A model generated the notes under the pieces. That model saw only the letters and a program-made list of their open reading frames with translations, made no database searches and had not been told where the DNA came from. Positions 1 to 64,000 of a stretch of DNA of 64,000 nucleotides are shown one piece after another. Numbering within the stretch: position 1 is the stretch's first letter; each line of letters opens with the position of its first letter. Source of the DNA: Thalia democratica (Eukaryota); contig OZ241828.1 of assembly GCA_965202585.1 (NCBI GenBank), positions 45,446,001 through 45,510,000 on the forward strand, given 5' to 3'. The position numbers and the translations under genes are program-made.

Positions 1-3000
1 GGTAAGGCCCACGCTGACGGCGAGACCGGATACGGCAAGGGCATGTACTACGGTCAACCATCCGGCATGATGTGGCCAGGAATGGACGGAAAGATCCACT
101 CTGATGCCGACGTCAACGCTCTCACCGGCGGAACCAAGATCATCTTCGGTGATGACAGCGACAAGGACGGCGAATACCCATACGGTACATTCAAGGCAAC
201 TCATGACGCTAAGGCTGCTTCAGACGCCGAAGCCTACGCTCCATTCGATGCAAACGGTGACTTCAAGGGAGGAGACTACTACGGCAAGGGCGGAAAGCAA
301 GGTATGATTGTTGTCGGAGGTGCCGATGTTGACGGTAAGGCCCACGCTGACGGCGAGACCGGATACGGCAAGGGCATGTACTACGGTCAACCATCCGGCA
401 TGATGTGGCCAGGAATGGACGGAAAGATCCACTCTGATGCCGACGTCAACGCTCTCACCGACGGAACCAAGATCATCTTCGGTGATGACAGCGACAAGGA
501 CAGCGAATACCCATACGGTACAATCAAGGCAACTAGTGACGCTAAGGCTGCTTCAGACGCCGAAGCCTACGCTCCATTCGATGCCCACGGTGACTTCAAG
601 GGAGGAGACTACTACGGCAAGGGCGGAAAGCAAGGTATGATTGTTGTCGGAGGTGCCGATGTTGACGGTAAGGCCCACGCTGACGGCGAGACCGGATACG
701 GCAAGGGCATGTACTACGGTCAACCATCCGGCATGATGTGGCCAGGAATGGACGGAAAGATCCACTCTGATGCCGACGTCAACGCTTTCACCGACGGAAC
801 CAAGATCATCTTCGGTGATGACAGCGACAAGGACGGCGAATACCCATACGGTACATTCAAGGCAACTGGTGACGCTAAGGCTGCTTCAGACGCCGAAGCC
901 TACGCTCCATTCGATGCCCACGGTGACTTCAAGGGAGGAGACTACTACGGCAAGGGCGGAAAGCAAGGTATGATTGTTGTCGGAGGTGCCGATGTTGACG
1001 GTAAGGCCCACGCTGACGGCGAGACCGGATACGGCAAGGGCATGTACTACGGTCAACCATCCGGCATGATGTGGCCAGGAATGGACGGAAAGATCCACTC
1101 TGATGCCGACGTCAACGCTCTCACCGACGGAACCAAGATCATCTTCGGTGATGACAGCGACAAGGACGGCGAATACCCATACGGTACATTCAAGGCAACT
1201 GGTGACGCTAAAGCTGCTTCAGACGCCGAAGCCTACGCTCCATTCGATGCCCACGGTGACTTCAAGGGAGGAGACTACTACGGCAAGGGCGGAAAGCAAG
1301 GTATGATTGTTGTCGGAGGTGCCGACGTTGACGGTAAGGCCCACGCTGACGGCGAGACCGGATACGGCAAGGGCATGTACTACGGTCAACCATCCGGCAT
1401 GATGTGGCCAGGAATGGACGGAAAGATCCACTCTGATGCCGACGTCAACGCTCTCACCGACGGAACCAAGATCATCTTCGGTGATGACAGCGACAAGGAC
1501 GGCGAATACCCATACGGTACATTCAAGGCAACTGGTGACGCTAAGGCTGCTTCAGACGCCGAAGCCTACGCTCCATTCGATGCCCACGGTGACTTCAAGG
1601 GAGGAGACTACTACGGCAAGGGCGGAAAGCAAGGTATGATTGTTGTCGGAGGTGCCGATGTTGACGGTAAGGCCCACGCTGACGGCGAGACCGGATACGG
1701 CAAGGGCATGTACTACGGTCAACCATCCGGCATGATGTGGCCAGGAATGGACGGAAAGATCCACTCTGATGCCGACGTCAACGCTCTCACCGACGGAACC
1801 AAGATCATCTTCGGTGATGACAGCGACAAGGACGGCTCATACCCATACGGTACATTCAAGGCAACTCATGACGCTAAGGCTGCTTCAGACGCCGAAGCCT
1901 ACGCTCCATTCGATGCCCACGGTGACTTCAAGGGAGGAGACTACTACGGCAAGGGCGGAAAGCAAGGTATGATTGTTGTCGGAGGTGCCGATGTTGACGG
2001 TAAGGCCCACGCTGACGGCGAGACCGGATACGGCAAGGGCATGTACTACGGTCAACCATCCGGAATGATGTGGCCAGGAATGGACGGAAAGATCCACTCT
2101 GACGCTGACGTCAACGCTCTCACCGACGGAACCAAGATCATCTTCGGTGATGACAGCGACAAGGACGGCGAATACCCATACGGTACAATCAAGGCAACTG
2201 GTGACGCTAAGGCTGCTTCAGACGCCGAAGCCTACGCTCCATTCGATGCCCACGGTGACTTCAAGGGAGGAGACTACTACGGCAAGGGCGGAAAGCAAGG
2301 TATGATTGTTGTCGGAGGTGCCGATGTTGACGGTAAGGCCCACGCTGACGGCGAGACCGGATACGGCAAGGGCATGTACTACGGTCAACCATCCGGAATG
2401 ATGTGGCCAGGAATGGACGGAAAGATCCACTCTGACGCTGACGTCAACGCTCTCACCGACGGAGCCAAGATCATCTTCGGTGATGACAGCGACAAGGACG
2501 GCGAATACCCATACGGTACATTCAAGGCAACTGGTGACGCTAAGGCTGCTTCAGACGCCGAAGCCTACGCTCCATTCGATGCCCACGGTGACTTCAAGGG
2601 AGGAGACTACTACGGCAAGGGCGGAAAGCAAGGTATGATTGTTGTCGGAGGTGCCGATGTTGACGGTAAGGCCCACGCTGACGGCGAGACCGGATACGGC
2701 AAGGGCATGTACTACGGTCAACCATCCGGAATGATGTGGCCAGGAATGGACGGAAAGATCCACTCTGATGCCGACGTCAACGCTCTCACCGACGGAACCA
2801 AGATCATCTTCGGTGATGACAGCGACAAGGACGGCGAATACCCATACGGTACATTCAAGGCAACTCATGACGCTAAGGCTGCTTCAGACGCCGAAGCCTA
2901 CGCTCCATTCGATGCCCACGTTGACTTCAAGGGAGGAGACTACTACGGCAAGGGCGGAAAGCAAGGTATGATTGTTGTCGGAGGTGCCGATGTTGACGGT

Positions 3001-6000
3001 AAGGCCCACGCTGACGGCGAGACCGGATACGGCAAGGGCATGTACTACGGTCAACCATCCGGAATGATGTGGCCAGGAATGGACGGAAAGATCCACTCTG
3101 ACGCTGACGTCAACGCTCTCACCGACGGAACCAAGATCATCTTCGGTGATGACAGCGACAAGGACGGCGAATACCCATACGGTACATTCAAGGCAACTCA
3201 TGACGCTAAGGCTGCTTCAGACGCCGAAGCCTACGCTCCATTCGATGCCCACGGTGACTTCAAGGGAGGAGACTACTACGGCAAGGGCGGAAAGCAAGGT
3301 ATGATTGTTGTCGGAGGTGCCGATGTTGACGGTAAGGCCCACGCTGACGGCGAGACCGGATACGGCAAGGGCATGTACTACGGTCAACCATCCGGCATGA
3401 TGTGGCCAGGAATGGACGGAAATATCCACTCTGATGCCGACGTCAACGCTCTCACCGACGGAACCAAGGTCATCTTCGGTGATGACAGCGGCAAGGACGG
3501 CGAATACCCATACGGTACATTCAAGGCAACTCATGACGCTAAGGCTGCTTCAGACGCCGAAGCCTACGCTCCATTCGATGCCCACGGTGACTTCAAGGGA
3601 GGAGACTACTACGGCAAGGGCGGAAAGCAAGGTATGATTGTTGTCGGAGGTGCCGATGTTGACGGTAAGGCCCACGCTGACGGCGAGACCGGATACGGCA
3701 AGGGCATGTACTACGGTCAACCATCCGGCATGATGTGGCCAGGAATGGACGGAAAGATCCACTCTGATGCCGACGTCAACGCTCTCACCGACGGAACCAA
3801 GATCATCTTCGGTGATGACAGCGACAAGGACGGCGAATACCCATACGGTACATTCAAGGCAACTCATGACGCTAAAGCTGCTTCAGACGCCGAAGCCTAC
3901 GCTCCATTCGATGCCCACGGTGACTTCAAGGGAGGAGACTACTACGGCAAGGGCGAAAAGCAAGGTATGATTGTTGTCGGAGGTGCCGATGTTGACGGTA
4001 AGGCCCACGCTGACGGCGAGACCGGATACGGCAAGGGCATGTACTACGGTCAACCATCCGGCATGATGTGGCCAGGAATGGACGGAAAGATCCACTCTGA
4101 TGCCGACGTCAACGCTCTCACCGACGGAACCAAGATCATCTTCGGTGATGACAGCGACAAGGACGGCGAATACCCATACGGTACATTCAAGGCAACTGGT
4201 GACGCTAAGGCTGCTTCAGACGCCGAAGCCTACGCTCCATTCGATGCCCACGGTGACTTCAAGGGAGGAGACTACTACGGCAAGGGCGGAAAGCAAGGTA
4301 TGATTGTTGTCGGAGGTGCCGATGTTGACGGTAAGGCCCACGCTGACGGCGAGACCGGATACGGCAAGGGCATGTACTACGGTCAACCATCCGGCATGAT
4401 GTGGCCAGGAATGGACGGAAAGATCCACTCTGACGCTGACGTCAACGCTCTCACCGACGGAACCAAGATCATCTTCGGTGATGACAGCGACAAGGACGGC
4501 TCATACCCATACGGTACATTCAAGGCAACTGGTGACGCTAAGGCTGCTTCAGACGCCGAAGCCTACGCTCCATTCGATGCCCACGGTGACTTCAAGGGAG
4601 GAGACTATTACGGCAAGGGCGGAAAGCAAGGTATGATTGTTGTCGGAGGTGCCGATGTTGACGGTAAGGCCCACGCTGATGGCGAGACCGGATACGGCAA
4701 GGGCATGTACTACGGTCAACCATCCGGCATGATGTGGCCAGGAATGGACGGAAAGATCCACTCTGATGCCGACGTCAACGCTCTCACCGACGGAACCAAG
4801 ATCATCTTCGGTGATGACAGCGACAAGGACGGCGAATACCCATACGGTACATTCAAGGCAACTGGTGACGCTAAAGCTGCTTCAGACGCCGAAGCCTACG
4901 CTCCATTCGATGCCCACGGTGACTTCAAGGGAGGAGACTACTACGGCAAGGGCGGAAAGCAAGGTATGATTGTTGTCGGAGGTGCCGACGTTGACGGTAA
5001 GGCCCACGCTGACGGCGAGACCGGATACGGCAAGGGCATGTACTACGGTCAACCATCCGGCATGATGTGGCCAGGAATGGACGGAAATATCCACTCTGAT
5101 GCCGACGTCAACGCTCTCACCGACGGAACCAAGATCATCTTCGGTGATGACAGCGACAAGGCCGGCTCATACCCATACGGTACATTCAAGGCAACTGGTG
5201 ACGCTAAGGCTGCTTCAGACGCCGAAGCCTACGCTCCATTCGATGCCCACGGTGACTTCAAGGGAGGAGACTACTACGGCAAGGGCGGAAAGCAAGGTAT
5301 GATTGTTGTCGGAGGTGCCGATGTTGACGGTAAGGCCCACGCTGACGGCGAGACCGGATACGGCAAGGGCATGTACTACGGTCAACCATCCGGCATGATG
5401 TGGCCAGGAATGGACGGAAAGATCCACTCTGATGCCGACGTCAACGCTCTCACCGACGGAACCAAGATCATCTTCGGTGATGACAGCGACAAGGACGGCG
5501 AATACCCATACGGTACATTCAAGGCAACTCATGACGCTAAGGCTGCTTCAGACGCCGAAGCCTACGCACCATTCGATGCCCACGGTGACTTCAAGGGAGG
5601 AGACTACTACGGCAAGGGCGGAAAGCAAGGTATGATTGTTGTCGGAGGTGCCGATGTTGACGGTAAGGCCCACGCTGACGGCGAGACCGGATACGGCAAG
5701 GGCATGTACTACGGTCAACCATCCGGCATGATGTGGCCAGGAATGGACGGAAAGATCCACTCTGATGCCGACGTCAACGCTCTCACCGACGGAACCAAGA
5801 TCATCTTCGGTGATGACAGCGACAAGGACGGCGAATACCCATACGGTACATTCAAGGCAACTGGTGACGCTAAGGCTGCTTCAGACGCCGAAGCCTACGC
5901 TCCATTCGATGCCCACGGTGACTTCAAGGGAGGAGACTACTACGGCAAGGGCGGAAAGCAAGGTATGATTGTTGTCGGAGGTGCCGATGTTGACGGTAAG

Positions 6001-9000
6001 GCCCACGCTGACGGCGAGACCGGATACGGCAAGGGCATGTACTACGGTCAACCATCCGGCATGATGTGGCCAGGAATGGACGGAAAGATCCACTCTGATG
6101 CCGACGTCAACGCTCTCACCGACGGAACCAAGATCATCTTCGGTGATGACAGCGACAAGGACGGCTCATACCCATACGGTACATTCAAGGCAACTCATGA
6201 CGCTAAGGCTGCTTCAGACGCCGAAGCCTACGCTCCATTCGATGCCCACGGTGACTTCAAGGGAGGAGACTACTACGGCAAGGGCGGAAAGCAAGGTATG
6301 ATTGTTGTCGGAGGTGCCGATGTTGACGGTAAGGCCCACGCTGACGGCGAGACCGGATACGGCAAGGGCATGTACTACGGTCAACCATCCGGAATGATGT
6401 GGCCAGGAATGGACGGAAAGATCCACTCTGACGCTGACGTCAACGCTCTCACCGACGGAACCAAGATCATCTTCGGTGATGACAGCGACAAGGACGGCGA
6501 ATACCCATACGGTACAATCAAGGCAACTGGTGACGCTAAGGCTGCTTCAGACGCCGAAGCCTACGCTCCATTCGATGCCCACGGTGACTTCAAGGGAGGA
6601 GACTACTACGGCAAGGGCGGAAAGCAAGGTATGATTGTTGTCGGAGGTGCCGATGTTGACGGTAAGGCCCACGCTGACGGCGAGACCGGATACGGCAAGG
6701 GCATGTACTACGGTCAACCATCCGGAATGATGTGGCCAGGAATGGACGGAAAGATCCACTCTGACGCTGACGTCAACGCTCTCACCGACGGAGCCAAGAT
6801 CATCTTCGGTGATGACAGCGACAAGGACGGCGAATACCCATACGGTACATTCAAGGCAACTGGTGACGCTAAGGCTGCTTCAGACGCCGAAGCCTACGCT
6901 CCATTCGATGCCCACGGTGACTTCAAGGGAGGAGACTACTACGGCAAGGGCGGAAAGCAAGGTATGATTGTTGTCGGAGGTGCCGATGTTGACGGTAAGG
7001 CCCACGCTGACGGCGAGACCGGATACGGCAAGGGCATGTACTACGGTCAACCATCCGGAATGATGTGGCCAGGAATGGACGGAAAGATCCACTCTGATGC
7101 CGACGTCAACGCTCTCACCGACGGAACCAAGATCATCTTCGGTGATGACAGCGACAAGGACGGCGAATACCCATACGGTACATTCAAGGCAACTCATGAC
7201 GCTAAGGCTGCTTCAGACGCCGAAGCCTACGCTCCATTCGATGCCCACGTTGACTTCAAGGGAGGAGACTACTACGGCAAGGGCGGAAAGCAAGGTATGA
7301 TTGTTGTCGGAGGTGCCGATGTTGACGGTAAGGCCCACGCTGACGGCGAGACCGGATACGGCAAGGGCATGTACTACGGTCAACCATCCGGAATGATGTG
7401 GCCAGGAATGGACGGAAAGATCCACTCTGACGCTGACGTCAACGCTCTCACCGACGGAACCAAGATCATCTTCGGTGATGACAGCGACAAGGACGGCGAA
7501 TACCCATACGGTACATTCAAGGCAACTCATGACGCTAAGGCTGCTTCAGACGCCGAAGCCTACGCTCCATTCGATGCCCACGGTGACTTCAAGGGAGGAG
7601 ACTACTACGGCAAGGGCGGAAAGCAAGGTATGATTGTTGTCGGAGGTGCCGATGTTGACGGTAAGGCCCACGCTGACGGCGAGACCGGATACGGCAAGGG
7701 CATGTACTACGGTCAACCATCCGGCATGATGTGGCCAGGAATGGACGGAAATATCCACTCTGATGCCGACGTCAACGCTCTCACCGACGGAACCAAGGTC
7801 ATCTTCGGTGATGACAGCGGCAAGGACGGCGAATACCCATACGGTACATTCAAGGCAACTCATGACGCTAAGGCTGCTTCAGACGCCGAAGCCTACGCTC
7901 CATTCGATGCCCACGGTGACTTCAAGGGAGGAGACTACTACGGCAAGGGCGGAAAGCAAGGTATGATTGTTGTCGGAGGTGCCGATGTTGACGGTAAGGC
8001 CCACGCTGACGGCGAGACCGGATACGGCAAGGGCATGTACTACGGTCAACCATCCGGCATGATGTGGCCAGGAATGGACGGAAAGATCCACTCTGATGCC
8101 GACGTCAACGCTCTCACCGACGGAACCAAGATCATCTTCGGTGATGACAGCGACAAGGACGGCGAATACCCATACGGTACATTCAAGGCAACTCATGACG
8201 CTAAAGCTGCTTCAGACGCCGAAGCCTACGCTCCATTCGATGCCCACGGTGACTTCAAGGGAGGAGACTACTACGGCAAGGGCGAAAAGCAAGGTATGAT
8301 TGTTGTCGGAGGTGCCGATGTTGACGGTAAGGCCCACGCTGACGGCGAGACCGGATACGGCAAGGGCATGTACTACGGTCAACCATCCGGCATGATGTGG
8401 CCAGGAATGGACGGAAAGATCCACTCTGATGCCGACGTCAACGCTCTCACCGACGGAACCAAGATCATCTTCGGTGATGACAGCGACAAGGACGGCGAAT
8501 ACCCATACGGTACATTCAAGGCAACTGGTGACGCTAAGGCTGCTTCAGACGCCGAAGCCTACGCTCCATTCGATGCCCACGGTGACTTCAAGGGAGGAGA
8601 CTACTACGGCAAGGGCGGAAAGCAAGGTATGATTGTTGTCGGAGGTGCCGATGTTGACGGTAAGGCCCACGCTGACGGCGAGACCGGATACGGCAAGGGC
8701 ATGTACTACGGTCAACCATCCGGCATGATGTGGCCAGGAATGGACGGAAAGATCCACTCTGACGCTGACGTCAACGCTCTCACCGACGGAACCAAGATCA
8801 TCTTCGGTGATGACAGCGACAAGGACGGCTCATACCCATACGGTACATTCAAGGCAACTGGTGACGCTAAGGCTGCTTCAGACGCCGAAGCCTACGCTCC
8901 ATTCGATGCCCACGGTGACTTCAAGGGAGGAGACTATTACGGCAAGGGCGGAAAGCAAGGTATGATTGTTGTCGGAGGTGCCGATGTTGACGGTAAGGCC

Positions 9001-12000
9001 CACGCTGATGGCGAGACCGGATACGGCAAGGGCATGTACTACGGTCAACCATCCGGCATGATGTGGCCAGGAATGGACGGAAAGATCCACTCTGATGCCG
9101 ACGTCAACGCTCTCACCGACGGAACCAAGATCATCTTCGGTGATGACAGCGACAAGGACGGCGAATACCCATACGGTACATTCAAGGCAACTGGTGACGC
9201 TAAAGCTGCTTCAGACGCCGAAGCCTACGCTCCATTCGATGCCCACGGTGACTTCAAGGGAGGAGACTACTACGGCAAGGGCGGAAAGCAAGGTATGATT
9301 GTTGTCGGAGGTGCCGACGTTGACGGTAAGGCCCACGCTGACGGCGAGACCGGATACGGCAAGGGCATGTACTACGGTCAACCATCCGGCATGATGTGGC
9401 CAGGAATGGACGGAAATATCCACTCTGATGCCGACGTCAACGCTCTCACCGACGGAACCAAGATCATCTTCGGTGATGACAGCGACAAGGCCGGCTCATA
9501 CCCATACGGTACATTCAAGGCAACTGGTGACGCTAAGGCTGCTTCAGACGCCGAAGCCTACGCTCCATTCGATGCCCACGGTGACTTCAAGGGAGGAGAC
9601 TACTACGGCAAGGGCGGAAAGCAAGGTATGATTGTTGTCGGAGGTGCCGATGTTGACGGTAAGGCCCACGCTGACGGCGAGACCGGATACGGCAAGGGCA
9701 TGTACTACGGTCAACCATCCGGCATGATGTGGCCAGGAATGGACGGAAAGATCCACTCTGATGCCGACGTCAACGCTCTCACCGACGGAACCAAGATCAT
9801 CTTCGGTGATGACAGCGACAAGGACGGCGAATACCCATACGGTACATTCAAGGCAACTCATGACGCTAAGGCTGCTTCAGACGCCGAAGCCTACGCACCA
9901 TTCGATGCCCACGGTGACTTCAAGGGAGGAGACTACTACGGCAAGGGCGGAAAGCAAGGTATGATTGTTGTCGGAGGTGCCGATGTTGACGGTAAGGCCC
10001 ACGCTGACGGCGAGACCGGATACGGCAAGGGCATGTACTACGGTCAACCATCCGGCATGATGTGGCCAGGAATGGACGGAAAGATCCACTCTGATGCCGA
10101 CGTCAACGCTCTCACCGACGGAACCAAGATCATCTTCGGTGATGACAGCGACAAGGACGGCGAATACCCATACGGTACATTCAAGGCAACTGGTGACGCT
10201 AAAGCTGCTTCAGACGCCGAAGCCTACGCTCCATTCGATGCCCACGGTGACTTCAAGGGAGGATACTACTACGGCAAGGGCGGAAAGCAAGATATGATTG
10301 TTGTCGGAGGTGCCGATGTTGACGGTAAGGCCCACGCTGACGGCGAGACCGGATACGGCAAGGGCATGTACTACGGTCAACCATCCGGCATGATGTGGCC
10401 AGGAATGGACGGAAAGATCCACTCTGATGCCGACGTCAACGCTCTCACCGACGGAACCAAGATCATCTTCGGTGATGACAGCGACAAGGACGGCTCATAC
10501 CCATACGGTACATTCAAGGCAACTCATGACTCAAAGGCTGCTTCAGACGCCGAAGCCTACGCTCCATTCGATGCCCACGGTGACTTCAAGGGAGGAGACT
10601 ACTACGGCAAGGGCGGAAAGCAAGGTATGATTGTTGTCGGAGGTGCCGATGTTGACGGTAAGGCCCACGCTGACGGCGAGACCGGATACGGCAAGGGCAT
10701 GTACTACGGTCAACCATCCGGCATGATGTGGCCAGGAATGGACGGAAAGATCCACTCTGATGCCGACGTCAACGCTCTCACCGACGGAACCAAGATCATC
10801 TTCGGTGATGACAGCGACAAGGACGGCGAATACCCATACGGTACATTCAAGGCAACTGGTAACGCTAAAGCTGCTTCAGACGCCGAAGCCTACGCTCCAT
10901 TCGATGCCCACGGTGACTTCAAGGGAGGAGACTACTACGGCAAGGGCGGAAAGCAAGGTATGATTGTTGTCGGAGGTGCCGACGTTGACGGTAAGGCCCA
11001 CGCTGACGGCGAGACCGGATACGGCAAGGGCATGTACTACGGTCAACCATCCGGCATGATGTGGCCAGGAATGGACGGAAAGATCCACTCTGACGCTGAC
11101 GTCAACGCTCTCACCGACGGAACCAAGATCATCTTCGGTGATGACAGCGACAAGGCCGGCTCATACCCATACGGTACATTCAAGGCAACTGGTGACGCTA
11201 AGGCTGCTTCAGACGCCGAAGCCTACGCTCCATTCGATGCCCACGGTGACTTCAAGGGAGGAGACTACTACGGCAAGGGCGGAAAGCAAGGTATGATTGT
11301 TGTCGGAGGTGCCGATGTTGACGGTAAGGCCCACGCTGACGGCGAGACCGGATACGGCAAGGGCATGTACTACGGTCAACCATCCGGCATGATGTGGCCA
11401 GGAATGGACGGAAAGATCCACTCTGACGCTGATGTCAACGCTCTCACCGACGGAACCAAGATCATCTTCGGTGATGACAGCGACAAGGACGGCGAATACC
11501 CATACGGTACATTCAAGGCAACTCATGACGCTAAGGCTGCTTCAGACGCCGAAGCCTTTGCTCCATTCGATGCCCACGGTGACTTCAAGGGAGGAGACTA
11601 CTACGGCAAGGGCGGAAAGCAAGGTATGATTGTTGTCGGAGGTTCCGATGTTGACGGTAAGGCCCACGCTGACGGCGAGACCGGATACGGCAAGGGCATG
11701 TACTACGGTCAACCATCCGGCATGATGTGGCCAGGAATGGACGGAAAGATCCACTCTGATGCCGACGTCAACGCTCTCACCGACGGAACCAAGATCATCT
11801 TCGGTGATGACAGCGACAAGGACGTTGAATACCCATACGGTACATTCAAGGCAACTGGTGACGCTAAGGCTGCTTCAGACGCCGAAGCCTACGCTCCATT
11901 CGATGTCCACGGTGACTTCAAGGGAGGAGATAACTACGGCAAGGACGGCAAGCAAGGTATGATTGTTGTCGGAGGTGCCGATGTTGACGGTAAGACCTAC

Positions 12001-15000
12001 GCTGACGGTGAAACCGGATACGGCAAGGGCATGTACTACGGTCAACCATCCGGAATGATGTGGCCAGGAATGGACGGAAAGATCCACTCTGACGCTGACG
12101 TCAACGCTCTCACCGACGGAGCCAAGATCATCTTCGGTGATGACAGCGACAAGGACGGCTCATACCCATACGGTACATTCAAGGCAACTCATGACGCTAA
12201 GGCTGCTTCAGACGCCGAAGCCTACGCTCCATTCGATGCCCACGGTGACTTCAAGGGAGGAGACTACTACGGCAAGGGCGGAAAGCAAGGTATGATTGTT
12301 GTCGGAGGTGCCGACGTTGACGGTAAGGCCCACGCTGACGGCGAGACCGGATACGGCAAGGAAATGTACTACGGTCAACCATCCGGCATGATGTGGCCAG
12401 GAATGGACGGAAAGATCCACTCTGATGCCGACGTCAACGCTCTCACCGACGGAACCAAGATCATCTTCGGTGATGACAGCGACAAGGACGGCGAATACCC
12501 ATACGGTACATTCAAGGCAACTGGTGACGCTAAAGCTGCTTCAGACGCCGAAGCCTACGCTCCATTCGATGCCCACGGTGACTTCAAGGGAGGAGACTAC
12601 TACGGCAAGGGCGGAAAGCAAGGTATGATTGTTGTCGGAGGTGCCGACGTTGACGGTAAGGCCCACGCTGACGGCGAGACCGGATACGGCAAGGGCATGT
12701 ACTACGGTCAACCATCCGGCATGATGTGGCCAGGAATGGACGGAAATATCCACTCTGATGCCGACGTCAACGCTCTCACCGACGGAACCAAGATCATCTT
12801 CGGTGATGACAGCGACAAGGCCGGCTCATACCCATACGGTACATTCAAGGCAACTGGTGACGCTAAGGCTGCTTCAGACGCCGAAGCCTACGCTCCATTC
12901 GATGTCCACGGTGACTTCAAGGGAGGAGATAACTACGGCAAGGACGGCAAGCAAGGTATGATTGTTGTCGGAGGTGCCGATGTTGACGGTAAGACCTACG
13001 CTGACGGTGAAACCGGATACGGCAAGGGCATGTACTACGGTCAACCATCCGGAATGATGTGGCCAGGAATGGACGGAAAGATCCACTCTGACGCTGACGT
13101 CAACGCTCTCACCGACGGAGCCAAGATCATCTTCGGTGATGACAGCGACAAGGACGGCTCATACCCATACGGTACATTCAAGGCAACTCATGACGCTAAG
13201 GCTGCTTCAGACGCCGAAGCCTACGCTCCATTCGATGCCCACGGTGACTTCAAGGGAGGAGACTACTACGGCAAGGGCGGAAAGCAAGGTATGATTGTTG
13301 TCGGAGGTGCCGACGTTGACGGTAAGGCCCACGCTGACGGCGAGACCGGATACGGCAAGGGCATGTACTACGGTCAACCATCCGGCATGATGTGGCCAGG
13401 AATGGACGGAAAGATCCACTCTGATGCCGACGTCAACGCTCTCACCGACGGAACCAAGATCATCTTCGGTGATGACAGCGACAAGGACGGCGAATACCCA
13501 TACGGTACATTCAAGGCAACTGGTGACGCTAAAGCTGCTTCAGACGCCGAAGCCTACGCTCCATTCGATGCCCACGGTGACTTCAAGGGAGGAGACTACT
13601 ACGGCAAGGGCGGAAAGCAAGGTATGATTGTTGTCGGAGGTGCCGACGTTGACGGTAAGGCCCACGCTGACGGCGAGACCGGATACGGCAAGGGCATGTA
13701 CTACGGTCAACCATCCGGCATGATGTGGCCAGGAATGGACGGAAATATCCACTCTGATGCCGACGTCGACGCTCTCACCGACGGAACCAAGATCATCTTC
13801 GGTGATGACAGCGACAAGGCCGGCTCATACCCATACGGTACATTCAAGGCAACTGGTGACGCTAAGGCTGCTTCAGACGCCGAAGCCTACGCTCCATTCG
13901 ATGCCCACGGTGACTTCAAGGGAGGAGACTACTACGGCAAGGGCGGAAAGCAAGGTATGATTGTTGTCGGAGGTGCCGATGTTGACGGTAAGGCCCACGC
14001 TGACGGCGAGACCGGATACGGCAAGGGCATGTACTACGGTCAACCATCCGGCATGATGTGGCCAGGAATGGACGGAAAGATCCACTCTGATGCCGACGTC
14101 AACGCTCTCACCGACGGAACCAAGATCATCTTCGGTGATGACAGCGACAAGGACGGCGAATACCCATACGGTACATTCAAGGCAACTCATGACGCTAAGG
14201 CTGCTTCAGACGCCGAAGCCTACGCACCATTCGATGCCCACGGTGACTTCAAGGGAGGAGACTACTACGGCAAGGGCGGAAAGCAAGGTATGATTGTTGT
14301 CGAAGGTGCCGATGTTGACGGTAAGGCCCACGCTGACGGCGAGACCGGATACGGCAAGGGCATGTACTACGGTCAACCATCCGGCATGATGTGGCCAGGA
14401 ATGGACGGAAAGATCCACTCTGATGCCGACGTCAACGCTCTCACCGACGGAACCAAGATCATCTTCGGTGATGACAGCGACAAGGACGGCGAATACCCAT
14501 ACGGTACATTCAAGGCAACTGGTGACGCTAAAGCTGCTTCAGACGCCGAAGCCTACGCTCCATTCGATGCCCACGGTGACTTCAAGGGAGGAGACTACTA
14601 CGGCAAGGGCGGAAAGCAAGATATGATTGTTGTCGGAGGTGCCGATGTTGACGGTAAGGCCCACGCTGACGGCGAGACCGGATACGGCAAGGGCATGTAC
14701 TACGGTCAACCATCCGGCATGATGTGGCCAGGAATGGACGGAAAAATCCACTCTGATGCCGACGTCAACGCTCTCACCGACGGAACCAAGATCATCTTCG
14801 GTGATGACAGCGACAAGGACGGCTCATACCCATACGGTACATTCAAGGCAACTCATGACTCAAAGGCTGCTTCAGACGCCGAAGCCTACGCTCCATTCGA
14901 TGCCCACGGTGACTTCAAGGGAGGAGACTACTACGGCAAGGGCGGAAAGCAAGGTATGATTGTTGTCGGAGGTGCCGATGTTTACGGTAAGGCCCACGCT

Positions 15001-18000
15001 GACGGCGAGACCGGATACGGCAAGGGCATGTACTACGGTCAACCATCCGGCATGATGTGGCCAGGAATGGACGGAAAGATCCACTCTGATGCCGACGTCA
15101 ACGCTCTCACCGACGGAACCAAGATCATCTTCGGTGATGACAGCGACAAGGACGGCGAATACCCATACGGTACATTCAAGGCAACTGGTAACGCTAAAGC
15201 TGCTTCAGACGCCGAAGCCTACGCTCCATTCGATGCCCACGGTGACTTCAAGGGAGGAGACTACTACGGCAAGGGCGGAAAGCAAGGTATGATTGTTGTC
15301 GGAGGTGCCGACGTTGACGGTAAGGCCCACGCTGACGGCGAGACCGGATACGGCAAGGGCATGTACTACGGTCAACCATCCGGCATGATGTGGCCAGGAA
15401 TGGACGGAAAGATCCACTCTGACGCTGACGTCAACGCTCTCACCGACGGAACCAAGATCATCTTCGGTGATGACAGCGACAAGGCCGGCTCATACCCATA
15501 CGGTACATTCAAGGCAACTGGTGACGCTAACGCTGCTTCAGACGCCGAAGCCTACGCTCCATTCGATGCCCACGGTGACTTCAAGGGAGGAGACTACTAC
15601 GGCAAGGGCGGAAAGCAAGGTATGATTGTTGTCGGAGGTGCCGATGTTGACGGTAAGGCCCACGCTGACGGCGAGACCGGATACGGCAAGGGCATGTACT
15701 ACGGTCAACCATCCGGCATGATGTGGCCAGGAATGGACGGAAAGATCCACTCTGACGCTGATGTCAACGCTCTCACCGACGGAACCAAGATCATCTTCGG
15801 TGATGACAGCGACAAGGACGGCGAATACCCATACGGTACATTCAAGGCAACTCATGACGCTAAGGCTGCTTCAGACGCCGAAGCCTTTGCTCCATTCGAT
15901 GCCCACGGTGACTTCAAGGGAGGAGACTACTACGGCAAGGGCGGAAAGCAAGGTATGATTGTTGTCGGAGGTTCCGACGTTGACGGTAAGGCCCACGCTG
16001 ACGGCGAGACCGGATACGGCAAGGGCATGTACTACGGTCAACCATCCGGCATGATGTGGCCAGGAATGGACGGAAAGATCCACTCTGATGCCGACGTCAA
16101 CGCTCTCACCGACGGAACCAAGATCATCTTCGGTGATGACAGCGACAAGGACGGCGAATACCCATACGGTACATTCAAGGCAACTCATGACGCTAAGGCT
16201 GCTTCAGACGCCGAAGCCTACGCTCCATTCGATGTCCACGGTGACTTCAAGGGAGGAGATAACTACGGCAAGGACGGCAAGCAAGGTATGATTGTTGTCG
16301 GAGGTGCCGATGTTGACGGTAAGACCTACGCTGACGGTGAAACCGGATACGGCAAGGGCATGTACTACGGTCAACCATCCGGAATGATGTGGCCAGGAAT
16401 GGACGGAAAGATCCACTCTGACGCTGACGTCAACGCTCTCACCGACGGAGCCAAGATCATCTTCGGTGATGACAGCGACAAGGACGGCGAATACCCATAC
16501 GGTACATTCAAGGCAACTCATGACGCTAAGGCTGCTTCAGACGCCGAAGCCTACGCTCCATTCGATGCCCACGGTGACTTCAAGGGAGGAGACTACTACG
16601 GCAAGGGCGGAAAGCAAGGTATGATTGTTGTCGGAGGTGCCGATGTTGACGGTAAGGCCCACGCTGACGGCGAGACCGGATACGGCAAGGGCATGTACTA
16701 CGGTCAACCATCCGGCATGATGTGGCCAGGAATGGACGGAAAGATCCACTCTGATGCCGACGTCAACGCTCTCACCGACGGAACCAAGATCATCTTCGGT
16801 GATGACAGCGACAAGGACGGCTCATACCCATACGGTACATTCAAGGCAACTGGTGACGCTAAGGCTGCTTCAGACGCCGAAGCCTACGCTCCATTCGATG
16901 TCCACGGTGACTTCAAGGGAGGAGATAACTACGGCAAGGACGGCAAGCAAGGTATGATTGTTGTCGGAGGTGCCGATGTTGACGGTAAGGCCTACGCTGA
17001 CGGTGAGACCGGATACGGCAAGGGCATGTACTACGGTCAACCATCCGGCATGATGTGGCCAGGAATGGACGGAAAGATCCACTCTGATGCCGACGTCAAC
17101 GCTCTCACCGACGGAACCAAGATCATCTTCGGTGATGACAGCGACAAGGACGGCTCATACCCATACGGTACATTCAAGGCAACTGGTGACGCTAAGGCTG
17201 CTTCAGACGCCGAAGCCTACGCTCCATTCGATGTCCACGGTGACTTCAAGGGAGGAGATAACTACGGCAAGGACGGCAAGCAAGGTATGATTGTTGTCGG
17301 AGGTGCCGATGTTGACGGTAAGGCCTACGCTGACGGTGAAACCGGATACGGCAAGGGCATGTACTACGGTCAACCATCCGGAATGATGTGGCCAGGAATG
17401 GACGGAAAGATCCACTCTGATGCCGACGTCAACGCTCTCACCGACGGAACCAAGATCATCTTCGGTGATGATAGCGACAAGGACGGCTCATACCCATACG
17501 GTACATTCAAGGCAACTCATGACGCTAAGGCTGCTTCAGACGCCGAAGCCTACGCTCCATTCGATGCCCACGGTGACTTCAAGGGAGGAGACTACTACGG
17601 CAAGGGCGGAAAGCAAGGTATGATTGTTGTCGGAGGTGCCGATGTTGACGGTAAGGCCTACGCTGACGGTGAAACCGGATACGGCAAGGGCATGTACTAC
17701 GGTCAACCATCCGGCATGATGTGGCCAGGAATGGACGGAAAGATCCACTCTGACGCTGACGTCAACGCTCTCACCGACGGAACCAAGATCATCTTCGGTG
17801 ATGACAGCGACAAGGACGGCTCATACCCATACGGTACATTCAAGGCAACTCATGACGCTAAGGCTGCTTCAGACGCCGAAGCCTACGCTCCATTCGATGC
17901 CCACGGTGACTTCAAGGGAGGAGACTACTACGGCAAGGGCGGAAAGCAAGGTATGATTGTTGTCGGAGGTGCCGATGTTGACGGTAAGGCCCACGCTGAC

Positions 18001-18283
18001 GGCAAGACCGGATACGGCAAGGGCATGTACTACGGTCAACCATCCGGCATGATGTGGCCAGGAATGGACGGAAAGATCCACTCTGATGCCGACGTCAACG
18101 CTCTCACCGACGGAACCAAGATCATCTTCGGTGATGACAGCGACAAGGACGGCGAATACCCATACGGTACATTCAAGGCAACTCATGACGCTAAGGCTGC
18201 TTCAGACGCCGAAGCCTACGCTCCATTCGATGCCCACGGTGACTTCAAGGGAGGAGACTATTACGGAAAGGGCGGAAAGCAAG
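1..18283 (+). CDS. Exon A (5'-truncated) of a giant tandem-repeat protein: ~55 copies of a 111-aa Gly/Asp/Ala/Lys/Tyr-rich unit; family not recognised
   Basis: Frame +1 is open from base 1 (ggt aag gcc cac...), so the ATG at 43 is just the repeat-internal Met. There are no stops or indels across the array. The track ORF runs on to 18318 (tail MSIHFYSFNF*) only by reading into AT-rich sequence past the GT donor at 18284. Confidence 0.9.
1400..10200 (+). repeat. 13-unit (4329-bp) higher-order tandem duplication (approximate ends)
   Basis: Rare variants recur at +4329: 2921/7250, 3423/7752, 3956/8285, 5088/9417, 5568/9897. Confidence 0.9.
9100..16460 (+). repeat. Second block repeated at the same 13-unit offset (~9.1-12.1 kb vs ~13.4-16.5 kb)
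   Basis: Variants recur at +4329: 9417/13746, 9897/14226, 10531/14860, 10861/15190, 11557/15886, 11644/15973, 11906/16235, 12121/16450. Confidence 0.88.
11850..13880 (+). repeat. 3-unit (999-bp) tandem duplication
   Basis: Variants recur at +999: 11906/12905, 12121/13120, 12747/13746. Confidence 0.85.
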
Positions 18284-18289
18284 GTATGT
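18281..18289 (+). promoter_or_regulatory. 5' splice donor AAG|GTATGT
   Basis: Close match to the U2-type donor consensus AG|GTRAGT/GTATGT. It differs from the repeat-internal AAG|GTATGA only at +6 and coincides with the GC-to-AT composition step. Confidence 0.88.
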
Positions 18290-21200
18290 CAATTCACTTT
18301 TATTCTTTTAACTTTTAGATTTAGCGCTACATAGATCTAAAAATATTTAGATTTCGTTATTTTATTTTATTTATAACCTGTCTGTGGTGTTTTTAGTAAA
18401 GTTGAATTTTGTATATTCAACGATATGTATCATATTTATTATTATTTTTATAGAATTAGTTTTTACTTTATTAGGTTTTTTCAATGATTTATTTTTCAAA
18501 AAATTTTTCCAGCCACCCTTAAATTTTTTGTTAACTCATATTTTTTCTTTCTTTGCTTACTAAATCTTTACGTTATAAAAAAAATTAAATCATTTTCTTA
18601 ATTAGTTAGTTTTTATTTCTTTGTTATACGTACCATGTCATTCCGTCAACTTTTGAAGCGAGAAATCTTATTTTGACTAACTTTTGATTTTTTACGATAC
18701 CGGTCATATGTTTGTTTAAGAAATCTATGATAATTTTTTCTATTTAGTAAGTTATGATTTTTATTTACTTTTTAATTAGACTTTATGAAATAAAGCTTTA
18801 GTTATTAAAATTGCTTAATTCTAAAATTAATTACTATTATTTCTGAAGGGAGATTGTTTGTCTGAATATTTAGCAACTAAGAAATATTTATTTCTAAAGG
18901 AACTTGATTATCTAATTATTTAGCAATTAGGAACTATTTTCTATTGCATTTTTTGAAAAATTACGTTTTACTCTGTAATTATAATTGCACATATATAGAT
19001 AAACAGACTATTACATATTTCTCTTAAAGTATATATTTTAGTTAAACTTTAGTTTCAACTTAAAACTAACAATAAAAACTATAGCAGACAACATGAGAAC
19101 TGTATTGAAATTGAACAGTACTATTTTTTGTTTTACTTTAACAGATGTAGAATATATTCTTCAATTTGTTACGTATAGTAGTATTTTTTGTTAGAGGATT
19201 GTTGTAGATTTTATTTCGAAAACTTTATTTATAACCATGTTTTAGTCGATTGTTTTGATTTATTTGAATTAATGATATTAGTTTAACACTTACTCAGGTC
19301 TTAGATTAAAAAGTCTTAACATCTATACATTTTATAGTAAATTAGTTTTGTTATAAGTTTTGTTTTTTTAATAAATGTACCTTTTTGGTGATAAGCTTCA
19401 AAATGTGGTTTGTAAGTTGTTTTTTAGCTAAATATTCTTAAAACAATTTTTAATTTAATATTTGCTTTTCACTAATAATTTAATTTCAATAAAGTTTTTT
19501 TAACTGCTTTTAAAAATAGAAACTTTAATAACTCAAAACATTTGATTTCTTTTAACTTGCTTGATATTTATGGCAATAGTTAACTGATTTTGATAAAATT
19601 ATCTTATTTATGATAATTTTTTTTACAAAAAAAGAGTGTTTTTGTTACTAAAAAATTTTTCGTCTGACTAAGCAGTACAAAAAGCGTAAGAACCATTTAG
19701 ATAATTCTTTAGTGTTGTTTTAAAAAGAAACACTTTACTTATATTTTTATATAAGTTTTATTTTAATTAAAATGTTCTACTAGCAGGTTATATCAACCCA
19801 AAAATTTTAAGTTAAAATGTCTTTTTCCATTATATGCACGCTTAAAATATCTTTTTTGTAATAAAACAATAGTTTTTTATAAAATTAATTTGGCTTATGT
19901 ACTTCTATATGGATGGTAATTTACTAGTGTATTATGTTCTTTTAGTTGTTTTAATGTTCAACAATTAGTTTTATGTACTTTCATCGTTTCAATACGATGC
20001 TTAAGTATGTAAAAAATAATAAGTTTTGTATAATTTCCTATAACGTTATTTATTATGGCTTAAGAAAAAATTCTAACTTATTTATAAGTTTTTTTTTTTA
20101 TAAATAGCAACTTAGTGGTTTTCATAGTTTTAAAACTTCTTAGTTTGTGTGCTTTATTAGATACACTAGATATAATCTATGAAAAATAATAGAAGAAGTC
20201 ATTACATCTGCATAACTAATAGCTAATGTTTAGATACAATACACTAATTAGGAAATAAATTAAAAAGTTTAAATAAGAAGACTTTTTGTGTGTTTGTTAG
20301 TAATGACGATTATGTCTTAAAATAGCGTCATATTAGTTTTAATGTGTACAAAATACAATTTTTTAAAGGATTTTATTCTGTTATAAAAAACTATGAGTGT
20401 TATGTTTTAAGATATTTAATTAAGGTACTTTCTAAAGTCAATAAAGATGAAATTGCTCTCCACGAATAGGCTTCTTTTAATTTCTTGATAATCAACAACT
20501 TTCTTGTGTGGTTGAAACGAAAAACTGCTCAACAATTTTTCTTAACAACTGTGCGTTTTCAAAACTTATTGAATTTTTACAACGTCTGAAAAATACAACC
20601 CTTTTTTGATATTCAGAACCTTTCTTGTATGGATAACAAAGGGAAAAAAACAACGCAAAAACATTTCTTTACAACTGCGTGATTGATAAATTTTATGGTT
20701 TTTAAACAGTTTCATAAACATAACATCCCTTTTTAATAAAAAACTTATTTATTTTTACAACAACTTGTTTTCAAAATTTTTAAGAAAAATAATACTTTAG
20801 TTGCATTATTTAAATATTAAAATTAAGTATACAACAACATTACATCATTACTGTTTGTTGTAAAAAAGTATGTACTGTTCATTTTACGCTAATAGATTAA
20901 TATTTTAATTATAATGCTAATAAATAAACTATTCTAAGTTAGAGGTGGGCAATGCATGGTCCGTAGGCATGCAGAAATTTTGTCTCTTGATTTATTTTTA
21001 GCTTAAAAACTACCTGGGAAAAACAAATAATAATTGGCTTCTATTAACAAGTGTTTTGAATTGTGACTATGTGTGATTTATGGTACACAATAGTGTTTGT
21101 TGAATAATCATTGCAGTTCAACTTTGCTTATTAAGTGTATGTTTTTGATTTAATACAAATATAAAATAAAACAAAGTTTTAGCTAAAAATCCTCCAGAGA

Positions 21201-21548
21201 AAACGATATTTTGTAATAAAGAGCTAATTAAAAAAATCTAGAAAAGTTGTCTCTTTATGCTTTATAAAAGTTTTTTAAATAAAATGCATATAAAGAAACT
21301 TTAATTGTTAGATTTATAAAAACGTAAGGAATGCACAGACTATTCATAATAAATTATCTCGCTCAAGAACTTTTTATAGAAAACCGCACCCACAAAAAGA
21401 AAACTTATCCATTTTTATAACAATAAAAAACTTATCTAGTTAGTTTATTAAAAAACTAAATACTTTAATAATAAAAATTACAAAAAAAATCTCTCTTTCC
21501 AATATCTTTTTAAAGTTTTTAATATACATTAAACCGTAATAATTCTAG
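18284..21548 (+). other. Spliceosomal GT-AG intron, 3265 bp, phase 1
   Basis: Starts GTATGT exactly where repeat identity stops and ends TTCTAG exactly where repeat-homologous coding resumes. It is very AT-rich and has no internal ORF in the track. Joining G(18283) to GT(21549-21550) rebuilds the Gly codon that starts the unit and converts frame +1 to frame +2, the frame of array 2. Confidence 0.88.
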
Positions 21549-21550
21549 GT
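21490..21550 (+). promoter_or_regulatory. 3' splice acceptor TTCTAG|GT with upstream pyrimidine-rich stretch
   Basis: AG at 21547-21548, preceded by ctctctttcc...ctttt...gttttt (21491-21520). There is an in-frame TAA at 21530-21532 just upstream and no in-frame ATG until 21959, so the downstream frame is best read as an internal exon rather than a new gene start. Confidence 0.8.
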
Positions 21551-21894
21551 TCAGTAATTGTCGGAAAGACTAACGTAGACGGAAAAGCATACAGTGATAC
21601 TAAATCCTTGTTGGATGATGCTGTTTACTATGGAAAATCTGAAAATACACTTTGGCCAGAAATTGTCAAAAATTTAAAAACGGATGTTGCAGCTAAATAT
21701 AACGACGATGGAATTACATACAGTTTGAATAATCTTCATGGGAATACAAATAAATTGCTTGAATCTGTATTATCATCTAAGTCAGTATTAGATGCAAGTT
21801 CTAATACAAATGCCAATTCAAATAAAGAAATATATGGTAGCTTTACCGGGGACGACTTTTATAAACAAATAAAACAAAACAGTAAAATTGTTAC
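21549..21894 (+). repeat. Single highly diverged, AT-rich copy of the repeat unit (112 codons)
   Basis: Translates as GSVIVGKTNVDGKAYSDTKSLLDDAVYYGKSENTLWPEIVKNLKTDVAAKYNDDG...IYGSFTGDDFY. This aligns colinearly with GMIVVGGADVDGKAYADGETGYGKGMYYGQPSGMMWPGMDGKIHSDADVNALTDG...VHGDFKGGDNY. Confidence 0.9.
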
Positions 21895-24800
21895 TGTCGG
21901 AGGTGCCGATGTTAACGGTAAGGCCTACGCTGACGGTGAAACCGGATACGGCAAGGGCATGTACTACGGTCAACCATCCGGAATGATGTGGCCAGGAATG
22001 GACGGAAAGATCCACTCTGACGCTGACGTCAACGCTCTCACCGACGGAACCAAGATCATCTTCGGTGATGACAGCGACAAGGACGGCGAATACCCATACG
22101 GTACATTCAAGGCAACTGGTGACGCTAAGGCTGCTTCAGACGCCGAAGCCTACGCTCCATTCGATGTCCACGGTGACTTCAAGGGAGGAGATAACTACGG
22201 CAAGGACGGCAAGCAAGGTATGATTGTTGTCGGAGGTGCCGATGTTGACGGTAAGGCCTACGCTGACGGTGAAACCGGATACGGCAAGGGCATGTACTAC
22301 GGTCAACCATCCGGAATGATGTGGCCAGGAATGGACGGAAAGATCCACTCTGACGCTGACGTCAATGCTCTCACCGACGGAACCGAGATCATCTTCGGTG
22401 ATGACAGCGACAAGGACGGCGAATACCCATACGGTACATTCAAGGCAACTGGTGACGCTAAGGCTGCTTCAGACGCCGAAGCCTACGCTCCATTCGATGT
22501 CCACGGTGACTTCAAGGGAGGAGACTACTACGGCAAGGACGGCAAGCAAGGTATGATTGTTGTCGGAGGTGCCGATGTTGACGGTAAGGCCTACGCTGAC
22601 GGTGAAACCGGATACGGCAAGGGCATGTACTACGGTCAACCATCCGGAATGATGTGGCCAGGAATGGACGGAAAGATCCACTCTGACGCTGACGTCAACG
22701 CTCTCACCGACGGAACCAAGATCATCTTCGGTGATGACAGCGACAAGGACGGCTCATACCCATACGGTACATTCAAGGCAACTGGTGACGCTAAGGCTGC
22801 TTCAGACGCCGAAGCCTACGCTCCATTCGATGTCCACGGTGACTTTAAGGGAGGAGATAACTACGGCAAGGACGGCAAGCAAGGTATGATTGTTGTCGGA
22901 GGTGCCGATGTTGACGGTAAGGCCTACGCTGACGGTGAAACCGGATACGGCAAGGGCATGTACTACGGTCAACCATCCGGAATGATGTGGCCAGGAATGG
23001 ACGGAAAGATCCACTCTGACGCTGACGTCAACGCTCTCACCGACGGAACCAAGATCATCTTCGGTGATGACAGCGACAAGGACGGCTCATACCCATACGG
23101 TACATTCAAGGCAACTGGTGACGCTAAGGCTGCTTCAGACGCCGTAGCCTACGCTCCATTCGATGTCCACGGTGACTTCAAGGGAGGAGATAACTACGGC
23201 AAGGACGGCAAGCAAGGTATGATTGTTGTCGGAGGTGCCGATGTTGACGGTAAGGCCTACGCTGACGGTGAAACCGGATACGGCAAGGGCATGTACTACG
23301 GTCAACCATCCGGAATGATGTGGCCAGGAATGGACGGAAAGATCCACTCTGACGCTGACGTCAACGCTCTCACCGACGGAACCAAGATCATCTTCGGTGA
23401 TGACAGCGACAAGGACGGCTCATACCCATACGGTACATTCAAGGCAACTGGTGACGCTAAGGCTGCTTCAGACGCCGAAGCCTACGCTCCATTCGATGTC
23501 CACGGTGACTTCAAGGGAGGAGATAACTACGGCAAGGACGGCAAGCAAGGTATGATTGTTGTCGGAGGTGCCGATGTTGACGGTAAGGCCTACGCTGACG
23601 GTGAAACCGGATACGGCAAGGGCATGTACTACGGTCAACCATCCGGAATGATGTGGCCAGGAATGGACGGAAAGATCCACTCTGACGCTGACGTCAACGC
23701 TCTCACCGACGGAACCAAGATCATCTTCGGTGATGACAGCGACAAGGACGGCTCATACCCATACGGTACATTCAAGGCAACTGGTGACGCTAAGGCTGCT
23801 TCAGACGCCGAAGCCTACGCTCCATTCGATGTCCACGGTGACTTCAAGGGAGGAGATAACTACGGCAAGGACGGCAAGCAAGGTATGATTGTTGTCGGAG
23901 GTGCCGATGTTGACGGTAAGGCCTACGCTGACGGTGAAACCGGATACGGCAAGGGCATGTACTACGGTCAACCATCCGGAATGATGTGGCCAGGAATGGA
24001 CGGAAAGATCCACTCTGACGCTGACGTCAACGCTCTCACCGACGGAACCAAGATCATCTTCGGTGATGACAGCGACAAGGACGGCTCATACCCATACGGT
24101 ACATTCAAGGCAACTGGTGACGCTAAGGCTGCTTCAGACGCCGAAGCCTACGCTCCATTCGATGTCCACGGTGACTTCAAGGGAGGAGATAACTACGGCA
24201 AGGACGGCAAGCAAGGTATGATTGTTGTCGGAGGTGCCGATGTTGACGGTAAGGCCTACGCTGACGGTGAAACCGGATACGGCAAGGGCATGTACTACGG
24301 TCAACCATCCGGAATGATGTGGCCAGGAATGGACGGAAAGATCCACTCTGACGCTGACGTCAACGCTCTCACCGACGGAACCAAGATCATCTTCGGTGAT
24401 GACAGCGACAAGGACGGCGAATACCCATACGGTACATTCAAGGCAACTGGTGACGCTAAGGCTGCTTCAGACGCCGAAGCCTACGCTCCATTCGATGTCC
24501 ACGGTGACTTCAAGGGAGGAGATAACTACGGCAAGGACGGCAAGCAAGGTATGATTGTTGTCGGAGGTGCCGATGTTGACGGTAAGGCCTACGCTGACGG
24601 TGAAACCGGATACGGCAAGGGCATGTACTACGGTCAACCATCCGGAATGATGTGGCCAGGAATGGACGGAAAGATCCACTCTGACGCTGACGTCAACGCT
24701 CTCACCGACGGAACCAAGATCATCTTCGGTGATGACAGCGACAAGGACGGCGAATACCCATACGGTACATTCAAGGCAACTGGTGACGCTAAGGCTGCTT

Positions 24801-27800
24801 CAGACGCCGAAGCCTACGCTCCATTCGATGTCCACGGTGACTTCAAGGGAGGAGATAACTACGGCAAGGACGGCAAGCAAGGTATGATTGTTGTCGGAGG
24901 TGCCGATGTTGACGGTAAGGCCTACGCTGACGGTGAAACCGGATACGGCAAGGGCATGTACTACGGTCAACCATCCGGAATGATGTGGCCAGGAATGGAC
25001 GGAAAGATCCACTCTGACGCTGACGTCAACGCTCTCACCGACGGAACCAAGATCATCTTCGGTGATGACAGCGACAAGGACGGCGAATACCCATACGGTA
25101 CATTCAAGGCAACTGGTGACGCTAAGGCTGCTTCAGACGCCGAAGCCTACGCTCCATTCGATGTCCACGGTGACTTCAAGGGAGGAGATAACTACGGCAA
25201 GGACGGCAAGCAAGGTATGATTGTTGTCGGAGGTGCCGATGTTGACGGTAAGGCCTACGCTGACGGTGAAACCGGATACGGCAAGGGCATGTACTACGGT
25301 CAACCATCCGGAATGATGTGGCCAGGAATGGACGGAAAGATCCACTCTGACGCTGACGTCAACGTTCTCACCGACGGAACCAAGATCATCTTCGGTGATG
25401 ACAGCGACAAGGACGGCGAATACCCATACGGTACATTCAAGGCAACTGGTGACGCTAAGGCTGCTTCAGACGCCGAAGCCTACGCTCCATTCGATGTCCA
25501 CGGTGACTTCAAGGGAGGAGATAACTACGGCAAGTACGGCAAGCAAGGTATGATTGTTGTCGGAGGTGCCGATGTTGACGGTAAGGCCTACGCTGACGGT
25601 GAAACCGGATACGGTAAGGGCATGTACTACGGTCAACCATCCGGAATGATGTGGCCAGGAATGGACGGAAAGATCCACTCTGACGCTGACGTCAACGCTC
25701 TCACCGACGGAACCAAGATCATCTTCGGTGATGACAGCGACAAGGACGGCTCATACCCATACGGTACATTCAAGGCAACTGGTGACGCTAAGGCTGCTTC
25801 AGACGCCGAAGCCTACGCTCCATTCGATGTCCACGGTGACTTCAAGGGAGGAGATAACTACGGCAAGGACGGCAAGCAAGGTATGATTGTTGTCGGAGGT
25901 GCCGATGTTGACGGTAAGGCCTACGCTGACGGTGAAACCGGATACGGCAAGGGCATGTACTACGGTCAACCATCCGGAATGATGTGGCCAGGAATGGACG
26001 GAAAGATCCACTCTGACGCTGACGTCAACGCTCTCACCGACGGAACCAAGATCATCTTCGGTGATGACAGCGACAAGGACGGCTCATACCCATACGGTAC
26101 ATTCAAGGCAACTGGTGACGCTAAGGCTGCTTCAGACGCCGAAGCCTACGCTCCATTCGATGTCCACGGTGACTTCAAGGGAGGAGATAACTACGGCAAG
26201 GACGGCAAGCAAGGTATGATTGTTGTCGGAGGTGCCGATGTTGACGGTAAGGCCTACGCTGACGGTGAAACCGGATACGGCAAGGGCATGTACTACGGTC
26301 AACCATCCGGAATGATGTGGCCAGGAATGGACGGAAAGATCCACTCTGACGCTGACGTCAACGCTCTCACCGACGGAACCAAGATCATCTTCGGTGATGA
26401 CAGCGACAAGGACGGCTCATACCCATACGGTACATTCAAGGCAACTGGTGACGCTAAGGCTGCTTCAGACGCCGAAGCCTACGCTCCATTCGATGTCCAC
26501 GGTGACTTCAAGGGAGGAGACTACTACGGCAAGGACGGCAAGCAAGGTATGATTGTTGTCGGAGGTGCCGATGTTGACGGTAAGGCCTACGCTGACGGTG
26601 AAACCGGATACGGCAAGGGCATGTACTATGGTCAACCATCCGGAATGATGTGGCCAGGAATGGACGGAAAGATCCACTCTGACGCTGACGTCAACGCTCT
26701 CACCGACGGAACCAAGATCATCTTCGGTGATGACAGCGACAAGGACGGCTCATACCCATACGGTACATTCAAGGCAACTGGTGACGCTAAGGCTGCTTCA
26801 GACGCCGAAGCCTACGCTCCATTCGATGTCCACGGTGACTTCAAGGGAGGAGATAACTACGGCAAGGACGGCAAGCAAGGTATGATTGTTGTCGGAGGTG
26901 CCGATGTTGACGGTAAGGCCTACGCTGACGGTGAAACCGGATACGGCAAGGGCATGTACTACGGTCAACCATCCGGAATGATGTGGCCAGGAATGGACGG
27001 AAAGATCCACTCTGACGCTGACGTCAACGCTCTCACCGACGGAACCAAGATCATCTTCGGTGATGACAGCGACAAGGACGGCTCATACCCATACGGTACA
27101 TTCAAGGCAACTGGTGACGCTAAGGCTGCTTCAGACGCCGAAGCCTACGCTCCATTCGATGTCCACGGTGACTTCAAGGGAGGAGATAACTACGGCAAGG
27201 ACGGCAAGCAAGGTATGATTGTTGTCGGAGGTGCCGATGTTGACGGTAAGGCCTACGCTGACGGTGAAACCGGATACGGCAAGGGCATGTACTACGGTCA
27301 ACCATCCGGAATGATGTGGCCAGGAATGGACGGAAAGATCCACTCTGACGCTGACGTCAACGCTCTCACCGACGGAACTAAGATCATCTTCGGTGATGAC
27401 AGCGACAAGGACGGCTCATACCCATACGGTACATTCAAGGCAACTGGTGACGCTAAGGCTGCTTCAGACGCCGAAGCCTACGCTCCATTCGATGTCCACG
27501 GTGACTTCAAGGGAGGAGATAACTACGGCAAGGACGGCAAGCAAGGTATGATTGTTGTCGGAGGTGCCGATGTTGACGGTAAGGCCTACGCTGACGGTGA
27601 AACCGGATACGGCAAGGGCATGTACTACGGTCAACCATCCGGAATGATGTGGCCAGGAATGGACGGAAAGATCCACTCTGACGCTGACGTCAACGCTCTC
27701 ACCGACGGAACCAAGATCATCTTCGGTGATGACAGCGACAAGGACGGCGAATACCCATACGGTACATTCAAGGCAACTGGTGACGCTAAGGCTGCTTCAG

Positions 27801-30800
27801 ACGCCGAAGCCTACGCTCCATTCGATGTCCACGGTGACTTCAAGGGAGGAGATAACTACGGCAAGGACGGCAGGCAAGGTATGATTGTTGTCGGAGGTGC
27901 CGATGTTGACGGTAAGGCCTACGCTGACGGTGAAACCGGATACGGCAAGGGCATGTACTACGGTCAACCATCCGGAATGATGTGGCCAGGAATGGACGGA
28001 AAGATCCACTCTGACGCTGACGTCAACGCTCTCACCGACGGAACCAAGATCATCTTCGGTGATGACAGCGACAAGGACGGCTCATACCCATACGGTACAT
28101 TCAAGGCAACTGGTGACGCTAAGGCTGCTTCAGACGCCGAAGCCTACGCTCCATTCGATGTCCACGGTGACTTCAAGGGAGGAGATAACTACGGCAAGGA
28201 CGGCAAGCAAGGTATGATTGTTGTCGGAGGTGCCGATGTTGACGGTAAGGCCTACGCTGACGGTGAAACCGGATACGGCAAGGGCATGTACTACGGTCAA
28301 CCATCCGGAATGATGTGGCCAGGAATGGACGGAAAGATCCACTCTGACGCTGACGTCAACGCTCTCACCGACGGAACCAAGATCATATTCGGTGATGACA
28401 GCGACAAGGACGGCTCATACCCATACGGTACATTCAAGGCAACTGGTGACGCTAAGGCTGCTTCAGACGCCGAAGCCAACGCTCCATTCGATGTCCACGG
28501 TGACTTCAAGGGAGGAGATAACTACGGCAAGTACGGCAAGCAAGGTATGATTGTTGTCGGAGGTGCCGATGTTGACGGTAAGGCCTACGCTGACGGTGAA
28601 ACCGGATACGGCAAGGGCATGTACTACGGTCAACCATCCGGAATGATGTGGCCAGGAATGGACGGAAAGATCCACTCTGACGCTGACGTCAACGCTCTCA
28701 CCGACGGAACCAAGATCATCTTCGGTGATGACAGCGACAAGGACGGCTCATACCCATACGGTACATTCAAGGCAACTGGTGACGCTAAGGCTGCTTCAGA
28801 CGCCGAAGCCTACGCTCCATTCGATGTCCACGGTGACTTCAAGGGAGGAGATAACTACGGCAAGGACGGCAAGCAAGGTATGATTGTTGTCGGAGGTGCC
28901 GATGTTGACGGTAAGGCCTACGCTGACGGTGAAACCGGATACGGCAAGGGCATGTACTACGGTCAACCATCCGGAATGATGTGGCCAGGAATGGACGGAA
29001 AGATCCACTCTGACGCTGACGTCAACGCTCTCACCGACGGAACCAAGATCATCTTCGGTGATGACAGCGACAAGGACGGCTCATACCCATACGGTACATT
29101 CAAGGCAACTGGTGACGCTAAGGCTGCTTCAGACGCCGAAGCCTACGCTCCATTCGATGTCCACGGTGACTTCAAGGGAGGAGATAACTACGGCAAGGAC
29201 GGCAAGCAAGGTATGATTGTTGTCGGAGGTGCCGATGTTGACGGTAAGGCCTACGCTGACGGTGAAACCGGATACGGCAAGGGCATGTACTACGGTCAAC
29301 CATCCGGAATGATGTGGCCAGGAATGGACGGAAAGATCCACTCTGACGCTGACGTCAACGCTCTCACCGACGGAACCAAGATCATCTTCGGTGATGACAG
29401 CGACAAGGACGGCTCATACCCATACGGTACATTCAAGGCAACTGGTGACGCTAAGGCTGCTTCAGACGCCGAAGCCTACGCTCCATTCGATGTCCACGGT
29501 GACTTCAAGGGAGGAGATAACTACGGCAAGGACGGCAAGCAAGGTATGATTGTTGTCGGAGGTGCCGATGTTGACGGTAAGGCTTACGCTGACGGTGAAA
29601 CCGGATACGGCAAGGGCATGTACTACGGTCAACCATCCGGAATGATGTGGCCAGGAATGGACGGAAAGATCCACTCTGACGCTGACGTCAACGCTCTCAC
29701 CGACGGAACCAAGATCATCTTCGGTGATGACAGCGACAAGGACGGCTCATACCCATACGGTACATTCAAGGCAACTGGTGACGCTAAGGCTGCTTCAGAC
29801 GCCGAAGCCTACGCTCCATTCGATGTCCACGGTGACTTCAAGGGAGGAGATAACTACGGCAAGGACGGCAAGCAAGGTATGATTGTTGTCGGAGGTGCCG
29901 ATGTTGTCGGTAAGGCCTACGCTGACGGTGAAACCGGATACGGCAAGGGCATGTACTACGGTCAACCATCCGGAATGATGTGGCCAGGAATGGACGGAAA
30001 GATCCACTCTGACGCTGACGTCAACGCTCTCACCGACGGAACCAAGATCATCTTCGGTGATGACAGCGACAAGGACGGCTCATACCCATACGGTACATTC
30101 AAGGCAACTGGTGACGCTAAGGCTGCTTCAGACGCCGAAGCCTACGCTCCATTCGATGTCCACGGTGACTTCAAGGGAGGAGATAACTACGGCAAGGACG
30201 GCAAGCAAGGTATGATTGTTGTCGGAGGTGCCGATGTTGACGGTAAGGCCTACGCTGACGGTGAAACCGGATACGGCAAGGGCATGTACTACGGTCAACC
30301 ATCCGGAATGATGTGGCCAGGAATGGACGGAAAGATCCACTCTGACGCTGACGTCAACGCTCTCACCGACGGAACCAAGATCATCTTCGGTGATGACAGC
30401 GACAAGGACGGCTCATACCCATACGGTACATTCGAGGCAACTGGTGACGCTAAGGCTACTTCAGACGCCGAAGCCTACGCTCCATTCGATGTCCACGGTG
30501 ACTTCAAGGGAGGAGATAACTACGGCAAGGACGGCAAGCAAGGTATGATTGTTGTCGGAGGTGCCGATGTTGACGGTAAGGCCTACGCTGACGGTGAAAC
30601 CGGATACGGCAAGGGCATGTACTACGGTCAACCATCCGGAATGATGTGGCCAGGAATGGACGGAAAGATCCACTCTGACGCTGACGTCAACGCTCTCACC
30701 GACGGAACCAAGATCATCTTCGGTGATGACAGCGACAAGGACGGCTCATACCCATACGGTACATTCAAGGCAACTGGTGACGCTAAGGCTGCTTCAGACG

Positions 30801-33800
30801 CCGAAGCCTACGCTCCATTCGATGTCCACGGTGACTTCAAGGGAGGAGATAACTACGGCAAGGACGGCAAGCAAGGTATGATTGTTGTCGGAGGTGCCGA
30901 TGTTGACGGTAAGGCCTACGCTGACGGTGAAACCGGAAACGGCAAGGGCATGTACTACGGTCAACAATCCGGAATGATGTGGCCAGGAATGGACGGAAAG
31001 ATCCACTCTGACGCTGACGTCAACGCTCTCACCGACGGAACCAAGATCATCTTCGGTGATGACAGCGACAAGGACGGCTCATACCCATACGGTACATTCA
31101 AGGCAACTGGTGACGCTAAGGCTGCTTCAGACGCCGAAGCCTACGCTCCATTCGATGTCCACGGTGACTTCAAGGGAGGAGATAACTACGGCAAGGACGG
31201 CAAGCAAGGTATGATTGTTGTCGGAGGTGCCGATGTTGACGGTAAGGCCTACGCTGACGGTGAAACCGGATACGGCAAGGGCATGTACTACGGTCAACCA
31301 TCCGGAATGATGTGGCCAGGAATGGACGGAAAGATCCACTCTGACGCTGACGTCAACGCTCTCACCGACGGAACCAAGATCATCTTCGGTGATGACAGCG
31401 ACAAGGACAGCGAATACCCATACGGTACATTCAAGGCAACTGGTGACGCTAAGGCTGCTTCAGACGCCGAAGCCTACGCTCCATTCGATGTCCACGGTGA
31501 CTTCAAGGGAGGAGATAACTACGGCAAGGACGGCAAGCAAGGTATGATTGTTGTCGGAGGTGCCGATGTTGACGGTAAGGCCTACGCTGACGGTGAAACC
31601 GGATACGGCAAGGGCATGTACTACGGTCAACCATCCGGAATGATGTGGCCAGGAATGGACGGAAAGATCCACTCTGACGCTGACGTCAACGCTCTCACCG
31701 ACGGAACCAAGATCATCTTCGGTGATGACAGCGACAAGGACGGCTCATACCCATACGGTACATTCAAGGCAACTGGTGACGCTAAGGCTGCTTCAGACGC
31801 CGAAGCCTACGCTCCATTCGATGTCCACGGTGACTTCAAGGGAGGAGATAACTACGGCAAGGACGGCAAGCAAGGTATGATTGTTGTCGGAGGTGCCGAT
31901 GTTGACGGTAAGGCCTACGCTGACGGTGAAACCGGATACGGCAAGGGCATGTACTACGGTCAACCATCCGGAATGATGTGGCCAGGAATGGACGGAAAGA
32001 TCCACTCTGACGCTGACGTCAACGCTCTCACCGACGGAACCAAGATCATCTTCGGTGATGACAGCGACAAGGACGGCTCATACCCATACGGTACATTCAA
32101 GGCAACTGGTGACGCTAAGGCTGCTTCAGACGCCGAAGCCTACGCTCCATTCGATGTCCACGGTGACTTCAAGGGAGGAGATAACTACGGCAAGGACGGC
32201 AAGCAAGGTATGATTGTTGTCGGAGGTGCCGATGTTGACGGTAAGGCTTACGCTGACGGTGAAACCGGATACGGCAAGGGCATGTACTACGGTCAACCAT
32301 CCGGAATGATGTGGCCAGGAATGGACGGAAAGATCCACTCTGACGCTGACGTCAACGCTCTCACCGACGGAACCAAGATCATCTTCGGTGATGACAGCGA
32401 CAAGGACGGCTCATACCCATACGGTACATTCAAGGCAACTGGTGACGCTAAGGCTGCTTCAGACGCCGAAGCCTACGCTCCATTCGATGTCCACGGTGAC
32501 TTCAAGGGAGGAGATAACTACGGCAAGGACGGCAAGCAAGGTATGATTGTTGTCGGAGGTGCCGATGTTGTCGGTAAGGCCTACGCTGACGGTGAAACCG
32601 GATACGGCAAGGGCATGTACTACGGTCAACCATCCGGAATGATGTGGCCAGGAATGGACGGAAAGATCCACTCTGACGCTGACGTCAACGCTCTCACCGA
32701 CGGAACCAAGATCATCTTCGGTGATGACAGCGACAAGGACGGCTCATACCCATACGGTACATTCAAGGCAACTGGTGACGCTAAGGCTGCTTCAGACGCC
32801 GAAGCCTACGCTCCATTCGATGTCCACGGTGACTTCAAGGGAGGAGATAACTACGGCAAGGACGGCAAGCAAGGTATGATTGTTGTCGGAGGTGCCGATG
32901 TTGACGGTAAGGCCTACGCTGACGGTGAAACCGGATACGGCAAGGGCATGTACTACGGTCAACCATCCGGAATGATGTGGCCAGGAATGGACGGAAAGAT
33001 CCACTCTGACGCTGACGTCAACGCTCTCACCGACGGAACCAAGATCATCTTCGGTGATGACAGCGACAAGGACGGCTCATACCCATACGGTACATTCGAG
33101 GCAACTGGTGACGCTAAGGCTACTTCAGACGCCGAAGCCTACGCTCCATTCGATGTCCACGGTGACTTCAAGGGAGGAGATAACTACGGCAAGGACGGCA
33201 AGCAAGGTATGATTGTTGTCGGAGGTGCCGATGTTGACGGTAAGGCCTACGCTGACGGTGAAACCGGATACGGCAAGGGCATGTACTACGGTCAACCATC
33301 CGGAATGATGTGGCCAGGAATGGACGGAAAGATCCACTCTGACGCTGACGTCAACGCTCTCACCGACGGAACCAAGATCATCTTCGGTGATGACAGCGAC
33401 AAGGACGGCTCATACCCATACGGTACATTCAAGGCAACTGGTGACGCTAAGGCTGCTTCAGACGCCGAAGCCTACGCTCCATTCGATGTCCACGGTGACT
33501 TCAAGGGAGGAGATAACTACGGCAAGGACGGCAAGCAAGGTATGATTGTTGTCGGAGGTGCCGATGTTGACGGTAAGGCCTACGCTGACGGTGAAACCGG
33601 AAACGGCAAGGGCATGTACTACGGTCAACAATCCGGAATGATGTGGCCAGGAATGGACGGAAAGATCCACTCTGACGCTGACGTCAACGCTCTCACCGAC
33701 GGAACCAAGATCATCTTCGGTGATGACAGCGACAAGGACGGCTCATACCCATACGGTACATTCAAGGCAACTGGTGACGCTAAGGCTGCTTCAGACGCCG

Positions 33801-36800
33801 AAGCCTACGCTCCATTCGATGTCCACGGTGACTTCAAGGGAGGAGATAACTACGGCAAGGACGGCAAGCAAGGTATGATTGTTGTCGGAGGTGCCGATGT
33901 TGACGGTAAGGCCTACGCTGACGGTGAAACCGGATACGGCAAGGGCATGTACTACGGTCAACCATCCGGAATGATGTGGCCAGGAATGGACGGAAAGATC
34001 CACTCTGACGCTGACGTCAACGCTCTCACCGACGGAACCAAGATCATCTTCGGTGATGACAGCGACAAGGACAGCGAATACCCATACGGTACATTCAAGG
34101 CAACTGGTGACGCTAAGGCTGCTTCAGACGCCGAAGCCTACGCTCCATTCGATGTCCACGGTGACTTCAAGGGAGGAGATATTTACGGCAAGGACGGCAA
34201 GCAAGGTATGATTGTTGTCGGAGGTGCCGATGTTGACGGTAAGGCCTACGCTGACGGTGAAACCGGATACGGCAAGGGCATGTACTACGGTCAACCATCC
34301 GGAATGATGTGGCCAGGAATGGACGGAAAGATCCACTCTGACGCTGACGTCAACGCTCTCACCGACGGAACCAAGATCATCTTCGGTGATGACAGCGACA
34401 AGGACGGCTCATACCCATACGGTACATTCAAGGCAACTGGTGACGCTAAGGCTGCTTCAGACGCCGAAGCCTACGCTCCATTCGATGTCCACGGTGACTT
34501 CAAGGGAGGAGATAACTACGGCAAGGACGGCAAGCAAGGTATGATTGTTGTCGGAGGTGCCGATGTTGACGGTAAGGCCTACGCTGACGGTGAAACCGGA
34601 TACGGCAAGGGCATGTACTACGCTCAACCATCCGGAATGATGTGGCCAGGAATGGACGGAAAGATCCACTCTGACGCTGACGTCAACGCTCTCACCGACG
34701 GAACCAAGATCATCTTCGGTGATGACGGCGACAAGGACGGCTCATACCCATACGGTACATTCAAGGCAACTGGTGACGCTAAGGCTGCTTCAGACGCCGA
34801 AGCCTACGCTCCATTCGATGTCCACGGTGACTTCAAGGGAGGAGATAACTACGGCAAGGACGGCAAGCAAGGTATGATTGTTGTCGGAGGTGCCGATGTT
34901 GACGGTAAGGCCTACGCTGACGGTGAAACCGGATACGGCAAGGGCATGTACTACGGTCAACCATCCGGAATGATGTGGCCAGGAATGGACGGAAAGATCC
35001 ACTCTGACGCTGACGTCAACGCTCTCACCGACGGAACCAAGATCATCTTCGGTGATGACAGCGACAAGGACGGCTCATACCCATACGGTACATTCAAGGC
35101 AACTGGTGACGCTAAGGCTGCTTCAGACGCCGAAGCCTACGCTCCATTCGATGTCCACGGTGACTTCAAGGGAGGAGATAACTACGGCAAGGACGGCAAG
35201 CAAGGTATGATTGTTGTCGGAGGTGCCGATGTTGACGGTAAGGCCTACGCTGACGGTGAAACCGGATACGGCAAGGGCATGTACTACGGTCAACCATCCG
35301 GAATGATGTGGCCAGGAATGGACGGAAAGATCCACTCTGACGCTGACGTCAACGCTCTCACCGACGGAACCAAGATCATCTTCGGTGATGACAGCGACAA
35401 GGACGGCGAATACCCATACGGTACATTCAAGGCAACTGGTGACGCTAAGGCTGCTTCAGACGCCGAAGCCTACGCTCCATTCGATGTCCACGGTGACTTC
35501 AAGGGAGGAGATAACTACGGCAAGGACGGCAAGCAAGGTATGATTGTTGTCGGAGGTGCCGATGTTGACGGTAAGGCCTACGCTGACGGTGAAACCGGAT
35601 ACGGCAAGGGCATGTACTACGGTCAACCATCCGGAATGATGTGGCCAGGAATGGACGGAAAGATCCACTCTGACGCTGACGTCAACGCTCTCACCGACGG
35701 AACCAAGATCATCTTCGGTGATGACAGCGACAAGGACGGCTCATACCCATACGGTACATTCAAGGCAACTGGTGACGCTAAGGCTGCTTCAGACGCCGAA
35801 GCCTACGCTCCATTCAATGTCCACGGTGACTTCAAGGGAGGAGATAACTACGGCAAGGACGGCAAGCAAGGTATGATTGTTGTCGGAGGTGCCGATGTTG
35901 ACGGTAAGGCCTACGCTGACGGTGAAACCGGATACGGCAAGGGCATGTACTACGGTCAACCATCCGGAATGATGTGGCCAGGAATGGACGGAAAGATCCA
36001 CTCTGACGCTGACGTCAACGCTCTCACCGACGGAACCAAGATCATCTTCGGTGATGACAGCGACAAGGACGGCTCATACCCATACGGTACATTCAAGGCA
36101 ACTGGTGACGCTAAGGCTGCTTCAGACGCCGAAGCCTACGCTCCATTCGATGTCCACGGTGACTTCAAGGGAGGAGATAACTACGGCAAGGACGGCAAGC
36201 AAGGTATGATTGTTGTCGGAGGTGCCGATGTTGACGGTAAGGCCTACGCTGACGGTGAAACCGGATACGGCAAGGGCATGTACTACGGTCAACCATCCGG
36301 AATGATGTGGCCAGGAATGGACGGAAAGATCCACTCTGACGCTGACGTCAACGCTCTCACCGACGGAACCAAGATCATCTTCGGTGATGACAGCGACAAG
36401 GACAGCTCATACCCATACGGTACATTCAAGGCAACTGGTGACGCTAAGGCTGCTTCAGACGCCGAAGCCTACGCTCCATTCGATGTCCACGGTGACTTCA
36501 AGGGAGGAGATAACTACGGCAAGGACGGCAAGCAAGGTATGATTGTTGTCGGAGGTGCCGATGTTGACGGTAAGGCCTACGCTGACGGTGAAACCGGATA
36601 CGGCAAGGGCATGTACTACGGTCAACCATCCGGAATGATGTGGCCAGGAATGGACGGAAAGATCCACTCTGACGCTGACGTCAACGCTCTCACCGACGGA
36701 ACCAAGATCATCTTCGGTGATGACAGCGACAAGGACGGCTCATACCCATACGGTACATTCAAGGCAACTGGTGACGCTAAGGCTGCTTCAGACGCCGAAG

Positions 36801-39800
36801 CCTACGCTCCATTCGATGTCCACGGTGACTTCAAGGGAGGAGATAACTACGGCAAGGACGGCAAGCAAGGTATGATTGTTGTCGGAGGTGCCGATGTTGA
36901 CGGTAAGGCCTACGCTGACGGTGAAACCGGATACGGCAAGGGCATGTACTACGGTCAACCATCCGGAATGATGTGGCCAGGAATGGACGGAAAGATCCAC
37001 TCTGACGCTGACGTCAACGCTCTCACCGACGGAACCAAGATCATCTTCGGTGATGACAGCGACAAGGACAGCTCATACCCATACGGTACATTCAAGGCAA
37101 CTGGTGACGCTAAGGCTGCTTCAGACGCCGAAGCCTACGCTCCATTCGATGTCCACGGTGACTTCAAGGGAGGAGATAACTACGGCAAGGACGGCAAGCA
37201 AGGTATGATTGTTGTCGGAGGTGCCGATGTTGACGGTAAGGCCTACGCTGACGGTGAAACCGGATACGGCAAGGGCATGTACTACGGTCAACCATCCGGA
37301 ATGATGTGGCCAGGAATGGACGGAAAGATCCACTCTGACGCTGACGTCAACGCTCTCACCGACGGAACCAAGATCATCTTCGGTGATGACAGCGACAAGG
37401 ACGGCTCATACCCATACGGTACATTCAAGGCAACTGGTGACGCTAAGGCTGCTTCAGACGCCGAAGCCTACGCTCCATTCGATGTCCACGGTGACTTCAA
37501 GGGAGGAGATAACTACGGCAAGGACGGCAAGCAAGGTATGATTGTTATCGGAGGTGCCGATGTTGACGGTAAGGCCTACGCTGACGGTGAAACCGGATAC
37601 GGCAAGGGCATGTACTACGGTCAACCATCCGGAATGATGTGGCCAGGAATGGACGGAAAGATCCACTCTAACGCTGACGTCAACGCTCTCACCGACGGAA
37701 CCAAGATCATCTTCGGTGATGACAGCGACAAGGACGGCTCATACCCATACGGTACATTCAAGGCAACTGGTGACGCTAAGGCTGCTTCAGACGCCGAAGC
37801 CTACGCTCCATTCGATGTCCACGGTGACTTCAAGGGAGGAGATAACTACGGCAAGGACGGCAAGCAAGGTATGATTGTTGTCGGAGGTGCCGATGTTGAC
37901 GGTAAGGCCTACGCTGACGGTGAAACCGGATACGGCAAGGGCATGTACTACGGTCAACCATCCGGAATGATGTGGCCAGGAATGGACGGAAAGATCCACT
38001 CTGACGCTGACGTCAACGCTCTCACCGACGGAACCAAGATCATCTTCGGTGATGACAGCGACAAGGACGGCTCATACCCATACGGTACATTCAAGGCAAC
38101 TGGTGACGCTAAGGCTGCTTCAGACGCCGAAGCCTACGCTCCATTCGATGTCCACGGTGACTTCAAGGGAGGAGATAACTACGGCAAGGACGGCAAGCAA
38201 GGTATGATTGTTGTCGGAGGTGCCGATGTTGACGGTAAGGCCTACGCTGACGGTGAAACCGGATACGGCAAGGGCATGTACTACGGTCAACCATCCGGAA
38301 TGATGTGGCCAGGAATGGACGGAAAGATCCACTCTGACGCTGACGTCAACGCTCTCACCGACGGAACCAAGATCATCTTCGGTGATGACAGCGACAAGGA
38401 CGGCTCATACCCATACGGTACATTCAAGGCAACTGGTGACGCTAAAGCTGCTTCAGACGCCGAAGCCAACGCTCCATTCGATGTCCACGGTGACTTCAAG
38501 GGAGGAGATAACTACGGCAAGTACGGCAAGCAAGGTATGATTGTTGTCGGAGGTGCCGATGTTGACGGTAAGGCCTACGCTGACGGTGAAACCGGATACG
38601 GCAAGGGCATGTACTACGGTCAACCATCCGGAATGATGTGGCCAGGAATGGACGGAAAGATCCACTCTGACGCTGACGTCAACGCTCTCACCGACGGAAC
38701 CAAGATCATCTTCGGTGATGACAGCGACAAGGACGGCTCATACCCATACGGTACATTCAAGGCAACTGGTGACGCTAAGGCTGCTTCAGACGCCGAAGCC
38801 TACGCTCCATTCGATGTCCACGGTGACTTCAAGGGAGGAGATAACTACGGCAAGGACGGCAAGCAAGGTATGATTGTTGTCGGAGGTGCCGATGTTGACG
38901 GTAAGGCCTACGCTGACGGTGAAACCGGATACGGCAAGGGCATGTACTACGGTCAACCATCCGGAATGATGTGGCCAGGAATGGACGGAAAGATCCACTC
39001 TGACGCTGACGTCAACGCTCTCACCGACGGAACCAAGATCATCTTCGGTGATGACAGTGACAAGGACGGCTCATACCCATACGGTACATTCAAGGCAACT
39101 GGTGACGCTAAGGCTGCTTCAGACGCCGAAGCCTACGCTCCATTCGATGTCCACGGTGACTTCAAGGGAGGAGATAACTACGGCAAGGACGGCAAGCAAG
39201 GTATGATTGTTGTCGGAGGTGCCGATGTTGACGGTAAGGCCTACGCTGACGGTGAAACCGGATACGGCAAGGGCATGTACTACGGTCAACCATCCGGAAT
39301 GATGTGGCCAGGAATGGACGGAAAGATCCACTCTGACGCTGACGTCAACGCTCTCACCGACGGAACCAAGATCATCTTCGGTGATGACAGCGACAAGGAC
39401 GGCTCATACCCATACGGTACATTCAAGGCAACTGGTGACGCTAAGGCTGCTTCAGACGCCGAAGCCTACGCTCCATTCGATGTCCACGGTGACTTCAAGG
39501 GAGGAGATAACTACGGCAAGGACGGCAAGCAAGGTATGATTGTTGTCGGAGGTGCCGATGTTGACGGTAAGGCCTACGCTGACGGTGAAACCGGATACGG
39601 CAAGGGCATGTACTACGGTCAACCATCCGGAATGATGTGGCCAGGAATGGACGGAAAGATCCACTCTGACGCTGACGTCAACGCTCTCACCGACGGAACC
39701 AAGATCATCTTCGGTGATGACAGCGACAAGGACGGCTCATACCCATACGGTACATTCAAGGCAACTGGTGACGCTAAGGCTGCTTCAGACGCCGAAGCCT

Positions 39801-42800
39801 ACGCTCCATTCGATGTCCACGGTGACTTCAAGGGAGGAGATAACTACGGCAAGGACGGCAAGCAAGGTATGATTGTTGTCGGAGGTGCCGATGTTGACGG
39901 TAAGGCCTACGCTGACGGTGAAACCGGATACGGCAAGGGCATGTACTACGGTCAACCATCCGGAATGATGTGGCCAGGAATGGACGGAAAGATCCACTCT
40001 GACGCTGACGTCAACGCTCTCACCGACGGAACCAAGATCATCTTCGGTGATGACAGCGACAAGGACGGCTCATACCCATACGGTACATTCAAGGCAACTG
40101 GTGACGCTAAGGCTGCTTCAGACGCCGAAGCCTACGCTCCATTCGATGTCCACGGTGACTTCAAGGGAGGAGATAACTACGGCAAGGACGGCAAGCAAGG
40201 TATGATTGTTGTCGGAGGTGCCGATGTTGACGGTAAGGCCTACGCTGACGGTGAAACCGGATACGGCAAGGGCATGTACTACGGTCAACCATCCGGAATG
40301 ATGTGGCCAGGAATGGACGGAAAGATCCACTCTGACGCTGACGTCAACGCTCTCACCGACGGAACCAAGATCATCTTCGGTGATGACAGCGACAAGGACA
40401 GCGAATACCCATACGGTACATTCAAGGCAACTGGTGACGCTAAGGCTGCTTCAGACGCCGAAGCCTACGCTCCATTCGATGTCCACGGTGACTTCAAGGG
40501 AGGAGATAACTACGGCAAGGACGGCAAGCAAGGTATGATTGTTGTCGGAGGTGCCGATGTTGACGGTAAGGCCTACGCTGACGGTGAAACCGGATACGGC
40601 AAGGGCATGTACTACGGTCAACCATCCGGAATGATGTGGCCAGGAATGGACGGAAAGATCCACTCTGACGCTGACGTCAACGCTCTCACCGACGGAACCA
40701 AGATCATCTTCGGTGATGCCAGCGACAAGGACGGCGAATACCCATACGGTACATTCAAGGCAACTGGTGACGCTAAGGCTGCTTCAGACGCCGAAGCCTA
40801 CGCTCCATTCGATGTCCACGGCGACTTCAAGGGAGGAGATAACTACGGCAAGGACGGCAAGCAAGGTATGATTGTTGTCGGAGGTGCCGATGTTGACGGT
40901 AAGGCCTACGCTGACGGTGAAACCGGATACGGCAAGGGCATGTACTACGGTCAACCATCCGGCATGATGTGGCCAGGAATGGACGGAAAGATCCACTCTG
41001 ACGCTGACGTCAACGCTCTCACCGACGGAACCAAGATCATCTTCGGTGATGACAGCGACAAGGACGGCTCATACCCATACGGTACATTCAAGGCAACTGG
41101 TGACGCTAAGGCTGCTTCAGACGCCGAAGCCTACGCTCCATTCGATGTCCACGGTGACTTCAAGGGAGGAGATAACTACGGCAAGGACGGCAAGCAAGGT
41201 ATGATTGTTGTCGGAGGTGCCGATGTTGACGGTAAGGCCTACGCTGACGGTGAAACCGGATACGGCAAGGGCATCTACTACGGTCAACCATCCGGAATGA
41301 TGTGGCCAGGAATGGACGGAAAGATCCACTCTGACGCTGACGTCAACGCTCTCACCGACGGAACCAAGATCATCTTCGGTGATGACAGCGACAAGGACGG
41401 CGAATACCCATACGGTACATTCAAGGCAACTGGTGACGCTAAGGCTGCTTCAGACGCCGAAGCCTACGCTCCATTCGATGTCCACGGTGACTTCAAGGGA
41501 GGAGATAACTACGGCAAGGACGGCAAGCAAGGTATGATTGTTGTCGGAGGTGCCGATGTTGACGGTAAGGCCTACGCTGACGGTGAAACCGGATACGGCA
41601 AGGGCATGTACTACGGTCAACCATCCGGAATGATGTGGCCAGGAATGGACGGAAAGATCCACTCTGACGCTGACGTCAACGCTCTCACCGACGGAACCAA
41701 GATCATCTTCGGTGATGACGGCGACAAGGACGGCTCATACCCATACGGTACATTCAAGGCAACTGGTGACGCTAAGGCTGCTTCAGACGCCGAAGCCTAC
41801 GCTCCATTCGATGTCCACGGTGACTTCAAGGGAGGAGATAACTACGGCAAGGACGGCAAGCAAGGTATGATTGTTGTCGGAGGTGCCGATGTTGACGGTA
41901 AGGCCTACGCTGACGGTGAAACCGGATACGGCAAGGGCATGTACTACGGTCAACCATCCGGAATGATGTGGCCAGGAATGGACGGAAAGATCCACTCTGA
42001 CGCTGACGTCAACGCTCTCACCGACGGAACCAAGATCATCTTCGGTGATGACAGCGACAAGGACGGCGAATACCCATACGGTACATTCAAGGCAACTGGT
42101 GACGCTAAGGCTGCTTCAGACGCCGAAGCCTACGCTCCATTCGATGTCCACGGTGACTTCAAGGGAGGAGATAACTACGGCAAGGACGGCAAGCAAGGTA
42201 TGATTGTTGTCGGAGGTGCCGATGTTGACGGTAAGGCCTACGCTGACGGTGAAACCGGATACGGCAAGGGCATGTACTACGGTCAACCATCCGGAATGAT
42301 GTGGCCAGGAATGGACGGAAAGATCCACTCTGACGCTGACGTCAACGCTCTCACCGACGGAACCAAGATCATCTTCGGTGATGACAGCGACAAGGACGGC
42401 GAATACCCATACGGTACATTCAAGGCAACTGGTGACGCTAAGGCTGCTTCAGACGCCGAAGCCTACGCTCCATTCGATGTCCACGGTGACTTCAAGGGAG
42501 GAGATAACTACGGCAAGGACGGCAAGCAAGGTATGATTGTTGTCGGAGGTGCCGATGTTGACGGTAAGGCCTACGCTGACGGTGAAACCGGATACGGCAA
42601 GGGCATGTACTACGGTCAACCATCCGGAATGATGTGGCCAGGAATGGACGGAAAGATCCACTCTGACGCTGACGTCAACGCTCTCACCGACGGAACCAAG
42701 ATCATCTTCGGTGATGACAGCGACAAGGACGGCTCATACCCATACGGTACATTCAAGGCAACTGGTGACGCTAAGGCTGCTTCAGACGCCGAAGCCTACG

Positions 42801-45800
42801 CTCCATTCGATGTCCACGGTGACTTCAAGGGAGGAGATAACTACGGCAAGGACGGCAAGCAAGGTATGATTGTTGTCGGAGGTGCCGATGTTGACGGTAA
42901 GGCCTACGCTGACGGTGAAACCGGATACGGCAAGGGCATGTACTACGGTCAACCATCCGGAATGATGTGGCCAGGAATGGACGGAAAGATCCACTCTGAC
43001 GCTGACGTCAACGCTCTCACCGACGGAACCAAGATCATCTTCGGTGATGACGGCGACAAGGACGGCTCATACCCATACGGTACATTCAAGGCAACTGGTG
43101 ACGCTAAGGCTGCTTCAGACGCCGAAGCCTACGCTCCATTCGATGTCCACGGTGACTTCAAGGGAGGAGATAACTACGGCAAGGACGGCAAGCAAGGTAT
43201 GATTGTTGTCGGAGGTGCCGATGTTGACGGTAAGGCCTACGCTGACGGTGAAACCGGATACGGCAAGGGCATGTACTACGGTCAACCATCCGGAATGATG
43301 TGGCCAGGAATGGACGGAAAGATCCACTCTGACGCTGACGTCAACGCTCTCACCGACGGAACCAAGATCATCTTCGGTGATGACAGCGACAAGGACAGCG
43401 AATACCCATACGGTACATTCAAGGCAACTGGTGACGCTAAGGCTGCTTCAGACGCCGCAGCCTACGCTCCATTCGATGTCCACGGTGACTTCAAGGGAGG
43501 AGATAACTACGGCAAGGACGGCAAGCAAGGTATGATTGTTGTCGGAGGTGCCGATGTTGACGGTAAGGCCTACGCTGACGGTGAAACCGGATACGGCAAG
43601 GGCATGTACTACGGTCAACCATCCGGAATGATGTGGCCAGGAATGGACGGAAAGATCCACTCTGACGCTGACGTCAACGCTCTCACCGACGGAACCAAGA
43701 TCATCTTCGGTGATGACGGCGACAAGGACGGCTCATACCCATACGGTACATTCAAGGCAACTGGTGACGCTAAGGCTGCTTCAGACGCCGAAGCCTACGC
43801 TCCATTCGATGTCCACGGTGACTTCAAGGGAGGAGATAACTACGGCAAGGACGGCAAGCAAGGTATGATTGTTGTCGGAGGTGCCGATGTTGACGGTAAG
43901 GCCTACGCTGACGGTGAAACCGGATACGGCAAGGGCATGTACTACGGTCAACCATCCGGAATGATGTGGCCAGGAATGGACGGAAAGATCCACTCTGACG
44001 CTGACGTCAACGCTCTCACCGACGGAAACAAGATCATCTTCGGTGATGACGGCGACAAGGACGGCTCATACCCATACAGTACATTCAAGGCAACTGGTGA
44101 CGCTAAGGCTGCTTCAGACGCCGAAGCCTACGCTCCATTCGATGTCCACGGTGACTTCAAGGGAGGAGATAACTACGGCAAGGACGGCAAGCAAGGTATG
44201 ATTGTTGTCGGAGGTGCCGATGTTGACGGTAAGGCCTACGCTGACGGTGAAACCGGATACGGCAAGGGCATGTACTACGGTCAACCATCCGGAATGATGT
44301 GGCCAGGAATGGACGGAAAGATCCACTCTGACGCTGACGTCAACGCTCTCACCGACGGAACCAAGATCATCTTCGGTGATGACGGCGACAAGGACGGCTC
44401 ATACCCATACGGTACATTCAAGGCAACTGGTGACGCTAAGGCTGCTTCAGACGCCGAAGCCTACGCTCCATTCGATGTCCACGGTGACTTCAAGGGAGGA
44501 GATAACTACGGCAAGGACGGCAAGCAAGGTATGATTGTTGTCGGAGGTGCCGATGTTGACGGTAAGGCCTACGCTGACGGTGAAACCGGATACGGCAAGG
44601 GCATGTACTACGGTCAACCATCCGGCATGATGTGGCCAGGAATGGACGGAAAAATCCACTCTGACGCTGACGTCAACGCTCTCACCGACGGAACCAAGAT
44701 CATCTTCGGTGATGACAGCGACAAGGACGGCTCATACCCATACGGTACATTCAAGGCAACTGGTGACGCTAAGGCTGCTTCAGACGCCGAAGCCTACGCT
44801 CCATTCGATGTCCACGGTGACTTCAAGGGAGGAGATAACTACGGCAAGGACGGCAAGCAAGGTATGATTGTTGTCGGAGGTGCCGATGTTGACGGTAAGG
44901 CCTACGCTGACGGTGAAACCGGATACGGCAAGGGCATGTACTACGGTCAACCATCCGGAATGATGTGGCCAGGAATGGACGGAAAGATCCACTCTGACGC
45001 TGACGTCAACGCTCTCACCGACGGAACCAAGATCATCTTCGGTGATGACAGCGACAAGGACAGCGAATACCCATACGGTACATTCAAGGCAACTGGTGAC
45101 GCTAAGGCTGCTTCAGACGCCGCAGCCTACGCTCCATTCGATGTCCACGGTGACTTCAAGGGAGGAGATAACTACGGCAAGGACGGCAAGCAAGGTATGA
45201 TTGTTGTCGGAGGTGCCGATGTTGACGGTAAGGCCTACGCTGACGGTGAAACCGGATACGGCAAGGGCATGTACTACGGTCAACCATCCGGAATGATGTG
45301 GCCAGGAATGGACGGAAAGATCCACTCTGACGCTGACGTCAACGCTCTCACCGACGGAACCAAGATCATCTTCGGTGATGACAGCGACAAGGACGGCTCA
45401 TACCCATACGGTACATTCAAGGCAACTGGTGACGCTAAGGCTGCTTCAGACGCCGAAGCCTACGCTCCATTCGATGTCCACGGTGACTTCAAGGGAGGAG
45501 ATAACTACGGCAAGGACGGCAAGCAAGGTATGATTGTTGTCGGAGGTGCCGATGTTGACGGTAAGGCCTACGCTGACGGTGAAACCGGATACGGCAAGGG
45601 CATGTACTACGGTCAACCATCCGGAATGATGTGGCCAGGAATGGACGGAAAGATCCACTCTGACGCTGACGTCAACGCTCTCACCGACGGAACCAAGATC
45701 ATCTTCGGTGATGACGGCGACAAGGACGGCTCATACCCATACGGTACATTCAAGGCAACTGGTGACGCTAAGGCTGCTTCAGACGCCGAAGCCTACGCTC

Positions 45801-48800
45801 CATTCGATGTCCACGGTGACTTCAAGGGAGGAGATAACTACGGCAAGGACGGCAAGCAAGGTATGATTGTTGTCGGAGGTGCCGATGTTGACGGTAAGGC
45901 CTACGCTGACGGTGAAACCGGATACGGCAAGGGCATGTACTACGGTCAACCATCCGGCATGATGTGGCCAGGAATGGACGGAAAAATCCACTCTGACGCT
46001 GACGTCAACGCTCTCACCGACGGAACCAAGATCATATTCGGTGATGACAGCGACAAGGACGGCTCATACCCATACGGTACATTCAAGGCAACTGGTGACG
46101 CTAAGGCTGCTTCAGACGCCGAAGCCTACGCTCCATTCGATGTCCACGGTGACTTCAAGGGAGGAGATAACTACGGCAAGGACGGCAAGCAAGGTATGAT
46201 TGTTGTCGGAGGTGCCGATGTTAACGGTAAAGCCTACGCTGACGGTGAAACCGGATACGGCAAGGGCATGTACTACGGTCAACCATCCGGAATGATGTGG
46301 CCAGGAATGGACGGAAAGATCCACTCTGACGCTGACGTCAACGCTCTCACCGACGGAACCAAGATCATCTTCGGTGATGACAGCGACAAGGACGGCTCGT
46401 ACCCATACGGTACATTCAAGGCAACTGGTGACGCTAAGGCTGCTTCAGACGCCGAAGCCTACGCTCCATTCGATGTCCACGGTGACTTCAAGGGAGGAGA
46501 TAACTACGGCAAGGACGGCAAGCAAGGTATGATTGTTGTCGGAGGTGCCGATGTTGACGGTAAGGCCTACGCTGACGGTGAAACCGGATACGGCAAGGGC
46601 ATGTACTACGGTCAACCATCCGGAATGATGTGGCCAGGAATGGACGGAAAGATCCACTCTGACGCTGACGTCAACGCTCTCACCGACGGAACCAAGATCA
46701 TCTTCGGTGATGACAGCGACAAGGACGGCGAATACCCATACGGTACATTCAAGGCAACTGGTGACGCTAAGGCTGCTTCAGACGCCGAAGCCTACGCTCC
46801 ATTCGATGTCCACGGTGACTTCAAGGGAGGAGACTACTACGGCAAGGACGGCAAGCAAGGTATGATTGTTGTCGGAGGTGCCGATGTTGACGGTAAGGCC
46901 TACGCTGACGGTGAAACCGGATACGGCAAGGGCATGTACTACGGTCAACCATCCGGCATGATGTGGCCAGGAATGGACGGAAAAATCCACTCTGACGCTG
47001 ACGTCAACGCTCTCACCGACGGAACCAAGATCATCTTCGGTGATGACAGCGACAAGGACGGCTCATACCCATACGGTACATTCAAGGCAACTGGTGACGC
47101 TAAGGCTGCTTCAGACGCCGAAGCCTACGCTCCATTCGATGCCCACGGTGACTTCAAGGGAGGAGACTACTACGGCAAGGACGGCAAGCAAGGTATGATT
47201 GTTGTCGGAGGTGCCGATGTTGACGGTAAGGCCTACGCTGACGGTGAAACCGGATACGGCAAGGGCATGTACTACGGTCAACCATCCGGAATGATGTGGC
47301 CAGGAATGGACGGAAAGATCCACTCTGACGCTGACGTCAACGCTCTCACCGACGGAACCAAGATCATCTTCGGTGATGACAGCGACAAGGACGGCTCATA
47401 CCCATACGGTACATTCAAGGCAACTGGTGACGCTAAGGCTGCTTCAGACGCCGAAGCCTACGCTCCATTCGATGTCCACGGTGACTTCAAGGGAGGAGAT
47501 AACTACGGCAAGGACGGCAAGCAAGGTATGATTGTTGTCGGAGGTGCCGATGTTGACGGTAAGGCCTACGCTGACGGTGAAACCGGATACGGCAAGGGCA
47601 TGTACTACGGTCAACCATCCGGAATGATGTGGCCAGGAATGGACGGAAAGATCCACTCTGACGCTGACGTCAACGCTCTCACCGACGGAACCAAGATCAT
47701 CTTCGGTGATGACAGCGACAAGGACGGCTCATACCCATACGGTACATTCAAGGCAACTGGTGACGCTAAGGCTGCTTCAGACGCCGAAGCCTACGCTCCA
47801 TTCGATGTCCACGGTGACTTCAAGGGAGGAGATAACTACGGCAAGGACGGCAAGCAAGGTATGATTGTTGTCGGAGGTGCCGATGTTGACGGTAAGGCCT
47901 ACGCTGACGGTGAAACCGGATACGGCAAGGGCATGTACTACGGTCAACCATCCGGAATGATGTGGCCAGGAATGGACGGAAAGATCCACTCTGACGCTGA
48001 CGTCAACGCTCTCACCGACGGAACCAAGATCATCTTCGGTGATGACAGCGACAAGGACGGCTCATACCCATACGGTACATTCAAGGCAACTGGTGACGCT
48101 AAGGCTGCTTCAGACGCCGAAGCCTACGCTCCATTCGATGTCCACGGTGACTTCAAGGGAGGAGATAACTACGGCAAGGACGGCAAGCAAGGTATGATTG
48201 TTGTCGGAGGTGCCGATGTTGACGGTAAGGCCTACGCTGACGGTGAAACCGGATACGGCAAGGGCATGTACTACGGTCAACCATCCGGAATGATGTGGCC
48301 AGGAATGGACGGAAAGATCCACTCTGACGCTGACGTCAACGCTCTCACCGACGGAACCAAGATCATCTTCGGTGATGACGGCGACAAGGACGGCTCATAC
48401 CCATACGGTACATTCAAGGCAACTGGTGACGCTAAGGCTGCTTCAGACGCCGAAGCCTACGCTCCATTCGATGTCCACGGTGACTTCAAGGGAGGAGATA
48501 ACTACGGCAAGGACGGCAAGCAAGGTATGATTGTTGTCGGAGGTGCCGATGTTGACGGTAAGGCCTACGCTGACGGTGAAACCGGATACGGCAAGGGCAT
48601 GTACTACGGTCAACCATCCGGCATGATGTGGCCAGGAATGGACGGAAAAATCCACTCTGACGCTGACGTCAACGCTCTCACCGACGGAACCAAGATCATC
48701 TTCGGTGATGACAGCGACAAGGACGGCTCATACCCATACGGTACATTCAAGGCAACTGGTGACGCTAAGGCTGCTTCAGACGCCGAAGCCTACGCTCCAT

Positions 48801-51800
48801 TCGATGTCCACGGTGACTTCAAGGGAGGAGATAACTACGGCAAGGACGGCAAGCAAGGTATGATTGTTGTCGGAGGTGCCGATGTTGACGGTAAGGCCTA
48901 CGCTGACGGTGAAACCGGATACGGCAAGGGCATGTACTACGGTCAACCATCCGGAATGATGTGGCCAGGAATGGACGGAAAGATCCACTCTGACGCTGAC
49001 GTCAACGCTCTCACCGACGGAACCAAGATCATCTTCGGTGATGACAGCGACAAGGACAGCGAATACCCATACGGTACATTCAAGGCAACTGGTGACGCTA
49101 AGGCTGCTTCAGACGCCGCAGCCTACGCTCCATTCGATGTCCACGGTGACTTCAAGGGAGGAGATAACTACGGCAAGGACGGCAAGCAAGGTATGATTGT
49201 TGTCGGAGGTGCCGATGTTGACGGTAAGGCCTACGCTGACGGTGAAACCGGATACGGCAAGGGCATGTACTACGGTCAACCATCCGGAATGATGTGGCCA
49301 GGAATGGACGGAAAGATCCACTCTGACGCTGACGTCAACGCTCTCACCGACGGAACCAAGATCATCTTCGGTGATGACAGCGACAAGGACGGCGAATACC
49401 CATACGGTACATTCAAGGCAACTGGTGACGCTAAGGCTGCTTCAGACGCCGAAGCCTACGCTCCATTCGATGTCCACGGTGACTTCAAGGGAGGAGATAA
49501 CTACGGCAAGGACGGCAAGCAAGGTATGATTGTTGTCGGAGGTGCCGATGTTGACGGTAAGGCCTACGCTGACGGTGAAACCGGATACGGCAAGGGCATG
49601 TACTACGGTCAACCATCCGGAATGATGTGGCCAGGAATGGACGGAAAGATCCACTCTGACGCTGACGTCAACGCTCTCACCGACGGAACCAAGATCATCT
49701 TCGGTGATGACGGCGACAAGGACGGCTCATACCCATACGGTACATTCAAGGCAACTGGTGACGCTAAGGCTGCTTCAGACGCCGAAGCCTACGCTCCATT
49801 CGATGTCCACGGTGACTTCAAGGGAGGAGATAACTACGGCAAGGACGGCAAGCAAGGTATGATTGTTGTCGGAGGTGCCGATGTTGACGGTAAGGCCTAC
49901 GCTGACGGTGAAACCGGATACGGCAAGGGCATGTACTACGGTCAACCATCCGGAATGATGTGGCCAGGAATGGACGGAAAGATCCACTCTGACGCTGACG
50001 TCAACGCTCTCACCGACGGAACCAAGATCATCTTCGGTGATGACAGCGACAAGGACGGCTCATACCCATACGGTACATTCAAGGCAACTGGTGACGCTAA
50101 GGCTGCTTCAGACGCCGAAGCCTACGCTCCATTCGATGTCCACGGTGACTTCAAGGGAGGAGATAACTACGGCAAGGACGGCAAGCAAGGTATGATTGTT
50201 GTCGGAGGTGCCGATGTTGACGGTAAGGCCTACGCTGACGGTGAAACCGGATACGGCAAGGGCATGTACTACGGTCAACCATCCGGAATGATGTGGCCAG
50301 GAATGGACGGAAAGATCCACTCTGACGCTGACGTCAACGCTCTCACCGACGGAACCAAGATCATCTTCGGTGATGACGGCGACAAGGACGGCTCATACCC
50401 ATACGGTACATTCAAGGCAACTGGTGACGCTAAGGCTGCTTCAGACGCCGAAGCCTACGCTCCATTCGATGTCCACGGTGACTTCAAGGGAGGAGATAAC
50501 TACGGCAAGGACGGCAAGCAAGGTATGATTGTTGTCGGAGGTGCCGATGTTGACGGTAAGGCCTACGCTGACGGTGAAACCGGATACGGCAAGGGCATGT
50601 ACTACGGTCAACCATCCGGAATGATGTGGCCAGGAATGGACGGAAAGATCCACTCTGACGCTGACGTCAACGCTCTCACCGACGGAACCAAGATCATCTT
50701 CGGTGATGACAGCGACAAGGACGGCTCATACCCATACGGTACATTCAAGGCAACTGGTGACGCTAAGGCTGCTTCAGACGCCGAAGCCTACGCTCCATTC
50801 GATGTCCACGGTGACTTCAAGGGAGGAAATAACTACGGCAAGGACGGCAAGCAAGGTATGATTGTTGTCGGAGGTGCCGATGTTGACGGTAAGGCCTACG
50901 CTGACGGTGAAACCGGATACGGCAAGGGCATGTACTACGCTCAACCATCCGGAATGATGTGGCCAGGAATGGACGGAAAGATCCACTCTGACGCTGACGT
51001 CAACGCTCTCACCGACGGAACCAAGATCATCTTCGGTGATGACGGCGACAAGGACGGCTCATACCCATACGGTACATTCAAGGCAACTGGTGACGCTAAG
51101 GCTGCTTCAGACGCCGAAGCCTACGCTCCATTCGATGTCCACGGTGACTTCAAGGGAGGAGATAACTACGGCAAGGACGGCAAGCAAGGTATGATTGTTG
51201 TCGGAGGTGCCGATGTTGACGGTAAGGCCTACGCTGACGGTGAAACCGGATACGGCAAGGGCATGTACTACGGTCAACCATCCGGAATGATGTGGCCAGG
51301 AATGGACGGAAAGATCCACTCTGACGCTGACGTCAACGCTCTCACCGACGGAACCAAGATCATCTTCGGTGATGACAGCGACAAGGACGGCGAATACCCA
51401 TACGGTACATTCAAGGCAACTGGTGACGCTAAGGCTGCTTCAGACGCCGAAGCCTACGCTCCATTCGATGTCCACGGTGACTTCAAGGGAGGAGACTACT
51501 ACGGCAAGGACGGCAAGCAAGGTATGATTGTTGTCGGAGGTGCCGATGTTGACGGTAAGGCCTACGCTGACGGTGAAACCGGATACGGCAAGGGCATGTA
51601 CTACGATCAACCATCCGGCATGATGTGGCGAGGAATGGACGGAAAAATCCACTCTGACGCTGACGTCAACGCTCTCACCGACGGAACCAAGATCATCTTC
51701 GGTGATGACAGCGACAAGGACGGCTCATACCCATACGGTACATTCAAGGCAACTGGTGACGCTAAGGCTGCTTCAGACGCCGAAGCCTACGCTCCATTCG

Positions 51801-54800
51801 ATGCCCACGGTGACTTCAAGGGAGGAGACTACTACGGCAAGGACGGCAAGCAAGGTATGATTGTTGTCGGAGGTGCCGATGTTGACGGTAAGGCCTACGC
51901 TGACGGTGAAACCGGATACGGCAAGGGCATGTACTACGGTCAACCATCCGGCATGATGTGGCCAGGAATGGACGGAAAAATCCACTCTGACGCTGACGTC
52001 AACGCTCTCACCGACGGAACCAAGATCATCTTCGGTGATGACAGCGACAAGGACGGCTCATACCCATACGGTACATTCAAGGCAACTGGTGACGCTAAGG
52101 CTGCTTCAGACGCCGAAGCCTACGCTCCATTCGATGTCCACGGTGACTTCAAGGGAGGAGATAACTACGGCAAGGACGGCAAGCAAGGTATGATTGTTGT
52201 CGGAGGTGCCGATGTTGACGGTAAGGCCTACGCTGACGGTGAAACCGGATACGGCAAGGGCATGTACTACGGTCAACCATCCGGAATGATGTGGCCAGGA
52301 ATGGACGGAAAGATCCACTCTGACGCTGACGTCAACGCTCTCACCGACGGAACCAAGATCATCTTCGGTGATGACAGCGACAAGGACGGCTCATACCCAT
52401 ACGGTACATTCAAGGCAACTGGTGACGCTAAGGCTGCTTCAGACGCCGAAGCCTACGCTCCATTCGATGTCCACGGTGACTTCAAGGGAGGAGATAACTA
52501 CGGCAAGGACGGCAAGCAAGGTATGATTGTTGTCGGAGGTGCCGATGTTGACGGTAAGGCCTACGCTGACGGTGAAACCGGATACGGCAAGGGCATGTAC
52601 TACGGTCAACCATCCGGAATGATGTGGCCAGGAATGGACGGAAAGATCCACTCTGACGCTGACGTCAACGCTCTCACCGACGGAACCAAGATCATCTTCG
52701 GTGATGACAGCGACAAGGACGGCTCATACCCATACGGTACATTCAAGGCAACTGGTGACGCTAAGGCTGCTTCAGACGCCGAAGCCTACGCTCCATTCGA
52801 TGTCCACGGTGACTTCAAGGGAGGAGATAACTACGGCAAGGACGGCAAGCAAGGTATGATTGTTGTCGGAGGTGCCGATGTTGACGGTAAGGCCTACGCT
52901 GACGGTGAAACCGGATACGGCAAGGGCATGTACTACGTTCAACCATCCGGAATGATGTGGCCAGGAATGGACGGAAAGATCCACTCTGACGCTGACGTCA
53001 ACGCTCTCACCGACGGAACCAAGATCATCTTCGGTGATGACAGCGACAAGGACGGCTCATACCCATACGGTACATTCAAGGCAACTGGTGACGCTAAGGC
53101 TGCTTCAGACGCCGAAGCCTACGCTCCATTCGATGTCCACGGTGACTTCAAGGGAGGAAATAACTACGGCAAGGACGGCAAGCAAGGTATGATTGTTGTC
53201 GGAGGTGCCGATGTTGACGGTAAGGCCTACGCTGACGGTGAAACCGGATACGGCAAGGGCATGTACTACGGTCAACCATCCGGAATGATGTGGCCAGGAA
53301 TGGACGGAAAGATCCACTCTGACGCTGACGTCAACGCTCTCACCGACGGAACCAAGATCATCTTCGGTGATGACAGCGACAAGGACGGCTCATACCCATA
53401 CGGTACATTCAAGGCAACTGGTGACGCTAAGGCTGCTTCAGACGCCGAAGCCTACGCTCCATTCGATGTCCACGGTGACTTCAAGGGAGGAGACTACTAC
53501 GGCAAGGACGGCAAGCAAGGTATGATTGTTGTCGGAGGTGCCGATGTTGACGGTAAGGCCTACGCTGACGGTGAAACCGGATACGGCAAGGGCATGTACT
53601 ACGGTCAACCATCCGGAATGATGTGGCCAGGAATGGACGGAAAGATCCACTCTGACGCTGACGTCAACGCTCTCACCGACGGAACCAAGATCATCTTCGG
53701 TGATGACAGCGACAAGGACGGCTCATACCCATACGGTACATTCAAGGCAACTGGTGACGCTAAGGCTGCTTCAGACGCCGAAGCCTACGCTCCATTCGAT
53801 GTCCACGGTGACTTCAAGGGAGGAGATAACTACGGCAAGGACGGCAAGCAAGGTATGATTGTTGTCGGAGGTGCCGATGTTGACGGTAAGGCCTACGCTG
53901 ACGGTGAAACCGGATACGGCAAGGGCATGTACTACGGTCAACCATCCGGAATGATGTGGCCAGGAATGGACGGAAAGATCCACTCTGACGCTGACGTCAA
54001 CGCTCTCACCGACGGAACCAAGATCATCTTCGGTGATGACAGCGACAAGGACGGCTCATACCCATACGGTACATTCAAGGCAACTGGTGACGCTAAGGCT
54101 GCTTCAGACGCCGAAGCCTACGCTCCATTCGATGTCCACGGTGACTTCAAGGGAGGAGATAACTACGGCAAGGACGGCAAGCAAGGTATGATTGTTGTCG
54201 GAGGTGCCGATGTTGACGGTAAGGCCTACGCTGACGGTGAAACCGGATACGGCAAGGGCATGTACTACGGTCAACCATCCGGAATGATGTGGCCAGGAAT
54301 GGACGGAAAAATCCACTCTGACGCTGACGTCAACGCTCTCACCGACGGAACCAAGATCATCTTCGGTGATGACAGCGACAAGGACGGCTCATACCCATAC
54401 GGTACATTCAAGGCAACTGGTGACGCTAAGGCTGCTTCAGACGCCGAAGCCTACGCTCCATTCGATGTCCACGGTGACTTCAAGGGAGGAGATAACTACG
54501 GCAAGTACGGCAAGCAAGGTATGATTGTTGTCGGAGGTGCCGATGTTGACGGTAAGGCCTACGCTGACGGTGAAACCGGATACGGCAAGGGCATGTACTA
54601 CGGTCAACCATCCGGAATGATGTGGCCAGGAATGGACGGAAAGATCCACTCTGACGCTGACGTCAACGCTCTCACCGACGGAACCAAGATCATCTTCGGT
54701 GATGACAGCGACAAGGACGGCTCATACCCATACGGTACATTCAAGGCAACTGGTGACGCTAAGGCTGCTTCAGACGCCGAAGCCTACGCTCCATTCGATG

Positions 54801-57800
54801 TCCACGGTGACTTCAAGGGAGGAGATAACTACAGCAAGGACGGCAAGCAAGGTATGATTGTTGTCGGAGGTGCCGATGTTGACGGTAAGGCCTACGCTGA
54901 CGGTGAAACCGGATACGGCAAGGGCATGTACTACGGTCAACCATCCGGAATGATGTGGCCAGGAATGGACGGAAAGATCCACTCTGACGCTGACGTCAAC
55001 GCTCTCACCGACGGAACCAAGATCATCTTCGGTGATGACAGCGACAAGGACGGCGAATACCCATACGGTACATTCAAGGCAACTGGTGACGCTAAGGCTG
55101 CTTCAGACGCCGAAGCCAACGCTCCATTCGATGTCCACGGTGACTTCAAGGGAGGAGATAACTACGGCAAGGACGGCAAGCAAGGTATGATTGTTGTCGG
55201 AGGTGCCGATGTTGACGGTAAGGCCTACGCTGACGGTGAAACCGGATACGGCAAGGGCATGTACTACGGTCAACCATCCGGAATGATGTGGCCAGGAATG
55301 GACGGAAAGATCCACTCTGACGCTGACGTCAACGCTCTCACCGACGGAACCAAGATCATCTTCGGTGATGACAGCGACAAGGACGGCTCATACCCATACG
55401 GTACATTCAAGGCAACTGGTGACGCTAAGGCTGCTTCAGACGCCGAAGCCTACGCTCCATTCGATGTCCACGGTGACTTCAAGGGAGGAGATAACTACGG
55501 CAAGGACGGCAAGCAAGGTATGATTGTTGTCGGAGGTGCCGATGTTGACGGTAAGGCCTACGCTGACGGTGAAACCGGATACGGCAAGGGCATGTACTAC
55601 GGTCAACCATCCGGAATGATGTGGCCAGGAATGGACGGAAAGATCCACTCTGACGCTGACGTCAACGCTCTCACCGACGGAACCAAGATCATCTTCGGTG
55701 ATGACAGTGACAAGGACGGCGAATACCCATACGGTACATTCAAGGCAACTGGTGACGCTAAGGCTGCTTCAGACGCCGAAGCCTACGCTCCATTCGATGT
55801 CCACGGTGACTTCAAGGGAGGAGATAACTACGGCAAGGACGGCAAGCAAGGTATGATTGTTGTCGGAGGTGCCGATGTTGACGGTAAGGCCTACGCTGAC
55901 GGTGAAACCGGATACGGCAAGGGCATGTACTACGGTCAACCATCCGGAATGATGTGGCCAGGAATGGACGGAAAGATCCACTCTGACGCTGACGTCAACG
56001 CTCTCACCGACGGAACCAAGATCATCTTCGGTGATGACAGCGACAAGGACGGCTCATACCCATACGGTACATTCAAGGCAACTGGTGACGCTAAGGCTGC
56101 TTCAGACGCCGAAGCCTACGCTCCATTCGATGTCCACGGTGACTTCAAGGGAGGAGATAACTACGGCAAGGACGGCAAGCAAGGTATGATTGTTGTCGGA
56201 GGTGCCGATGTTGACGGTAAGGCCTACGCTGACGGTGAAACCGGATACGGCAAGGGCATGTACTACGGTCAACCATCCGGAATGATGTGGCCAGGAATGG
56301 ACGGAAAGATCCACTCTGACGCTGACGTCAACGCTCTCACCGACGGAACCAAGATCATCTTCGGTGATGACAGCGACAAGGACAGCGAATACCCATACGG
56401 TACATTCAAGGCAACTGGTGACGCTAAGGCTGCTTCAGACGCCGAAGCCTACGCTCCATTCGATGTCCACGGTGACTTCAAGGGAGGAGATAACTACGGC
56501 AAGGACGGCAAGCAAGGTATGATTGTTGTCGGAGGTGCCGATGTTGACGGTAAGGCCTACGCTGACGGTGAAACCGGATACGGCAAGGGCATGTACTACG
56601 GTCAACCATCCGGAATGATGTGGCCAGGAATGGACGGAAAGATCCACTCTGACGCTGACGTCAACGCTCTCACCGACGGAACCAAGATCATCTTCGGTGA
56701 TGACAGCGACAAGGACGGCGAATACCCATACGGTACATTCAAGGCAACTGGTGACGCTAAGGCTGCTTCAGACGCCGAAGCCTACGCTCCATTCGATGTC
56801 CACGGCGACTTCAAGGGAGGAGATAACTACGGCAAGGACGGCAAGCAAGGTATGATTGTTGTCGGAGGTGCCGATGTTGACGGTAAGGCCTACGCTGACG
56901 GTGAAACCGGATACGGCAAGGGCATGTACTACGGTCAACCATCCGGCATGATGTGGCCAGGAATGGACGGAAAGATCCACTCTGACGCTGACGTCAACGC
57001 TCTCACCGACGGAACCAAGATCATCTTCGGTGATGACAGCGACAAGGACGGCTCATACCCATACGGTACATTCAAGGCAACTGGTGACGCTAAGGCTGCT
57101 TCAGACGCCGAAGCCTACGCTCCATTCGATGTCCACGGTGACTTCAAGGGAGGAGATAACTACGGCAAGGACGGCAAGCAAGGTATGATTGTTGTCGGAG
57201 GTGCCGATGTTGACGGTAAGGCCTACGCTGACGGTGAAACCGGATACGGCAAGGGCATGTACTACGGTCAACCATCCGGAATGATGTGGCCAGGAATGGA
57301 CGGAAAGATCCACTCTGACGCTGACGTCAACGCTCTCACCGACGGAACCAAGATCATCTTCGGTGATGACAGCGACAAGGACGGCTCATACCCATACGGT
57401 ACATTCAAGGCAACTGGTGACGCTAAGGCTGCTTCAGACGCCGAAGCCTACGCTCCATTCGATGTCCACGGTGACTTCAAGGGAGGAGATAACTACGGCA
57501 AGGACGGCAAGCAAGGTATGATTGTTGTCGGAGGTGCCGATGTTGACGGTAAGGCCTACGCTGACGGTGAAACCGGATACGGCAAGGGCATGTACTACGG
57601 TCAACCATCCGGAATGATGTGGCCAGGAATGGACGGAAAGATCCACTCTGACGCTGACGTCAACGCTCTCACCGACGGAACCAAGATCATCTTCGGTGAT
57701 GACGGCGACAAGGACGGCTCATACCCATACGGTACATTCAAGGCAACTGGTGACGCTAAGGCTGCTTCAGACGCCGAAGCCTACGCTCCATTCGATGTCC

Positions 57801-60800
57801 ACGGTGACTTCAAGGGAGGAGATAACTACGGCAAGGACGGCAAGCAAGGTATGATTGTTGTCGGAGGTGCCGATGTTGACGGTAAGGCCTACGCTGACGG
57901 TGAAACCGGATACGGCAAGGGCATGTACTACGGTCAACCATCCGGAATGATGTGGCCAGGAATGGACGGAAAGATCCACTCTGACGCTGACGTCAACGCT
58001 CTCACCGACGGAACCAAGATCATCTTCGGTGATGACAGCGACAAGGACGGCGAATACCCATACGGTACATTCAAGGCAACTGGTGACGCTAAGGCTGCTT
58101 CAGACGCCGAAGCCTACGCTCCATTCGATGTCCACGGTGACTTCAAGGGAGGAGATAACTACGGCAAGGACGGCAAGCAAGGTATGATTGTTGTCGGAGG
58201 TGCCGATGTTGACGGTAAGGCCTACGCTGACGGTGAAACCGGATACGGCAAGGGCATGTACTACGGTCAACCATCCGGAATGATGTGGCCAGGAATGGAC
58301 GGAAAGATCCACTCTGACGCTGACGTCAACGCTCTCACCGACGGAACCAAGATCATCTTCGGTGATGACAGCGACAAGGACGGCGAATACCCATACGGTA
58401 CATTCAAGGCAACTGGTGACGCTAAGGCTGCTTCAGACGCCGAAGCCTACGCTCCATTCGATGTCCACGGTGACTTCAAGGGAGGAGATAACTACGGCAA
58501 GGACGGCAAGCAAGGTATGATTGTTGTCGGAGGTGCCGATGTTGACGGTAAGGCCTACGCTGACGGTGAAACCGGATACGGCAAGGGCATGTACTACGGT
58601 CAACCATCCGGAATGATGTGGCCAGGAATGGACGGAAAGATCCACTCTGACGCTGACGTCAACGCTCTCACCGACGGAACCAAGATCATCTTCGGTGATG
58701 ACAGCGACAAGGACGGCTCATACCCATACGGTACATTCAAGGCAACTGGTGACGCTAAGGCTGCTTCAGACGCCGAAGCCTACGCTCCATTCGATGTCCA
58801 CGGTGACTTCAAGGGAGGAGATAACTACGGCAAGGACGGCAAGCAAGGTATGATTGTTGTCGGAGGTGCCGATGTTGACGGTAAGGCCTACGCTGACGGT
58901 GAAACCGGATACGGCAAGGGCATGTACTACGGTCAACCATCCGGAATGATGTGGCCAGGAATGGACGGAAAGATCCACTCTGACGCTGACGTCAACGCTC
59001 TCACCGACGGAACCAAGATCATCTTCGGTGATGACGGCGACAAGGACGGCTCATACCCATACGGTACATTCAAGGCAACTGGTGACGCTAAGGCTGCTTC
59101 AGACGCCGAAGCCTACGCTCCATTCGATGTCCACGGTGACTTCAAGGGAGGAGATAACTACGGCAAGGACGGCAAGCAAGGTATGATTGTTGTCGGAGGT
59201 GCCGATGTTGACGGTAAGGCCTACGCTGACGGTGAAACCGGATACGGCAAGGGCATGTACTACGGTCAACCATCCGGAATGATGTGGCCAGGAATGGACG
59301 GAAAGATCCACTCTGACGCTGACGTCAACGCTCTCACCGACGGAACCAAGATCATCTTCGGTGATGACAGCGACAAGGACAGCGAATACCCATACGGTAC
59401 ATTCAAGGCAACTGGTGACGCTAAGGCTGCTTCAGACGCCGCAGCCTACGCTCCATTCGATGTCCACGGTGACTTCAAGGGAGGAGATAACTACGGCAAG
59501 GACGGCAAGCAAGGTATGATTGTTGTCGGAGGTGCCGATGTTGACGGTAAGGCCTACGCTGACGGTGAAACCGGATACGGCAAGGGCATGTACTACGGTC
59601 AACCATCCGGAATGATGTGGCCAGGAATGGACGGAAAGATCCACTCTGACGCTGACGTCAACGCTCTCACCGACGGAACCAAGATCATCTTCGGTGATGA
59701 CGGCGACAAGGACGGCTCATACCCATACGGTACATTCAAGGCAACTGGTGACGCTAAGGCTGCTTCAGACGCCGAAGCCTACGCTCCATTCGATGTCCAC
59801 GGTGACTTCAAGGGAGGAGATAACTACGGCAAGGACGGCAAGCAAGGTATGATTGTTGTCGGAGGTGCCGATGTTGACGGTAAGGCCTACGCTGACGGTG
59901 AAACCGGATACGGCAAGGGCATGTACTACGGTCAACCATCCGGAATGATGTGGCCAGGAATGGACGGAAAGATCCACTCTGACGCTGACGTCAACGCTCT
60001 CACCGACGGAAACAAGATCATCTTCGGTGATGACGGCGACAAGGACGGCTCATACCCATACGGTACATTCAAGGCAACTGGTGACGCTAAGGCTGCTTCA
60101 GACGCCGAAGCCTACGCTCCATTCGATGTCCACGGTGACTTCAAGGGAGGAGATAACTACGGCAAGGACGGCAAGCAAGGTATGATTGTTGTCGGAGGTG
60201 CCGATGTTGACGGTAAGGCCTACGCTGACGGTGAAACCGGATACGGCAAGGGCATGTACTACGGTCAACCATCCGGAATGATGTGGCCAGGAATGGACGG
60301 AAAGATCCACTCTGACGCTGACGTCAACGCTCTCACCGACGGAACCAAGATCATCTTCGGTGATGACAGCGACAAGGACGGCGAATACCCATACGGTACA
60401 TTCAAGGCAACTGGTGACGCTAAGGCTGCTTCAGACGCCGAAGCCTACGCTCCATTCGATGTCCACGGTGACTTCAAGGGAGGAGATAACTACGGCAAGG
60501 ACGGCAAGCAAGGTATGATTGTTGTCGGAGGTGCCGATGTTGACGGTAAGGCCTACGCTGACGGTGAAACCGGATACGGCAAGGGCATGTACTACGGTCA
60601 ACCATCCGGAATGATGTGGCCAGGAATGGACGGAAAGATCCACTCTGACGCTGACGTCAACGCTCTCACCGACGGAACCAAGATCATCTTCGGTGATTAC
60701 AGCGACAAGGACGGCGAATACCCATACGGTACATTCAAGGCAACTGGTGACGCTAAGGCTGCTTCAGACGCCGAAGCCTACGCTCCATTCGATGTCCACG

Positions 60801-63800
60801 GCGACTTCAAGGGAGGAGATAACTACGGCAAGGACGGCAAGCAAGGTATGATTGTTGTCGGAGGTGCCGATGTTGACGGTAAGGCCTACGCTGACGGTGA
60901 AACCGGATACGGCAAGGGCATGTACTACGGTCAACCATCCGGCATGATGTGGCCAGGAATGGACGGAAAGATCCACTCTGACGCTGACGTCAACGCTCTC
61001 ACCGACGGAACCAAGATCATCTTCGGTGATGACAGCGACAAGGACGGCGAATACCCATACGGTACATTCAAGGCAACTGGTGACGCTAAGGCTGCTTCAG
61101 ACGCCGAAGCCTACGCTCCATTCGATGTCCACGGTGACTTCAAGGGAGGAGATAACTACGGCAAGGACGGCAAGCAAGGTATGATTGTTGTCGGAGGTGC
61201 CGATGTTGACGGTAAGGCCTACGCTGACGGTGAAACCGGATACGGCAAGGGCATGTACTACGGTCAACCATCCGGAATGATGTGGCCAGGAATGGACGGA
61301 AAGATCCACTCTGACGCTGACGTCAACGCTCTCACCGACGGAACCAAGATCATCTTCGGTGATGACAGCGACAAGGACGGCTCATACCCATACGGTACAT
61401 TCAAGGCAACTGGTGACGCTAAGGCTGCTTCAGACGCCGAAGCCTACGCTCCATTCGATGTCCACGGTGACTTCAAGGGAGGAGATAACTACGGCAAGGA
61501 CGGCAAGCAAGGTATGATTGTTGTCGGAGGTGCCGATGTTGACGGTAAGGCCTACGCTGACGGTGAAACCGGATACGGCAAGGGCATGTACTACGGTCAA
61601 CCATCCGGAATGATGTGGCCAGGAATGGACGGAAAGATCCACTCTGACGCTGACGTCAACGCTCTCACCGACGGAACCAAGATCATCTTCGGTGATGACG
61701 GCGACAAGGACAGCGAATACCCATACGGTACATTCAAGGCAACTGGTGACGCTAAGGCTGCTTCAGACGCCGCAGCCTACGCTCCATTCGATGTCCACGG
61801 TGACTTCAAGGGAGGAGATAACTACGGCAAGGACGGCAAGCAAGGTATGATTGTTGTCGGAGGTGCCGATGTTGACGGTAAGGCCTACGCTGACGGTGAA
61901 ACCGGATACGGCAAGGGCATGTACTACGGTCAACCATCCGGAATGATGTGGCCAGGAATGGACGGAAAGATCCACTCTGACGCTGACGTCAACGCTCTCA
62001 CCGACGGAACCAAGATCATCTTCGGTGATGACGGCGACAAGGACGGCTCATACCCATACGGTACATTCAAGGCAACTGGTGACGCTAAGGCTGCTTCAGA
62101 CGCCGAAGCCTACGCTCCATTCGATGTCCACGGTGACTTCAAGGGAGGAGATAACTACGGCAAGGACGGCAAGCAAGGTATGATTGTTGTCGGAGGTGCC
62201 GATGTTGACGGTAAGGCCTACGCTGACGGTGAAACCGGATACGGCAAGGGCATGTACTACGGTCAACCATCCGGAATGATGTGGCCAGGAATGGACGGAA
62301 AGATCCACTCTGACGCTGACGTCAACGCTCTCACCGACGGAACCAAGATCATCTTCGGTGATGACAGCGACAAGGACGGCTCATACCCATACGGTACATT
62401 CAAGGCAACTGGTGACGCTAAGGCTGCTTCAGACGCCGAAGCCTACGCTCCATTCGATGTCCACGGTGACTTCAAGGGAGGAGATAACTACGGCAAGGAC
62501 GGCAAGCAAGGTATGATTGTTGTCGGAGGTGCCGATGTTGACGGTAAGGCCTACGCTGACGGTGAAACCGGATACGGCAAGGGCATGTACTACGGTCAAC
62601 CATCCGGAATGATGTGGCCAGGAATGGACGGAAAGATCCACTCTGACGCTGACGTCAACGCTCTCACCGACGGAACCAAGATCATCTTCGGTGATGACAG
62701 CGACAAGGACGGCTCATACCCATACGGTACATTCAAGGCAACTGGTGACGCTAAGGCTGCTTCAGACGCCGAAGCCTACGCTCCATTCGATGTCCACGGT
62801 GACTTCAAGGGAGGAGATAACTACGGCAAGGACGGCAAGCAAGGTATGATTGTTGTCGGAGGTGCCGATGTTGACGGTAAGGCCTACGCTGACGGTGAAA
62901 CCGGATACGGCAAGGGCATGTACTACGGTCAACCATCCGGAATGATGTGGCCAGGAATGGACGGAAAGATCCACTCTGACGCTGACGTCAACGCTCTCAC
63001 CGACGGAACCAAGATCATCTTCGGTGATGACAGCGACAAGGACGGCTCATACCCATACGGTACATTCAAGGCAACTGGTGACGCTAAGGCTGCTCCAGAC
63101 GCCGAAGCCTACGCTCCATTCGATGTCCACGGCGACTTCAAGGGAGGAGATAACTACGGCAAGGACGGCAAGCAAGGTATGATTGTTATCGGAGGTGCCG
63201 ATGTTGACGGTAAGGCCTACGCTGACGGTGAAACCGGATACGGCAAGGGCATGTACTACGGTCAACCATCCGGAATGATGTGGCCAGGAATGGACGGAAA
63301 GATCCACTCTGACGCTGACGTCAACGCTCTCACCGACGGAACCAAGATCATCTTCGGTGATGACAGCGACAAGGACGGCTCATACCCATACGGTACATTC
63401 AAGGCAACTGGTGACGCTAAGGCTGCTTCAGACGCCGAAGCCTACGCTCCATTCGATGTCCACGGTGACTTCAAGGGAGGAGATAACTACGGCAAGGACG
63501 GCAAGCAAGGTATGATTGTTGTCGGAGGTGCCGATGTTGACGGTAAGGCCTACGCTGACGGTGAAACCGGATACGGCAAGGGCATGTACTACGGTCAACC
63601 ATCCGGAATGATGTGGCCAGGAATGGACGGAAAGATCCACTCTGACGCTGACGTCAACGCTCTCACCGACGGAACCAAGATCATCTTCGGTGATGACAGC
63701 GACAAGGACGGCTCATACCCATACGGTACATTCAAGGCAACTGGTGACGCTAAGGCTGCTTCAGACGCCGAAGCCTACGCTCCATTCGATGTCCACGGCG

Positions 63801-64000
63801 ACTTCAAGGGAGGAGATAACTACGGCAAGGACGGCAAGCAAGGTATGATTGTTGTCGGAGGTGCCGATGTTGACGGTAAGGCCTACGCTGACGGTGAAAC
63901 CGGATACGGCAAGGGCATGTACTACGGTCAACCATCCGGAATGATGTGGCCAGGAATGGACGGAAAGATCCACTCTGACGCTGACGTCAACGCTCTCACC
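21549..64000 (+). CDS. Exon B (3'-truncated, at least 42,452 bp) of the same giant repeat protein: one degenerate unit plus ~126 canonical 111-aa units
   Basis: I translated 21551-21960 by hand in frame +2 with no stop. The antisense shadow ORFs keep an exact 333-bp register from 22136 to 63761 (125 x 333), so there are no net indels. No closed ORF is reported in this frame, which is what is expected if it runs off the window without a stop. Confidence 0.88.
28900..34170 (+). repeat. 8-unit (2664-bp) tandem duplication (approximate ends)
   Basis: Variants recur at +2664: 29584/32248, 29907/32571, 30434/33098, 30458/33122, 30938/33602, 31409/34073. Confidence 0.9.
38400..60300 (+). repeat. 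Long-range duplication: ~38.4-44.3 kb recurs at ~55.1-60.3 kb (48-50-unit offset)
   Basis: At +15984 (48 units): 40400/56384, 40822/56806, 40963/56947, 41720/57704, 43052/59036, 43397/59381, 43458/59442, 44028/60012. At +16650 (50 units): 38468/55118, 39058/55708. Confidence 0.85.

Follow-up and report, generated by a model that had tools for sequence, protein, structure and literature searches.

A predicted mucin/VWF-type scaffold protein with a giant acidic repeat core in the salp Thalia democratica

The window analysed here, a stretch of 64,000 nucleotides from the pelagic tunicate Thalia democratica, is the core of a single gene that spans ~110 kb. Its predicted product is a gel-forming-mucin/von Willebrand factor (VWF) scaffold in which a novel repeat, not of the Pro/Thr/Ser (PTS) type, replaces the mucin domain, and the whole protein is estimated at roughly 30,000 residues. 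We consider it very probable that this is a real and expressed giant protein built on such a scaffold.

Two giant exons in one open frame

A tandem array with a 333-nt period covers positions 1-64000 (TRF: one array, 191 copies, 91% matches). The sequence is open in frame 0 from 1 to 18315 and in frame 1 from 21533 to 64000, and every other frame is interrupted by hundreds of stops. Joining 1-18283 to 21549-64000 reproduced the stop-free spliced frame that an earlier note on this DNA had described (60,735 nt, 20,245 aa), and the computed unit mass of 11.49-11.51 kDa agrees with the ~11.5 kDa given there and puts the portion inside the window at ~2.1 MDa, also as claimed. The note understated its observation: the array outruns the window by ~9 kb upstream and ~7.5 kb downstream, the frame is open from window coordinate -9266 through 72403, and the whole-array coding sequence is 78.4 kb long, encoding 26,135 aa with 228 unit anchors (~230 units) and no stop or frameshift. 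Extending the array in both directions, as had been proposed, also led to terminal scaffold domains in the flanking exons. The main features of the array are the following.

1..18283, + strand: 3' part of giant exon A (open frame, unit census, A-type consensus, RNA contigs)
Window ~-9252 to 18283 (G000:C4:45436748-45464283), + strand: giant exon A as a whole, ~27.5 kb
18284..21548, + strand: sole intron within the array, 3265 nt, 26% GC, phase 1, GTATGT donor, TTCTAG acceptor
21549..21894, + strand: divergent, non-homogenised unit at the start of exon B (translation; AT-rich, GC3 0.23)
21549..64000, + strand: 5' part of giant exon B (open frame, B-type consensus, k-mer depth)
21549-72388 (G000:C4:45467549-45518388), + strand: giant exon B as a whole, ~50.8 kb

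Exon A contains a Cys-rich VWC-type module and then ~80 A-type units of 111 aa, and exon B contains ~150 B-type units, after which VWC-type Cys-rich modules follow outside the window. Homogenised repeats in large central exons, a feature by which mucins are recognised, are thus present as two exons with ~230 units. The A-type and B-type consensus sequences differ at 13 nt, divergence within the family of exon B is 0.44%, and identity within each subfamily is 98.8-99.6%. The unit at 21549..21894 bears only a loose resemblance to the consensus. Exon B, for all its ~50.8 kb, contains hundreds of consensus-like decoy splice donors. A genome search, in which only the best candidates were scored so that the genome-wide count is a lower bound, found no paralogues of the unit outside the locus; all 230-231 of these best-scoring candidates lie here.

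The intron has 26% GC and the array 55%. Non-coding DNA at the locus has ~25% GC, and the T. democratica genome as a whole (790.7 Mb) has 25.3% (PMC13746493). A tunicate origin is also marked by the mitochondrial code, since COX1 gives a correct reading only if AGR is translated as Gly and TGA as Trp. In a COX1 search the close matches were Tara fragments (86-92%), and named matches reached at most 52% identity. A genome search for tunicate GH6, a second lineage marker, gave no match, and neither did its controls.

A related metagenome contig, L045, retains the array intron and its donor, and has a divergent unit in the same position after the intron, which makes that unit a conserved feature and not the result of recent decay. 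The repeat unit pieces of L045 show 96-97% nucleotide identity, with 36 terminal unit residues identical at the protein level, whereas identity in its flanking exons and its intron is no higher than 79-92%; this difference argues for constraint on the unit.

Copy number, transcription and codon usage

Some 80 kb of near-identical 333-nt repeats is hard to assemble, and the size of the gene could be an artefact of an expanded array, or the array could be a non-functional satellite that merely stays open. Read depth, which the earlier note had named as the check on its own claim, reproduces the assembled copy number. In the public DNA run X1, with a unique intron contig as the reference (depth 65.5), six repeat contigs gave depth ratios of 76, 170, 104, 136, 91 and 173, where the assembly has 31-mer counts of 70, 159, 111, 140, 78 and 175 for these stretches. 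Run X2 came to ~80% of the assembly counts, class by class. The assembled copy number is real. Run X3, from another sample, reached only ~30% of the expected repeat depth, which could speak for an artefact but fits equally well with copy-number variation between individuals.

The gene is also spliced and abundant in RNA. In an RNA contig from run X8, position 18283 is followed directly by 21549, and the 3265 nt left out have GT..AG ends. RNA contigs also lie on exon A, and some run from the units into both array junctions. Twelve libraries of the RNA record, from ~8 studies, contain 28-72% of the exon words, so the RNA check that had been suggested also came out positive, and marine plankton sequencing runs contain the sequence as well. 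Together with 78.4 kb free of stops and frameshifts, set against 202 to 1,616 stops in the other five frames, and a codon bias of the translational type, these data largely refute the artefact or satellite reading, which we regard as extremely improbable.

The codons of the repeats are strongly restricted (TAC 100%, TTC 99%, AAG 98%, CCA 100%, CAA 100%), with NCG and GGG absent, and their GC3 is 0.60, compared with 0.23 in the other exons of the same gene. Such extreme codon optimisation, restricted to the repeats, indicates very heavy synthesis. GC-biased gene conversion was considered as the source of the GC-rich array and judged unlikely because GAA, CAA, CCA, GGA and GGT are preferred; the avoidance of NCG, GGG, CAG and CCC also speaks against it.

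A mucin/VWF-type scaffold around the array

Upstream of the array, three successive VWD-C8-TIL sets were found with Pfam on the + strand between window coordinates -30989 and -17211, giving the N-terminal D1-D2-D'D3 arrangement of the gel-forming mucin/VWF superfamily. Across the scaffold, Pfam E-values include 4e-16, 1e-13 and 1.5e-18 for C8 and 5e-13 for VWD, with TIL also present. The VWD exon of D3 aligns with the D3 of MUC5AC, MUC5B, MUC2 and VWF (1e-27 to 6e-20). On the C-terminal side, between 72646 and 78691, Pfam matched the domains expected of the same superfamily: VWC (4.7e-07 and 1.7e-12), VWD (2.8e-05) and Cys_knot (2.5e-11). The best PDB match of the cystine knot is the CK domain of VWF (2.3e-12), and in that alignment all cysteines in the aligned stretch are matched, including the CxCC motif. 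The order D1-D2-D'D3 ... D4 ... CK lies entirely on one strand.

Between D3 and the giant exons are approximately six modules made of a linker and a VWC-type domain, and in the gene model an exon of 1,234 aa stands between the D3 exons and exon A. Downstream of the array come further VWC modules, then a D4 assembly (VWD-C8-TIL) and finally the cystine knot. Introns split VWC modules, and the half on one side of an exon border complements the half on the other, a pattern that links the giant exons to the exons next to them. That the N-terminal D assemblies are continuous with the array is predicted from strand, order and module logic. No coding-like open stretch was found between D3 and the array except the Cys-rich VWC-type modules. 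Further upstream of D1 are three sushi-like exons, and a scan upstream of D1 for an ATG with a hydrophobic stretch gave no convincing first exon. In the exons scanned, no CysD domain was seen, no chitin-binding domain was seen by Pfam, and there was no match to VWA (A1-A2-A3), the last being a weak test of open stretches only.

Altogether, the domain matches point to a gel-forming-mucin/VWF scaffold that carries a novel non-PTS repeat where a mucin domain would be. The earlier note had proposed a giant secreted structural protein of a possibly new family. The giant size, the secreted type, the homogenised repeats and the titin size class all stand; the novelty holds for the unit and not for the protein as a whole, whose flanking exons encode a canonical scaffold.

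The 111-residue unit

The unit is Cys-free and acidic (pI 4.4, calculated net charge ~-9, 17 Asp), and its main residues are Gly (20%), Asp (15%), Ala (11%), Lys (9%) and Tyr (7%). Ser, Thr and Pro together make up 12.6% (5 Thr, 5 Ser and 4 Pro in 111 residues); by composition the unit is not the central PTS domain of a mucin in the strict sense, and dense O-glycosylation is not expected from so low a content. Hydrophobic content is low (GRAVY -0.67 to -0.69). Each unit has two halves of the form "beta-strand + DxDxDG-like", and 8 Tyr, partly in GDYYG and GEYPYG motifs, which comes to ~1,850 Tyr in the array; the B-type units have lost one Tyr (Y93N).

The unit matches no described family, in line with the earlier note, which had found in it none of the motifs of spidroins, Balbiani-ring proteins or flatworm adhesive proteins. 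The best Pfam match, CBM-like_2, scored 21.8 bits, under its cut-off of 27, and it was rejected along with eCIS_core and Peptidase_M4 as a sub-threshold match judged to be due to short acidic loops. The unit alignment, run as a profile against PDB, produced 0 matches at E <= 10, and a feature search of the ESM Atlas with the unit returned nothing usable. Among 1.84 billion protein representatives there were 9 matches to the unit, all of them fragments from marine plankton and none informatively named. A match to P0009, a fibre-like protein of 2,759 aa (E = 3e-06), was put down to low complexity and rejected. Judged by these searches, the 111-aa unit is new.

Distant homologues from Tara data, at ~40% identity, keep the period of 110-111 aa and the hydrophobic, aromatic and Pro pattern (WPG, I-x-F, YP, APFD, VVG). 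The DxDxDG-like loop is not conserved among them, which weakens the model of a specific Ca2+ site. A related gene in another assembly, L046, has a different acidic repeat of 206 aa with 5% Tyr at the same place, and homology between the two repeats was rejected (hhalign probability 0.4%). The structure prediction that had been suggested for a few units was run with AlphaFold2 and yielded no confident model: three units without an alignment reached a pLDDT of 30.9, and two units with an 11-row alignment reached 26.5, with no usable model.

Proposed role and alternatives

By analogy with mucins and VWF, chains would pair tail to tail through the cystine knot, and the dimers would be joined head to head by the D3 assembly, giving disulfide-bonded polymers. 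Length and a polyanionic, cation-binding, hydrated character would come from the repeat core, the part that glycans play in ordinary mucins. The protein might be stored compactly in granules, shielded by Ca2+, and expand rapidly once secreted into seawater. Most likely, the product would be the fibre or gel backbone of the feeding net, continuously secreted by the endostyle. Taken as a whole, this explanation (scaffold, repeat core, mucin-like polymer and feeding-net backbone) is the best we can offer and seems probable to us; the placement in the feeding net, viewed separately, is tentative and falls a little short of an even chance.

In tunicates the endostyle secretes the feeding net, whose molecular composition is not settled in the literature. 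A proteomic study of the filter mucus of ascidians detected no peptides specific to the mucus and spoke against special proteins (bioRxiv 10.1101/2025.01.21.634085), a result that counts against a feeding-net protein. The same polymer-forming protein may instead belong to another secreted structure, such as the matrix of the tunic, the envelope membrane of the gut, the plaques by which zooids of a salp chain attach to one another, or the coat of an egg or embryo. The scaffold is generic to secreted polymers, and Ci-GFM1, a tunicate gel-forming mucin characterised in the literature, is a protein of the gut envelope membrane rather than of the net (PMC6109156). However, Ci-GFM1 has chitin-binding domains, of which none were seen here, and a codon bias limited to the repeats, together with broad presence in plankton metatranscriptomes, suits a continuous bulk product like the net. 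We hold one of these other structures to be possible but rather unlikely. A much smaller chance is given to the Tyr-rich array being a substrate for iodination in the endostyle, a stand-in for thyroglobulin that is delivered with the mucus and digested. Tunicates are not known to have thyroglobulin. The endostyle is the homologue of the thyroid (PMC6109156), and the composition, with 8 Tyr per unit and several Tyr of the array in D-Y or E-Y contexts, is what speaks for this reading; the Tyr lost in the B-type units and the mere 5% Tyr of the L046 repeat speak against it, and we find it very unlikely.

A different question is whether the units are folded. They might be beta-rich domains stiffened by Ca2+, as in the extender regions of bacterial giant adhesins and in cadherins, and form not a disordered polyanion but a rod of ~1 um, which would keep disulfide nodes apart like a spacer or molecular ruler. 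The period and residue pattern that the Tara homologues keep at ~40% identity are consistent with this, as are the two strand-and-loop halves and 17 Asp of each unit, and 230 units of ~4 nm would measure ~0.9 um, the same order as the published filter pores of 0.5-2.2 um. Nevertheless, AlphaFold gave no fold with or without an alignment, the units are poor in hydrophobic residues, the DxDxDG loop is not conserved, and the non-homologous acidic repeat of L046 in the same place suggests that composition matters over fold. On balance a folded rod appears doubtful, with about the same standing as a different secreted structure. To return to the net: its most specific version, in which the protein is the structural backbone of the thaliacean feeding filter and its length, given by the number of units and differing among individuals, fixes the spacing of disulfide nodes and hence the mesh size or hydration of the net, is a speculative proposal that we think improbable as it stands.

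Comparison with known systems

The salp protein shares with MUC2, MUC5AC, MUC5B, MUC6, MUC19 and Ci-GFM1 the D1-D2-D'D3 region and a C-terminal VWC, D4 and cystine knot. It also shares with gel-forming mucins the very large central exons and tandem repeats that are homogenised and change rapidly from lineage to lineage, and head-to-head and tail-to-tail disulfide polymerisation would be expected of it as of them. Unlike theirs, its repeats are not Pro/Thr/Ser-rich (S+T+P 12.6%) and carry the charge on the polypeptide (15% Asp), and in place of CysD domains, of which none were seen, VWC-type modules alternate with linkers. Ci-GFM1 further differs by its chitin-binding domains. The repeat core alone, at ~25,600 aa, is several times the length of the whole of human MUC2 (5,179 aa; PMC6109156). 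The D-assembly scaffold and the conserved cysteines of the CK domain are also those of VWF, but no VWA was seen between D3 and D4, and the salp protein is ~10x longer.

In size class it resembles titin (~30,000 aa estimated, against ~34,000 aa for human titin, the figure used in the earlier note). Unlike titin, it is of extracellular type, ends in a cystine knot and is without Ig or FN3 domains, and most of it is encoded by two exons, where titin has several hundred. In outline it is also like the spidroins, the Chironomus Balbiani-ring proteins and the giant Ca2+-stiffened adhesins, with near-identical units by the hundreds, acidic repeats that maybe bind Ca2+, giant exons, mass-production codon bias and length polymorphism. 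No sequence relationship with any of these is known, and its termini are of mucin/VWF type and not the spidroin NT/CT or RTX.

Significance

The gene would encode a second animal protein of titin's size class, and it suggests that a mucin/VWF scaffold is able to bear a non-glycan, polypeptide polyanion as its core; if the proposed role is true, a polyanion borne by the protein takes the place of the polyanion that glycans form in ordinary mucins. Through their mucous nets, salps and other tunicates remove a large part of the microbes in the ocean. This expressed gene has ~30,000 codons, encodes a polymer-forming scaffold and is codon-optimised in a silk-like manner; it is a concrete candidate for a component of such a net. 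The apparent threefold gap in copy number between samples suggests a fast-evolving trait. If the number of units does set the mesh, the array would be a genetically encoded trait, able to evolve rapidly, that determines which microbes of the ocean a salp can capture.

Extent and homogenisation of the repeat array

A single array of period 333 fills the window (191.4 copies and 91% matches in Tandem Repeats Finder), at 54-56% GC except for 26% at 18-22 kb. Open reading is confined to the + strand, to frame 0 across 1-18315 and to frame 1 across 21533-64000; the remaining frames carry 202 to 1,616 stops. When 1-18283 is joined to 21549-64000, the resulting 60,735 nt hold 20,245 codons and zero stops, and read as a succession of 111-aa units (computed 11.5 kDa and pI 4.4), with one divergent unit of ~112 aa directly after the junction. 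Repeat finding, frame analysis and translation reproduced all the numbers of the earlier note, which had described a stop-free frame of this length in 111-aa units of ~11.5 kDa.

The analysis took in 100 kb either side of G000:C4:45446001-45510000 (the window on its contig) in the assembly of 802 Mb. Array k-mers reach ~9 kb further upstream and ~7.5 kb further downstream, and end abruptly on both sides in DNA of ~25% GC. The open frame runs from window coordinate -9266 up to a stop at 72404.

Giant exons and intron of the array, in window coordinates (the slash marks the splice point)
about -9252 to 18283, + strand: giant exon A, 27.5 kb
18284-21548, + strand: array intron, AT-rich, donor CAAG/GTATGT, acceptor TTCTAG/
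21549 to 72388, + strand: giant exon B, 50.8 kb

Together the two exons hold 26,135 stop-free codons and 228 unit anchors, or ~230 units. The A-type consensus, for units preceding the intron, and the B-type consensus, for those following it, are 13 nucleotides apart; divergence within each type is only 1.2% and 0.44% respectively. From -8650 to 71480, 107 of the 230 DNA units are distinct. Blocks of 8 and 13 consecutive units are repeated exactly, and unit identity peaks at lags 8 and 13, which is a mark of unequal exchange.

Copy number in DNA reads

In the DNA run X1, possibly the assembled sample, k-mer depth is 65.5 for a 3,683-nt contig over the unique intron and ranges from 4,954 to 11,310 for six repeat contigs. 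The observed depth ratios of those six (76, 170, 104, 136, 91 and 173) match the copies of the same 31-mers in the assembled locus (70, 159, 111, 140, 78 and 175). This test is independent of the assembler; it excludes an array expanded in assembly and bears out the array size claimed earlier. Run X2, from the same sample, has ~80% of the expected repeat depth.

Run X3 was made from a second sample, filed under another organism label. In the comparison of the three runs over 17500-22500, the X3 intron proved 99.6% identical to that of the window, and a short stretch at its 5' end (18417-18528) is resolved into two alleles. Repeat k-mers in X3 lie at 11-50 times the unique depth, against 32-172 predicted from the assembly, or ~30% of expectation. 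This suggests a much shorter array in that individual, by roughly threefold, and strong copy-number polymorphism.

Transcription, splicing and codon usage

An RNA contig from run X8 joins 18283 to 21549 with GT..AG ends, and RNA contigs from four libraries, one of them 4,977 nt long from an oligo-dT library, cover units together with the array's N-terminal or C-terminal junction. Exon words are present at 28-72% in twelve libraries recorded as RNA, from about 8 studies, and X5, a small run, holds 87% of exon words but only 20% of the intron-including stretch. These results answer the check on expression that the earlier note had proposed. Repeat/unique depth ratios in X8 reach about 300.

Every unit over 1-18283 and 21549-64000 contains two consensus-like 5' splice sites. 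Exon A has 79 copies of CAAG/GTATGA, one base off the real donor, and 78 of ACG/GTAAGG; in exon B the counts are 146 and 149. The two exons are read through despite these ~450 decoy donors; an exon-A GTATGA decoy spliced to the real acceptor would remove whole units in frame.

Codon choice in the repeats is extreme (TAC 100%, CCA 100%, CAA 100%, TTC 99%, AAG 98%, AAC 95%, CAC 93%, GAA 86%), and NCG, GGG and GTG codons are almost nil. GC3 is 0.60 in the repeats versus 0.23 in the gene's other exons and the divergent post-intron unit, which use the AT-rich codons of the genome. Favoured use of GAA, CAA and CCA speaks against GC-biased conversion and for translational selection whose effect homogenisation carried through the array, as would be expected of a bulk product.

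The 111-aa unit

The unit contains 22 Gly, 17 Asp, 12 Ala, 10 Lys, 8 Tyr and no Cys. The combined share of Ser, Thr and Pro is 12.6%, and the unit is not a PTS domain. It matched no Pfam family above cut-off, no PDB relative and no ESM Atlas neighbour, and AlphaFold gave no confident model of it. A HMMER scan of 1.84 billion representatives returned nine matches: six nearly identical fragments (P0004, on an ENA metagenome contig, and five of Tara metatranscriptome origin), one spurious match, and two true distant relatives at 35-44% identity. The earlier note had matched the unit to none of the motifs of spidroins, Balbiani-ring proteins or flatworm adhesive proteins, and these searches place it in no described family.

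Of the two distant relatives, one, a Tara cluster, repeats every 110 aa. P0008 (NCBI MEL6706587), the second, lies on a 641-nt contig; its record calls it a hypothetical protein from a Bacteroidota MAG, but its only relatives make it probable that this is misbinned tunicate DNA. Conserved in the alignment are M-[YF]-[YF]-x-Q, WPG, DAD, I-[IV]-F, DG-x-YP, APFD-x-H-x-DF and VVG. Within the genome, the unit was found at the array locus only, among the matches listed.

A mucin/VWF-type scaffold

Upstream of the array, + strand exons encode, in order, VWD, C8, TIL; VWD, C8, TIL, E; and TIL'/E', VWD, C8, TIL. This threefold VWD-C8-TIL order gives the D1-D2-D'D3 arrangement, and the D3 VWD exon aligns with the D3 region of MUC5AC, MUC5B, MUC2 and VWF at 1e-27 to 6e-20. 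A 1,234-aa exon after the D3 exons holds about six super-modules, each a Ser/Thr/Gly/Asn-rich linker plus a VWC-type Cys-rich block, and its first linker includes a degenerate copy of the 111-aa unit. The introns adjoining the giant exons split VWC modules at equivalent points, leaving complementary flanking halves, and this links the giant exons to the adjacent ones. The gene's cystine knot matches all cysteines of the VWF CK domain across the aligned stretch.

By its sequence, the scaffold is that of gel-forming mucins and VWF, whose architecture is drawn for Ciona Ci-GFM1, MUC2 and VWF in PMC6109156. The gene spans at least 45,415,011-45,524,691, about 110 kb, and we estimate a product of ~30,000 residues (26,135 from the giant exons and ~4,000 from the rest). 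Extending the flanks, as the earlier note had proposed, thus found mucin/VWF-type terminal domains, but a scan for ATG plus a hydrophobic stretch upstream of D1 found no start codon or signal peptide. The suggestion of a new family stands in part: the D-assembly and cystine-knot exons place the whole protein in a known superfamily, while novelty lies in the repeat domain, in the scale and in a polyanionic core that is not made of glycan. A full-text literature search gave no publication on the gene.

Directly upstream of the D1 VWD exon, also on the + strand, are three sushi/CCP-like Cys-rich exons (-33006 to -31745; L015:6994-8255). Pfam gave no match for the one searched; the exons may belong to this gene as additional N-terminal domains, or to the end of an adjacent gene.

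Tunicate origin and genomic surroundings

The mitochondrial COX1 (contig C1833) contains TGA in frame five times and reads normally (GGGDP...FWFFGHPEVY) only when AGA and AGG encode Gly. This code is not known outside tunicates. The window sequence and its relatives are present in marine plankton metagenomes and Tara Oceans metatranscriptomes. Non-coding DNA at the locus has ~25% GC, and the published Thalia democratica genome (790.7 Mb, 25.3% GC) is the lowest in GC of 38 tunicate genomes (PMC13746493). The source is likely the salp T. democratica or a very close relative, although COX1 retrieved no close match with a species name.

COX1-like stretches full of stops at G000:C4:56842736-56945724 (~11 Mb from the window) and C757:30096-33638 (L030-L032) are probably nuclear copies of mitochondrial DNA. 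Upstream of the gene are two short GC-rich (about 51-57%) tandem arrays, each with several frames open, in DNA otherwise of 25% GC (-45155 to -44553 and -41252 to -40794; L014), and more GC-rich islands are found near -76 kb and -60 kb. Downstream, + strand exons at 95714-101003 (L022-L023) encode a nuclear-receptor-type zinc-finger DNA-binding domain (CxxC...GYHYxxxxCEGCKGFFRR) and belong to a neighbouring gene. A YIGST...F..R...H motif recurs in open frames scattered to either side of the gene (-70097, -63304, 133093 and 163484), and these frames resemble GIY-YIG-type endonuclease domains of mobile elements.

Proposed function

By analogy with mucin and VWF polymerisation (PMC6109156 and references therein), the cystine knot would form tail-to-tail dimers and D3 head-to-head links, giving disulfide-bonded chains or nets. 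From its composition, the repeat core would carry roughly 2,000 net negative charges; Ca2+ may condense it inside granules, with expansion following release. In MUC2 the charges for such condensation and expansion sit on glycans, whereas here they would sit on the polypeptide.

Size, expression, scaffold and composition are shown by the data, and the giant secreted protein first suggested is partly supported, though not as a new family throughout. Codon bias and the animal's biology point to the endostyle feeding net as the likeliest product, at a little under even odds; the net is continuously secreted and its protein make-up is not established in the literature (PMC6109156 among the sources). 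The main rival would accept a secreted matrix but assign the product to one other than the feeding net. A rival at the level of mechanism would have the units fold into a Ca2+-stiffened rod of about 1 um in place of an expanding polyanion, and a thyroglobulin-like iodination substrate is a long shot.

The 10-kb metagenome contig L045, of a sister lineage, agrees with this gene in exon-intron layout and in its GTATGT donor, and the divergent post-intron unit has a counterpart there. Its flanking exons are 86-92% identical to this gene and its intron 79%; its unit pieces have 96-97% nucleotide identity, and 36 unit residues at the contig end are identical in protein. Relatives of the 1,234-aa exon occur at 37-43% identity on large ENA contigs. 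On one, L046 (ctg29702, 560 kb), a Cys-rich module of the same type leads into copies of a 206-aa repeat in a frame open for at least 4,354 aa (L046:18989-25436). The repeat has two 103-aa halves, is 99.7% homogeneous and occupies the position where this gene has its 111-aa units. That repeat is, like the 111-aa unit, Cys-free and acidic (pI 4.9); it is rich in Gly, Ala, Ser, Asp and Lys, low in PTS residues and GC-rich relative to its flanks; its homology to the 111-aa unit was not detectable (hhalign probability 0.4%). The comparison indicates a conserved scaffold whose core was replaced by repeats of similar composition, as PTS domains are replaced in vertebrate mucins while the scaffold is conserved, and this favours a role for the core that rests on bulk physical chemistry.
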